Shown: one piece after another, positions 1 through 34,714 of the stretch
How the letters are laid out: each line of letters opens with the position of its first letter
How positions within the stretch are numbered: the stretch's first letter is position 1
Assembly: GCA_035389045.1 (NCBI GenBank)
Contig: DAOORA010000050.1
Location: 1 to 34,714 of the forward strand
DNA: 34,714 nt
Source: Bacteroidales bacterium
Lineage (GTDB): Bacteria; Bacteroidota; Bacteroidia; Bacteroidales; CAIWKO01
Direction of reading: 5' to 3'
The notes under the pieces: generated by a model
Databases searched by the model: none
Told to the model about the DNA's origin: nothing
Seen by the model: the letters and a program-made list of their open reading frames with translations, nothing else
Translations under genes and position numbers: made by a program

Positions 1-1171
1 ACGAGCACGCTGTTGGTTCCTGTGCCTGATGTGATGGACCCTCCCGGTGAGATGCTCCAGGAATATCCTGTCATGCCGGCTTCTGTCGAGTAAACAAAAC
101 CTGTGGAACCGTTGCATACAGAATCAGGTCCAGTGATCGCCGGAACCGGCAAGGTATTTACCATGACATTATATGTGGTCGCTGTAGCTGCCGTACAACC
201 GTTTCCATCCGTATAGTTTACGCTGATGGTCTGAGGTCCGGCATTATTCCAGGTTACGAGCACGCTATTGGTTCCTGTGCCTGATGTAATGGAACCTCCT
301 GCAGATATGATCCAGGAATATCCCATCATGCCGGCTTCCGTCGAATAGGCAACACCCGCTGATCCGTTGCAGACAGAGTCTGCTCCTGTGATTACCGGGA
401 CCGGCAAGGTATTTACCATGACATTATATGTGGTCGCTGTAGCTGCCGTACAACCGTTTCCATCTGTATAATTCACGCTGATGGTCTGAGGTCCGGCAGT
501 GTTCCAGGACACCTGTACACTGTTTGTTCCTGCTCCTGATGTAATGGAACCTCCCGCAGATATGATCCAGGAATATCCCGTCATGCCGGCTTCCGTCGAA
601 TAGGCAACACCCGTTGATCCGTTGCAGACAGAGTCTGCTCCTGTGATTACCGGGACCGGCAAGGTATTTACCATGACATTATATGTGGTCGCTGTAGCTG
701 CCGTACAACCGTTTCCATCTGTATAATTCACGCTGATGGTCTGAGGTCCGGCAGTGTTCCAGGACACCTGTACACTGTTTGTCCCTGCTCCCGATGTGAT
801 GGAACCGCCTGCAGATATACTCCAGGAATATCCCGTCATGCCGGCTTCCGTCGAGTAAACAACACCTGTGGAACCGTTGCATACAAAATCAGGACCAGTG
901 ATCGCCGGAACCGGCAAGGTATTTACCATAATATCATATGTGGTAGCAGTGTCTGCCGTACACCCGTTTACATCCGTATAGTTTACGCTGATGGTCTGAG
1001 GTCCTGCAATATTCCATGACACCTGTACACTGTTTGTTCCTGTTCCCGATGTGATGGAACCGCCTGCAGATATACTCCAGGAATATCCCGTCAGGCCGGC
1101 TTCCGTTGAGTAAACAACACCTGTGGAACCGTTGCATACAGAATCAGGCCCGGTGATCGCCGGAACCGGAC
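1..1171 (-). repeat. Coding tandem repeat, 255-bp (85-aa) unit, at least 4.6 copies, PKD/Ig-like
   Basis: AAGGTATTTACCAT recurs at 151, 406, 661 and 916, an exact 255-bp period. Unit: PVPAITGPDSVCNGSTGVVYSTEAGxTGYSWSISAGGSITSGTGTNSVQVSWNxAGPQTISVNYTDxNGCTA. Confidence 0.95.
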
Positions 1172-2411
1172 GCGAATTTACGGTGACCGGAAAATCTCCG
1201 GAAATTGTTCCGTTACCACAGGAGTTGACGCCCATCACCGTTAGGACTCCTGAGGTGGCAGTCTCTGAAAAATCAATAGTGACCGGATTGGTTGACCCGG
1301 AAATAATAACTCCGGTACCGCTGTATGACCACAGGTAAGTCGTAGCGTTATTGATGTCCGGAACCGAATAACTAACATTGTTTTGGCCGGGGCATACTGC
1401 AGAATCACCGCTAATAATGCCGGCAGGCGAAGGGCTCTGTATCACCGAGACCATGACGCTGTCAAAAGCGCTGCACCCGAAAGTATCCGTTACAGCAAGA
1501 TGATACATGGTGGTAGTTGCCGGGAATACCGTATGAGATATTCCTGCCCCCAACCCCTGATCCCAAAAATACTGAAGCGGAAGGCTTCCGCTTGTTCCGG
1601 TGGCGTCGAGTACCAGGGAACCTCCGGCACAAATTGTTGTGTCGTTATTCGTCACAATAACCGGTTTGGGATGGACGGTAAGCAGGGCGGTGTCAGAAAA
1701 CTGGGTACAGGTAATGGTAATGGCGCAACGGTAACTATTATCATTCAGGGAGTAATGGGCCTGGAGTATATGCAACGAATCGGTATGCACCCCGGCATAG
1801 GTGGCGTCATCCTGAAGATCTTCCCATAGTGATCCGTTGCGTACCTGCCACTGAAAAGTGCTTCCAGCAACAGCCGTCACATAAAATCCGGTATGCCCGT
1901 CTTCGCAAATGGTTGAAGATGCCGGCTGTGAAACAATCGTAGGGCTGATGCTGCCGTCTGTATAAGAGATATTGATTACCGTAAGGTCGGGTTTTACCAG
2001 TTCTGAAGTGAGAAGAAAATCAAGATCTGAGTTACCGCCTTTATAAATAAATAGGATGTCACAAAGTTTTCCTGAAATCAGGTCCACACCGGCACTGTCC
2101 AGTGGATCCCCCACCCATGAGATTACAACCTGCCAGGCATTTGGCCCGCTTGCCGGAACGCCGCACATGAGCCCGGGAAGCAAAGCATCTGCATTGTCAA
2201 ATCCGGCAAAGGTCAATACCGAGGTATCATAAGTAATATAAACAGTAAGTGCGCCTAATGAATCTATAGTACTATAATTTACCGGAACAAAGGCTGTGTC
2301 GTTCAGGCAGCCGGAGGTGTGAGGAACCGTTAGCTGCTGGGCCATACCGAGGCCGCCGTTCAGTATGCAGAATATAAGGATGCCTGTAATTTTTGTAAAT
2401 AATTTTTTCAT
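1..2411 (-). CDS. Large exported protein, C-terminus truncated by the window edge (803 codons visible): signal peptide, N-terminal cohesin-like domain, Ig-like domain, then PKD/Ig-like 85-aa tandem repeats
   Basis: Not in the ORF track because it has no stop inside the window. Manual translation from ATG at 2411: MKKLFTKITGILIFCILNGGLGMA|QQLTVPHTSGCLNDTAFVPVNYSTIDSLGALTVYITYDTSVLTF...VVISW...GKLCDILFIYKGGNSDLDF...ISYTDGSI, then PTIVSQP...FQWQ...YRC (Ig), then repeats. The same frame is still open at position 1 (...GTNSVL). Confidence 0.9.
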   Translation of the reverse strand, partial: MKKLFTKITGILIFCILNGGLGMAQQLTVPHTSGCLNDTAFVPVNYSTIDSLGALTVYITYDTSVLTFAGFDNADALLPGLMCGVPASGPNAWQVVISWVGDPLDSAGVDLISGKLCDILFIYKGGNSDLDFLLTSELVKPDLTVINISYTDGSISPTIVSQPASSTICEDGHTGFYVTAVAGSTFQWQVRNGSLWEDLQDDATYAGVHTDSLHILQAHYSLNDNSYRCAITITCTQFSDTALLTVHPKPVIVTNNDTTICAGGSLVLDATGTSGSLPLQYFWDQGLGAGISHTVFPATTTMYHLAVTDTFGCSAFDSVMVSVIQSPSPAGIISGDSAVCPGQNNVSYSVPDINNATTYLWSYSGTGVIISGSTNPVTIDFSETATSGVLTVMGVNSCGNGTISGDFPVTVNSRPVPAITGPDSVCNGSTGVVYSTEAGLTGYSWSISAGGSITSGTGTNSVQVSWNIAGPQTISVNYTDVNGCTADTATTYDIMVNTLPVPAITGPDFVCNGSTGVVYSTEAGMTGYSWSISAGGSITSGAGTNSVQVSWNTAGPQTISVNYTDGNGCTAATATTYNVMVNTLPVPVITGADSVCNGSTGVAYSTEAGMTGYSWIISAGGSITSGAGTNSVQVSWNTAGPQTISVNYTDGNGCTAATATTYNVMVNTLPVPVITGADSVCNGSAGVAYSTEAGMMGYSWIISAGGSITSGTGTNSVLVTWNNAGPQTISVNYTDGNGCTAATATTYNVMVNTLPVPAITGPDSVCNGSTGFVYSTEAGMTGYSWSISPGGSITSGTGTNSVL

Positions 2412-2476
2412 GGTATACTATTTTAATTTATTGTTTTTTATGCTGTTACAAGAAAACCGCGGATTGTTAACAATGT

Positions 2477-2498
2477 AAAAACCCGACACGGTCAGGTT
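2477..2498 (-). terminator. Candidate intrinsic terminator after the 344-aa gene
   Basis: Minus strand reads AACCTGAC-CGT-GTCGGG-TTTTT: a stem with one U-G pair followed by a U-run, about 80 nt after the stop at 2579. Confidence 0.45.
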
Positions 2499-2578
2499 CG
2501 CCGGATGATGTAATAGCCCGCCTTATTAAACCAAGAGATTATTATATGATTTATCAGTGAATACAATGGTGTTTTGCT

Positions 2579-3613
2579 TTAGTTTTTAACAAGTTTATAT
2601 GTGTAGTTTCTTTTATTCATTCTGATAGAACAAACAATTTGAATATAATATATTCCTTTTTCTAACCCATGTAAATGCTTTATACTGAAATGTTCGTCCT
2701 GTTTTTGAACATTCATCTTTCTGGTAAGCCGGCCATCGGCAGCAAAGAGATTTATTTCTTCAACAAAGGCTGAGCTTGAAATTTCTATTGTAATACCATC
2801 AATAAAAGGGTTGGGATATATACCAGCATTCATTACTTCAAAATCATTTCCGGACAATACCGTTACATGTAACATGACAGCATCGGACACTATGGATACA
2901 CAGGTATTGCTTAGCATGCATCTGAAAGAGGCTCCGTCTAATGCCAGGGAGGGTTGAAGCACATGAAGAGTATCCTCTTTGCCACCCTGAAATATTTGGT
3001 TGTCCTGGATGTTTCCCCATCCGCTTCCCTGATTGATCTGCCATTGAATGCTATCATAATCTGAAGCCCCGACAGAAAAAAAACCATTTTGGGTTGTATT
3101 TAAGGTTAGTGGCAGCGGCTGCATATTGATCACAGGGTTTTCCGGAACCGCCAGACTTCCATTGGAATAATTAATATTGATCGGGTCACCTGCCGAATCA
3201 GCGATTTCGCAATTGGTCATAAAGTTTACCGGAATATTTCCTCCTGAAATCACTCTAAAATTCAGTACAGCAAAAAGTCCTGCATTAAAATTTACTCCTT
3301 CTCCGGCATTATCAATCCATGAAATCCCGATTTTTCCTATCCGTGGGCCATTCACGGGCACACGGATATCGTTGTACATGGTGCCCGAAGCAAGCGGGTT
3401 GATATTGCTTAGAAAAACGGAATCAACCATGCTGGTGTCGTATCCGATAAATAATGTAATTGCACCTATATTGGGTATAGCCGACATATTTACAGGAATG
3501 TTAGCAATAGTACCGATGCACGATTGCACATGGCCAATCTGCATGGTTTGCGTATGCACCCGCCCGCACATCAATATCAGTAAACAAAAAGCGACAGCCT
3601 TACAGAGTTTCAT
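2579..3613 (-). CDS. Cohesin-like + Ig-like + T9SS type A sorting domain protein (344 aa); candidate anchor or adaptor
   Basis: Signal peptide ...GRVHT|Q. Cohesin-like IPVNMSAIPNIGAITLFIGYDTS...ISW...LFAVLNF...CEIADSAGDPININYSNGSL. Ig PVINMQP...IQWQ...FRC. CTD IYPNPF...LFAADGR...GLEKGIYYIQI...KLVKN. Confidence 0.85.
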   Translation of the reverse strand: MKLCKAVAFCLLILMCGRVHTQTMQIGHVQSCIGTIANIPVNMSAIPNIGAITLFIGYDTSMVDSVFLSNINPLASGTMYNDIRVPVNGPRIGKIGISWIDNAGEGVNFNAGLFAVLNFRVISGGNIPVNFMTNCEIADSAGDPININYSNGSLAVPENPVINMQPLPLTLNTTQNGFFSVGASDYDSIQWQINQGSGWGNIQDNQIFQGGKEDTLHVLQPSLALDGASFRCMLSNTCVSIVSDAVMLHVTVLSGNDFEVMNAGIYPNPFIDGITIEISSSAFVEEINLFAADGRLTRKMNVQKQDEHFSIKHLHGLEKGIYYIQIVCSIRMNKRNYTYKLVKN

Positions 3614-3622
3614 AGTATCGCA

Positions 3623-6600
3623 TTAATTACCGGGGAAAATGATCATGGAGCGTGTTGCATTGAAATTCCTGGTAACGCCTTCAACAGTGATTTTGTAATA
3701 ATAAGCCCCGCTTTTTAATCCCGAACCGTCGAAACGGATGGTGTATTTCCCTGCTTTTTGCACCGTGGATACCAGGGTGCCGACTTCCTGTCCCAGCACA
3801 TCGTAAGCTTTAAGCAATACATTGCCTTCTTCGGGCAATACATATCCGATTTCCGTTTCTCCGCGGAAAGGATTCGGATGATTCTGGCTCAGTTCAAAAT
3901 CCAAATCCGGAGTAATACGGATATCGGGATAACTCAAGCGGACGCCATGCATAATATCTGCTGTTTTATCGGCAAATTCACTTGCAGCATCGAGGCTGAG
4001 CGCGATATTGTCTTTTTCGGAGGCGTTTTCACTGACTTTCAGATGCAGGACACATAACACATCATTGCTGTTAAATACCGCAGGAGACAGGCTATCCCAG
4101 GCAATGACGACTTTTCCTTTCCTGGCGCTGTATAATAATCCTGGCAGGGAGGACGAAATACCCTCAACATCTGCGAACTTCTCAGGATAATCAATGATCA
4201 GAGTAACAGCAGCGGGTTGTATCATATTTTCACATAGTATCGGAAGATCAATGTTTTGATCCCTGTTTGTAAATATCTCTCCTTTTTCGAAAAGCTCAAT
4301 CCCCGAATTTTTAAGCATTACCGGAGTAAACGAACCGTTCACATCTCCGGCACACAATGTTTTTATGTCATGAGTAATATTGGTGTCAGCCAAAACAATA
4401 GTATCTTTCAGGAATACAATGTCTTTGATCTGGAAATTGTCGATCTGGCCGACAACGCGTCTTCTGATCAGCAAGGCATCGGTGCTTGAAATGGTATTTG
4501 AGTGATTAACATCAGCCGCCGTGTCCTGTAGCCTGTTCAATACGGACAATCCTATGCTGGCCCTGCGCACCAATAAGGCATCTGTTGAATTGACGCCTCC
4601 CCACGGAAAAACGGCGGACGCATCAATTAAATATGTTTTCTGTGGATTCAGTCCCAGGTCGTATGCTCCGTCCACGCCGGCGGTTACGGAATCTAAATTT
4701 ACCCCTTCGGTGTTTCTCAGGTATACGGTGGCATTGCTTATCGGAGTGCCAGCCAGATTCTGATAGGTGACAGACCCTGTTATTGACTTGGGATATCCCA
4801 GTATAACTTCCGCCTCAGGCGTATTTTTCATGGGTTCGGTATTACCGACATTGTCTTTGGCAATAGAGAAAAAACCATACTCCGAATTTTCTATCCCTGA
4901 AAGATGAGCAGTGTCCCCGAAGATATATTCTCCGAATAAATTATATGGCCCGGCATCCCTGGAATAATAGAGCATATATTTTTGTATTCCGCAGCCGCCC
5001 GGATCATCCTGTCCGCTGAATATGATATCAAGCGAACTCGGAGAGGTTTGTATAAGGGTATCTATCGAACTGGCCGGCGCCTTAGCATCTATTTTATTAA
5101 ACCATTCATTCGTATTAATAGATTCATTAATATCAAAAACAATTTTGGCCTGAGCCAGCACGGAATCGCCTGTGATATCAGATGATCTGGGTTTAATGGT
5201 AAAAGTGACAAATCCCTCGCCAACATGGGTGTTGGTATCGTTGACCGGCAGAAATCCGGTTTGCGGATCATTAGGAGGAAGGCCTGTTGCAGGGTCAATA
5301 GACCGGAATACCCAGAACGCTTCATGGTTGACCACGTCGAGTCCGGCGACAACATCAACATAAACATTTAACGAATCTCTGACATCGAGTCTTGTGGTAT
5401 AATGTGCGGTATTGGCCGGTACAGAGAAATTAAAATCGCCAAAACCAAAATTTCCGATTTGCAATGAATTCCAGTTGATCTTGCTGCTGAGCGGGACATT
5501 AATTTTCACTTCCTGTGCCGGAGCCGTAGCAAAAACAGGATCGTTTTCAAACCAAACGGTATAGGACAGCTGGTCATTGACGGATACCCACTGTGGTTCT
5601 GCATATCCCGCTGGTCCGGCAATAATATTCGGATCCTGAGGGCAATCGATCGGAATGAACAACACAAACACACACTTGCTGGCATTGCAGCCATTGGAGT
5701 CTGTCACCGAACAGCAATACAATCCTGATCCTGAAACGGTGAGTGTACCTCCCGGCCAGCTGTAAGTATAGGGAGGTGTTCCCCCGGAAGCTGTTGCGGA
5801 TAATGTCGTTGAGGTTGGGTCACCATTACAGTAACGGATAACGGTATTTCCTCCACTGACCGATACGGTTAATTTCGCGGGCTCTCCGATGGTGACGTTT
5901 GTTCTTCCGTGGCAGCCGTTTGCGTCTGTCGCAGTGACCGTATAGGTTCCGGCTGCCAAACCACTGGCTGTAGCGCCCCCGCTGCCATTCGACCATGTAT
6001 AGGTGTATGGCTCGTCACCGCCAGAGGCAGAAGCTGTCGCAGTGCCATCACTGCCTCCGTGACAGGAGGGATTTTTCGATGATGTTATAGTTACCGGGAA
6101 TGCATTATAGGACATTTCCACCTCCACGGAGCCGGTTCCTTTGCAACCGGCAGAATCAGTGACCGTAACACTGTAAGTTCCCTGGGACAAATCTGTAATG
6201 GTTGATGTCGTCCCGCCATTTGACCACTCATACGTATAGGGGGTGCTGCCTCCGCTGGCTGTCACCGTTGCGGTTCCATCCGCCGTATTATCACAGCTTT
6301 CGGGGGTGGATGCCATAGTAGTACCTAATGTGGACATGGAAAGCTCAATAGTAACCGTTTCCGTTCCCTGGCAACCGTTGGCGTCCACAACGGTAACCGT
6401 ATAATCTCCTTCGGCCAGATTGCTGATGCCCGGCGTGTTTTCGCCGGTCGACCACGTATACGTATAAGGAGGTGTCCCGTTGCTGACATTTGTTACCTGC
6501 GCCGTTCCATCCGAAGCCCCGGTACAGGTTACATCGGTATGGTCAACCTCGATCTGGCCAAACCCGTTAAAAAATAAAAACTGGAGTATGAATAATATTC

Positions 6601-6655
6601 CGGCAAACTTGATTTTTGCAGAATTACCCTGTTGAGAATTTAAATATCTTTTCAT
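3623..6655 (-). CDS. T9SS substrate (1010 aa): SprB-like repeats, 'DPN' (DUF7619-like) domain, Fn3-like, carboxypeptidase-regulatory-like, dockerin, cohesin-like, T9SS CTD
   Basis: Signal peptide ...NGFG|Q. Three to four C..DGTA..GGTPPYTY.WS..L..G.YTVTV.DANGC repeats. QDPNIIAGPAGY...YTVWFENDP..ATAPAQ...SIDPATGLPP.DP..GFLP.N...GEGFV...IVFDINESI. Dockerin GGVNSTDALLVRR / AADVNHSNTISSTDALLIRR. CTD LSQNHPNPF...YDVLGQEV...LKSGAYYY. Confidence 0.9.
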   Translation of the reverse strand: MKRYLNSQQGNSAKIKFAGILFILQFLFFNGFGQIEVDHTDVTCTGASDGTAQVTNVSNGTPPYTYTWSTGENTPGISNLAEGDYTVTVVDANGCQGTETVTIELSMSTLGTTMASTPESCDNTADGTATVTASGGSTPYTYEWSNGGTTSTITDLSQGTYSVTVTDSAGCKGTGSVEVEMSYNAFPVTITSSKNPSCHGGSDGTATASASGGDEPYTYTWSNGSGGATASGLAAGTYTVTATDANGCHGRTNVTIGEPAKLTVSVSGGNTVIRYCNGDPTSTTLSATASGGTPPYTYSWPGGTLTVSGSGLYCCSVTDSNGCNASKCVFVLFIPIDCPQDPNIIAGPAGYAEPQWVSVNDQLSYTVWFENDPVFATAPAQEVKINVPLSSKINWNSLQIGNFGFGDFNFSVPANTAHYTTRLDVRDSLNVYVDVVAGLDVVNHEAFWVFRSIDPATGLPPNDPQTGFLPVNDTNTHVGEGFVTFTIKPRSSDITGDSVLAQAKIVFDINESINTNEWFNKIDAKAPASSIDTLIQTSPSSLDIIFSGQDDPGGCGIQKYMLYYSRDAGPYNLFGEYIFGDTAHLSGIENSEYGFFSIAKDNVGNTEPMKNTPEAEVILGYPKSITGSVTYQNLAGTPISNATVYLRNTEGVNLDSVTAGVDGAYDLGLNPQKTYLIDASAVFPWGGVNSTDALLVRRASIGLSVLNRLQDTAADVNHSNTISSTDALLIRRRVVGQIDNFQIKDIVFLKDTIVLADTNITHDIKTLCAGDVNGSFTPVMLKNSGIELFEKGEIFTNRDQNIDLPILCENMIQPAAVTLIIDYPEKFADVEGISSSLPGLLYSARKGKVVIAWDSLSPAVFNSNDVLCVLHLKVSENASEKDNIALSLDAASEFADKTADIMHGVRLSYPDIRITPDLDFELSQNHPNPFRGETEIGYVLPEEGNVLLKAYDVLGQEVGTLVSTVQKAGKYTIRFDGSGLKSGAYYYKITVEGVTRNFNATRSMIIFPGN
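4448..4603 (-). other. Dockerin-like domain in the 1010-aa protein
   Basis: Duplicated helix motif (STDALLVRR / STDALLIRR). The second copy has a Ca-binding loop, DVNHSNTISSTD. Confidence 0.8.
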
Positions 6656-6712
6656 GTTTTTGTGTATTTTAAATACTTTGTAATACTGAATTATGCGGAT
6701 ATTTATATGATA

Positions 6713-7420
6713 TTAGTTTTTTCTTAATTTTTTCAGTGCCGGTTTTACCATGCGTTTGAACAGTTTTGCCGACTCCTCTTTACTCATGCAGCTTCTGTCC
6801 GGAATGACCGGTTTGCGTTGTTCCGTCATTTTAGACAGGGTGAAGGCCAATATTTCCTTTTTTTGCATGTCCTGTGCACTTTTTGCTTTTTGGATTATCG
6901 TCTTGATTATTTCTTTATCCCGCATCAGGATCAGTGATTTCGCACAAAACTCAGCCACAGAGAGATTGTTGCTCTCTAAGCTGTCGAGTAACACAGGAAC
7001 GGACAGATGCCACAGCCGCTGTATTTGCCCGTTGGCTTCTTCGTAGGTATTAGGGTTTTTTATTCCCGACATATAGATGTAGCGGGTGACTTTTTCATCA
7101 ATGATCTTCTTATCTGCTGCCGTCAGCATTACCTCGCCTCTTAATTCCCGATCCCCTAATTCTTTGGCAAGCTTCTTCAGTTCATTTTTATTTCTTGACG
7201 AATCCAATATACTGATTATTTCGGACACGGTTTTTTCCGATAAATATTTTGCATCATCATAAATTCCGGAACTGTTTTCGCCAGGACGGGTGTTATGGTT
7301 TTGAGCCCCGGAAAGGGTATCTGATACGAGATTCTCATTTTTATTCTGCCCGTATAACCCGCTGCATAACAAAATAAAAACAATAAAAAACCCTTTTAAA
7401 ATGTAATTACTTTTTTTCAT
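6713..7420 (-). CDS. Exported hypothetical protein (235 aa), alpha-helical/HEAT-like; orphan immunity-like candidate
   Basis: Signal peptide MKKSNYILKGFFIVFILLCSGLYG|Q. HEAT-like segment SVPVLLDSLESNNLSVAEFCAKSLILMRDKEII. No recognisable family. Confidence 0.75.
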   Translation of the reverse strand: MKKSNYILKGFFIVFILLCSGLYGQNKNENLVSDTLSGAQNHNTRPGENSSGIYDDAKYLSEKTVSEIISILDSSRNKNELKKLAKELGDRELRGEVMLTAADKKIIDEKVTRYIYMSGIKNPNTYEEANGQIQRLWHLSVPVLLDSLESNNLSVAEFCAKSLILMRDKEIIKTIIQKAKSAQDMQKKEILAFTLSKMTEQRKPVIPDRSCMSKEESAKLFKRMVKPALKKLRKN

Positions 7421-7425
7421 TGTGA

Positions 7426-7432
7426 CACCTCC
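7426..7432 (-). promoter_or_regulatory. Shine-Dalgarno-like GGAGGTG before the 235-aa gene
   Basis: Minus strand reads GGAGGTG-TCACA-ATG, a 5-nt spacer. Confidence 0.5.
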
Positions 7433-7475
7433 AAATTATTAAACATAATACCATAAATAATAATATCTTTTTTTG

Positions 7476-8546
7476 TTATTTCTCCAAATGTTTTTTAGTG
7501 ACCATAAAAGTTTCATTTAAAAAATCAACGCCTTGCTGTTCCCTGATGGCCCCCGCCAACGCTTCATTTTCATATAAGTTTTGCACATCCCTGACCAGTC
7601 TGTCTGTGAGTGTTCTGTCCATAGCGGTTTCCGGCAGGGAAAGTTGCCCGTTCATAATATAACAGGCATTATAGAGGAAAAAATATTGTTTTGCCAACAC
7701 GGTTGTTTGTTCCGATAATCCCAGTAAAATTGGGATATCCAGGTCTCCGTAAATTTCTTTCATAAATGCAATATTCCTGTTGAATATTATCTGATTGCTT
7801 TTTATAATAATATCCTGTAAATCTTTTTGCACGATTTTTTCCCAAACGGTTTGCCAGGCATTCCTTTGATCATCCTCAACATAAATGTCATGTTTAAGAA
7901 TGGCATCAGCGATTATTTCCTGTTCATTTTTTGTCAGGATAATATTGGGCATGTTTCCGATTTGTTTCAGACAAACAATAATACTATCGCTTTTATACTT
8001 TTCTGATAATGAAACGCTTATCATTTCCCGGATTCGGATTAAATAGCTGTTGTTTTGCATGCTGAAAATGTTCCTGAATAAACTCCGCACCAATGTACAG
8101 GCCGCATTTTCGTCCAGCTGGATAACAGTCCAAACAGCCCGGTGTGGCATGAATAAGGGACTGTTAAGCGGGCGCCGGACCGACATGTCAATCGCAGAAA
8201 AATTCTTAATAAAACTTTTCTCTTCCAGCATGGTTTGTGCAAAATTTCCAAGATAAGTGATTACTTCAGTTTTGTAAGTGGAATCCCAGCTGATATAGGC
8301 CATACGGGTCAAAAGAAACCGTGCATCAGAGGGGTTCTCCATTTTACTGAAGGTGTCCGTGCTTTGCAGATTCAGGAAGTTATCAAGCCTGACTTTCATT
8401 TCTTTCCAGTTCTCTGAGGTCAGGTTATCATATTCTTTGGGATAATAGTTATATGGCCGTTCTTTCTGTCCGTAAATATCGGTCACAGGTGCAATAACAA
8501 ATAATGTAACAATGAAAAATAAAGCTTTATAGATTTTTGTTTTCAT
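7476..8546 (-). CDS. Exported hypothetical protein (356 aa), probably alpha-helical; candidate cognate partner/immunity protein of the upstream HExxH protein
   Basis: Signal peptide ...APVTDIYG|Q. Starts 12 nt after the stop of the 529-aa gene. No visible similarity to the 338-aa or 235-aa proteins. Confidence 0.8.
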   Translation of the reverse strand: MKTKIYKALFFIVTLFVIAPVTDIYGQKERPYNYYPKEYDNLTSENWKEMKVRLDNFLNLQSTDTFSKMENPSDARFLLTRMAYISWDSTYKTEVITYLGNFAQTMLEEKSFIKNFSAIDMSVRRPLNSPLFMPHRAVWTVIQLDENAACTLVRSLFRNIFSMQNNSYLIRIREMISVSLSEKYKSDSIIVCLKQIGNMPNIILTKNEQEIIADAILKHDIYVEDDQRNAWQTVWEKIVQKDLQDIIIKSNQIIFNRNIAFMKEIYGDLDIPILLGLSEQTTVLAKQYFFLYNACYIMNGQLSLPETAMDRTLTDRLVRDVQNLYENEALAGAIREQQGVDFLNETFMVTKKHLEK

Positions 8547-8558
8547 GATTTGTACTGT

Positions 8559-10148
8559 TTACCATTTGGGGTTTTCAGGATCCTTTGACCAATCTTTACT
8601 GGGAAAAGTTGCTTTTACTCCCGGGCTTATTTCTATTATTCTGCATCTGACTTCCTGGTCGGCATAACCGGTTCCGGCATAAAGCGCATAGTTAAAAGTA
8701 TTATGATTCGTAGAATCAGACACATGAAAATAGGTTCTTGACGGAGCTGCTTCTTCGCCGTTGGGCAAGCCATCGGTATCGTCGTGATTGGGCCCGATAG
8801 TACCAAAGTTTCCCCAGGCATTATAACAATCCCGGTGATGTAATTCGTGTGTCATCGATTCAGCAACGCACTTCAGGTGTTTTCCTGTTCCTGTCATGTT
8901 AAAAGCATTTCCCGACATATCATTGAGGGTTTCTGTAGGCCCGTTCACATCACAGGCCAGGGGGCCAAGTTGCAAACCATCGGTTGGCGACCAGGCTCCG
9001 TAATCCAGGGTCTGATCGTAAGTGCAAATATCCATATCCTCGACCACCTCGCCATCTTTCCAGAAAACAAACCAGCAGGGAGGGTTTGCGGTGGAGGGTG
9101 CACCTCCGTTCACGTTTAAATCCGGGTCGAAAAAGATTTTAACTTTATTGGCAGGGGTCATATCTGTTGATGAAAAGGTATGACTGTTCCCTTCTCCGTC
9201 CTGGCAGGAAACCCTTATCGTTCCATAAGCATCACCAAAATCACTGTTTGACGCAGAACTTAATTCGCTGTAAGGTATTCTCAAATCGGTGCCTGTTTTT
9301 GACGTACCTCCGGTAGTGCCCCAGTTATCCCAAATCCCATCCGGGGCTTCCCACTGCCAATCGGAGCAGTCGGAAGATGCTATGGCGCTGTACGAAATAA
9401 ACTCGCCCACCACCACTTTCCAGGCTTTTCCGGTTGTATTATCCTTCACATAATCAATCCATAATTCATATACATCTAAATTGATCGTTGGGGATGTAGC
9501 GCTGCAATCACCGTTTTCCGCCTCAACGTATATTGGTGTTGTGAATTTATGATCGGCATCACCATCAGGGACCTGATCGGCATCAGCCGTGTAATACTCA
9601 ATTCTGTCCCACGACCAGACTTCTTCATTCCATTCATTACCGGCTGCATCTTTGAAATAAAATGTAATGTTTATCGGGTCCGTCAGGCTGACAGGAAAAT
9701 CATCAGATACTTCTGCTGTAAAGGTAACAGAACGACCTTCCATGCACTGGGTGATATTATCTTCCACCGTCAATGTTACTGATGCATCAACCACCGTGAC
9801 GGTCACCTGGTCCTGATCCTTAAAACTGAAATCGGGGCCGACAACAGTAAGGGTATATGTGGTAGTCACTGCCGGTGTGGCCGTAGGATGTAAAATGTGA
9901 GGATCATTAAGCCCGGCCTGAGGACTCCAGGTATAACAATAATCCGGGTTTGCATCGCCCCCGCCGAGAATCACGCTTCCGGCGCCACAAATTGTCGAAT
10001 CCTGTCCGGCATCTGCATTTTGTGAAGACACTTCCGGAACAGAAAAAAGAACTACCAATGAAAGCAATAAAAAGTATTTTGATTTAACAAAGCTCATCTT
10101 TATAATAATTTTCAAAATTTCTTTACCGTTGTATTGACTTATTTCCAT
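8559..10148 (-). CDS. Exported PKD/Ig-like protein with a C-terminal HExxH zincin-like domain, paralog B (likely start at 10097, MSFVKSK...)
   Basis: Signal peptide ...PEVSS|Q. ADAGQDSTIC..WSP..GL.DP....P.A.P..TTTYTLTV (PKD-like). ESMT-HELHH at 8835-8849. DTDGLPNGEE acidic loop. Distal YADQE. Ends DWSKDPENPKW with no T9SS CTD. Confidence 0.85.
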   Translation of the reverse strand: MEISQYNGKEILKIIIKMSFVKSKYFLLLSLVVLFSVPEVSSQNADAGQDSTICGAGSVILGGGDANPDYCYTWSPQAGLNDPHILHPTATPAVTTTYTLTVVGPDFSFKDQDQVTVTVVDASVTLTVEDNITQCMEGRSVTFTAEVSDDFPVSLTDPINITFYFKDAAGNEWNEEVWSWDRIEYYTADADQVPDGDADHKFTTPIYVEAENGDCSATSPTINLDVYELWIDYVKDNTTGKAWKVVVGEFISYSAIASSDCSDWQWEAPDGIWDNWGTTGGTSKTGTDLRIPYSELSSASNSDFGDAYGTIRVSCQDGEGNSHTFSSTDMTPANKVKIFFDPDLNVNGGAPSTANPPCWFVFWKDGEVVEDMDICTYDQTLDYGAWSPTDGLQLGPLACDVNGPTETLNDMSGNAFNMTGTGKHLKCVAESMTHELHHRDCYNAWGNFGTIGPNHDDTDGLPNGEEAAPSRTYFHVSDSTNHNTFNYALYAGTGYADQEVRCRIIEISPGVKATFPSKDWSKDPENPKW

Positions 10149-10196
10149 TATCCTATTTTTTCAAGTACATAGTTTTTTTAATTTCATTTTATATTT

Positions 10197-11213
10197 TTAC
10201 CCGGGGGCGCTCCTGTTTTTACAACTTGAAATAATTTTTACCAGGTTTTTAAGCATATATTTTTTTATTTCTTCTAACCCCTGATTTTTAATTTGTTCCC
10301 AGTCATCGCCACAAACGTACGCGAGCAATTGTTTCAGGTCATCTTCTTTTTTAAATGTATTATTGAAAAGGATGTTAATATTCAAAGACCTGAGGCTGCT
10401 GCCAAGACTTATCCCCGTTTTTTCTGAAGGGCGGACCAGATATTCTTTCAACAACAGGTCAAATGCATTGGGCGTTCCGGCTTCTCCGAGAATACCAATT
10501 ACAGGCGCTGGTATCACAAGAGAGTCCTTAGCGCTTTTTGATAATGAGTCTACAATATATTCAGCTATTGCATATTCGTCTTTAACAATAGCGGCTCTGT
10601 ATGGATTGTCTTTTCCGAAAGAATTGTTGTGTGCCCCATGTTTTATATAACTGCTTATCAGGTCGTTGTAGTAAAAGAAACGTTTTTTGCGTATGATGTC
10701 CGACCGGTAATAGATCATACGGATCATCGAATCAATTTCGGGGTATGATTTACTTGTCAGATAGTTATTAAATTCAGGAATGTTGAATTTTTCAAGGTAG
10801 GTGAGGGAACCGACCAGTTCCGGTTTGTTTTCACTCTGACTCCGAACCGAACTGACTGAAAATTTTGTTATTTCTTTGTCCTCCGGGAATCCTGCCAGAA
10901 AATGTACAGCCCTGTACACATAATCTGCTGCATCAATTTTAATAATGTTCTGGAATACCTGGTATTTGTTTTTCAGATCGAAGGCCGGGGGGAGATTTCC
11001 TTTGAGCAGCATTAATTCCCATAAGGTGTTTTCCCTGATAACCCTGTCATTACTATAAAGATTCGGGATTTTCTCATTAAACTGAGCAACAGAGTCCTGT
11101 TTTTGCCATTGGCAAAACACCTGTGTTGACAGCATGGTCAGAACAAGAAAAACAATAAAATTTTTCATGAAATAAAATGCAGTAAAATTACTATTCAGAA
11201 AATGCTTTACCAT
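10197..11213 (-). CDS. Exported hypothetical protein, helical/HEAT-like (likely start at 11168, MKNFIVF...); candidate cognate partner/immunity protein
   Basis: Signal peptide MKNFIVFLVLTMLSTQVFC|Q. HEAT-like VIGILGEAGTPNAFDLLLKEY and LYSNDRVIRENTLWEL. Directly follows the 513-aa HExxH gene. Confidence 0.8.
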   Translation of the reverse strand: MVKHFLNSNFTAFYFMKNFIVFLVLTMLSTQVFCQWQKQDSVAQFNEKIPNLYSNDRVIRENTLWELMLLKGNLPPAFDLKNKYQVFQNIIKIDAADYVYRAVHFLAGFPEDKEITKFSVSSVRSQSENKPELVGSLTYLEKFNIPEFNNYLTSKSYPEIDSMIRMIYYRSDIIRKKRFFYYNDLISSYIKHGAHNNSFGKDNPYRAAIVKDEYAIAEYIVDSLSKSAKDSLVIPAPVIGILGEAGTPNAFDLLLKEYLVRPSEKTGISLGSSLRSLNINILFNNTFKKEDDLKQLLAYVCGDDWEQIKNQGLEEIKKYMLKNLVKIISSCKNRSAPG

Positions 11214-12748
11214 TGTTTTCCTCCTTTACTCCAGTCTGATGCAGGAACACCCAAGGCCCCGCGTGCAAAAGTCATCACACCGTATTCGTTGTCGCCGTAT
11301 TCAGCATAGGTAGGATGCTTTATCACGCGCAGGTTATAAGTGTCTTTATTTCCTATGGTGCAACCTAATCCGGCCTCAAGAGGGTCGGGGAGGCCATCAC
11401 CGATAAATACGGTTCCCGCAGGATTTCCCGCTGTGTCCGTATCAGCTGTTCCGCCAATTATTTGTAGTGCGTACACATTATGCTGCATCTCATGCCTGAC
11501 CACTTCTGTACAACAATCAATGCCCTGTGCGCCTCCGAATTCAATTCCGTTAATCATCAGTCCGCCGGGGTAATGTGTGCCGCCGGCAAGCCGGCATACG
11601 GCCAGATTCTGAACATTCCACCACAAAAATGTCCCTATAGAAGACCACCCGTAGGAATTGTCGTTATCGTACTGAAACAAATTCAGATTGGGAACAGCCC
11701 CCTCTTTCCAGAATAAATACCAGCATGGCGGATCATCATTGGCTGTTGCTCCTCCGCTTCTGCTCAATTCAGGTGTAAAAAAGACCGATGCTTTTTGCGG
11801 AGGATTCAGATCTGTTGATGAACAGGTGCAATTATTGCCATCTCCGTCAATACAGGTAACGGTTACAGTTCCGTAATTCATTCCGAAATAGCTGTTGTTG
11901 GCGGAGCTTAAATCAGAATAAGGGATTACCATGCCGTTGCCATTTTTTGCATTCCCTCCGGCCGGGTTCCATGTGTCGGGAAAGCCGTCGGGCATATCCC
12001 ATTCCCAGTCATGGCAATCAGAAGAAGCTATCGCACTGTATTCAATGGCGTCGCCCACAACAACTTTCCAGTCTTTTTTGGTGGCATTATCCCGAACATA
12101 TTCTATCCATAACTCATATACATCAATATTAAGAGTTTCAGAGGTGGCGCTGCAATTATCGTTTTCCGCATCAACAAATATTGGTGTTGTAAATTTATGA
12201 TCGGCATCGCCGTCGGGCACCTGCGCGGCAACCACCGTGCTGTATTCGGTTCTGTCCCACGACCAGTCCTCCTCCGTCCAGTCGGTACCATTGGCGTCCT
12301 TGTAATGGAATGTGAATAATAATTGATTGAAAAGGCCTGCAGGGAAGGCGTCTGAAGCTTCTGCCGTAAAGGTTACTGAGCGCCCCTCCATGCACTCGGT
12401 GATATTGTTTTCTACGGTTAATGTTACTTCGGCTTCCTCAACAGTAACCGTCACCTGATCCTCATCCCTGAAACTGAAATCCGGGCCAACCACTGTAAGG
12501 ACATAAGTAGTAGTTACTGTCGGGCTTGCCACAGGATGTAATATATGAGGATCACTAAGTCCGGTCTGCGGACTCCAGCTATAGCAATAATCCGGGTCTT
12601 CATCACCACCGCCGATAACAACACTGCCTTCACCACAGATGGTCGTATCAGGCCCTGCATCAGCCTGAGAAAACGCCTTCGGCATAAATAACATGCACGC
12701 TAACGTCAGCAGTAAGATGATTTTGATTTTATTATACTTGATTTTCAT
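11207..12748 (-). CDS. Exported PKD/Ig-like protein with a C-terminal HExxH zincin-like domain, paralog A (513 aa)
   Basis: Signal peptide ...PKAFS|Q. N-terminal ~320 aa are colinear with the 529-aa protein. GIDCCTEVVR-HEMQH at 11480-11494. GDGLPDPLE loop. Distal YGDNE. Ends DWSKGGKQW with no T9SS CTD. Confidence 0.85.
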   Translation of the reverse strand: MKIKYNKIKIILLLTLACMLFMPKAFSQADAGPDTTICGEGSVVIGGGDEDPDYCYSWSPQTGLSDPHILHPVASPTVTTTYVLTVVGPDFSFRDEDQVTVTVEEAEVTLTVENNITECMEGRSVTFTAEASDAFPAGLFNQLLFTFHYKDANGTDWTEEDWSWDRTEYSTVVAAQVPDGDADHKFTTPIFVDAENDNCSATSETLNIDVYELWIEYVRDNATKKDWKVVVGDAIEYSAIASSDCHDWEWDMPDGFPDTWNPAGGNAKNGNGMVIPYSDLSSANNSYFGMNYGTVTVTCIDGDGNNCTCSSTDLNPPQKASVFFTPELSRSGGATANDDPPCWYLFWKEGAVPNLNLFQYDNDNSYGWSSIGTFLWWNVQNLAVCRLAGGTHYPGGLMINGIEFGGAQGIDCCTEVVRHEMQHNVYALQIIGGTADTDTAGNPAGTVFIGDGLPDPLEAGLGCTIGNKDTYNLRVIKHPTYAEYGDNEYGVMTFARGALGVPASDWSKGGKQW

Positions 12749-12785
12749 AGTATTAATTGTTACATTTCATTGATCAGAGAATAAT

Positions 12786-15700
12786 TTAATATTCGATAAT
12801 ATATCCAAGTCCGGCAATGGTTTTTGTGTAAATAGTTATTGTTCCTGAAACGCCCGGCCTCAGAATTCCAGAAGGCCCGTTTTCCTCTTCGAGCGGCACA
12901 ACCAGTTCATGGTACATGTTGGTCAGCTGGTCAACGCTCAATGCTATGGGAGATATAGAAAGACTTTTCACTTTCACTTCAGGATTGATAATGTTGGTAT
13001 TGCCAAGATTAGCATACTCAATGGTAAAGCTGGTAATCCTGTTCGATCTTGCCGAGGGCGGGGAAATGATATATACTCCAAGATTGGGCGCCGCTCCTGA
13101 AACAACTTCAAATCCCTCCTGGAGCGAAACAGTATCTCCGTTGAGTTTTTCCAAAACAAGGTCAAAAACACCTGGTTGTATGCCTGTCAGATCAAATGTT
13201 GCATATATTCTTGAATAGTCTACATATATAATATCCTCTGCTGTGATGGTGATTGTTCCGTTTTCAAGACGCGCATCCAGGTATGGGTCAAATTTTGATC
13301 CGATAATCTCCAGGGTGACCTGTCCGGTATTCCCTCCGGTAGCAGGGTTCGAGGACAGTATCTGGAAGGTGAGAATATCAGCTCTGACGTCAACGAGCTG
13401 GCTGTTTCCTGCCAGGGTGTTTCCATACAGCAACATATAGTAACTGCCATCCATCACCGAGGGCACAATAATCTTCTGATTCCCCTGATAGGGATTATCG
13501 CTTGAATAATCATATATGATCCGGGTAGGCATATCATCATATTTGAGGTACATTTCGTTGGACCCGCTGACCGAGTCGGCTTTAAGGGTTGTGAGCATGG
13601 TCTCGTCATTCTGCGAATACGCTATCGGGATGCGGAAATACAGGTTCTCAAAGTCATTCAGCGTATCGCCGAGCGTAACGCCAATGGGTAATTCACGCAC
13701 GTTGGCAAACACCGGTTCATTAGTTTCGGAAATATTATTAACTTCATTATTTTCATATATTCCGTTTAGCACATCCGTTCTGATGATCACGTAATAATAA
13801 CCCAGGTGAAGCCCGTTTGCTCTGGCTGTAAGGCTTCGGGGAACTTCTGCACCCGCCCCGAGATTTATGCCTGACTGATACGATCCGAATAATTCATCAT
13901 CTATATCCCAGAAAGGATCTTCAGAAAAATAAACCATATCTTTTACGGTTCCAATGGCAGGATTCTGACCGATATTTTTCAGCGTCCATTGTATGGTTGT
14001 CGTTTTTCCGACGGTCACCGAATCCGGTGGAACGATCTCGACAACGAAAAGGTCAGCAGGAGGCGGCTGAGAAATCACTGTAAATGCATATTTTGTGTTG
14101 TTGTTTTCGTCTGATTCAAATATTCCATTGCCACCGTCGGTCATAATAATAATGATGAAGTTCCCTGTTACATTGTTGGGCAAAGTAACCGGCAGCGTAT
14201 CCGAATATGTTTCGTTAATGCCGATAATCCCTGTTCTGGTTTTTGACCCGATCATTACGTCGCCTGTATTAATTACAAAATCCGACGATAAATATATTTT
14301 ATCTGTCCAGGTACTTCCCGAAATACTGCCCACGCCCTGATTTTTGACAGTCCAGATAGCATTGAACGACACGCCGGTAACGGCCTGTGTCGGCACGGAA
14401 AATGATGTCACCACGAGGTCGGGGGGCGGGGTAAGGGTAATATGAGTGGTTAGCATGGACGGTCCGTTCTTTTTCCTTGCCCCGCTGTTGTTTAATAAAT
14501 TGCCATCATTATTATCCTGTTCATAATCGGCTACCACCAGCAGGTAATAATTCCCGCTTATGCCGTTGGGTATATTGAATGACTGGCTGCAGCTGTAACT
14601 TTCATCAAAGTCCAGTATTCCGTGGTGATTTCGTTTTCCGAGGTACAGGTCTGTATTTTGGTTCCATATGCTGTCGGTGGATAAATAAACGGCATCATAC
14701 CAGGTGATCACGGAGCCGGTAACCGACAGATTTTTTACTGTCCATTGCACCGTTACAGCTTGTCCGGAATTCACGGTATCGGGGTTTACAATATCCAGCG
14801 CCACAAGATCAACAGGTGGAAGCGGCTGGATATACAACGCATTGCTTCTTAAAACATTATTATACTCTGCTGTGTATTCAAAAATGGAATCTTCTGCATC
14901 TGCAAAAACATAAATATAGTGATTTCCTCCAGCAAGACCAGCCGGAAGGTTAATATCTGATACAATGGAATACGTTGAATCTGCAGCCACGGAAAACGAT
15001 GCCGCTAATGAACGCAGATGACTAGACGAACCGGGATCCCAGATAGGAATTGACGAAATAAATACCTTGTCGATCCACGTTTTGCCCGTGATATTTTTTG
15101 CACCTGCATTTTTCACAATAAAATTCAGCGGGATATTGTTTCCTGCCTCTGCAGAATCAGGTATCTGGATATTCATAACCTGCAAATCGGCCCATGTTCC
15201 TATATTCAGATGTATCATAAAATCGGCAATATTATTATTTTCATTAATGGCTTCATCAATGCCGTCACCGTAGTCGGTGTAAACATGGACATAATAATTT
15301 CCCTGAAGGCCTTCAGGAATTTCAACGGACAATTGATTGGGCATGGTATCACCCGGATGCAGTGTGCCGTTGCATACTTTTTCGCCCAGAAACACATTTC
15401 CTCCCTGGTAATACGATGGAAAATGTGACAGATAAATTCGGTCTTTCCATGTTTTGTTCCACATGGTCAGTGTTCCGGTATTTTCTGTTACCCATTGAAC
15501 GTTGATGGTTTCCCCTGAATTTGCGGAAGAAGGAACGACCAGGCTGCTGACAATAAGATCCGGCCTTTTAATCTGGATGGTTGATGCGCTGTGTTCCAGA
15601 TTATTTGCTTCAGAATAGTTTTCGAATATCTGGTCCAGATAATCGGCATGAATAAAAATATAATATGTTCCGGGAACCGCAGAGTCGGGCAAAGTGACAA

Positions 15701-18635
15701 ACACTTGTTTGATGATACTGTCTCCCGGATCAATGTATGCGTCATAGTTCAGTGAGGCGATCTGAAAAACAGAATCGGGATCATAAACCGGGCTATGGGT
15801 CATCAAGATACGGTCTGTCCAGTTACGGTTATAAACGATGCCTGTCCCCACATTTTTAATGGACCATTTGATATCAATGGCCTGAGTGCCGCTGTCCGCA
15901 GGGGGAATTAAAATAGTACTTACGGCCAGGTCGGGTTTGGCAAGCCAGATACTATCCGTACTTCGTAAAAGATTATTGTTTTCGTTGCCATTTTCATATA
16001 TATTATTGTTCCAATCCGAATAAATGTACAAGTAATAGGCGCCCGATAAATTGTCCGGCAGAGATATTGATTTGGTGCGGTTCAGGCTTTCACCGGGCAG
16101 TAAAGAAGTTGAGGTATAACTCTGTTCAGTTACCAGGATCATAGAATCAGGGTGATAAACCGGAGATTTTGATATCATGATCCGGTCTTTCCAGGTTTTA
16201 TTCAATATTTTTCCATGTCCGTTGTTCAATACCGACCACTGGAGGTTGAACGGCAGGCTGGTATTATTTACCAGGGGGCAGACCATATTGGAAATGATAA
16301 GGTCTGGATTTACAATCATTACCGGGTTGTCTGTTCTGAGCACGTTATTATTTTCATACTCAAACTCAAAAACATTGTTGTTCAAATCTGTCTTAACATA
16401 TACATAATAAGGCCCTGTCAGGTTTTGGGAAAAATTGATCTGTTTAGTGGCAGAATAGGTGCTGTCGGGAGGCAGGCTGCTGACACTTATTGATTTAGGT
16501 CCCAGATTTAAAGCCTGGCCGATGTCGAAATAAGGGAGGTCAGATAAATAAACGCCATCGGTCCAGTTGAACACCGTGGGCGGTGTAGCTCCCTGATTCT
16601 GCACAGTCCAGCCGACCATAAAAACATCCTGGTTGCTTATGGTGTCCGGCATATTGATATGAGTAACTACAAGATCTGCGGGCGGTGTGAGGTACACAAT
16701 TACGGAATCGCTTCTTGTGGTATTATTGTTTTCATATACATATTCGAATACATTATTGGCAACGTCGGTTATCACGTAAAAATAATAGGTGCCGTAAATA
16801 TTGGACGGGATGGTCACCGCATGGGTAGTGGTATACGAACTGTCCGGGTTCAGAAGCCCGGTATGAGTGAATGTTCCAAGGTTCACGGCAGTATTGATGT
16901 TCAGCGCCGTATCTGATGAAATGTAAACCCTGTCGCTCCAGTTGCTGGTATTGGTGTTTCCATCTCCATAGTTCTTTACCGTCCAGGAAATAGTAACCGT
17001 CTGTCCGGAAAACATATCGGCAGGCGTAATGATAGAGGTGACTTTCAGATCGGGTTCCGGTGGTATGGGGAAAATGACTTCTTTATAGAAAAAATTATCA
17101 TGATATGGCGGCTGGTCGGAGATTTCTTTAACCACATTGACATAACTTCCGCCATGGGTATATGCCCGGTAATAGGGTGGAGGATTGTAAGGCAGGGGAG
17201 GACCTGTCTGTGGCCAGTTCATAAAAAGAGCATCCATTGCATCGGTTATTACGAAAAGGTAATAAGAACCGATCAGATTTGCAGGTATTTGTATCTGTTG
17301 GGTCTGAACATAGTTTTCGCCGGGATCGAGGTAGCTGACATTAGGATATTGTCCGAGCAGAATATCTTCCGCTTCACCAATCCGGACTTCAATATCAGGC
17401 GAAAGCCACACACGGTCCATCCATATATTTCCTGAGGGCGTAGGCCAGTTACCATCATTCTGTACGGTCCAGCTTATCGTCATCGGCTGGCCTGCAATGG
17501 GTTGCGAATTTGTTATTCCTGTAACATGGAGTTCGGGAAGCCCGGTGATAGAGAATACCTGAATTGGTCCCGGTGTCTGGGCACAGGGATTCTTTGCAAC
17601 GATCCTCCATTTGCAGGTATCTCCGTATGTAAACAAACTGCTTCCTGTTAACTGATAATTGATCTGTGTGATATTCGAAACAGTTGGTGTTGTGGGCTGT
17701 GACACGTTATATTTCCAGATATACAGGTCGTATAACGAGGCATTAGCCGACGGACTCCATGAAAACAGTATCGGGTATGAAATATCAAAAGAACTGTCCG
17801 CCGGCAGCATGCTGGTGACAGCCGAAGGGGGTGTGTTTGAATATACGGTAATGGCCTTAGAGGCAAACGCAGAATCGATGCCGTCGCTCACTTTAACCGA
17901 ATATACAGTGTTTACAGTAGGTTTAACCCATACTGCTGACAGGGTAGCAGAAAAACCAACAGGGTCGGACGACCAGTTAAACGTATAACCTCCCTGTCCA
18001 CCCGATGCCTGTGCTGTCAACAGAACAGAATCACCCATGCAGATACCATCCTTGTTTGAAGTGATGTTAACCGATACGGACGGCGATACCAGCCCGCCGC
18101 GGTATACCACGCCTGGTGACAATATATTGCCGGCAGTGTCTGTGATTTCGCAGCTGGTCAGGAACGTTACCGGGCTGGCTCCGCTGTTGTATTTAAACCT
18201 GAGATCCAGTATCTTGCCGGTCCCGATGGTCACCCCGTCGATATCAAACCATGAAACAGCAATGGTGTTGCTGTTTAGTTTATTGATCAACGGGTATCCG
18301 GGTATCAGCAAAGAATGGATATTTAATGCCCTTCCATAAGACAGCGTTGTACTGTTAAACTGAATATATAATGTTATGGATCCGATCTTGGGGAGATCAT
18401 GGGCTCTGACAGCTATGTCAATACTGTCACCCTGATGGGCTATCACGGTGTCTGCTGTCAGCATGGGGGTCTGGGCAAACACAGGTTTCATCAGGACAAG
18501 GATAAAAACAACCAGGGAAACACTCAGATTCATAATGGTCTTATGAAATATTCTGCTGCCTGTTGTGATAGCGGGCTTATCGGTTCTTATTATTTTCATG
18601 ATTTTTTTATTTTTAAAATCAACATTAATTTTCAT
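12786..18635 (-). CDS. Cohesin + 10x CARDB scaffold-like protein (up to 1949 aa) with PPC-like and IPT/TIG-like domains and no T9SS CTD
   Basis: Signal peptide ...MKPVFA|Q. The ATG at 18635 overlaps the upstream TAA (TAATG); alternative starts at 18599 and 18533. Cohesin-like domain ~18088-18470. Ten (P/A)DL.V....P...W.VKN.G....W.D.VYLS...G.YY..V..D..N...E....NN units. Ends ...GILRPGVSGTITIYTKTIAGLGYIIEY*. Confidence 0.9.
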   Translation of the reverse strand: MKINVDFKNKKIMKIIRTDKPAITTGSRIFHKTIMNLSVSLVVFILVLMKPVFAQTPMLTADTVIAHQGDSIDIAVRAHDLPKIGSITLYIQFNSTTLSYGRALNIHSLLIPGYPLINKLNSNTIAVSWFDIDGVTIGTGKILDLRFKYNSGASPVTFLTSCEITDTAGNILSPGVVYRGGLVSPSVSVNITSNKDGICMGDSVLLTAQASGGQGGYTFNWSSDPVGFSATLSAVWVKPTVNTVYSVKVSDGIDSAFASKAITVYSNTPPSAVTSMLPADSSFDISYPILFSWSPSANASLYDLYIWKYNVSQPTTPTVSNITQINYQLTGSSLFTYGDTCKWRIVAKNPCAQTPGPIQVFSITGLPELHVTGITNSQPIAGQPMTISWTVQNDGNWPTPSGNIWMDRVWLSPDIEVRIGEAEDILLGQYPNVSYLDPGENYVQTQQIQIPANLIGSYYLFVITDAMDALFMNWPQTGPPLPYNPPPYYRAYTHGGSYVNVVKEISDQPPYHDNFFYKEVIFPIPPEPDLKVTSIITPADMFSGQTVTISWTVKNYGDGNTNTSNWSDRVYISSDTALNINTAVNLGTFTHTGLLNPDSSYTTTHAVTIPSNIYGTYYFYVITDVANNVFEYVYENNNTTRSDSVIVYLTPPADLVVTHINMPDTISNQDVFMVGWTVQNQGATPPTVFNWTDGVYLSDLPYFDIGQALNLGPKSISVSSLPPDSTYSATKQINFSQNLTGPYYVYVKTDLNNNVFEFEYENNNVLRTDNPVMIVNPDLIISNMVCPLVNNTSLPFNLQWSVLNNGHGKILNKTWKDRIMISKSPVYHPDSMILVTEQSYTSTSLLPGESLNRTKSISLPDNLSGAYYLYIYSDWNNNIYENGNENNNLLRSTDSIWLAKPDLAVSTILIPPADSGTQAIDIKWSIKNVGTGIVYNRNWTDRILMTHSPVYDPDSVFQIASLNYDAYIDPGDSIIKQVFVTLPDSAVPGTYYIFIHADYLDQIFENYSEANNLEHSASTIQIKRPDLIVSSLVVPSSANSGETINVQWVTENTGTLTMWNKTWKDRIYLSHFPSYYQGGNVFLGEKVCNGTLHPGDTMPNQLSVEIPEGLQGNYYVHVYTDYGDGIDEAINENNNIADFMIHLNIGTWADLQVMNIQIPDSAEAGNNIPLNFIVKNAGAKNITGKTWIDKVFISSIPIWDPGSSSHLRSLAASFSVAADSTYSIVSDINLPAGLAGGNHYIYVFADAEDSIFEYTAEYNNVLRSNALYIQPLPPVDLVALDIVNPDTVNSGQAVTVQWTVKNLSVTGSVITWYDAVYLSTDSIWNQNTDLYLGKRNHHGILDFDESYSCSQSFNIPNGISGNYYLLVVADYEQDNNDGNLLNNSGARKKNGPSMLTTHITLTPPPDLVVTSFSVPTQAVTGVSFNAIWTVKNQGVGSISGSTWTDKIYLSSDFVINTGDVMIGSKTRTGIIGINETYSDTLPVTLPNNVTGNFIIIIMTDGGNGIFESDENNNTKYAFTVISQPPPADLFVVEIVPPDSVTVGKTTTIQWTLKNIGQNPAIGTVKDMVYFSEDPFWDIDDELFGSYQSGINLGAGAEVPRSLTARANGLHLGYYYVIIRTDVLNGIYENNEVNNISETNEPVFANVRELPIGVTLGDTLNDFENLYFRIPIAYSQNDETMLTTLKADSVSGSNEMYLKYDDMPTRIIYDYSSDNPYQGNQKIIVPSVMDGSYYMLLYGNTLAGNSQLVDVRADILTFQILSSNPATGGNTGQVTLEIIGSKFDPYLDARLENGTITITAEDIIYVDYSRIYATFDLTGIQPGVFDLVLEKLNGDTVSLQEGFEVVSGAAPNLGVYIISPPSARSNRITSFTIEYANLGNTNIINPEVKVKSLSISPIALSVDQLTNMYHELVVPLEEENGPSGILRPGVSGTITIYTKTIAGLGYIIEY
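13720..17540 (-). repeat. Ten diverged CARDB-type domain repeats (~125 aa each)
   Basis: Unit starts: LPELHV, EPDLKV, PADLVV, NPDLII, KPDLAV, RPDLIV, WADLQV, PVDLVA, PPDLVV, PADLFV. Confidence 0.85.
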
Positions 18636-21600
18636 TATCGCATGATCATCATTCTGCGTGTTTCCTCAAACGTGTTCTTCATACCCGCTGCACGCAAACG
18701 ATAGAAATAAACACCCTGTGCAAAATCTTTTCCGTCGATCTCCATCTCGTGCCATCCGGCAGAGAGTTTTTCGTAAGATATCTTTTTGATTTCAACGCCC
18801 TGCATATTTAACACACTCAGGTCAAGAGATACTTCTTCAGGCACATAAACCCGGACCATAGTTGATGAAGAGAACGGATTGGGAATATTGTCTTCCAGTT
18901 TAAATCCATCAAATTTTTCCGTAATATTCAATTGTTCAACCCTGAGTTGCAGTCCGCTGATCACGTTACCTTCCTTATCGGCAATTTCACACTGATCTGC
19001 CAGTGAAAAGCAGGCAACATCGTTCGGAGCGTCAGATTTAATCTTACATTTGAGGGATAAGAGCACGTTTTCATTCAGCGCCAAGCCGTTTTCGTCGTAA
19101 GCCCCAACCGATAAAACACCGTTATTGATATTGTGTTCAACATCGCTTCCATTCAGTGTAACTCCGTTGATCTCCATCAGGTTATCTGGGAATTGAATAT
19201 GTAAGGTAACGGCGCCGGGCACAATGTTTTTGTTTACATATATCGGCAAAACAAAAGACTCTCCGGCAATAATATCGGCGTTTCCGCTGACGCATGCCAT
19301 CTCCGGTGACCCTTCTGCCATCTTGGTGTTATAAATATTATAAGAACCGTTCACGTCACCCATGCATAACACCTTGATAATGCCGTTGGGTTGATTATTG
19401 GTGAGGTAAACGGACTTTCTTTCGGATGTCCAGTCGCCTGCTGCAAAAGAAGATGTCATACCGATGGTGCGTCTTAAAACCTGCAATGCGTCAGCGCTTG
19501 AAACCGTCTGAGAGTTATTAACATCGGCTGCATTCAGGTTGATACCACTCAGAGCGGCAAGGTTCACCACATGGCGCCTGATGACAAGGCCATCCGTTGC
19601 ATTAATCCCGCCATGCAGATAGGTGGGTTTTGCGTAAAGGGTATAGGTTCCCCAGGCGAGACCGTCAAAATAATAATATCCAGACCCGGAAGTCAATACA
19701 GAGTCAATGATCACATGAGAAGCATTTTCCAGATATACCCATTCGTTTTGCATGGGTGTCTGTGAGATATTATTATATACAACGGTCCCGGCTGAAATAT
19801 ATCTCACGCCGATATATACATTATCGGTGGCGCTGCAGCTATTAGCGTCTGTCACCGATAAGGTGTAAGTTATGGATGAATTAGGTGTTGCAACAGGGTT
19901 TAGAATGTCATTATCAGACAAATAACTAGATGGAGTCCATAACAGGGTATAAGGCAGGCTGCCTCCGGTGACATTTCCGTTCAGTGTAACCGGTGCCCCC
20001 TGGTTAATGATCGTATCCGAACCAGCATTGACCACTGGAATAGGATGAACTGTCACGCTAAGGTATGATTCAGCTCCGTCACCGCAATTATTATGTCCTT
20101 TAACGGTAATATTTCCGGATACGGCAATATTAGTGAAGCTGACGGTGATTGAATTGGTCGAACTTGTTCCTGTCACCCCGGAGGGTAAGGTCCATATATA
20201 GGAAGTGATATTTGCTATGACCGGCACCGTATAGGTAATGTTATTCTGTCCTCTGCATGTGCTGGTAATTCCGGAGATCGTTCCTGCCGCGCCGGGCAGT
20301 ACCTGAGGCAGTATCGTTATTGTCAGGATATTGCTCGTGTCAGGATTGTTGACCACATAAGGCAGGTTAGAGGTCATAATACAGATAATAGTGTCGTAAT
20401 CCACAGGAGTATAAGAAAAAATATTCCCGTTGTTATTTGCATATTTCTGTTGCATCAGCGAGTCATTAACATACCATTGATATAATGGGTTTGTGCCGCC
20501 ATTGGTGGGAATTGCAGTGCAGGTGACTACGGTATTTAAGCAGGGATTGAACGATGGCGCCGAAATAGTAACAGAAGCCACAGGAGGCGCCACAGTATAT
20601 GCATGAACGAAAAGCTGCGGATTGCCGCCATTAGAAGTAATATACAATGTATCCGTATAGCTTCCTGCATAAACCGGGCTGAAGGTCACAGAAAGCATCG
20701 CTGACCCGCCCGGAGGAACAGTAAATGATGTGTGGTTAACCGTAAATACCGGGTTATTATTCGTAATATTGGTAACGATCAGCGTGTCGCAGCCATGGTT
20801 CGCAAATTGCACCGAGTCAGAGATTGATGCTCCGGCGACAATGCTGTCTATGTAAAGATCTGGGGACAGCAATTGTATTTCAGGACTCCCTGCCAAAATA
20901 AGATGAAGCGGAATAATTTCTTCACTGTGTAAAGGAGCATTCGAACTAATCCCGATCCCGCCGTAATGATGTCCGTTAAACAACCCGGAAGTTATAAGGG
21001 TTACCTGAACATTGGCCGAATCACCGGCTGCTACTGAGCCGTTATCAGGATCGGTGTCGATGCCAATCTTATTGATCATTGCGCCTGAAGCTACCCTGGC
21101 AACATTCGACAGATACCCGTTTTTATAACGATCAAAACAATATACACTGTCGCCTGATGTCTCATTGAACTCCCATAATCCGAGTGAATACTGTGACGTT
21201 GACACATATGGCTCTTTGTACAGGTTTTTAATCTGTACACCGCTGCGTGTTTCTTTCCATATGCGCAGCTCATCAAGCTGTCCGTAAAAATGACAGGAAC
21301 TACTGTAGCCAATGCCTAAGCGGGCATCATTAATAATGGAGGGCCAGTAAGGATTATAGCTGCCATTGGTGACCACATTGCCGTCAAGGTATGTCCATAC
21401 TTTATTCTGAACGATATCCCATGTAACAGCGATATGATGCCAGTTGCCGACATCCACATTATCGGCAATGGAATACGTGGTGTATGAATCACCGTTGTCG
21501 GCGCCAATTCTCAAATATATATAATTATAATATTGGTATATATTTATGCCTTTCCAGTTATTGTTTACCCCTGAAGAAGAAAACATGACTCTTTGTCCCG

Positions 21601-24600
21601 AACCGACACTGGACTTCATCCAGAATTCAATGGTTCCTTTTTGCGGCATAGTGCCAAAATCACCCAAAATCACTTCAGAATTACTGCCGTTGAAGGATAA
21701 TGCATTTCCGGCGCCATTGGTGTAGTAAGCATTCCAGTTCAGGATATTGCTGCCGGTATTTTTTACCATCAGGTTGGAAATAATGGTGTCATAACATTCG
21801 CCTGAATTGATCAGTAGACTGTCGGGTGTAACAGCCAGCATCGGCGCAGCAATAATTGTCCCGCTGACATACAGCCGTTTAATTTCACTGTTATTCTGTA
21901 TGATCAGTGTGTCGCTGTGGAGCCCCTGTACCATTGAATAAAAACTCACTGTGACAAGCCCGGAATCCCTGGGCATTATATAAGAAGGATAAAGGGAAGT
22001 GAATGCAGGATCAGCATGGTTTACAGCATTAATAATCAGCGAATCACAGCCAGTATTATAAATTGTGAACGTGTCAGAGACCAATACACCGGCATATATG
22101 GGTGAAAAGGCTTTAACACTGTCCTTAATCACAATTTGAGGAGATCCGTTAATTGTAAAAATTAAGGGCACAGTAACAAAAGAAGACACAGGCACATTGG
22201 TTGCTATCAGCATATGCTGTAGATAGGTTCCTGAATTGATCTGCCCTGCGTTGAACGTAATATCCAGCACCGAAGTGTCACCGGGCAAAATCCACGCTGC
22301 AGAATCGCTCAGGGTTATCCAGTCACATATTGATCCGTTTATTTCGAGATCGTCGATCACCACACCGTCACTCACAACAGAGCCATCGGAGGTGAACAGA
22401 AAACGAATTTTTACATAATCGCCAACATTGACATAATTGCTTATCGGAAACTGCTTCAGACTCCAGGATTCCGAACCGGTAAAACTTGGTGAAAGGGACA
22501 CCCAGGAGCCTCCGTTCACACTTATCTGGGTATATAAATAGTCGTAACCGCTTTCCATCGATCTTTTTAACATATACTGTATCCTGGCGCTGTCTTTATT
22601 GGAAACAAATATGGAGTCTTTCATTTGTATGTAGTAACTCCAACTGTTGCCATAACTCCCGGACGGGCTCTCGGTGAGGCCGTTCACGCTGGTATAGCCC
22701 TGGTTAATGATACCCCAGTTGCCATTGGTTATCCATTTGCTCAAGCCATTTTCAAAATCATCTTTAAACACAGTGGTAAGAGAATAAACACAGCTTAAAG
22801 TGTCATTACCCGTATTAATGATCTGCATGGATGTTGTTATGGTGTCGTCACAAAGGTATGTGCCCGCTACAACACTGTCGGGGATAATGGTAATCCCGGG
22901 TGTATTCAGGATGGTGCCGCTGACATACAGATGACGGATTTCACTGTTGTTAAGTATGGTAAGGGTATCGCTGTGAAGCCCATAGACCATTGAATAAAAA
23001 CTTACCGTGATGATCCCTGAATCTCCCGGCATGATATAAGGGGGAAAAACCGACGTAAAGGCAGGATCATTATTATTTACAGATGCAATCAACAATGAAT
23101 CACACCCCATATTATATATTTTAAAAGTATCAGTAACGGTTGCCCCGGCCATGATATCGGGAAATATACTTATACTGTCGGTGAGCAGAATCTGGGGCGT
23201 TCCGTTAATGGTGAAACTCATCGGTACAATAATAATTGGGTTTAATGGATCATTTGATTCCACCACCAGGTTCTGATAATAGGTTCCGGATTGTAACAAG
23301 CCGGTACCGAATGTAATATCCAGGAGACCGGTGTCACCGGGTAATACACTGCCTGTCGTATCGCTCAGCGATGCCCAGACGCCCCCCGTTCCATTAATAC
23401 TTACTTCATCTATGGACCAGTTATCATAGCCCGATCCGCTGTGGCTCAACTGACGCCATCTTATCAGGGTAGTCATACTCTGGGCGCCAACCGGTATCTG
23501 AGCCTGGACAGCCGTAAACACAGGGTAATTATCATTATAATACGTCTGAATGTTGACCCATGTGGCGCCATTATTTATCGAATATTCGAGTACAACATCT
23601 TCTCCTCCGTCAGCATTTTCACAGGGGCTGGAACCGGTACCGAATTTCAGGTAGAAAGCAATGACCCCGCCGCCCATGGTGTTAAAAGGTTTTGTAATAG
23701 CTTCCCTTGTACCGCTTCCATTAAAATATAATGCATTATTTCCGGCAGCAGTGCCGCACGAGTTAGACGCTACTCCGTTAGAAACGCTGCTCCATTGGGT
23801 GTTATCAACACCATTGTTAAAATTATCGGCTAAACTTTCAGAGAAATAATAAGAACATGTCAGGGTGTCATTACCTGTATTAATGATCTGCAGTGTGGAA
23901 ACCACCGGGTCGACACAATTATTTGTGCTGACAACAATGTTATCCGGTTCCACATCAATAGCAGGTGTGGGTGTGGTTGCTCCCCATACATACAGGTGCA
24001 CCGTTTCGCTGTTGCTTACAATGGTGATCGTATCATAGAAAACGGCCTGGGTCAATGAAGAGAAATTGACAATGATCTGTCCGGAATCCCGGGGTAACAC
24101 ATACGGTGGATAAACGGGCGTAAATGCCGCATTGTTATGGTTCAGGGCTGATATGATCAGGGAATCACATCCCGTATTATAGATCATAAATGTATCAGCT
24201 GCCGAACTGCCCGCCATGATCGAATGGAAAGTTCCGATACTGTCACCGAGAACGATCTGTGGAGGTCCGTTCAGTATAAGCTGTGTGGGTACAAAAGCTA
24301 TCGGATGCAGAGGATCGTTAGTGTTTACAGCGATCACCGAATTATGTATGCCATTGTTGAAACCACCGGTATAAAAGGTTACCTCTAAAGTGGCCGTATC
24401 TCCTCCGGGCAGTAATCCGCTGACCATATCGGCTTCTATTTGCGGAGATTGTATTGGTGCGGCAGAGTTAACCCTTGTGGTATTAAGCAGAACGCCTTTT
24501 TTATCGGAATTAAAACTATACACGGTGTCGCCCGATGCTTCATTGAATTCCCAGCAACCTGTCAGTCCTGCCGGAGGCATGAATATTCCGTCATGAGCAT

Positions 24601-27600
24601 TAGCACTTATATCGGCAGCCGCGCGGTTGACATTCCACATGCGGAATCCGTCAAGCTCCCCATTGAAATGGTAGCTTGCTGTACTATTGTAACAAACCCC
24701 AAGCCTCACATCCGAAAACACAGTGGGCCAGTATGAGTTATAACTGCCGTTATTGGTAACCACACCGTCATAATAGGTCCATATCTTATTCTGTGTTTTA
24801 TCCCAGGTAACGGCTACATGGTGCCAATAACCATAACCAACATTAGTTGTTATCACATAATTGGTATAATACGATCCCGCATCGTCACCATAAATCAGAT
24901 ACAAATAGGTTCCGCTCTGATAAATATTCAATCCTTTCCAGTTTCCGTTAAGGCCTGAAGAACAATAAACCCTTCTTGTCCCCGAATTTACATTGGTTTT
25001 CATCCAGAATTCGACACAGCCCTGGTTAGGCATTTGCCCGAAGTTACCAAAAAGCACCTCGCTGGTACTGCCATTGAACGACAAGGATTTGCCGGCTCCG
25101 GTGCTATAATAAGCATTCCAGTCGAGTGTATCATTGCCCGTATTTATGACCTGTAGCGTAGCAACAATCGTGTCAACACAACTATTGGTACTCGCCAGTA
25201 AACTGTCCGGGGCCAATATCAATTCCGGAGTTGGCAAAATAGTCCCGCTTACATACAGATGCCTGGTGTCGCTATTGTTCAGAATGGTAAGGGTGTCGCT
25301 GTGCAGGCCCTGTGTCAGCGAATAAAAACTGACTACAATATTACCAGAGTCGCGGGGCAAAACAAATGATGGATAGGAAACTGTAAATGCCGTGTCGGCA
25401 ATATTTACGGCTGTAATTTTTAATGAATCACATCCCGTATTATATACTTTAAAAGTATGAGTTGCGGTTTGTCCGGCCATTATGGACGGGAGGACGGTGG
25501 TGCTGTCGTGGAGCACGATCTGCGGTTGTCCCGTAAGAATAATCTGTGTAGGAATAACAGTAAACGGATGCAGTGGGTCATTGGTATAAATTCCGATCAC
25601 CGAATTGTGTATCCCGTTGTTGAAACCATGGGTCACAAATGTTATAGCGATATCGGTCGTATCACCGCCGGGCAGCAAACCGCTGACCATATCTGCCTCT
25701 ATTTGGGGAGATTGTACCGGGGCGGCAGAATTTACCCTGGTGGTATTTAGCAAAACACCTTTTTTGCCGGAGTTAAAACTATACACGGTGTCTCCCGACG
25801 GCTCATTGAAACCCCACAACCCTGTCAGGTCCGCAGGAGGCATGAATAACCCCTCGCGGTAATAATTACTGATTTCTGCAGCGGAACGGTTTACACTCCA
25901 CATGCGTAATTCGTCGATCTCCCCGTTGAAATGGTAGCTTGCAGTAGTATTATAACAAACGCCAAGTCTTACATCCGAAAACATTGTTGGCCAGTAAGAG
26001 TTATAACTGCCGTTATTGGTAACCACACCGTCATAATAAGTCCAGATCTTGTTCTGTGTTTTATCCCAGGTAACAGCTACATGGTGCCAATAGCCATAGC
26101 CGACATTAGATATTATTGTATACGTAGTATAATACGATCCGGCATCGTTACCAAAAATCATATACAGATACGTTCCGCTCTGATAGATGTTCAACCCCTT
26201 CCAGTTTCCGTTAAGACCTGAAGAACTGAATACCCTTTTTGTCCCCGAGTTTACATTGGTTTTCATCCAGAATTCGACGCTGCCCTTATCCGGCATCTGC
26301 CCGAAATTCCCGAAAAGAACCTCGCTTGTGCTGCCATTGAACGACAACGATTTTCCGGGTCCGTTACAATAATAAGCATCCCAGTCGAGTGTATCATTGC
26401 CCGTATTGATTATTTGCAGGGTGGAAACAACAGTATCTTCACAAATATCCGTGGCGGCCAGGATACTGTCGGGAATCAGCACCAGCTCAGGTGTCTGCAT
26501 AATAGTGCCGCTGACATAAAGATGTTTGTTTTCACTATTATTCAGTATGGTCAACGTATCTGAATGCAAGCCCTGGATCAGTGAAGTAAACTGAACGGTA
26601 ATAATACCGGAATCCCTTGGTAAAATAAAAGAAGGGAACCCGGGAATAAATGCCGGATCAGCAACAGTTACACCGGTAATTTTTAAAGAATCACAGCCGG
26701 TATTATAAATTTTAAAAGTATCCGACACCAATGCTCCGGCCATAATCGACGGGAATGTCCTGATACTGTCATTGAAGACTACCTGAGGCGATCCGTTAAG
26801 AATAAGCTGTGTTGGCACCATAACGAATTGATTAAGGGGGTCGTTGGTATAGATTCCGATCAGCGAATTGTGTGTTCCGTTATTGAAGCCATTTGTGATA
26901 AAGGAGACCTCTACAGTGGCTGAATCTCCGTCTGCAACTTGTCCGCTGAAAGGATTAACATCTATCTGAGGATCGTTTATCAAGGCGCCTGAACTAACCC
27001 GGGTCGTGTTATATAAAACCCCTGAAATGTCTGAATTGAAACTGTAAACGGTATCGCCCGAAGGTTCATTAAATTCCCATAACCCGGTCAAACCTGCCGG
27101 AGGAATAAATAAGCCTTTGCGATAATAACTGCTGATTTCTGCAGCAGTGCGGTTAACGGTCCACAGGCGTAATTCATCAATTTCGCCATTGTAATGATAT
27201 GTGGTGGATGACTGGTATCCGATACCCAGTCTTACATCCGAAAAATTGGTGACCCAGCGGGGATTATAACTACCGTTATTAGTCACAATTCCATCAAAAC
27301 AGGTCGATACCTGGTTCACCGTTTTATCCCATGTGACTGCAACGTGGTGCCATTTTGTATAATCAACATTGGTTGTAATCGTAAATGTATAGTATGAGGC
27401 ATTGTCATCACCCATGCGCAGATATAAATAAGTTCCGCTCTGATATATATTTACTCCTTTGTAGTTATTATTTATCCCTGAGGATGAAAATATATATTTC
27501 GTACCTGAGTTAACATTGGTCTTCATCCAGAATTCAACAGCACCTTTTACGGGCATGGGGCCAAGGTTCCCGAAATGAACCTCGCTGTTATTACCATTGA

Positions 27601-30600
27601 AATACAATGATTTTGATGCGCCTTCATCAGAATAGGCATACCAGTCCATCGTTTCATTCCCGGTATTGATCAACAGCAAGTTGGCAACGATGGTGTCATA
27701 ACAAATGCTGGTGCTTACCCCTATACTGTCAGGAACTAATACTAACTCAGGGGTTGGCAATATGACGCCATCCACATAAAGACGTTTTTCATCACTGTTG
27801 CTCATAACGATCAGCGTATCGCTGTGACTGCCCTGAACCAATGATGAAAAATTAACTGTAATTATCCCGGAATCTCTGGGTGGGATAGCAGCAGGATAAC
27901 CCGGAATAAAAGCCGAATCGTGAATAGTAACTCCGGTAATTTTCAGCGAATCACATCCTGTATTATACACTGTAAAATCTTTTGAAGCTATTACCCCGGC
28001 CATAATCGACGGGAATGTCCAGACACTGTCTGTTACCAGTATTTGCGGCTGGCCTGCAACAGTAAAACACAATGGAAGTAACGTATCCGGAGCCGCAGGG
28101 TCATTAGTTTGTATGGTCAGATTATAGCAATAAATGCCGTTATCCAATCCTGTAGAATTAAAAACAACATCTATAACCGTTGAGTCCTGGGGCGCAATAG
28201 TTCCCGAATCCTGCGTTAAGGCCAGCCATTCAGGATACACGTGAACCTTCGACATGGAATATTCAGCCATATTCGGAAGCATAGGTCCGGAGTTGTATCC
28301 ATTTGTATAGAGATAACCTAAAGTCATCGTTGTTGCAATCACAAGGCCCTTGCCTATGTTGTACTCAACCGTTGTCGGTTGATATGAATACCTGGTTTCG
28401 GTAATAATTTTTGCATCACCGGGAAGATTCATAAAATAGCCGGCATTGGCGTCATTGCCGTTAAGAATTACCGGCAACCCGTCCACAATAGGATGGGTGG
28501 TTAATAATGATGTATTTTCGTCTTCATTATTCCCATTGGGAACATTTACCCCTCCAGGGAGATTTATTGTAGCGCCGGAATAATTGGCAAGCTGGCAGTG
28601 AAAAATCCCGCCGTTATTCACAAAGGTTTCAAACTTTGTTTTGTTGCTTGAAACGCTATTATAATATGCAGAACCCTGATTTCCTGTCACTATAATAATA
28701 TTATATAAGGAAAAATCTGCTGCGGCTATCTGGCTGGAATTGATTTTTACCGGTGTTACACCATAATTGCTTTGTATAAAAGACTGCATATCAACATTCC
28801 ATTCCGAGCCTTCCTGTATCACCAATATGGAAGTATCGGTTCCCGAACTGCCTGTGGTGTCGATATAGTAAAACAAACTGGCTAAACCTGTATTATAAAT
28901 GGTCAACGGAATGGCAGCCGTATCATCGCAAGCGGCGGTGGCAAAAACAGTGTCGTGGCTCAGGACTAAATGGGGCGCGGGCAAAATATTCCCGCTGACA
29001 TAAAGATATTTGGTTTCACTGTTATTCAGCACAACGATTGTGTCTGTATGTAAACCCTGAACCATTGAATAAAAACTTATCGGTATAATGCCGGAGCTGT
29101 GTGGTAGAATAAATGCCGGAAATACCGGTGAAAAGGCAGAATCAGTATGGGTTACTGCCGTTATTTTCAGGGTGTCGCATCCGGTATTATAAATGGCGAA
29201 TGTGTCCGCCGCCATGGCGCCCGCCAATATCGGCGGAAAGTCTATCACGCTGTCTGTTACCATGATCTGCGGGTATCCAATGATGGTAAGGTTTAAAACT
29301 ACGGACACTGATGGTGTAAACGGATCATTTGACACTATCGCAATGTTTTGGAAATAACTCCCTGCATTCAAATTTCCAACAGCAAATGTTATATCCACCG
29401 AAGAGGAGTCACTGGCTGCAACGGTGTCTGCAATCGGGCTTAATATAGCCAGGCTTTTACCAATACCCTTTATTTTAACATCATCAATAACGGAGCCCTC
29501 ATAAAGCACAGATCCGTCGGAATGAAACCAAAAGCGGAACCTTACATAATCGCCATTATCGACATAGCTGCTGATGAAATGTTTTTTAAGGCTCCAGTCT
29601 TCATAACCGCTATAATCGTAAAGCGAAAACCATCCGCCCCCGTTTACACTCAATTGTGGCCTTAAATAATCAAAACCGCTCTCGAGGTTTCGTGTCAACA
29701 TGAATTGTATGGCAGCACTATCTTTATTGCTGATAAGGAAGGAGTCTTTTACCTGAATATATTTATCCCAGTAATTATCATAAGTGCCGGCAGGGCTTTC
29801 GGTGAGGCCGAACCCGCTATTATATCCCGGGCTGATAACACCCCAGTTAGCATCTCCGATCCAGTTGTCCAGGCCGTTTTCAAAATCTTCACACCATTCC
29901 TGGCTGATCAGGTAATTCAATGGCTGGTAACCTGTATTTTCTATCATCAGGGATACCGTTTGTGTTGCCGCGCTGTCGCAGGAGGAAATCGTTGCGAAAA
30001 CCGTATCCGGGCTGACATGTATCCGGGCAGGAGCGGGTAGTGCAACAAAGTTTACGGATAAGGTATCATTCGTAATATTCATGTCCCCGGCAAGACTTGT
30101 ATAAACTGTAAAACTATTACTTGAATCCGTAGCCGTTATTTGTGGCATATTGACCGATACCTCCTGTTGAGGCACCAACAGACCGTTCCAGGTATAGGAT
30201 ACCGGCGATTGCGAATTAAAGATATACGTCAAAGGAACCTGCGTAAGCGTATCGCTGCCGTTGTTTTTTATCTGCACGCTTACATCTGAAGGAATTAATT
30301 GATATACATTATTATCCGGTTTAATGATACTTGCCAATTTAACATCCTTTTGCAAAGCTTGTAAAACGGTCAGGGAATAATCCTCTGATTCCCCATAAGT
30401 ATATTGGTCGCAAGGATCATAAGGTGCGTCATAGTTAGAATACTCAGATCTAACGCGCATACGGTGGGCTCCCAGCGGGGCAGAACCTGGAATGGCAAAC
30501 AGGTCGGTGATTGTGAATAAACCGGCCTGATTATCGTTAGTAATCACCCGTTCCTCATCCTCAAAATAAGCATTATCGTTGAAATCAACCCAGACCGAAT

Positions 30601-32617
30601 ACGCCAAACCATAACCATAAGACGTAAACGACATTGAAATAGTACCATACGGAAAACCAGATACCGTTTGAGAATCGCTGTAATCCGTATACGATGCAGA
30701 AGAACAATCGGAAGTATTGTCAATATTGGTTTCGCCACCGCTGGTGGTCACATTGGTGATCCACATATACGTGCAGGGGTCGGAAGAAACTTCCGGAACA
30801 CAATAACAATCCGCAAGATACTTACTTACCACCAAAACGGGGTTGGAATACGATGAGCTTGAATCGTTAGTGCAGCTTATCATGCAACGGTAGTAAGCAG
30901 AAGCCGCCTGCGATGTTGTTAGTATTGCTTCATTTTCGCCGTCAAGGTCAGACCATGTGGTGCTGTCGGGAGATGATTGCCACTGGTAAGTGATCCCCGA
31001 TGCGGCAACATTGTTTTGCAAGGTCAGCACAAAAATATCTATCGGACAAACAGTGTCAGCCGTAGCCATGGTGTTGCCCGGGTTGATACCTGCCGTACAA
31101 GGTTCTGCAGCAAGGACAGTGATGGAATAGTCCTCCGTTTCCCCATAATCAAGATCATTACACGGGTCGGAAGGCGCACCATAATAAGAATAATCGCCCC
31201 GTACCCGCATCCTGTACGTCCCCGGATCCACATAACCGGGAATATTGAAATAATCAGTGACCGTGAATTCCCCCTGAGGGTTGTTATTAGAAAACACCTG
31301 TTCCGAACCCTCAAAAATCCCATTATTATTATAATCGATCCATACCGTATAAGCCAGGCCATAACCATAGGATGTAAAAGACATTGTGGTATAGCCAAAC
31401 TGATAATTGCTAACGGTGTCAGAACCGGTAAAATCGGCATATGATGATGAGTCACAGTCCGAAGTATTGCTGAAATCCGATATTCCTCCGCTGGTGGTTA
31501 CATTGGTGATCCACATATAATTACACGGATAATATGATGCGGGAGATATACAATAGCAATCAGCGAGTAAATTATTGCTAACAAATACCGGGCTGGAATA
31601 TGCGGTGTCCGAATCAAACGTACAGATGGTCATGCAGCGGTAATAAGCCGGAGTCGCCTGTGACGTGGCCAGTATCGCCGCAGTATCACCGGCCATATCG
31701 TTCCATAATGCACTGTCGGCAGACGATTGCCATTGGTATGTAATTCCCGCTGCAAATACATTGTTTTCCAAGGTCAGTGTAAAAACGTCTGTAGGACAAA
31801 CCGTATCGGAAGTAACAAGGGTATTTCCGGGATCGGGCGTGCCGGAACATGTCGGGAGTGTAATTACGGTAAACGCATAATCTTCAGTTTCTCCGTACAT
31901 CAGGGTGTCGCAAGGATCTGCGGGAGCGCCGTTGCTGTAATAGTCTCCCCTTATCCGCATTTTGTGAACGCCCGGCACAGCCGATGACGGAACCCAGAAG
32001 TAATCGGTAACCGTAAAGATCCCGCCAATATTATCGTTTATAATAACCCGTTCTGTCGAATCAAAAATATTGTCATCATTAAAGTCAATCCATACGGAAT
32101 AAGCCATGGCAGCGCCGGAAGAAGTAAAAGAAACAGCTACCTGGGTCTGCTGGAAATATCCTGCTGTATCAGAACTGCTGAAATCATCATACGACGAATC
32201 GGAGCAGCCCGAATTTTTATTCAGGTTTAAAATCCCGTCCCCAGTAGAAATATTTGAAATCCACATGGCACAGGAGGTGTCAAATGACCTTGCCGGAATA
32301 CATAAATCGACGTTCATCTCATTTCCTGATAACAACGGGCATATAAGATGTCTCTCATTCGTTGCGCTCAAACCATGCAAGGCTATGCAACTTTCATTAT
32401 AACTACAGCTGTTCAGGGCATATTTCACCACGAGGGCGCAATAGTTCCGGACATCACAGGCCGGGGCCGGAACTATTTCAGAACCTTCATGAGACATGAC
32501 ACAGGAGGCTACATTGCTCCTGATATATTCCGGCGCCCCCAGGCAATCTGCCTTTATTGAATTAAACAACAAAACACAAAAAGCGACCGAAACAAATAGT
32601 AAATTTTTTGCTTTCAT
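18635..32617 (-). CDS. Giant T9SS-secreted modular surface/adhesin-like protein (4660 aa): 3x GEVED, 8 Ig/choice-of-anchor-D scaffold units each with an inserted domain, Ig/PKD, dockerin, cohesin-like, T9SS CTD
   Basis: Signal peptide MKAKNLLFVSVAFCVLLFNSIKA|D. YGE(T/S)EDY three times. Four LamG-like domains (EFWMK...WHHVAVTWD...G.IDELR.W). Dockerin GGINATDGLVIRRH / AADVNNSQTVSSADALQVLRR. CTD EDNIPNPFS...VLNMQG...FAQGVYFYRL. Confidence 0.93.
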   Translation of the reverse strand: MKAKNLLFVSVAFCVLLFNSIKADCLGAPEYIRSNVASCVMSHEGSEIVPAPACDVRNYCALVVKYALNSCSYNESCIALHGLSATNERHLICPLLSGNEMNVDLCIPARSFDTSCAMWISNISTGDGILNLNKNSGCSDSSYDDFSSSDTAGYFQQTQVAVSFTSSGAAMAYSVWIDFNDDNIFDSTERVIINDNIGGIFTVTDYFWVPSSAVPGVHKMRIRGDYYSNGAPADPCDTLMYGETEDYAFTVITLPTCSGTPDPGNTLVTSDTVCPTDVFTLTLENNVFAAGITYQWQSSADSALWNDMAGDTAAILATSQATPAYYRCMTICTFDSDTAYSSPVFVSNNLLADCYCISPASYYPCNYMWITNVTTSGGISDFSNTSDCDSSSYADFTGSDTVSNYQFGYTTMSFTSYGYGLAYTVWIDYNNNGIFEGSEQVFSNNNPQGEFTVTDYFNIPGYVDPGTYRMRVRGDYSYYGAPSDPCNDLDYGETEDYSITVLAAEPCTAGINPGNTMATADTVCPIDIFVLTLQNNVAASGITYQWQSSPDSTTWSDLDGENEAILTTSQAASAYYRCMISCTNDSSSSYSNPVLVVSKYLADCYCVPEVSSDPCTYMWITNVTTSGGETNIDNTSDCSSASYTDYSDSQTVSGFPYGTISMSFTSYGYGLAYSVWVDFNDNAYFEDEERVITNDNQAGLFTITDLFAIPGSAPLGAHRMRVRSEYSNYDAPYDPCDQYTYGESEDYSLTVLQALQKDVKLASIIKPDNNVYQLIPSDVSVQIKNNGSDTLTQVPLTYIFNSQSPVSYTWNGLLVPQQEVSVNMPQITATDSSNSFTVYTSLAGDMNITNDTLSVNFVALPAPARIHVSPDTVFATISSCDSAATQTVSLMIENTGYQPLNYLISQEWCEDFENGLDNWIGDANWGVISPGYNSGFGLTESPAGTYDNYWDKYIQVKDSFLISNKDSAAIQFMLTRNLESGFDYLRPQLSVNGGGWFSLYDYSGYEDWSLKKHFISSYVDNGDYVRFRFWFHSDGSVLYEGSVIDDVKIKGIGKSLAILSPIADTVAASDSSSVDITFAVGNLNAGSYFQNIAIVSNDPFTPSVSVVLNLTIIGYPQIMVTDSVIDFPPILAGAMAADTFAIYNTGCDTLKITAVTHTDSAFSPVFPAFILPHSSGIIPISFYSMVQGLHTDTIVVLNNSETKYLYVSGNILPAPHLVLSHDTVFATAACDDTAAIPLTIYNTGLASLFYYIDTTGSSGTDTSILVIQEGSEWNVDMQSFIQSNYGVTPVKINSSQIAAADFSLYNIIIVTGNQGSAYYNSVSSNKTKFETFVNNGGIFHCQLANYSGATINLPGGVNVPNGNNEDENTSLLTTHPIVDGLPVILNGNDANAGYFMNLPGDAKIITETRYSYQPTTVEYNIGKGLVIATTMTLGYLYTNGYNSGPMLPNMAEYSMSKVHVYPEWLALTQDSGTIAPQDSTVIDVVFNSTGLDNGIYCYNLTIQTNDPAAPDTLLPLCFTVAGQPQILVTDSVWTFPSIMAGVIASKDFTVYNTGCDSLKITGVTIHDSAFIPGYPAAIPPRDSGIITVNFSSLVQGSHSDTLIVMSNSDEKRLYVDGVILPTPELVLVPDSIGVSTSICYDTIVANLLLINTGNETMDWYAYSDEGASKSLYFNGNNSEVHFGNLGPMPVKGAVEFWMKTNVNSGTKYIFSSSGINNNYKGVNIYQSGTYLYLRMGDDNASYYTFTITTNVDYTKWHHVAVTWDKTVNQVSTCFDGIVTNNGSYNPRWVTNFSDVRLGIGYQSSTTYHYNGEIDELRLWTVNRTAAEISSYYRKGLFIPPAGLTGLWEFNEPSGDTVYSFNSDISGVLYNTTRVSSGALINDPQIDVNPFSGQVADGDSATVEVSFITNGFNNGTHNSLIGIYTNDPLNQFVMVPTQLILNGSPQVVFNDSIRTFPSIMAGALVSDTFKIYNTGCDSLKITGVTVADPAFIPGFPSFILPRDSGIITVQFTSLIQGLHSDTLTILNNSENKHLYVSGTIMQTPELVLIPDSILAATDICEDTVVSTLQIINTGNDTLDWDAYYCNGPGKSLSFNGSTSEVLFGNFGQMPDKGSVEFWMKTNVNSGTKRVFSSSGLNGNWKGLNIYQSGTYLYMIFGNDAGSYYTTYTIISNVGYGYWHHVAVTWDKTQNKIWTYYDGVVTNNGSYNSYWPTMFSDVRLGVCYNTTASYHFNGEIDELRMWSVNRSAAEISNYYREGLFMPPADLTGLWGFNEPSGDTVYSFNSGKKGVLLNTTRVNSAAPVQSPQIEADMVSGLLPGGDTTDIAITFVTHGFNNGIHNSVIGIYTNDPLHPFTVIPTQIILTGQPQIVLHDSTTVLPSIMAGQTATHTFKVYNTGCDSLKITAVNIADTAFTVSYPSFVLPRDSGNIVVSFYSLTQGLHSDTLTILNNSDTRHLYVSGTILPTPELILAPDSLLASTNSCVDTIVATLQVINTGNDTLDWNAYYSTGAGKSLSFNGSTSEVLFGNFGQMPNQGCVEFWMKTNVNSGTRRVYCSSGLNGNWKGLNIYQSGTYLYLIYGDDAGSYYTNYVITTNVGYGYWHHVAVTWDKTQNKIWTYYDGVVTNNGSYNSYWPTVFSDVRLGVCYNSTASYHFNGELDGFRMWNVNRAAADISANAHDGIFMPPAGLTGCWEFNEASGDTVYSFNSDKKGVLLNTTRVNSAAPIQSPQIEADMVSGLLPGGDTATLEVTFYTGGFNNGIHNSVIAVNTNDPLHPIAFVPTQLILNGPPQIVLGDSIGTFHSIMAGSSAADTFMIYNTGCDSLIISALNHNNAAFTPVYPPYVLPRDSGQIIVNFSSLTQAVFYDTITIVSNSETVHLYVWGATTPTPAIDVEPDNIVVSTNNCVDPVVSTLQIINTGNDTLTCSYYFSESLADNFNNGVDNTQWSSVSNGVASNSCGTAAGNNALYFNGSGTREAITKPFNTMGGGVIAFYLKFGTGSSPCENADGGEDVVLEYSINNGATWVNIQTYYNDNYPVFTAVQAQIPVGAQSMTTLIRWRQLSHSGSGYDNWSIDEVSINGTGGVWASLSDTTGSVLPGDTGLLDITFGTGLLQSGTYYQNLVVESNDPLNPIIIVPMSFTINGTPQILLTDSISIFPDIMAGATVTDTFKIYNMGCDSLLIASVNNNDPAFTSVFPPYIMPGDSGIITVSFYSMVYGLHSDTLTILNNSEIRHLYVSGTILNTPGITIIPDSVVAGTYLCDDTITTSMQIINTGNDTLSCVYSLTTVFKDDFENGLSKWITNGNWGIINQGYTSVNGLTESPSGSYGNSWSYYIQMKDSIFVSNKDSARIQYMLKRSMESGYDYLYTQISVNGGSWVSLSPSFTGSESWSLKQFPISNYVNVGDYVKIRFLFTSDGSVVSDGVVIDDLEINGSICDWITLSDSAAWILPGDTSVLDITFNAGQINSGTYLQHMLIATNVPVSSFVTVPLIFTINGSPQIVIKDSVKAFSPIYAGVLVSDTFTIYNTGCDSLIINAVNHADPAFTSLYPSYIMPRDSGLVTVSFYSMVQGLHSDTLIIQNNSEIKRLYVSGTIIAAPMLAVTPDSLLINSGECYDTIISNLMVKNTGSNILNWNAYYTNGAGNALSFNGSNSEVILGDFGTMPQKGTIEFWMKSSVGSGQRVMFSSSGVNNNWKGINIYQYYNYIYLRIGADNGDSYTTYSIADNVDVGNWHHIAVTWDIVQNKVWTYLDGNVVTNGSYNPYWPSIINDARLGIGYSSSCHFYGQLDELRIWKETRSGVQIKNLYKEPYVSTSQYSLGLWEFNETSGDSVYCFDRYKNGYLSNVARVASGAMINKIGIDTDPDNGSVAAGDSANVQVTLITSGLFNGHHYGGIGISSNAPLHSEEIIPLHLILAGSPEIQLLSPDLYIDSIVAGASISDSVQFANHGCDTLIVTNITNNNPVFTVNHTSFTVPPGGSAMLSVTFSPVYAGSYTDTLYITSNGGNPQLFVHAYTVAPPVASVTISAPSFNPCLNTVVTCTAIPTNGGTNPLYQWYVNDSLMQQKYANNNGNIFSYTPVDYDTIICIMTSNLPYVVNNPDTSNILTITILPQVLPGAAGTISGITSTCRGQNNITYTVPVIANITSYIWTLPSGVTGTSSTNSITVSFTNIAVSGNITVKGHNNCGDGAESYLSVTVHPIPVVNAGSDTIINQGAPVTLNGNVTGGSLPYTLLWTPSSYLSDNDILNPVATPNSSITYTLSVTDANSCSATDNVYIGVRYISAGTVVYNNISQTPMQNEWVYLENASHVIIDSVLTSGSGYYYFDGLAWGTYTLYAKPTYLHGGINATDGLVIRRHVVNLAALSGINLNAADVNNSQTVSSADALQVLRRTIGMTSSFAAGDWTSERKSVYLTNNQPNGIIKVLCMGDVNGSYNIYNTKMAEGSPEMACVSGNADIIAGESFVLPIYVNKNIVPGAVTLHIQFPDNLMEINGVTLNGSDVEHNINNGVLSVGAYDENGLALNENVLLSLKCKIKSDAPNDVACFSLADQCEIADKEGNVISGLQLRVEQLNITEKFDGFKLEDNIPNPFSSSTMVRVYVPEEVSLDLSVLNMQGVEIKKISYEKLSAGWHEMEIDGKDFAQGVYFYRLRAAGMKNTFEETRRMMIMR
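19460..19612 (-). other. Dockerin-like domain in the 4660-aa protein
   Basis: GGINATDGLVIRRHVV...AADVNNSQTVSSADALQVLRRTIG, the same layout as in the 1010-aa protein. Confidence 0.8.
23395..23835 (-). other. Reelin-subrepeat-like domain inside the giant protein
   Basis: DNFNNG...QWSSVSNG....CG....NALYFNGSGTREAIT..FN...I.FYLKFG....CE.....EDVVLEYSINNGATW (Asp-box)...IP.GAQS..TLIRWRQ..HSG..YDNWSIDEVSI matches the motif order I recall for Reelin repeats. Confidence 0.7.
24455..27620 (-). repeat. Three tandem ~1260-bp LamG-containing modules; a fourth LamG lies at ~21080-21715
   Basis: The equivalent CCAGTC (DW codons) lies at 27641, 26381 and 25118, giving periods of 1260 and 1263 bp. Modules 2 and 3 are highly similar. 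Confidence 0.9.
30360..32310 (-). repeat. Three GEVED-domain units with an exact 750-bp period
   Basis: The Tyr codon of GE(T/S)EDY lies near 31877, 31127 and 30377. Each unit has VW(I/V)D(F/Y)N....F...E and G..(R/K)MR(V/I)R motifs. Confidence 0.88.
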
Positions 32618-32703
32618 ATTTGAAAATATAATGTTAATAACAATATTTCAGATAAATGATATAAACTTTTATAATAAATGTTAATTATAGTTAAAACAAC
32701 TTA

Positions 32704-32734
32704 CGAAGTTAACAATTTTGTTTTGAATAGTCAA
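32704..32734 (-). promoter_or_regulatory. Candidate Bacteroidota housekeeping promoter for the large operon
   Basis: Minus strand TTG-N20-TAACTTCG, one mismatch to the -7 consensus TAnnTTTG with correct spacing, about 87 nt upstream of the ATG at 32617. Confidence 0.55.
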
Positions 32735-32786
32735 TAATTTAACGATATTTAACAGGGTTAACACAATATTAACAAGAAATATTAAC
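32709..32786. repeat. Six TTAAC direct repeats, roughly helically phased
   Basis: TTAAC at 32709, 32739, 32749, 32758, 32769 and 32782. Confidence 0.6.
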
Positions 32787-33084
32787 AAATAATTTTTGAG
32801 TCAGCAACAGCGGTTTTCACCGTTGGAAGGCATGCTGACAGACATTTTAAAGTCCTGACCCCGAAGCAGGGCAAGGTCGGCGCTAAGAATGGTGCCATTG
32901 ATCAAATGTACATCCTGAACTTTTGTTCTGAAAGAAAATAATATCACAAACGACTTGTGATTTTGTGTCATTGTATCGTCAAACTAAATCAGTAATGATT
33001 GAAGTAAATATATTGATTGTCCTTTCAAGATGGTTAAATAAAAAAATTGTCAATAAAACAGTATCTTTATTTTTTTTTTAAAAC

Positions 33085-33092
33085 TATTTTTG
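33085..33092 (+). promoter_or_regulatory. Candidate -7 element (TATTTTTG) for the FISUMP gene
   Basis: Exact TAnnTTTG match 48 nt upstream of the ATG at 33141. No clear -33 element. Confidence 0.35.
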
Positions 33093-33140
33093 TTTTCACA
33101 AAGCAAATAATCGTAATGTTTAACATTTAATTTATTATTT

Positions 33141-34118
33141 ATGAAAAGACTTATCACAATCATTGTTTTATTTTTTTCCTTTTTAGGCGGATTTTATGTA
33201 GTTAGCAGTTGTAAAAAAAAGATTACCATACCTGAATTGGTGACCACAATGGTCAGCAATGTTACATCCACTGCTGCCATCAGCGGGGGTACGATAACAG
33301 ATGATGGAGGAGCAACTGTTGTCGCCAGCGGTGTATGCTATAGTACAGCTCCCGGGCCAGATATTGATGGGAATAAAACGCTGAATGGTCCCGCAGAAAC
33401 CAGTTTTGCAAGCCAAATCACCGGACTATCGCCCAATACCACCTATTATATCAGGGCGTATGCCACCAACAGCGGGGGAACAGGCTATGGTAACGAATTA
33501 TCGTTTACTACCTCTTCGGCAGCCAATACCGTTACTGATATTGATGGCAATGTCTATCATTTTGTGACCATAGGTACTCAGACATGGATGGTAGAGAACC
33601 TTAAGACGATTCATTACCGCAATGGCGATCCTGTGCCAAATGTTACCGGTAATGCGGCCTGGATGAATCTGACAACAGGTGCTTACTGTGACTATAACAA
33701 TTCTTCATCGTACAGAGATCCTTATGGCGTTTATTATAACTGGTACGTTGTTAATGACAGTCGCAATATCGCACCGCTTGGCTGGCACGTGCCTTCGTAT
33801 GCAGAGTATAATACACTGGTAAGTTACCTGGGCGGTACCAGTGATGCAGGCGGTAAGCTGAAAGAAACAGGTTTTGATCACTGGAATAGTCCCAACACCG
33901 GCGCAACTAACGAAACGGGTTTTACCTCGGTGGGCAACCATGGCCGTAATTATGATGGGATTTTTTATCCTTTAGGTCAGTACGGGCAGCTTTGGTGTAC
34001 CACTGACATCGATGTGACCAGCGCCCACGCGTGGGGCGCCCGTTACAATGATGCTGTTTTTTCACATGGCGGCAATAATAAAAAAGATGGTTTTTGTGTG
34101 CGGTGCATCAGAGATTGA
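33141..34118 (+). CDS. Lipoprotein with an Fn3-like domain and a Fibrobacter succinogenes major paralogous (FISUMP) domain
   Basis: Lipobox-like VVSS|CKKK. Fn3 GLSPNTTYYIRAYATNSGGTGYG. FISUMP motifs VTDIDGNVY..VTIGTQTWMVENL, YG.YYNWY, APLGWHVPS..E, AGGKLKE, GATNETGF, GFCVRCIRD. Confidence 0.93.
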   Translation: MKRLITIIVLFFSFLGGFYVVSSCKKKITIPELVTTMVSNVTSTAAISGGTITDDGGATVVASGVCYSTAPGPDIDGNKTLNGPAETSFASQITGLSPNTTYYIRAYATNSGGTGYGNELSFTTSSAANTVTDIDGNVYHFVTIGTQTWMVENLKTIHYRNGDPVPNVTGNAAWMNLTTGAYCDYNNSSSYRDPYGVYYNWYVVNDSRNIAPLGWHVPSYAEYNTLVSYLGGTSDAGGKLKETGFDHWNSPNTGATNETGFTSVGNHGRNYDGIFYPLGQYGQLWCTTDIDVTSAHAWGARYNDAVFSHGGNNKKDGFCVRCIRD

Positions 34119-34529
34119 GTGCGCACTTAAGATGATTTGGGGCAAAAAGGATCATTAATTACACACAAAGGGGCCAAAGGCTAAATACACAGAAATCCTG
34201 ACTTTTGTGACAGCATTAGTCAGTCCAATCCAATTCCAGTGAAAAGACTTCCTTCAGGGGCAACTGGCTATGCCAATAAGAACTGAATAAGTTAACCCAA
34301 TTCCCCATTTTTACACCGGATCCGCTCTACTAAAACGATTGAACGGTTGCTAGCCCATATGTATTCTTACAATTGTGCAAACGCAAATGCAGAGCTTTTC
34401 TCTTATATGCTCATTGTTGATAATTTGTTCAATATATTATGCAGGTTACTTGCTTTATTTCTATATTTGCTAAAACATAAAAAGTGGGGGCAACACGTTA
34501 AACTCTGCACATTAGTCAGCGATAATGAA

Positions 34530-34667
34530 ATGGATACAAAAGTTCAGGTTAAAGATTTGGCTAAATTTAATGGAGTTCTGCGAAGTATTAATATAACTGA
34601 TTGGACAAAGGAACGTGAAGAAAGACATATAGAAATATTAGCTAAAAGGAAGATATTTAATACATAA
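34530..34667 (+). CDS. Possible 45-aa small protein or gene remnant (MDTKVQVKDLAKF...)
   Basis: 3' part of the 106-aa track ORF, with an ATG preceded by an A-rich stretch. No recognisable family. Confidence 0.25.
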   Translation: MDTKVQVKDLAKFNGVLRSINITDWTKEREERHIEILAKRKIFNT

Positions 34668-34674
34668 TATAATT

Positions 34675-34714
34675 ATGAGTCTTTTGGACAATAATATTAG
34701 GCTTGCTGCTTTTG
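34675..34714 (+). CDS. Start of a gene truncated by the window edge (MSLLDNNIRLAAF...); possibly an HNH/restriction-type endonuclease
   Basis: ATG at 34675 after AT-rich sequence, open to the edge. D..IRLAAF resembles N-termini I recall for putative HNH endonucleases, but only 13 codons are visible. Confidence 0.3.
   Translation, partial: MSLLDNNIRLAAF

Follow-up and report, generated by a model that had tools for sequence, protein, structure and literature searches.

The 34,714-nt window analysed here is the whole of contig DAOORA010000050.1 (C50) in the assembly GCA_035389045.1 of a Bacteroidales bacterium, an uncultured organism from sludge. We favour, with a confidence a little better than even, the reading that this window carries one of the copies of an operon conserved in Bacteroidota that encodes a T9SS-displayed, non-cellulolytic surface assembly in which cohesins and dockerins of neighbouring proteins would bind in trans. 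Ten open reading frames, all on the minus strand, fill positions 3..32617 with intergenic gaps of -7 to 57 nt, except for one of 167 nt, and because the window is the entire contig, the edge gene g803 is cut by the contig end. In the order of transcription, the genes are as follows.

g4660, 18635..32617, minus strand: three GEVED, four LamG, DUF1573/ASH-type Ig, reelin-B, MAM and PKD_6 domains (Pfam) and a class A cassette
g1949, 12786..18635, minus strand: N-terminal cohesin, Ig, about 12 CARDB domains and a C-terminal region, with no CTD
hex513, 11207..12748, minus strand: slot gene with an N-terminal Ig module, two beta-sandwiches and an HExxH domain
p338, 10197..11213, minus strand: HEAT-like partner A, its start overlapping the hex513 stop by 7 nt
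hex529, 8559..10148, minus strand: paralogue of hex513
p356, 7476..8546, minus strand: partner A of hex529
p235, 6713..7420, minus strand: HEAT-like partner B, the third partner gene, after the second HExxH pair
g1010, 3623..6655, minus strand: four SprB domains, DUF7619 and a class A cassette
g344, 2579..3613, minus strand: cohesin, Ig-like domain and T9SS CTD (aa 265-344)
g803, 3..2411, minus strand: cohesin and PKD_6 repeats, truncated by the contig end

Signal peptides were judged from the charge and the Kyte-Doolittle hydrophobicity of the N-terminus: all ten proteins have basic residues at the start and a hydrophobic stretch after them (best 12-aa window 2.16-3.14). The class A cassette forms the C-terminus of both g4660 and g1010 and is built of a CarboxypepD_reg-like sandwich followed by dockerin, cohesin and T9SS CTD. 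The modules of these two cassettes and the three cohesins that lie outside them (“free” cohesins) are listed below; the Pfam cut-offs were 22.9 bits for Dockerin_1 (PF00404) and 24.1 bits for Cohesin (PF00963), and the own-genome cohesin HMM was seeded with the window’s own modules.

g4660 dockerin, 19472..19612, minus strand: aa 4336-4382, Dockerin_1 at 23.9 bits in the whole protein and 28.9 bits in the segment
g4660 cassette cohesin, 18896..19303, minus strand: aa 4439-4574, 21.3 bits, below the cut-off; own-genome HMM
g4660 type A CTD, 18683..18883, minus strand: aa 4579-4645, PF18962 at 23.4 bits, under the cut-off of 27
g1010 dockerin, 4454..4600, minus strand: aa 686-734, Dockerin_1 at 25.8 bits in the whole protein and 30.5 bits in the segment
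g1010 cassette cohesin, 3905..4303, minus strand: aa 785-917, fold match to cohesins
g1010 type A CTD, 3677..3877, minus strand: aa 927-993, PF18962 at 33.3 bits and TIGR04183 at 27.4 bits
g1949 N-terminal cohesin, 18054..18470, minus strand: aa 56-194, 29.8 bits, on the cut-out segment only; own-genome HMM
g344 cohesin, 3122-3553, minus strand: aa 21-164, Pfam Cohesin at 30.0/33.0 bits
g803 cohesin, 1911-2342, minus strand: aa 24-167, Pfam Cohesin at 18.7 bits, below the cut-off

A canonical dockerin calcium-binding loop is of the DxNxDG...D type. The second calcium loop of the two window dockerins is canonical-looking (DVNHSNTISSTD, DVNNSQTVSSAD), and the first is shortened or degenerate in both (“PWGGVNSTD”, “LHGGINATD”). 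An AlphaFold2 model of the g1010 tail (pLDDT 91.2, pTM 0.74) is compact and resolves the four domains of the cassette, with the dockerin forming three helices (cassette residues 81-125). Pfam Cohesin gave no match in the g1010 cassette module. For residues 785-917 of the model, the top 23 fold matches are all cohesins (Z 11.8-13.8, 121-136 residues aligned, rmsd 2.4-4.7 A, with 22 of the 23 at 2.4-3.1 A), the best of them at Z 13.8 and rmsd 2.6 A over 129-130 residues, and Foldseek matched the module to CaCohA2 with a TM score of 0.73-0.74. The fold was modelled for this one of the window’s five cohesin modules. In the g4660 cassette, phmmer connects the cohesin to the N-terminal cohesins of C57_1936 (3.8e-5) and of g1949 (3.6e-4), and the g803 cohesin matches the g344 module (3.7e-17) and is also caught by the own-genome HMM.

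The sorting signals are carried by the same proteins. The CTD of g344 exceeds the cut-off with TIGR04183 (34.6 bits; 30.3 bits with PF18962), the g1010 CTD model matches the PorU CTD (Z 10.5), and the g4660 tail aligns with other class A cassettes along their whole length, CTD included. Neither TIGR04183 nor PF18962 found a CTD on g1949 or on the five slot proteins. The genome encodes T9SS machinery, with SprA_N on C6 (561.9 bits) and GldM_1st on C82 (107.6 bits), and has no fewer than 150 matches to T9SS CTDs. The first-pass annotation had described ten tightly spaced co-oriented genes, with two dockerins, three N-terminal cohesins and two further cohesins before T9SS CTDs, and two HExxH genes with partner genes in the middle of the locus; this architecture is borne out by the minus-strand ORF coordinates and, for the modules, by Pfam, phmmer and the fold match. 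Its link to the T9SS likewise holds, with CTDs on the proteins and SprA and GldM in the genome, and the cohesin fold that it proposed is confirmed by the AlphaFold2 model for g1010 residues 785-917 only.

The cassette is a genome-wide feature. The genome encodes 42 dockerins, one of which is cut by a contig end, leaving 41 measurable; in nine of these (class A) the dockerin lies 305-329 aa from the end of the ORF, and in 32 (class B) 359-366 aa. All 41 sit in a fixed C-terminal tail with a sandwich, a cohesin and a CTD, where the class B post-dockerin module is a probable cohesin that was missed by the own-genome cohesin HMM and recovered by hhalign (60.5%, E 8.4e-5). Worldwide, the cassette occurs in 756 representative clusters at E<=1e-30; among the foreign matches listed, 148 of 149 end within 20 aa of the protein C-terminus, with the remaining one 21 aa short, and 147 of 149 begin at or before query residue 18. 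A co-oriented free-cohesin gene lies within 50 nt of all nine class A dockerin genes and of none of the 32 class B genes, counts that are inflated by paralogy (three triads are paralogous, as are C39 and C44) and correspond to about four independent arrangements. The genome encodes at least 37 cohesins, and multi-cohesin, scaffoldin-like proteins are found outside the window, with six cohesins on C96, four on C39 and three each on C44, C51 and C26.

The operon itself also recurs. Two paralogous triads reside in the same genome, where the g4660 paralogues C57_4037 and C7_1325/1243 are 53-60% identical to the window protein, and in loci from other genera of the order a giant cassette gene lies directly upstream of the g1949-like gene in 8/8 cases. 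A g1010-like SprB/DUF7619 gene follows downstream in all eight, ending in the cassette in seven and in a CTD only in one, and g344-like genes come next in four, are absent in two and fall outside the covered sequence in two. The resulting order is giant cassette protein, cohesin-CARDB protein, variable slot, SprB/DUF7619 cassette protein, small cohesin-CTD protein and cohesin-PKD-CTD protein. The last of these is complete in the orthologue of g803 from genome G224, which has 1670 aa, a cohesin, 12 PKD_6 domains and a CTD at 44.4 bits. Other Bacteroidales MAGs encode g1949 orthologues of about 1940 aa, and a search of 400 other genomes of the order found the gene in 18. The 17 same-genus genomes searched yielded no full-length g1949, with only short matches in three; the distribution of the operon across genomes is patchy. 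One protein, P0188 (2424 aa), is a natural fusion: it resembles g1949, N-terminal cohesin included, and continues with a part that matches residues 341-1007 of g1010 (41% identity). At the DNA level, similarity between the window and the paralogous loci breaks off precisely at the stop codon of g1949. Those loci have an empty slot, and their g1010 counterpart contains an M4 thermolysin domain; g1010 lacks this peptidase, and a tblastn search of the window for a remnant of it matched the SprB region alone.

Between g1949 and g1010, the slot is filled in six of the eight syntenic loci. The first slot gene shares just residues ~1-110/185 with hex513 and hex529 (26-52% identity), and its C-terminal domains and the partner genes vary between loci, with other alleles encoding a TSP3-repeat protein or FN3-like proteins. 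The allele seen here, HExxH with HEAT, also occupies the same slot position in a Chitinophaga MAG. Within the operon, the HExxH/HEAT block represents one allele among those of the polymorphic slot, and in other phyla it forms a separate three-gene module. The shared N-terminal Ig module has 36 matches in this genome and is a common repeat of many large proteins; among the matches listed outside the window, all those to hex513 cover its N-terminal module alone, and the same-genus genomes searched yielded no HExxH domain.

The two HExxH proteins are paralogous (phmmer E 1.2e-160), so that the pair is duplicated in the window, with HEMQH at aa 419-423 of hex513 (11480-11494) and HELHH at aa 434-438 of hex529 (8835-8849). 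Residues H419, E420, H423, D438, D451, D486 and E488 are invariant across ten family members; both proteins are putative zinc hydrolases. None of the five slot proteins matched a Pfam or NCBIfam family, the HExxH family profile had no match among PDB sequences at E<=1, and an Atlas search with hex513 residues 320-513 returned no usable match. The hex513 model (mean pLDDT 62) is confident just for the Ig-like sandwiches at residues ~100-340, and Foldseek found generic Ig arrays only; the HExxH domain has pLDDT <50, making fold searches uninformative on it. Across phyla, 11 of 13 loci have the HExxH gene together with partner genes, and the stop codon of one often overlaps the start codon of the next. 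Homologues of p338 follow the HExxH gene in 4/13 loci, and its relatives match HEAT_2, with an Atlas lead that is also HEAT-like; the Chitinophaga MAG locus L020 has a p356 homologue after its HExxH gene (1.2e-42), and p235 homologues lie downstream in 9/13, with relatives matching HEAT_2 at up to 33.8 bits.

Contigs assembled from public sequencing runs cover the window in 30/30 bins for a DNA run (X2) and an RNA library (X3) and in 24/30 for X5 and X6. One RNA-library contig (12264-12809) extends 24 letters into g1949; since this reach falls short of the 31-letter rule, we claim neither bridging of the junctions nor co-transcription, and DNA may also be present in an RNA library. In an independent DNA run, a single contig of depth 2.4 carries 25 other letters in place of 10175-11718.

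These results change how the locus is seen. Rather than one of a kind, it belongs to a conserved family of operons and to a genome-wide system of 42 dockerins and at least 37 cohesins; the scattering of homologues that the first-pass annotation had named as a refutation was not seen, synteny being kept in the eight loci from other genera. Of the proposed metallopeptidase payloads, the HExxH motif stands, and the proteins belong to an unclassified family with no match in Pfam, NCBIfam or PDB sequences. An interchangeable payload, as the proposed effector/immunity cassettes would be, fits the polymorphic slot, while no toxin family was matched; these cassettes correspond to the three-gene HExxH, HEAT and HEAT module, which also occurs in phyla without T9SS.

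The mechanism that we propose starts from very large Sec-exported proteins that would be displayed on the surface by the T9SS. Type A CTDs carry cargo through the T9SS and fix it on the outer membrane. Because this is established for such CTDs, the cassette would take g4660 and g1010 through the T9SS and anchor them to the outer membrane. The free-cohesin proteins are g1949 with its CARDB array, g344 with its cohesin and CTD, and g803 with its PKD array (and, in the orthologue, a CTD), and we infer that their cohesins bind the class A dockerins of the gene neighbours, so as to give a multi-subunit surface array of adhesin-like or lectin-like arms. The slot holds exchangeable accessory genes whose first products have the N-terminal Ig module in common, and in this copy it contains a duplicated module of putative zinc hydrolase and HEAT-repeat proteins. 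The function is likely adhesion together with extracellular or surface proteolysis rather than polysaccharide breakdown. A complex prediction of the g1949 cohesin (residues 36-200) with the g1010 dockerin and cohesin (residues 672-925) and two Ca scored 0.11 against a mark of 0.32 and counts neither way.

That g1949 and the slot proteins have no CTD speaks against the assembly, which does not account for their route to the surface; the degenerate first calcium loop of both window dockerins and the patchy distribution of the operon weigh on the same side. We regard it as improbable, though worth stating, that cohesin-dockerin pairing provides the T9SS sorting signal in trans, so that CTD-less proteins hitch-hike on a neighbour’s cassette: while still in the periplasm, g1949 (and perhaps the slot proteins too) would bind to the dockerin-cohesin-CTD cassette, and the pre-formed complex would pass the T9SS translocon to the surface. 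If so, the cassette would be a general adaptor, with one CTD exporting and anchoring several polypeptides, and the P0188 fusion, which has the cassette in cis, would be the unsplit form.

The cohesin that directly follows each dockerin in cis speaks against an assembly, as the compact model allows intramolecular occupancy of the dockerin. Taken further, the dockerin and cohesin of the cassette would pair with each other as a rigid, calcium-stabilised base for T9SS cargo, there would be no intermolecular assembly, and the N-terminal cohesins would be beta-sandwich binding or spacer modules. We consider this rather unlikely. It would account for the fixed C-terminal distance of 41 of the 42 dockerins, each followed by a cohesin or probable cohesin, for the compact four-domain model with its pTM of 0.74 and for the maintenance of the cassette as one unit in the 756 clusters, but free-cohesin genes adjoin 9/9 class A and 0/32 class B dockerin genes, an adjacency confined to class A that is hard to square with free cohesins unrelated to dockerins, and the genome encodes scaffoldin-like proteins with three to six tandem free cohesins. 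That adjacency, the conserved synteny and the P0188 fusion count in favour of the proposed trans assembly. Far less probable is a cellulosome-like, polysaccharide-degrading complex, which we disfavour strongly. The genome does contain cohesins, dockerins and multi-cohesin proteins, as well as weak CBM-type matches (CBM_2 at 28.4 bits on C41_24532 and a PL4 CBM-like match on C8). However, none of the 42 dockerin proteins matched a glycoside hydrolase catalytic Pfam family at E<=1e-5, and no such family passed its cut-off in any of the ten window ORFs, in agreement with the non-cellulolytic character that the first-pass annotation had assigned to the locus. The catalytic domains on the dockerin proteins are peptidases and phosphoesterases (two M4, M14, M43, C25 and two Metallophos), alongside many adhesin-type domains.

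The slot invites a different explanation, contact-dependent antagonism, in which its genes would be polymorphic effectors, the HEAT partners inhibitors or immunity proteins, and the giant proteins a delivery or adhesion apparatus. The slot is indeed polymorphic, keeping its N-terminal Ig module while the C-terminal domain and partners change; the HExxH and partner genes stay together in 11/13 loci, their stop and start codons often overlapping; the window holds two copies of the pair; and the single depth-2.4 contig shows 10175-11718 exchanged. Against this, searches of Pfam, NCBIfam, PDB sequences and the Atlas gave no match to a toxin family. Immunity proteins are typically small, whereas the partners here are large HEAT solenoids with signal peptides. 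The Ig module at the N-terminus is a widespread repeat rather than a dedicated handle, no CTD is present on the slot proteins, and the TSP3-repeat and FN3-like alleles look structural. Taken together, we find antagonism unlikely as the role of the locus.

If the modules of the favoured surface assembly bind as in cellulosomes, they would offer Bacteroidota a general way to organise T9SS surface cargo such as adhesins, gingipain-like and thermolysin-like proteases and scaffoldin-like proteins. With two dockerins, five cohesins and an exchangeable payload slot, the operon is a compact, testable model, and it poses the question of how CTD-less partners leave the cell.

In a search of the openly accessible literature, no description of the cassette or the operon was found, and several known systems can be set beside them. 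Cohesin-dockerin pairing is a textbook feature of Gram-positive cellulosomes. The window shares with the clostridial cellulosome (CipA/OlpB type) a type I-like cohesin fold and the dockerin sequence, including Ser-Thr ... Arg-Arg in both dockerin helices, and multi-cohesin proteins occur elsewhere in the genome. It differs in the absence of glycoside hydrolases, in anchoring by a T9SS CTD rather than SLH or sortase, and in that each dockerin has its own anchor and its own cis cohesin. Non-cellulosomal cohesin-dockerin systems were reportedly surveyed by Peer et al. in 2009. PDB entries 2w1n and 2jh2, from Clostridium perfringens toxin/GH84 cohesin-dockerin pairs, are among the fold matches of the g1010 cassette cohesin, and a further example is the Archaeoglobus fulgidus cohesin 2xdh. 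As in those systems, the modules here are on non-cellulases, cohesin and dockerin can share a polypeptide and the cohesin fold matches; what sets the present case apart is the fixed dockerin-cohesin-CTD tail on dozens of predicted Gram-negative outer-surface proteins and the conserved operon with a polymorphic slot. The slot also resembles Rhs/CDI/MafB toxin-immunity loci in its variable C-terminal domain behind a conserved N-terminal part, its variable partners and its duplicated pair, but its genes matched no known toxin or immunity family, its partners are exported solenoids of the HEAT type, and no delivery domain is known.

Two further cases concern Cloacimonadota and Chlorobiota, the second being a precedent for the trans binding proposed here. 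For ‘Ca. Stygibacter’ (Cloacimonadota), a CTD-anchored cellulosome-like complex was inferred by Williams et al. 2021 (PMC8542988). In the accessible part of that report, this FCB-group MAG is like ours in having dockerins on peptidases (S8, C25) and other enzymes and a multi-cohesin scaffoldin-like protein with its T9SS-type CTD, all by genomic inference only, and unlike it in having GH18, GH57, CBM2/CBM3 and one large scaffoldin; a dockerin-cohesin-CTD cassette, gene triad or slot is not described in that part (PMC8542988). In Chlorobium chlorochromatii, a cohesin protein that is a T1SS/RTX substrate differs from ours, as far as the accessible portion of the report extends, in having no CTD cassette, CARDB array or slot (10.64898/2026.03.19.712371). 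The same portion describes Cag_2038, with a C-terminal dockerin, and Cag_2037, with an N-terminal cohesin, as modelled to bind each other, the proposed role being that of a tether between the two proteins at the cell surface (10.64898/2026.03.19.712371). As in the window, the gene for the giant Ig-rich protein with the C-terminal dockerin lies upstream of the gene for a giant protein that begins with a cohesin (10.64898/2026.03.19.712371).

Dockerins, cohesins and T9SS CTDs recur across the ten ORFs called on the minus strand (3..32617), two of which, g4660 and g1010, close with the same cassette, a fixed C-terminal tail of sandwich, dockerin, cohesin and CTD. Numbers in the gene handles are lengths in aa, and domains are from Pfam, with TIGR04183 used in addition for CTDs.

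18635-32617, minus strand: g4660, with GEVED x3, LamG x4, DUF1573/ASH-type Ig, reelin-B, MAM and PKD_6
minus strand: g1949, with an N-terminal cohesin, an Ig region and a CARDB array
minus strand: g1010, with SprB x4, DUF7619, sandwich, dockerin, a Pfam-less module and a CTD
minus strand: g344, with a cohesin (30.0/33.0 bits) and a CTD (34.6 bits)
minus strand: g803, with a cohesin and PKD_6 repeats, truncated at the contig end

The tail of g4660 runs from a CarboxypepD_reg-like sandwich through a dockerin (23.9/28.9 bits, cut-off 22.9) to a cohesin-like module (21.3 bits, under the cut-off of 24.1) and a weak CTD (23.4 bits, under the cut-off of 27). In g1010, the dockerin (25.8/30.5 bits) and the CTD (33.3 and 27.4 bits) enclose a module with no Pfam match. 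An AlphaFold2 model of this tail, built on an alignment of 31 sequences (pLDDT 91.2, pTM 0.74), contains a sandwich, three helices, a second sandwich and the CTD. Residues 785-917 adopt a cohesin fold in the model: each of the 23 best VIA rows is a cohesin (Z 11.8-13.8; rmsd 2.4-4.7 A, 22 of the 23 within 2.4-3.1; 121-136 residues aligned); the second sandwich matches CaCohA2 in Foldseek (TM 0.73-0.74), and the last domain resembles the PorU CTD (Z 10.5). The N-terminal cohesin of g1949 reaches 29.8 bits on a cut-out segment, with no CTD detected in this protein, and the cohesin of g803 (18.7 bits, below cut-off) matches g344 by phmmer at 3.7e-17. Taken across Pfam, phmmer and the AlphaFold2 fold match, the module list of the first-pass annotation was correct, including two modules beyond the reach of Pfam alone. 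Near-identical tandem PKD_6 repeats in g803 (3-1400; local GC up to 0.51) are the probable reason why the contig stops there.

The window is the whole of a 34,714-base contig in a 4.46-Mb draft genome (135 contigs, 96.3% complete), and the gaps between its ten ORFs are -7 to 57 nt with one exception of 167 nt. By composition only, all ten N-termini are basic and then hydrophobic, and nine have a Gln after the hydrophobic run (…AQ, …SQ, …GQ, …CQ, …TQ). A pyroglutamate 'Q-rule' has been reported for Bacteroidota signal peptidase I substrates, and the residue pattern seen here fits it. Sequencing runs containing the window DNA are labelled activated sludge or anaerobic digester, the locus is present at >=95% likeness in independent samples, and named homologues come from Bacteroidales and Bacteroidota MAGs, which together with the T9SS encoded in the genome gives indirect support for a Bacteroidales origin. 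Outside the operon, a divergent gene (33141-34118, plus strand) encodes a Fib_succ_major (FISUMP) domain behind an fn3-like N-terminal part and has 17 further matches within the same genome.

The genome as a whole holds 42 dockerin matches, at least 150 CTD matches (150 of 317 candidates scored) and 24 Pfam cohesin matches on contigs other than the window's, a count that leaves out the window's cohesins. Dockerins of the window's type (class A) lie 305-329 aa from the ORF end in nine ORFs and those of class B lie 359-366 aa from it in 32, one further dockerin being cut by a contig end. Alignments give both classes the order of sandwich, dockerin, 'GD(V/Y)N.S' motif, a 130-180 aa module and CTD. 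An HMM iterated within the genome recovered nine class A cassette cohesins and 28 free cohesins, that is, cohesins outside the cassette, on 14 proteins (six on contig C96, four on C39, and three each on C44, C51 and C26). The class B module is a probable cohesin, judged by hhalign (probability 60.5%, E 8.4e-5, 118 columns) and by sub-threshold Pfam cohesin matches at its position in two class B proteins. In its longer form, 'C.GD(V/Y)N.S', the motif is invariant after every dockerin of both classes and of foreign homologues, falling between dockerin and cohesin at aa ~765-775 of g1010 and ~4415-4425 of g4660; alignment A2 shows no variation at G161 and D162 and very little at N164 and S166. 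The motif resembles an additional, third half calcium loop.

Free cohesins in tandem, 3-6 per protein, characterise the scaffoldin-like proteins encoded at C96:3823-12408, C39:24607-28821, C44:8054-13714, C51:30007-33582 and C26:29742-49043. Because those on C96, C39 and C44 themselves end in a class B dockerin-module-CTD cassette, a hierarchical network is suggested, which would extend to the 32 class B proteins encoded at scattered sites, such as the gingipain-like C25, M14 and M43 peptidases. The catalytic Pfam domains carried by the 40 dockerin ORFs of other contigs are M4 (two), M14, M43, C25 with propeptide and Metallophos (two), accompanied by Cleaved_Adhesin, beta-helix, Kelch, LamG, FG-GAP, propeller and Ig/PKD domains. 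At E<=1e-5 these 40 ORFs gave no match to a GH catalytic family, and no window ORF has a GH family above cut-off, so the description of the locus as non-cellulolytic holds for the whole system.

The cassette is also widespread outside this genome. A phmmer search of 1.84 billion representatives with the 401-aa g1010 tail returned 756 proteins at E<=1e-30 and 33,442 at E<=1e-10, the latter set being one that will include CTD-only matches. Among the 149 foreign rows listed, the match starts at query residue 18 or earlier in 147 and ends within 20 residues of the protein C-terminus in 148 (21 in the other), in proteins of 277 to 6307 aa. Informative names are attached to three of the ten representatives whose clusters were looked up: 'HYR domain-containing protein [Bacteroidota]', 'T9SS type A sorting domain-containing protein [Bacteroidales]' and 'hypothetical protein'. 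Near-full-length class A tails occur among 40 relatives in G012 and G011 (two each), G004, G034 and G013, and many other matches in these relatives are CTD only.

Of 400 other genomes of the order, 18 yielded a g1949 orthologue (12/236 when counted by genus, with the window's own genome counted in), and none of 17 same-genus genomes searched yielded one at full length. In all eight of these loci that were compared (G243, G095, G224, G075, G138, G123, G308 and G163), the g1949-like gene is immediately preceded by a giant g4660-like gene with terminal cassette and has a g1010-like gene downstream, the latter carrying the cassette in seven (two cut at the end of the examined region) and a CTD only in G308. 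A g344-like cohesin-CTD gene comes next in four loci, is absent in two and falls in uncovered sequence in two, and it is followed by a g803-like gene in G095 and G224. As the complete G224 orthologue of g803 (1670 aa; cohesin, 12 PKD_6 and a 44.4-bit CTD) ends in a CTD, the truncated g803 most likely does so as well. A natural g1949-g1010 fusion is seen in P0188 (2424 aa), whose signal peptide, N-terminal cohesin and CARDB array align with g1949; the alignment then passes to g1010 residues 341-1007, which span DUF7619, dockerin, cohesin and CTD, at 41% identity. P0213 has a similar combination of CARDB, DUF7619 and CTD. A distant operon relative (L013, G024:C6:1-20000) encodes a 2514-aa CARDB/beta-helix protein followed in turn by proteins of 401 aa, with TSP3 repeats and with DUF7619; as no cohesin or dockerin was detected there at E<=1e-5, the CARDB-DUF7619 link may predate the cohesin-dockerin one.

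Between the g1949-like and g1010-like genes lies a slot of variable content, which holds two extra genes in six of the eight loci and is empty in two.

G243, G095, G224, G075: Cys-rich 400-aa protein and TSP3-repeat protein
G138, G123: 945-aa protein and FN3-like protein
window, minus strand: hex513-p338-hex529-p356-p235, HExxH proteins (hex) with HEAT-like partners (p)

Similarity of the first slot gene to hex513/hex529 is confined to the N-terminal ~110-185 residues (26-52% identity), which form an Ig-like module found repeatedly in the window's own genome as well (36 matches). The C-terminal domain of the first slot gene and the entire second gene vary among loci. An empty slot is accompanied by a third gene opening with FTP, M4 and M4_C (thermolysin-type) in G163 and in the own-genome paralogues on C57 and C7, with G308 the exception. 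The window's g1010 lacks the M4 part, matching C7_1613 only from residue 637 onward (72.5% identity), and no M4 remnant was found in the window. DNA similarity between the window and the paralogous loci ends exactly at the g1949 stop codon. In an independent anaerobic-digester DNA run, a single contig (depth 2.4) joins 10174 to 11719 via 25 other letters, a junction that would delete p338 together with the third of hex513 in which HExxH lies. The join may reflect variation of the slot within the population, or an error of assembly.

The HExxH core is rare, with 11 proteins including the query among 5.8 billion clusters and 13 loci in GTDB species genomes (Planctomycetota, Verrucomicrobiota, Lentisphaerota, Hydrogenedentes, Delongbacteria, Saprospiraceae and Chitinophaga MAGs). 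HExxH, D438, D451, D486 and E488 are invariant in ten aligned sequences, and the HExxH proteins of Bacteroidota have the slot's N-terminal Ig module. At 11 of these 13 loci the HExxH gene is followed by a homologue of p338, p356 and/or p235, which often overlaps the stop codon of the HExxH gene. Thirteen neighbours scanned, with both partner types represented, gave HEAT_2 matches above cut-off in two and below it in eight; in the same kind of profile scan the window's p338, p356 and p235 matched neither HEAT_2 nor another family, and the Atlas leads for p338 are HEAT-like. In a Chitinophaga MAG, the HExxH gene and HEAT partner lie between g1949-like (5.6e-220) and g1010-like (2e-102) genes and hence in the same slot. 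This location and the recurrence of the pair across phyla indicate that the block, a putative peptidase with its partners, is a self-contained module, recruited into the slot at least twice or by descent.

Type A CTDs direct T9SS export and cell-surface attachment, and cohesins bind dockerins in a calcium-dependent manner. The free cohesins of g1949, g344 and g803 would then pair with the dockerins of g4660 and g1010, both of class A, placing the operon products in a single surface assembly with the slot products as accessory or payload subunits. The main rival is an intramolecular clasp, in which the dockerin would engage the cohesin that follows it in the same cassette. Gene neighbourhood argues for pairing in trans, as all nine class A dockerin genes lie within 50 nt of a co-oriented free-cohesin gene whereas none of the 32 class B genes adjoins one, three of these having free cohesins within their own ORF. 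The nine adjacencies are not independent, since the triad of giant cassette gene, cohesin-CARDB gene and SprB/DUF7619 cassette gene exists in three paralogous copies (window, C57 and C7) and two of the further dyads (C39 and C44, in addition to C51) are paralogous. In the C7 triad the giant gene is two overlapping ORFs of 1243 aa and 1325 aa (G000:C7:33974-41649), which could reflect a frameshift, a pseudogene or an assembly error. For the slot, an effector/immunity role in antagonism is compatible with its polymorphism but would be a speculative reading. The modules, cassette, T9SS genes, gene order, adjacency rule, fusion, polymorphic slot and absence of GH domains have their basis in sequence, fold or context.

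Non-cellulosomal cohesin-dockerin systems are already known. A search of the openly accessible literature found no published description of the dockerin-cohesin-CTD cassette, the operon or the slot, and the interest of the system lies mainly in the breadth of the cassette and in the organisation of T9SS cargo, a question that can be tested. CTD-anchored scaffoldins with dockerin-borne peptidases are inferred in a Cloacimonadota MAG (PMC8542988), a neighbouring dockerin/cohesin pair of giant proteins is modelled in Chlorobiota (preprint 10.64898/2026.03.19.712371), and cohesin/dockerin adhesins are discussed for ANME/SRB consortia (PMC10553843).

Follow-up and report, generated by a model that had tools for sequence, protein, structure and literature searches.

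Two genes of a Bacteroidales bacterium appear to encode the two parts, front and back, of a giant surface protein made as one chain in many other bacteria

The locus described here raises the question of whether two large genes, separated by five smaller ones, encode the halves of one surface protein and, if so, what the genes between them represent. The window, i.e. the whole stretch of 34,714 nucleotides that was analysed (contig DAOORA010000050.1 of assembly GCA_035389045.1, from a Bacteroidales bacterium), contains a gene for a 1949-aa protein (A) and, further downstream, one for a 1010-aa protein (B). A first-pass annotation had proposed that a carrier is split here into two independently exported halves, with a variable payload encoded as free-standing genes in the gap. 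We consider it probable that a single widespread architecture is cut at a variable junction, that the five-gene insert is a lodger in it, and that A is held via its cohesin. The two genes and their modules are the following:

12786..18635, minus strand: A, exported protein of 1949 aa (open reading frame)
18114..18458, minus strand: cohesin of A, aa 60-174 (PF00963, 28.5 bits, cut-off 24.1)
12786..13955, minus strand: A-tail, the last 389 aa of A, conserved module before the junction (49 homologues)
3623..6655, minus strand: B, complete T9SS cargo of 1010 aa (Pfam and NCBIfam)
4706..5683, minus strand: B-mid, aa 325-650 of B, conserved module past the junction, comprising a large sandwich (DUF7619) and a second one of Fn3-like type
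4454..4600, minus strand: dockerin of B, aa 686-734 (Dockerin_1, PF00404, 25.8 to 29.9 bits, cut-off 22.9)
3677..3877, minus strand: T9SS type A sorting domain of B, aa 927-993 (PF18962 and TIGR04183)

In A, a signal peptide is followed by a cohesin, about 12 CARDB-type sandwiches, a PPC-like and a TIG-like domain, and a last sandwich bearing the GILRPG motif. CARDB (PF07705, 222 bits in seven stretches) was the sole Pfam family above cut-off in the first scan of A, and the cohesin family PF00963 was also found in another member of the A family (P0020). The labels PPC and TIG, as previously assigned, hold for homologues but not for A itself: Pfam calls neither in A's own tail, whereas PPC is called within the aligned tail region of P0030, P0036, P0039, and P0041, and TIG (PF01833) is listed for P0043, whose matches cover tail residues about 200-348. 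The first residue of EYANLGNTN is aa 1873 and that of GILRPG aa 1923, the stop lying 21 residues past the latter motif. That A stops just after the EYANLGNTN region and lacks a secretion CTD, as noted earlier, is confirmed by the open reading frame and by Pfam and NCBIfam, which report neither Por_Secre_tail nor TIGR04183 in A at E<=0.01. Likewise, the T9SS sorting domain is missing from all seven split A relatives that were scanned (E<=1e-3). Two proteins of the insert, H513 and H529, gave no hit to that domain in either library (E<=0.01). In all three proteins a divergent or type B sorting signal may be present.

B is composed of a signal peptide, four SprB repeats (123 bits in Pfam), DUF7619 (PF24595, two stretches with 59.9 bits, cut-off 27), an Fn3-like domain, CarboxypepD_reg, a dockerin, a cohesin-like domain, and the sorting domain, which is recognized by both Por_Secre_tail (33.3 bits, cut-off 27) and TIGR04183 (27.4 bits, cut-off 23). 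Pfam and NCBIfam hits together with the structural model thus agree with the earlier description of a protein with a DPN motif, a DNVGN.E Fn3-like domain, a dockerin, and a CTD, and the DPN lies exactly where it had been placed, at nt 5627-5635 (aa 341-343). Its three residues (D17, P18, and N19 of the alignment) are invariant among the 46 aligned B-mid sequences. The B-mid model (pLDDT 90.6), which places the DNVGN.E stretch in the second beta-sandwich, finds its nearest solved folds, all at low TM-scores, in streptococcal AgI/II C-domains, pilins, and Fn3 tandems, and in this fold it is reminiscent of isopeptide-bearing AgI/II and pilin domains. A Lys-Asn/Asp isopeptide is nevertheless not evident in B-mid, since the invariant positions of the 46 sequences include D, N, and E, whereas no lysine is invariant or even 90 % conserved.

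The suggestion that modules of the A-tail and DUF7619 type often occur in one polypeptide with a variable segment between them turned out to be true. Homologue searches found both regions in the same polypeptide, in constant order and with 52 to 1319 residues between them. B-mid follows in the same chain, always downstream, in 11 of the 49 A-tail homologues (gap 52-1123 aa), and the distal tail lies upstream of it in 59 of the 120 long B-mid homologues (gap 171-1319 aa). Among five scanned fused proteins, four carry a sorting domain at their C-terminal end. Gene order was assessed in 80 genome loci, of which 11 lacked a tail match and 14 had less than 5 kb downstream; in all 55 that were left, with at least 5 kb downstream, B-mid is found on the same strand 563-6573 nt past the A-tail, as one open reading frame in 20 (fused) and split in 35, proportions that do not represent natural frequencies, as the counts include near-duplicates (e.g. 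L032/L033, L047/L054/L060, and L109/L110) and were seeded from a Bacteroidales alignment. Because the order recurs in every related locus with sufficient downstream sequence, the succession of tail and DUF7619 is more than chance. As judged from their homologues, A corresponds to the front and B to the back of a giant secreted surface protein that many other bacteria make as one chain. No paper on the split of A and B or on a variable junction was found in the literature searched, which consisted mostly of titles and abstracts.

It could be argued that A and B are mere neighbours, i.e. independent surface proteins whose fusions are secondary and whose junction is an insertion-tolerant intergenic spot, with no functional carrier. 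Indeed, the locus consists of many surface-protein genes arrayed on one strand, proteins of the B type make complete cargo by themselves, 61 of the 120 long B-mid proteins have no A-tail by BLAST, and a quick, unrooted B-mid tree groups the fused rows together. We nevertheless regard this explanation as quite improbable, given that the pairing holds in all 55 loci as well as in three paralogous loci of one genome, and that the fused order recurs in records labelled by their source names as Planctomycetota, Acidobacteria, Cyanobacteria, and Thermoanaerobaculia. Moreover, inserts such as RHS modules or regulatory-like repeats are located exactly between the modules in fused chains, which intergenic insertion cannot account for.

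The chain is, as the first-pass annotation had supposed, cut at the junction position into two genes, each with a signal-like N-terminus (by eye). This split is a conserved state of a whole clade and not peculiar to the window locus: the A-tail is the protein end in 32 of its 49 homologues, and the C-terminus of the A family is conserved, ending 13-25 aa past (G/N)ILRPG, so that the break falls at a domain boundary. The two A paralogues of the same genome, on contigs C57 and C7, share 64-65 % identity with A. In a MAG-derived contig with very long, repetitive genes, one might suspect that a frameshift or nonsense mutation of recent date, or a faulty assembly, has divided a single gene, yet such an artefact is exceedingly improbable. 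It is contradicted by the stop position and C-terminal sequence, both conserved in 15 aligned family members and 35 split loci; in addition, the next gene always possesses its own start and signal-like N-terminus, and the three paralogues of the genome agree.

With regard to direction, the 16 fused rows on the quick, unrooted B-mid tree require just 1-2 changes and are nested among split rows, and fusion is therefore as possible as fission within Bacteroidota. The notion of independently exported halves stands as far as signal peptides are concerned, which both proteins seem to possess by eye, but an outer-membrane sorting domain is found on B only. Hydrophobic N-termini ending in AQ, GQ, or SQ were observed by eye in A, B, and all five proteins between them (H513, H529, I338, I356, and I235), and in the split loci every downstream gene likewise opens with a hydrophobic, signal-like N-terminus (by eye). 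When the C-terminal 200 aa of A were co-folded with B-mid (15- and 46-row alignments) without controls, the scores were 0.31, 0.18, and 0.14 against a mark of 0.32.

From the sequences compared, the junction is the place where lineages differ, holding enzyme or toxin modules or whole genes. In the 11 fused proteins it contains RHS in five and CarboxypepD_reg in two. Among the scanned junction sequences (39 of the 89 listed), we encountered DUF6531 with RHS, M4, a ~395-aa protein with a TSP_3 pair, or SprB only, and a helical plus Gly/Pro-rich segment is also among the junction contents; in one locus, a free-standing RHS protein with canonical core end and a 135-aa gene lie between A and B. RHS repeats are absent from all window proteins by Pfam and present only in the junctions of relatives, and a profile built from 20 fused junction segments had no match in window, paralogue, or database proteins (E<=1). 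The same genome illustrates this variability, as it contains three paralogous A/B loci (the window, C57, and C7), all of them split; three of its four DUF7619 loci sit after an A-like gene. On C57 and C7, no more than about 30 nt separate the A-like gene from that of a B-like protein (1564 and 1613 aa, respectively), the initial ~590-640 aa of which represent a thermolysin-type (M4) peptidase with HEITH motif. Window B, which has no peptidase, aligns from its aa 36 to aa 589 and 637 of these paralogues. In a counterpart from another locus (L042), FTP, Peptidase_M4, and Peptidase_M4_C are called by Pfam.

In the window, the junction is occupied by five open reading frames of 513, 338, 529, 356, and 235 aa:

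11207..12748, minus strand: H513, signal peptide, Ig-like domains, and C-terminal HExxH domain, ending in DWSKGGKQW
10197..11213, minus strand: I338, exported helical partner, its start ATG within the last codons of H513 (7-nt overlap)
8559..10148, minus strand: H529, paralogue of H513 (51 % identity overall), HELHH at nt 8835-8849
7476..8546, minus strand: I356, exported, 12 nt past H529, no family
6713..7420, minus strand: I235, third exported helical protein of the HExxH module

The HExxH proteins mentioned in the first-pass annotation are thus present, with HEMQH (nt 11480-11494) in H513 and HELHH in H529. Residues H419, E420, and H423 are invariant in all 21 aligned H513 relatives, and the H513 model (pLDDT 89.3) places HExxH on a long helix (409-431). 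Neither M4 nor any other peptidase family was matched by the window HExxH proteins in Pfam, NCBIfam, or the PDB sequence profile; for H513 these searches gave no match of any kind (Pfam to E<=10), and its fold was unmatched to any peptidase. With the whole H513 model as query, the hits of Foldseek and VIA-align went to the N-terminal Ig-like domains, the top Foldseek rows being GhpA of Aureispira, and an Atlas search with aa 325-513 gave no usable match. At the H513/I338 junction (CAATGGTAA), AGGAGG lies upstream, and the start-in-stop arrangement is conserved. A HEAT-like match of I338 is a weak lead from a single source.

A scan of metagenomes, based on a 7-row alignment of closer relatives, recovered the HExxH module in 15 other loci, and in none of these are A or B modules found. 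I338 relatives lie directly past H513-like genes in eight of the 15, and I235 relatives (31-42 % identity) downstream of such genes also in eight, while relatives of I356 occur in none. Conversely, the five-gene insert is absent from all other junctions examined: at the other 55 the N-terminal Ig-like domain recurs, the HExxH body in none, and HExxH is missing from fused junctions as well as from the 35 split-locus junction proteins checked. Furthermore, the HExxH body was not found in any of 400 other Bacteroidota genomes sampled (E<=1e-10). The term payload, as previously applied to these genes, is therefore only partly apt: across lineages the junction does hold variable modules and whole genes, but since the HExxH module stands alone elsewhere and no other junction or sampled genome has it, payload may be the wrong word for this particular insert, which we prefer to regard as a lodger that the permissive junction tolerates rather than as proven cargo of A and B. 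Possibly, the module comprises a putative secreted peptidase together with inhibitor or immunity proteins.

This last possibility leads to a different view of the locus, namely that it is a T9SS-linked system for antagonism or effector display: B with its sorting domain, or a cohesin/dockerin scaffold, would export and hold A, RHS toxins, and HExxH proteins, and I338, I356, and I235 would protect the producer. Several observations are in line with it. RHS modules lie in the junction of many loci, including the classical RHS protein with its small downstream gene. The layout of polymorphic toxins is also seen in H513 and H529, whose first ~355 aa are ~65 % alike, whose HExxH ends are much diverged, and each of which is followed by a different gene, I338 and I356 being unrelated in sequence (BLASTP E = 0.11). 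H-type domains also terminate longer proteins of 1218 aa and 1674 aa, and the partner proteins are exported and translationally coupled. The TANFOR proteins of Bacteroidetes likewise lack a sorting domain, lie among T9SS cargo genes, and can have their toxin encoded by a separate downstream gene (PMC7073777). Against effector display, partners of the I338 and I235 type stay with the HExxH gene even in distant loci, where they are 22-42 % identical, which is not the pattern of hypervariable immunity; junctions with an M4 peptidase or with SprB only hold no toxin; and the module occurs without A or B in every one of the 15 other loci. We consequently hold this view to be unlikely, and the conserved trio of H, I338-like, and I235-like proteins is no less compatible with a fixed set of enzyme and partners than with a toxin-immunity set.

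Returning to the reading that we prefer, the complete architecture would start with a variable head, a CARDB stalk, PPC-like and TIG-like domains, and the last GILRPG sandwich, after which the junction follows; behind it would come a Pro/Gly/Cys-rich linker, the DPN sandwich of DUF7619, an Fn3-like domain, a variable tail, and the T9SS sorting domain. In the split form, seen in this genome and in 35 other Bacteroidota loci, the cut falls at the domain boundary directly past the last sandwich and yields separate genes with signal-like N-termini of their own, the sorting domain staying with the back part only. Since T9SS cargo needs its sorting domain at the extreme C-terminus, modules that are C-terminal elsewhere would here precede the constant DUF7619/Fn3 stalk, and a B-type protein, consisting of signal peptide, head, stalk, and sorting domain, would be self-sufficient cargo.

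How A, which has no sorting domain, might be held at the surface is suggested by cohesins and dockerins, which also occur in two flanking proteins:

18635..32617, minus strand: 4660-aa cargo upstream of A with GEVED, Laminin_G_3, DUF1573, a dockerin, and a sorting domain (sub-threshold, 23.4 bits against a cut-off of 27)
2579..3613, minus strand: 344-aa protein with N-terminal cohesin (30 bits) and sorting domain (Por_Secre_tail, 30.3 bits), 9 nt past B

The N-terminal cohesin of A would bind the dockerin of B or that of the 4660-aa protein; binding to B, where cohesin and dockerin both exceed the Pfam cut-offs, is our best guess for the route of display. Cohesins and dockerins were found only in the Bacteroidales clade, and since neither is present in two RHS-type split pairs of Chitinophagaceae (L063 and L090, both of the two scanned on both sides), cohesin-dockerin pairing cannot be the general route by which the halves are rejoined.

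Cellulosome-type assembly is based on cohesin-dockerin pairing. Somewhat similarly, the Pfam scans place cohesins on two window proteins (A and that of 344 aa) and dockerins on two others (B and that of 4660 aa), but the host is a member of the Bacteroidales with T9SS anchoring and glycoside hydrolases are not involved. RHS/YD-shell modules, known from polymorphic toxins and teneurins, are normally terminal toxin carriers. The junctions of relatives do contain a DUF6531 plug and an RHS shell with core-end motif (RHS_repeat, DUF6531, and TEN_YD-shell), yet in the fused and B-type forms this shell precedes the DUF7619/Fn3 stalk and the sorting domain instead of forming a terminal toxin. RHS shells within T9SS cargo thus suggest how a secretion system that depends on a C-terminal signal accommodates effectors of a C-terminal type. 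Secreted peptidases of the thermolysin family (M4) carry C-terminal PPC domains; resembling such enzymes, the B paralogues on C57 and C7, unlike window B, carry at their start an FTP-like stretch and, behind it, a HEITH...E motif of the M4 type.

Two further systems lend themselves to comparison. DUF7619 has been named together with CLIPPER and CLIPPER_2 (bioRxiv 10.1101/2025.04.25.650565), and the architecture resembles fibrillar adhesin-like T9SS cargo with DUF11/CLIPPER-type stalks in its chains of beta-sandwiches, its DUF7619, and its C-terminal Por_Secre_tail; in contrast to CLIPPER-type adhesins, the protein is split in two and has a variable junction ahead of DUF7619. The TANFOR toxins of Bacteroidetes, for which T9SS export has been proposed but not shown, are similar in that large proteins without sorting domain are found among SprB-, Fn3-, and PKD-rich T9SS cargo genes and in that the variable module belongs either to the same chain or to the gene that follows (PMC7073777). 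Here, however, the variable module is not C-terminal but lies between two conserved ones, and the back half is a T9SS cargo in its own right. Pfam and NCBIfam scans, whose libraries may lack a TANFOR model, reported no such domain in the window proteins.

For hundreds of giant, unannotated surface-protein genes these results provide a reading rule, according to which the lineage-specific business end is to be sought between the GILRPG and the DPN/DUF7619 sandwiches. The split front half, conserved in many genomes, has lost the sole outer-membrane sorting signal known and either stays inside or is exported in trans. A bolder proposal would be that the CARDB-tail and DUF7619 pair constitutes an undescribed modular system of T9SS bacteria and others, in which constant front and back parts bracket an exchangeable effector slot and, after fission, parts lacking a sorting domain (the A half and free-standing proteins of the slot) are exported or displayed in trans. 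We find this doubtful; if true, the slot would hold RHS toxins and M4 or HExxH peptidases, the carrier in trans would be the B half or a cohesin-dockerin scaffold, and the locus would exemplify T9SS hitch-hiking and a new class of polymorphic effector locus.

All genes named above lie on the minus strand, where ten same-strand genes follow each other with gaps of -7 to 167 nt in operon-like packing; the stop of the 4660-aa protein overlaps the start of A by 1 nt. Between positions 2400 and 19000, neither promoter-like sites (46 against 39.6±5.5 expected, in a scan that does not model Bacteroidota promoters) nor terminator-like sites (16 against 15.2±4.4) were enriched. By eye only, the start of an 803-aa protein appears cohesin-like. 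In close relatives the gene order is shared, a gene like that of the 4660-aa protein lying ahead of A and one like that of the 344-aa protein after B. The C-terminal ~380 aa of the 4660-aa protein are 30-31 % identical to the C-terminal ~400 aa of B's paralogues, and the tail of the paralogous giant on C57 is 32 % identical to aa 626-1006 of B.

The 1949-aa protein A and the 1010-aa protein B are a variant of giant T9SS surface proteins with shuffled domains, a known kind, and their main interest lies in a front half that has consistently lost its sorting domain and in the RHS and peptidase modules occupying an internal slot. In the window, both belong to an array of ten genes with gaps of -7 to 167 nt:

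18635-32617, minus strand, 4660-aa protein
12786-18635, minus strand, A, 1949 aa, the front half
11207-12748, minus strand, H513, HExxH protein
10197-11213, minus strand, I338, exported partner protein
8559-10148, minus strand, H529, HExxH protein
7476-8546, minus strand, I356, exported partner protein
6713-7420, minus strand, I235, exported partner protein
3623-6655, minus strand, B, 1010 aa, the back half
2579-3613, minus strand, 344-aa protein
3-2411, minus strand, 803-aa protein, open-ended

The first-pass annotation had read A and B as a split polyprotein with variable cassettes, its payload, at the break, and its observation of the split proved correct in every checkable detail. GILRPG lies at residue 1923 of A, with the stop 21 residues later, DPN corresponds to residues 341-343 of B (nt 5627-5635), and neither Pfam nor NCBIfam found a T9SS sorting domain in A. 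CARDB was the sole family over its Pfam cut-off in the whole-protein scan of A (222 bits), and a weaker scan also placed cohesin over the cut-off within the first 212 residues. Pfam called neither PPC nor TIG in the tail of A (its last ~390 residues), for which these labels derive from homologues whose aligned stretch has PPC or TIG. In B, Pfam recognised four SprB repeats, DUF7619 (59.9 bits), CarboxypepD_reg, dockerin, and Por_Secre_tail.

As had been proposed, the A tail and the middle of B (residues 325-650, DUF7619 plus an Fn3-like domain) do occur, in that order, in one polypeptide. A search with the last 390 residues of A found 49 proteins; 32 of these finish with the tail (at most 20 residues from the C-terminus), and in 11 a match to residues 331-640 of B lies in the same chain, always after the tail, at a distance of 52 to 1123 aa. 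The reverse search, with residues 330-640 of B against proteins of 1769-5000 aa, returned 120 homologues, 59 of which carry the distal part of the A tail upstream (171-1319 aa apart). BLAST at 1e-5 found no A tail in the other 61, many of which are B-type proteins composed of a signal peptide, then an RHS, M4, reprolysin-like, or other head, then the B middle region. Furthermore, the pairing is seen three times in the window's own genome: contigs C57 and C7 carry A paralogues (64-65% identity), and no more than about 30 nt behind each lies a B paralogue (66-73% identical where the two align), whose extra N-terminal ~590-640 aa form an M4-type peptidase (HEITH...E). The window's B begins where this peptidase ends in the paralogues, with the five genes in its place.

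The neighbourhoods of related genes were scanned in one genome per species, using an alignment of 15 A-family proteins as query. From the resulting 80 loci, 11 without a tail hit at 1e-6 and 14 whose sequence ran on for under 5 kb past the tail were left out; in all 55 remaining loci the B middle region followed in the same orientation, at a distance of 563-6573 nt from the tail (median 3226 nt). Both regions share one ORF in 20 loci, labelled Chitinophagaceae, Cytophagaceae, Hymenobacteraceae, and Saprospiraceae, and occupy separate ORFs in 35, counts that include near-duplicates, stem from a Bacteroidales-biased seed, and thus show linkage and not natural frequencies. Given this linkage and the inserts found inside single chains, it is very improbable that A and B are mere neighbours. 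In split loci, A stops 13-25 aa past (G/N)ILRPG and the next gene opens with a basic, then hydrophobic, signal-like N-terminus; the break is therefore a conserved split at a domain boundary and not a sequencing accident, and an artefact can be excluded for practical purposes. Either fission or fusion may have produced the two states: on a quick unrooted tree of the B middle region the fused state needs only one or two changes, and the form present in records labelled as other phyla is the fused one, in searches restricted by protein length.

A sorting domain ends four of the five fused Bacteroidota proteins scanned and is absent from all seven split A proteins scanned. The DUF7619/Fn3 pair may be the constant stalk before the sorting end of T9SS cargo; as the sorting signal has to be C-terminal, variable heads would be confined to positions ahead of this stalk. 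Fission would then leave B a complete cargo and A exported, but devoid of an outer-membrane sorting signal. In the Bacteroidales clade, A starts with a cohesin and dockerins occur on both B and the upstream giant, and the cohesin-dockerin pairing predicted from these domains could hold A at the surface; two RHS-type split pairs had both their A and B sides scanned (L063, L090), and neither domain was present in them. The B middle region was modelled as two sandwiches, a large one and then an Fn3-like one (pLDDT 90.6), and its nearest solved folds, all at low TM-scores, were streptococcal AgI/II C-terminal domains, Gram-positive pilins, and Fn3 tandems. DUF7619 has been grouped with DUF11/CLIPPER isopeptide domains (bioRxiv 10.1101/2025.04.25.650565). 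In our alignment of 46 sequences, DPN, FEN, and several Asp, Asn, and Gly residues were invariant and no lysine was conserved, so that no isopeptide is claimed here.

The junction between both regions is variable. Among the 11 single chains it holds DUF6531 and RHS repeats in five and CarboxypepD_reg repeats in two. The 20 fused Bacteroidota loci have a helical stretch and a beta region; L044, the only junction to be read from end to end, also has an extended Gly/Pro run, which is absent from the two shortest fused junctions (L069, L102), before a Cys-containing linker and then DPN. Among split loci (39 of 89 junction sequences scanned), we found SprB repeats alone, M4 thermolysin or DUF6531 plus RHS fused to B, and other large ORFs. 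The closest relatives (L023-L041, L100) share a conserved pair, namely a ~395-aa protein, whose first Ig domain is H513-like and whose end is rich in Gly and Cys, and a ~450-aa TSP_3 protein with five to seven C-terminal thrombospondin type 3 calcium-binding repeats. A Chitinophagaceae MAG (L090:14330-19034) has two genes lying between one of A type and a minimal one of B type. The first is a free-standing classical RHS toxin gene of 1432 aa with a canonical core end (...DPVNYVDPLG), after which come ~210 aa of C-terminal domain that include a glycine-zipper-like stretch; the second, of 135 aa, lacks a signal peptide. In L063 (14805-20600) and about ten similar loci, B-type proteins contain, in this order, a complete shell of DUF6531+RHS (core end ...VDVWGL), some 250 aa that include a hydrophobic, Gly-rich stretch, DUF7619, and the sorting domain, which makes the shell internal to a T9SS cargo. 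These RHS modules and the TANFOR precedent (PMC7073777) make a locus displaying effectors an attractive reading, though one that we consider unlikely.

The split carrier stands on architectural and evolutionary grounds (linkage in 55 of 55 loci, 20 of them fused), and the HExxH proteins are at most candidates for its payload. Their body occurred in none of the other 55 junctions. Only their N-terminal ~100-145 aa recur there, within the ~395-aa proteins. H513 and H529 are paralogues (51% identity) with well-conserved Ig-like domains over the first ~355 aa and a strongly diverged HExxH end, and the genes following them, I338 and I356, are mutually unrelated in sequence. Among 1.8 billion representatives, the N-terminal Ig-like domain of H513 was a common repeat in giant proteins, and its whole body was common to about twenty proteins. 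H419, E420, H423, and a terminal DWS...W were invariant in 21 of 21 aligned HExxH proteins, and in the model a small sheet leads into a long helix that bears HExxH. Searches of Pfam, NCBIfam, PDB sequence profiles, and folds found no peptidase family or solved relative for this domain, and the body was absent from 400 other Bacteroidota genomes sampled. A metagenome scan yielded 15 further HExxH loci, all devoid of A and B modules; in eight, the HExxH gene is followed by one resembling I338, and likewise in eight by one resembling I235.

The boundary between the HExxH and I338-like genes is conserved at the DNA level: the window (11207-11240, minus strand) and six of nine loci inspected (L107, L109, L111, L113, L114, L115) have AAAGGAGGnAArCAATGGTAA or a sequence close to it, so that the enzyme's last codons hold an AGGAGG box and the partner's start codon. 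This sequence encodes the invariant C-terminus ...DWSKGGKQW*, and its ATG opens the next gene (MV...). Kept from this Bacteroidales genome to distant high-GC loci, it shows that protein and translational-coupling constraints coincide. Bacteroidota do not usually have a Shine-Dalgarno-like AGGAGG box of this kind, a hint that the module was transferred. Within 6001-12000, the insert's G+C is 0.40-0.42 versus 0.43-0.47 in the flanks, with a stronger negative AT skew, consistent with either foreign origin or the make-up of helical proteins. The gap holds an autonomous, probably transferred module of an enzyme with I338-type and I235-type partners, into which a second enzyme-partner pair is inserted; it may encode a secreted peptidase along with proteins that inhibit it or confer immunity. 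For modelled H513 residues 27-325, the Ig-like front, Foldseek ranked GhpA fragments highest (E about 1e-10 to 1e-11, low TM-scores). GhpA is the 'grappling hook' protein of Aureispira, a predator among the Bacteroidota, and the likeness is one of repeat type that does not speak for a common function.

Two loci are built as is typical of Bacteroidota although their records bear the titles Eggerthellaceae (L097) and Janthinobacterium lividum (L102), the latter without a recognisable sorting domain on scan; in the tree, L097 forms a long branch and L102, with L069, has an atypical residue make-up, and these labels may reflect mis-binning or transfer. The 4660-aa protein, whose stop overlaps the A start by 1 nt, contains three GEVED, four Laminin_G_3, and seven DUF1573 domains, Reelin subrepeat-B, MAM-like domains, and a dockerin, and its match to the sorting domain stays below threshold (23.4 bits versus a cut-off of 27); its paralogues precede the other two A genes (4037 aa on C57, 1243+1325 aa on C7). 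Downstream of B, the 344-aa protein begins with a cohesin according to Pfam (30 bits) and also carries a sorting domain, and the 803-aa protein has six PKD_6 repeats and a start that is cohesin-like by eye only; with the dockerins of B and the giant, they look like a small T9SS-anchored cohesin-dockerin scaffold. Upstream of the array, on the opposite strand, a 325-aa protein (33141-34118, plus strand) matches the Fibrobacter succinogenes major paralogous domain (133.6 bits).

Follow-up and report, generated by a model that had tools for sequence, protein, structure and literature searches.

Organization of the locus

The window analyzed here is a 34,714-nt stretch of DNA from a Bacteroidales bacterium (contig DAOORA010000050.1 of assembly GCA_035389045.1). 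The genes considered all lie on its minus strand and are taken in the direction of transcription; those of the module itself were delimited as open reading frames. HExxH protein 1 (513 aa; 11207..12748) begins with a signal peptide, which is followed by an Ig-like leader (residues 28-104), two Ig-like sandwiches that make up the conserved core (residues 105-335), and a type-A C-terminal domain, predicted to be zincin-like (residues ~315/336-513; nt 11210-11743). The gene for partner A (338 aa; 10197..11213), an exported protein modeled by AlphaFold2 as an alpha-solenoid, starts with an ATG inside the last codons of the HExxH protein 1 gene, giving an overlap of 7 nt. HExxH protein 2 (529 aa; 8559..10148) has the same leader and core but ends in a type-B C-terminal domain (residues 352-529; nt 8562-9095), and 12 nt separate its stop from the start of partner B (356 aa; 7476..8546), which is also exported and is unrelated to partner A. 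Translation confirmed the HExxH motifs that the earlier note had reported in both proteins: HEMQH (nt 11480-11494) and HELHH (nt 8835-8849). The last gene of the region encodes p235 (6713..7420), a 235-aa HEAT-repeat protein that starts with a hydrophobic segment, either anchor or signal. The region is best read as a three-component, Sec-exported module whose variable part is present in two tandem copies, with one p235 common to both pairs.

The module is flanked by large genes annotated from Pfam: upstream, 37 nt from HExxH protein 1, that for a 1949-aa protein with CARDB repeats (12786..18635); downstream, that for a 1010-aa protein with SprB, DUF7619, dockerin, and a T9SS sorting tail (3623..6655). 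The CARDB context recurs at a locus from a Chitinophaga-labelled MAG (L014), where the upstream protein is 33% identical over ~1160 aa to that of the window and the module is followed by a homologue of the 1010-aa protein (L014_8585; 44% identity; DUF7619, SprB, and Por_Secre_tail in Pfam). Both partner genes have a GC content of 0.382, compared with 0.477 and 0.457 for the peptidase genes and 0.440 for the whole window, which bears out an impression of AT-richness that the earlier note had formed from a few sampled lines.

The two HExxH proteins

The 513-aa and 529-aa proteins are 51% identical by BLASTP (E 3e-150), but this identity is unevenly distributed: 78% in the leader (residues 28-104), 64% in the core (105-335), and 31% in the C-terminus (336-513). 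The gap-free N-terminal alignment first seen by eye extends over residues 29-350 with 66.5% amino-acid and 70.6% nucleotide identity, and the sharp divergence past the PPCW junction is equally real. The C-terminus of the 513-aa protein is 56-61% identical to those of proteins from the PVC (Planctomycetota-Verrucomicrobia-Chlamydiae) group, as against 31% to that of its own neighbor. Family alignments nevertheless place both C-termini in one domain family as homologous variants, as had been supposed, and the residual motifs DGLP..E, Y.D.E, and DWSK...W turn out to be conserved columns across the whole family.

The HExxH domain

The C-terminal HExxH domain, of ~190 aa, defines a large family that carries no name. 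A profile search with the domain returned 1196 cluster representatives when E values up to 1e-3 were accepted and 538 when the limit was 1e-10; the HExxH motif is kept in 39 of the best 44 matches and in all 106 representatives with a complete domain, and in 104 of the latter the domain ends at most 32 aa from the C-terminus. The domain gave no Pfam or NCBIfam match in the window proteins (E up to 0.1 or 1), 31 domain-only relatives scanned gave no match to a peptidase family (E up to 1), and the literature searched yielded no description of the family. Relatives have N-termini with PKD, TSP3, beta-helix, RCC1, LTD, and similar domains.

W343, H419, E420, H423, and W506 are kept in 100% of 108 sequences, D438 and D505 in 99%, and E488 is invariant in 24 diverse HExxH domains. 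A loop like those of thrombospondin type 3 repeats (TSP3; D.D.DG.PD..E), of the calcium-binding kind, sits after the active-site helix, and the C-terminal DW...W tail is invariant. An AlphaFold2 model of HExxH protein 1 residues 105-513 (pLDDT 89.6, pTM 0.81) predicts strands at model residues 255-300 followed by a helix (305-327) that carries HExxH (model 315-319), and places E488 (model E384) on a further helix (381-391). In structure searches with the whole model, Ig, PKD, and MG domains matched model residues 1-219 at Z ~10, and these Ig-like matches filled both match lists. A profile search of the PDB gave four weak matches: two are metallopeptidases aligned in register at HExxH, astacin (3vtg_A, E 0.11) and adamalysin (E 1.0), neither of them significant, and the other two are RlmN chains in which the motif aligns with a His run at the chain end. 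Neither the family alignments nor the PDB profile alignment contains a conserved third His after HExxH.

Gluzincins, such as thermolysin and the M1 families, combine HExxH with a downstream Glu on a helix. The conservation of HExxH in 106 of 106 complete domains, the invariance of E488 in 24, and the modeled helices together point to this same arrangement, with HExxH on a long helix after a beta-sheet and the invariant Glu predicted ~65 residues later on another helix. We infer that the domain is a zincin-like zinc metallopeptidase of the gluzincin type, which would differ from described gluzincins in the TSP3-like loop inserted after the active-site helix, in the DW...W tail, and in having no significant match to a solved or Pfam peptidase.

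The partner proteins

Middle proteins of the module are ~300-500 aa long; their sequences group into seven or more unlinked families, each tracking a type of HExxH domain. Homologues of partner A lie directly after type-A peptidases (L011, L012, L013, L025, L026, and L030) and those of partner B after type-B peptidases (L014, L037, and L018 to L021), being fused to the HEAT protein in L018 to L021. The lack of relationship between partners A and B that had been noticed at the outset stands up to profile comparison (best BLASTP E 0.11; hhalign probability 0.2), and both have the N-terminal hydrophobic segment expected of the exported proteins they had been taken for. The downstream genes are conserved within a type only; general conservation and interchangeability, named in the earlier note as the outcome contrary to its reading, was not what was found.

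The description of partner A as helical is supported by its AlphaFold2 model, which is all-helical, with 18 helices (pLDDT 85.7). Its best structural matches are HEAT/ARM proteins (Foldseek E 0.034; VIA Z 8.8), with aminopeptidase N (5dll) also among the weak matches; common helical arrangements reach the same levels. A weak HEAT_2 match is present in two of seven members of the partner A family, and a type-C partner matches HEAT_2 with 36.4 bits against a cut-off of 27.7. Judged by sequence divergence, the partners evolve very fast: their identities are 18-36% in comparisons in which the catalytic domains share 31-69%, and a word-index search found a single further relative of partner A but no relative of partner B. 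The partner ATG lies within the last codons of the peptidase gene in 11 of 22 modules, so that the partner often appears to be translationally coupled to the peptidase.

p235 and the three-gene module

The earlier note described gene pairs, and the adjacent pairing is confirmed, but it missed a third conserved component, the HEAT protein encoded at 6713-7420. By BLASTP and HMM searches, the middle gene is present in 27 of 28 modules and p235 in 22 of the 26 with enough downstream DNA, in MAGs of Planctomycetota, Lentisphaerota, and Bacteroidota and in MAGs labelled Verrucomicrobia. One locus lacks the middle gene (L017), and p235 is missing from L014, L063, and the G207 pairs; at four loci that have the C-terminal domain only, matches to p235, partner A, and partner B were not found. 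The module is a conserved, old, and widespread unit and not a local polymorphism, and all of its components are exported, as indicated by N-terminal hydrophobic segments (23 of 24 middle proteins; 13 of 13 stand-alone p235 proteins).

A protein atlas supplied the HEAT lead for p235. In the family as a whole, 11 of 16 members match Pfam HEAT_2 (best E 6.9e-8), and one has weak matches to ERAP1_C and DUF3458_C; the p235 of the window has no HEAT_2 match at E up to 1, yet the family HMM recognizes it at E 6.8e-83. Six modules carry the middle and HEAT proteins as a single fusion, and in one protein (P0140), which has no HExxH domain, leader and core run directly into a p235 domain (hhalign E 6.7e-37).

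The spread of the module is sporadic, with 2 of 401 genomes sampled in the phylum of the window and 8 of 401 in the phylum of G401, and tandem arrays of different types occur within one genome in the window, L037, and G207. The fixed pairing of HExxH domain, solenoid, and HEAT protein offers a concrete case of co-evolving protease-binder pairs in the cell envelope of poorly studied phyla.

Exchange of catalytic domain and partner as a cassette

In the tree of C-terminal domains, all seven A-partnered rows form one clade (support 87/83) and all six B-partnered rows another (93/97); the domain of the 529-aa protein groups with those of L014 and L037, and L016 and L017 are long branches. In the core tree, the 513-aa protein (type A) is sister to the 529-aa protein (type B; support 95/97), and three further pairs of sisters are likewise of unlike type: A with G (L013 and L033), C with B (L016 and L037), and A with H (L012 and L034). 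AU tests reject an A clade on the core data (delta lnL 112, p 7.5e-66) and a clade of the two window proteins on the C-terminal data (delta lnL 143, p 7e-7). Because the two trees disagree, the catalytic domain and partner gene move together: at the level of phylogeny this shows the HExxH domain and partner gene being exchanged as a cassette against a conserved core, with type-A and type-B cassettes standing behind near-sister cores in the window. A single family takes in every C-terminus with a complete domain, so that the exchanged heads are variants rather than unrelated folds; the only core-bearing protein with a different C-terminus is P0049, which its source marks as partial.

Comparison with known systems

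Polymorphic toxin systems include zincin heads (Tox-MPTase1-5) and HEAT-repeat immunity proteins such as Imm-HEAT (Zhang et al., 2012; PMC3482391). Measured against the features given in the portion of that survey drawn on here (PMC3482391), the module resembles polymorphic toxins in its conserved N-terminus, in a C-terminal enzymatic domain recombined against that N-terminus (AU p 7.5e-66 and 7e-7) along with the gene immediately downstream, and in a type-specific downstream protein, a candidate immunity protein, whose position and tracking of type are seen in 27 of 28 modules. It departs from the same features in that the window proteins carry only a Sec-type signal and Ig-like domains where a trafficking domain would be expected, and in the matter of orphan cassettes: profiles for peptidase, p235, partner A, and partner B, run against the window's own genome (96.3% complete), found the window copies only. 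The polymorphic toxin layout proposed in the earlier note therefore holds in the evolutionary sense, through the incongruent trees and AU tests, and does not extend to a known toxin-trafficking domain or orphan cassettes. No Pfam match was found to Tox-MPTase, the zincin toxin domain named there; unlike the heads of polymorphic toxins, complete heads here all belong to the one unnamed HExxH family. The module also differs in its third conserved gene, for the HEAT protein, and in its exported partners, which at 300-500 aa are far larger than typical immunity proteins.

Serralysin-type proteases offer a second comparison. In these systems (AprA/AprI, Inh, and SmaPI) a secreted metalloprotease and a periplasmic inhibitor are encoded in one operon; the inhibitors are small beta-barrels, and the proteases are metzincins (HExxHxxGxxH) secreted by a type I system. 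Such a pair supplies a working model, with the producer's periplasm protected by an exported binding protein whose gene adjoins that of the protease, but the protease considered here lacks the third His of metzincins, partner A is a large alpha-solenoid of 338 aa, and the pair is exchanged as a cassette. What is new, relative to the systems compared, is a conserved three-gene module that combines an HExxH domain, a hypervariable solenoid, and a HEAT protein.

Possible functions of the module

The module is proposed to consist of an exported zincin, a cognate, co-translated partner of the inhibitor or immunity type, and a membrane HEAT anchor; these functions are predicted, and confidence in the proposal is evenly divided. 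The first component would be an exported multidomain protein with an Ig-like leader, a two-sandwich core, and a zincin-like end; the second an exported alpha-solenoid encoded immediately downstream, each family of which is tied to one HExxH subtype; and the third a conserved, membrane-anchored periplasmic HEAT-repeat protein. Each solenoid may bind and mask its own catalytic domain, acting as inhibitor, immunity protein, or latency factor, and the HEAT protein may bind the constant part and retain the complex at the inner membrane pending release or activation of the protease. Should the partners be specific inhibitors, the family would provide a natural library of matched protease and inhibitor specificities, and the logic of polymorphic toxins would extend to a system without a known delivery module. 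As between a weapon against other cells and a self-controlled secreted or processing enzyme, the turnover of cassettes leads us to lean slightly toward an antagonism-type system. A more specific version is rather unlikely: the module could represent a Sec-exported effector-immunity system of a new class, used by PVC bacteria and Bacteroidota, in which the Ig-like core docks on the membrane HEAT protein and the zincin head and solenoid inhibitor are swapped as matched cassettes in antagonism or kin discrimination between strains.

Regulated proteolysis is an unlikely alternative. In the adhesin-release switch LapG/LapD, a cysteine protease (LapG) is paired with a c-di-GMP receptor (LapD); by analogy, a periplasmic Ca/Zn protease would trim or release neighboring giant surface proteins, the solenoid and membrane HEAT protein would sequester it at the inner membrane until a signal arrives, and the variability of head and partner would reflect different substrates rather than conflict. 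As with LapG and LapD, the module would have a calcium-dependent periplasmic protease encoded near giant adhesin genes and a membrane protein that could sequester it. Both Bacteroidota-type loci place the module between the CARDB giant and the SprB/DUF7619 protein with its T9SS tail, on the same strand and with short gaps; peptidases at PVC loci often have a long, adhesin-like N-terminus (805-1674 aa); all parts are exported, with p235 anchored in the membrane; and the TSP3-like calcium loop is conserved. If the module does control giant adhesins in this way, the LapG/LapD principle would gain a new analogue. Nothing like LapG or LapD themselves is seen here, however: the predicted protease is of another class, p235 and the partners contain no signaling domain, c-di-GMP domains included, and the flanking giants are confined to the two Bacteroidota loci, other flanks being varied (TPR, PA14, PBP-like, MotA/ExbB, and others). 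A housekeeping switch would, moreover, not be expected to show cassette exchange or such rapid divergence of its partners.

Alpha-solenoids are generic binding scaffolds, and M1 aminopeptidases have a C-terminal ARM domain that serves as a lid in cis. The middle protein and p235 might accordingly be assembly, export, or substrate-presenting factors, forming an ARM/HEAT lid in trans instead of an inhibitor. Translational coupling suggests a stoichiometric complex, and the partner-p235 and core-p235 fusions suggest a single assembly; the weak match of partner A to aminopeptidase N and the ERAP1_C and DUF3458_C matches of one p235 member point the same way. The structural matches of partner A (Z at most 8.8) are nonetheless within the range of common helical arrangements, and one would expect conservation of a lid or chaperone to follow that of the catalytic domain, yet the partners cannot be aligned between types, which makes this explanation quite unlikely.

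Another reading is a classical polymorphic toxin for which a T6SS, T9SS, or contact-dependent machine provides dedicated delivery and the solenoid provides immunity; the layout and cassette behavior, the tandem arrays of different types in one genome, and the sporadic distribution (2/401 and 8/401 genomes) speak for it. It is improbable in view of the Pfam scans, in which Rhs, PAAR, LXG, haemagglutinin-repeat, and T9SS-tail domains were not found in the window proteins or the 61 relatives scanned, of the lack of a Tox-MPTase match in Pfam and of orphan cassettes in the window's own genome, and of a third conserved gene without counterpart among the systems described in the portion of the survey drawn on here (PMC3482391). 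That the HExxH domain is some other metal-dependent hydrolase or a non-catalytic binding domain in a structural module of the envelope, as its absence from Pfam and NCBIfam and the lack of a significant sequence or fold match to solved peptidases might suggest, is highly improbable given that every complete member has HExxH and the downstream Glu, modeled on helices in a typical zincin arrangement, and that two of the four weak PDB profile matches are metallopeptidases in register at the motif.

One low-depth contig from a digester metagenome departs from the window sequence exactly at PPCW and rejoins it just past partner A; if this contig is real, cassette swapping would be ongoing in natural populations.

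Gene Order and Context

The central genes of the window form one closely spaced series on the minus strand. Read in the coding direction, the series opens with a multidomain surface protein of 4660 aa (18635-32617; Laminin_G_3, DUF1573, HYDIN-like Ig, GEVED, reelin subrepeat, and others) and a CARDB-repeat protein of 1949 aa (12786-18635). Five central genes follow, with intergenic distances of -7, 48, 12, and 55 nt: a 513-aa HExxH protein (11207-12748), partner A of 338 aa (10197-11213), a 529-aa HExxH protein (8559-10148), partner B of 356 aa (7476-8546), and p235, a HEAT-repeat protein of 235 aa (6713-7420). Beyond them lie a 1010-aa SprB/DUF7619/dockerin protein with a T9SS sorting tail (3623-6655) and a T9SS-tailed cohesin protein (2579-3613); such tails, together with the SprB repeats, suggest that the genome belongs to Bacteroidota. 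None of the five central proteins has a match in Pfam, NCBIfam, PADLOC, or PDB sequences.

The window's DNA occurs in metagenome runs with activated-sludge and anaerobic-digester labels. In three metatranscriptome libraries from three studies, the peptidase, partner, p235, and CARDB genes are also covered by contigs of at least 99% identity (depth 2-6), one contig bridging the gap between the CARDB and 513-aa genes; DNA carry-over cannot be excluded, so these contigs do not show transcription, and they are uninformative on strand or operon structure, uncovered bins being no finding. A promoter and terminator scan returned no more sites than shuffled sequence, using a sigma-70 model that may not suit this organism.

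The end of the 4660-aa gene overlaps the start of the CARDB gene by 1 nt, and the CARDB protein has no T9SS tail by Pfam. The cohesin protein (2579-3613) adjoins two large T9SS proteins, each with a type I dockerin (3623-6655 and 18635-32617); together they could form a cohesin-dockerin cell-surface assembly in a Bacteroidota-like genome. On the opposite strand, 33141-34118 encodes a 325-aa protein with a Fibrobacter succinogenes major domain, preceded by an AT-rich gap (GC 0.32-0.37 at 32501-33500).

The Two HExxH Proteins

The 513-aa and 529-aa proteins are 51% identical overall (BLASTP, E 3e-150). An earlier note on this DNA had described a gap-free N-terminal alignment of the two, followed by divergence, with an unrelated and more AT-rich gene behind each; all of this is borne out, and it had located both HExxH motifs (HEMQH and HELHH) correctly. 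The gap-free stretch covers residues 29-350 of the 513-aa protein, with 66.5% identity in protein and 70.6% in DNA; by region, the leader (28-104) is 78% identical, the core (105-335) 64%, and the part past the PPCW junction 31%. Neither BLASTP (best E 0.11) nor profile comparison (probability 0.2) relates the two downstream proteins to each other, and GC is 0.382 in both of their genes against 0.457-0.477 in the peptidase genes. Between the paralogues the longest nucleotide run without a mismatch is only 17, and codons for identical residues share 54% of their third positions; their similarity is thus old, and recent gene conversion is ruled out.

The AlphaFold2 model of residues 105-513 (pLDDT 89.6, pTM 0.81) begins with two beta-sandwiches (model residues 1-219), whose structural matches are Ig-like, PKD, FN3, and macroglobulin domains; 4xed_A, for one, aligns at Z 10.0 with an rmsd of 2.3 Å over 89 residues. 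Short strands at 255-300 lead into a 23-residue helix (305-327) carrying HExxH at 315-319; a lower-confidence loop with a TSP3-like acidic motif and several further helices follow, and the last helix (381-391) bears an invariant Glu (model 384, protein 488). A strand, an HExxH helix, and a later Glu helix are the element order of gluzincin-type zincins. In Foldseek and VIA-align searches with the whole model, Ig-like, PKD, and MG matches to residues 1-219 filled both result lists, and the zincin fold of 220-409 is putative. No significant match came from PDB searches by sequence or by profile; the sole hints at sequence level are two non-significant profile matches in register at HExxH, one to an astacin (3vtg_A, E 0.11) and the other to an adamalysin (1wni_A, E 1.0), and a metzincin identity is ruled out because there is no conserved third His.

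A Rare Family of HExxH Domains

A word-index search recovered 135 relatives of the 513-aa protein; among the best 44, HExxH lies near the C-terminus in 39, the other five being cut or partial. Their source names include Phycisphaerae, Planctomycetaceae, Sumerlaeota, and one Rhodocyclaceae-labelled MAG, and scans of genomes (13 loci) and metagenomes (19 loci) added loci from Planctomycetota, Lentisphaerota, one Verrucomicrobia-labelled MAG, and one Chitinophaga-labelled MAG. Searching 1.84 billion cluster representatives with a core-plus-C-terminus profile (alignment A3) gave 1196 matches at E up to 1e-3, of which 538 reached 1e-10 and 106 reached 1e-30. Many of these matches are confined to the last ~190 profile positions; such domain-only relatives carry the domain at the C-terminus of long proteins with PKD, TSP3, beta-helix/NosD, RCC1, LTD, PPC, and P-domain modules.

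The HExxH...E signature, placed on helices, is kept universally. HExxH is present in all 106 representatives with a complete domain, and in 104 of these the protein ends no more than 32 residues past the domain. Conserved columns across 108 sequences are P341, W343, W347, G367, A388, H419, E420, H423, D438, D451, E458, D486, E488, D505, and W506; W343, W347, HExxH, E488, and D505-W506 are invariant in a separate alignment of 24 diverse domains. In 31 further relatives no Pfam peptidase family matched the domain itself, and seven gave a weak TSP3_bac match at the D.D.DG.PD loop.

The family is rare. It occurs in 2 of 401 sampled genomes of the window's phylum, the window's own genome counted, and in 8 of 401 genomes of the phylum of genome G401; the two proteins described here are the only full copies in the window's genome. 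A search of full-text literature found no description of the family, which is not proof that none exists, and a protein atlas gave no usable match with the C-terminal domain.

A Three-Gene Module

Open reading frames were called and compared in all loci and tallied by hand over non-redundant modules; in high-GC Planctomycetota loci with the C-terminal domain alone, ORF noise was too high for partner calls. The HExxH protein belongs to a conserved, exported three-gene module, in which it is followed by a same-strand middle gene and then by a p235 homologue. The middle gene is present in 27 of 28 modules, the exception being locus L017, which runs directly into p235. Of modules with enough downstream DNA, 22 of 26 have p235, and the two window pairs have a single copy between them; it is missing from L014, L063, and two pairs of genome G207 in L065. 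An N-terminal hydrophobic segment was found in 23 of 24 middle proteins and an N-terminal hydrophobic anchor in 13/13 stand-alone p235 members; 11 of 16 p235 family members match HEAT_2.

Fusions tie the partner, and also the core, to p235. Middle protein and p235 form one polypeptide in six modules (L018, L019, L020, L021, L034, and L066); the C-terminus of the L018 fusion is a hydrophobic stretch followed by basic residues, which together with the p235 anchor suggests that the p235 domains lie in the periplasm. The shared N-terminal region does occur with other C-termini, a search for which the earlier note had proposed: P0140 (551 aa) joins leader and core straight to the p235 HEAT domain without an HExxH domain, and P0049 (681 aa; Sumerlaeota-labelled and marked partial) continues from the core into 348 residues with neither HExxH nor a Pfam family. 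By hhalign, p235 showed no relation to the middle-protein clusters; its apparent match to cluster B stems from fusion rows extending into p235 sequence.

G207, a near-complete genome of three contigs from a Bacteroidota sample (L065 and L066), encodes three relatives of shorter length. Two of them sit in tandem pairs, whose exported partners are small (278 and 187 aa) and which lack p235; the third lies between an extra p235-like ORF upstream and a 528-aa partner-p235 fusion downstream.

Type-Linked Partners and Translational Coupling

Clustering by phmmer sorts the middle proteins into eight groups, A to H, among which hhalign links only B and G (probability 88.9). Partner A stands behind type-A C-termini in seven modules and partner B behind type-B C-termini in seven. 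These solenoid partners are both type-linked and fast-evolving: within a type, partners are 18-36% identical, whereas the catalytic domains are 31-69% identical. Mirror-tree style correlations of pairwise identities were too strongly dominated by one close pair per type to be decisive. In a word-index search covering 5.8 billion proteins, partner A had a single other relative and partner B had none. The model of partner A is all-helical (18 helices, pLDDT 85.7) with weak structural matches to HEAT/ARM solenoids, and one type-C partner exceeds the Pfam HEAT_2 threshold.

Translational coupling is indicated in 11 of 22 modules, the 513-aa/338-aa pair among them, where the middle-gene ATG lies within the last Q/R-W-stop codons of the peptidase gene, with an overlap of 7 nt. 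The conserved C-terminal Q/K/R-W-stop codons contain ATGGT (window 11207-11215, for example), so that peptidase tail and coupling signal occupy the same bases; where ATGGT starts the partner (11/22 modules), the partner begins Met-Val.

Exchange of HExxH-Partner Cassettes

Relative to the core, the HExxH domain has been exchanged together with its partner gene, as discordant core and C-terminal trees and AU tests show. In the maximum-likelihood tree of the C-terminal domain all seven A-partnered rows form one clade (support 87/83), long-branch L016 included, and all six B-partnered rows form another (93/97). In the Ig-like core tree the two window proteins are sisters (95/97), and L013|A pairs with L033|G, L016|C with L037|B, and L012|A with L034|H (letters denote partner clusters); L028|E groups with L029|F. 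With groups set by partner type or position before the tested tree was seen, the A clade is rejected on core data (delta lnL 112, p 7.5e-66) and the window-pair clade on C-terminal data (delta lnL 143, p 7e-7). The exchange junction falls at the invariant PPCW...FW motif. L037 and G207 also have tandem modules in which related cores carry different cassettes.

In X2, a digester DNA run, a single record of depth 2.4, below the threshold for a joint, departs from the window at 11719, after the PPCW Trp codon, and returns at 10174, 23 nt past the partner A stop. Loose contig ends at 11702, 10198, and 7476 (the partner B stop) occur alongside collinear contigs. As a lead only, these low-depth contigs may be alternative cassettes that vary among close strains within the same borders.

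Possible Roles of the Module

The solenoid partner would bind its own catalytic head and would most simply inhibit it, confer immunity, or keep it latent; binding of the constant part at the membrane would fall to the HEAT protein. The earlier note had given the tandem pairs a polymorphic-toxin (toxin-immunity-like) reading. The layout fits that reading and cognate pairing is likely; the unrelated toxin folds and orphan cassettes of such systems are absent, none of the latter being found in the window's genome, and there is a third component. In contrast to polymorphic toxin systems, the window proteins and scanned relatives also lack the defining trafficking module by Pfam, with no Rhs, PAAR, LXG, or haemagglutinin-type modules among 30 relatives.

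Alternatively, the module may act as a switch that regulates proteolysis of the giant surface proteins next to it; this reading rests on the context shared with L014, which has a CARDB giant (33% identity) and an SprB/DUF7619 protein (44%). For the solenoids, a lid or chaperone role is the rival to inhibition by binding.

Other Genes Near the Modules

In L025 a gene with HTH and S24 peptidase domains, of the LexA or phage-repressor type (9293-10270), lies ~0.7 kb past the p235 gene and could hint at a mobile context. More HEAT_2-matching genes surround modules in L012 (2398-5181), L022 (2535-3560), and L029 (6934-8244), and L026 and L029 have TPR proteins upstream. Three paralogous HEAT_2-matching genes, encoding about 430-460 aa, are found upstream of the Phycisphaerae locus.
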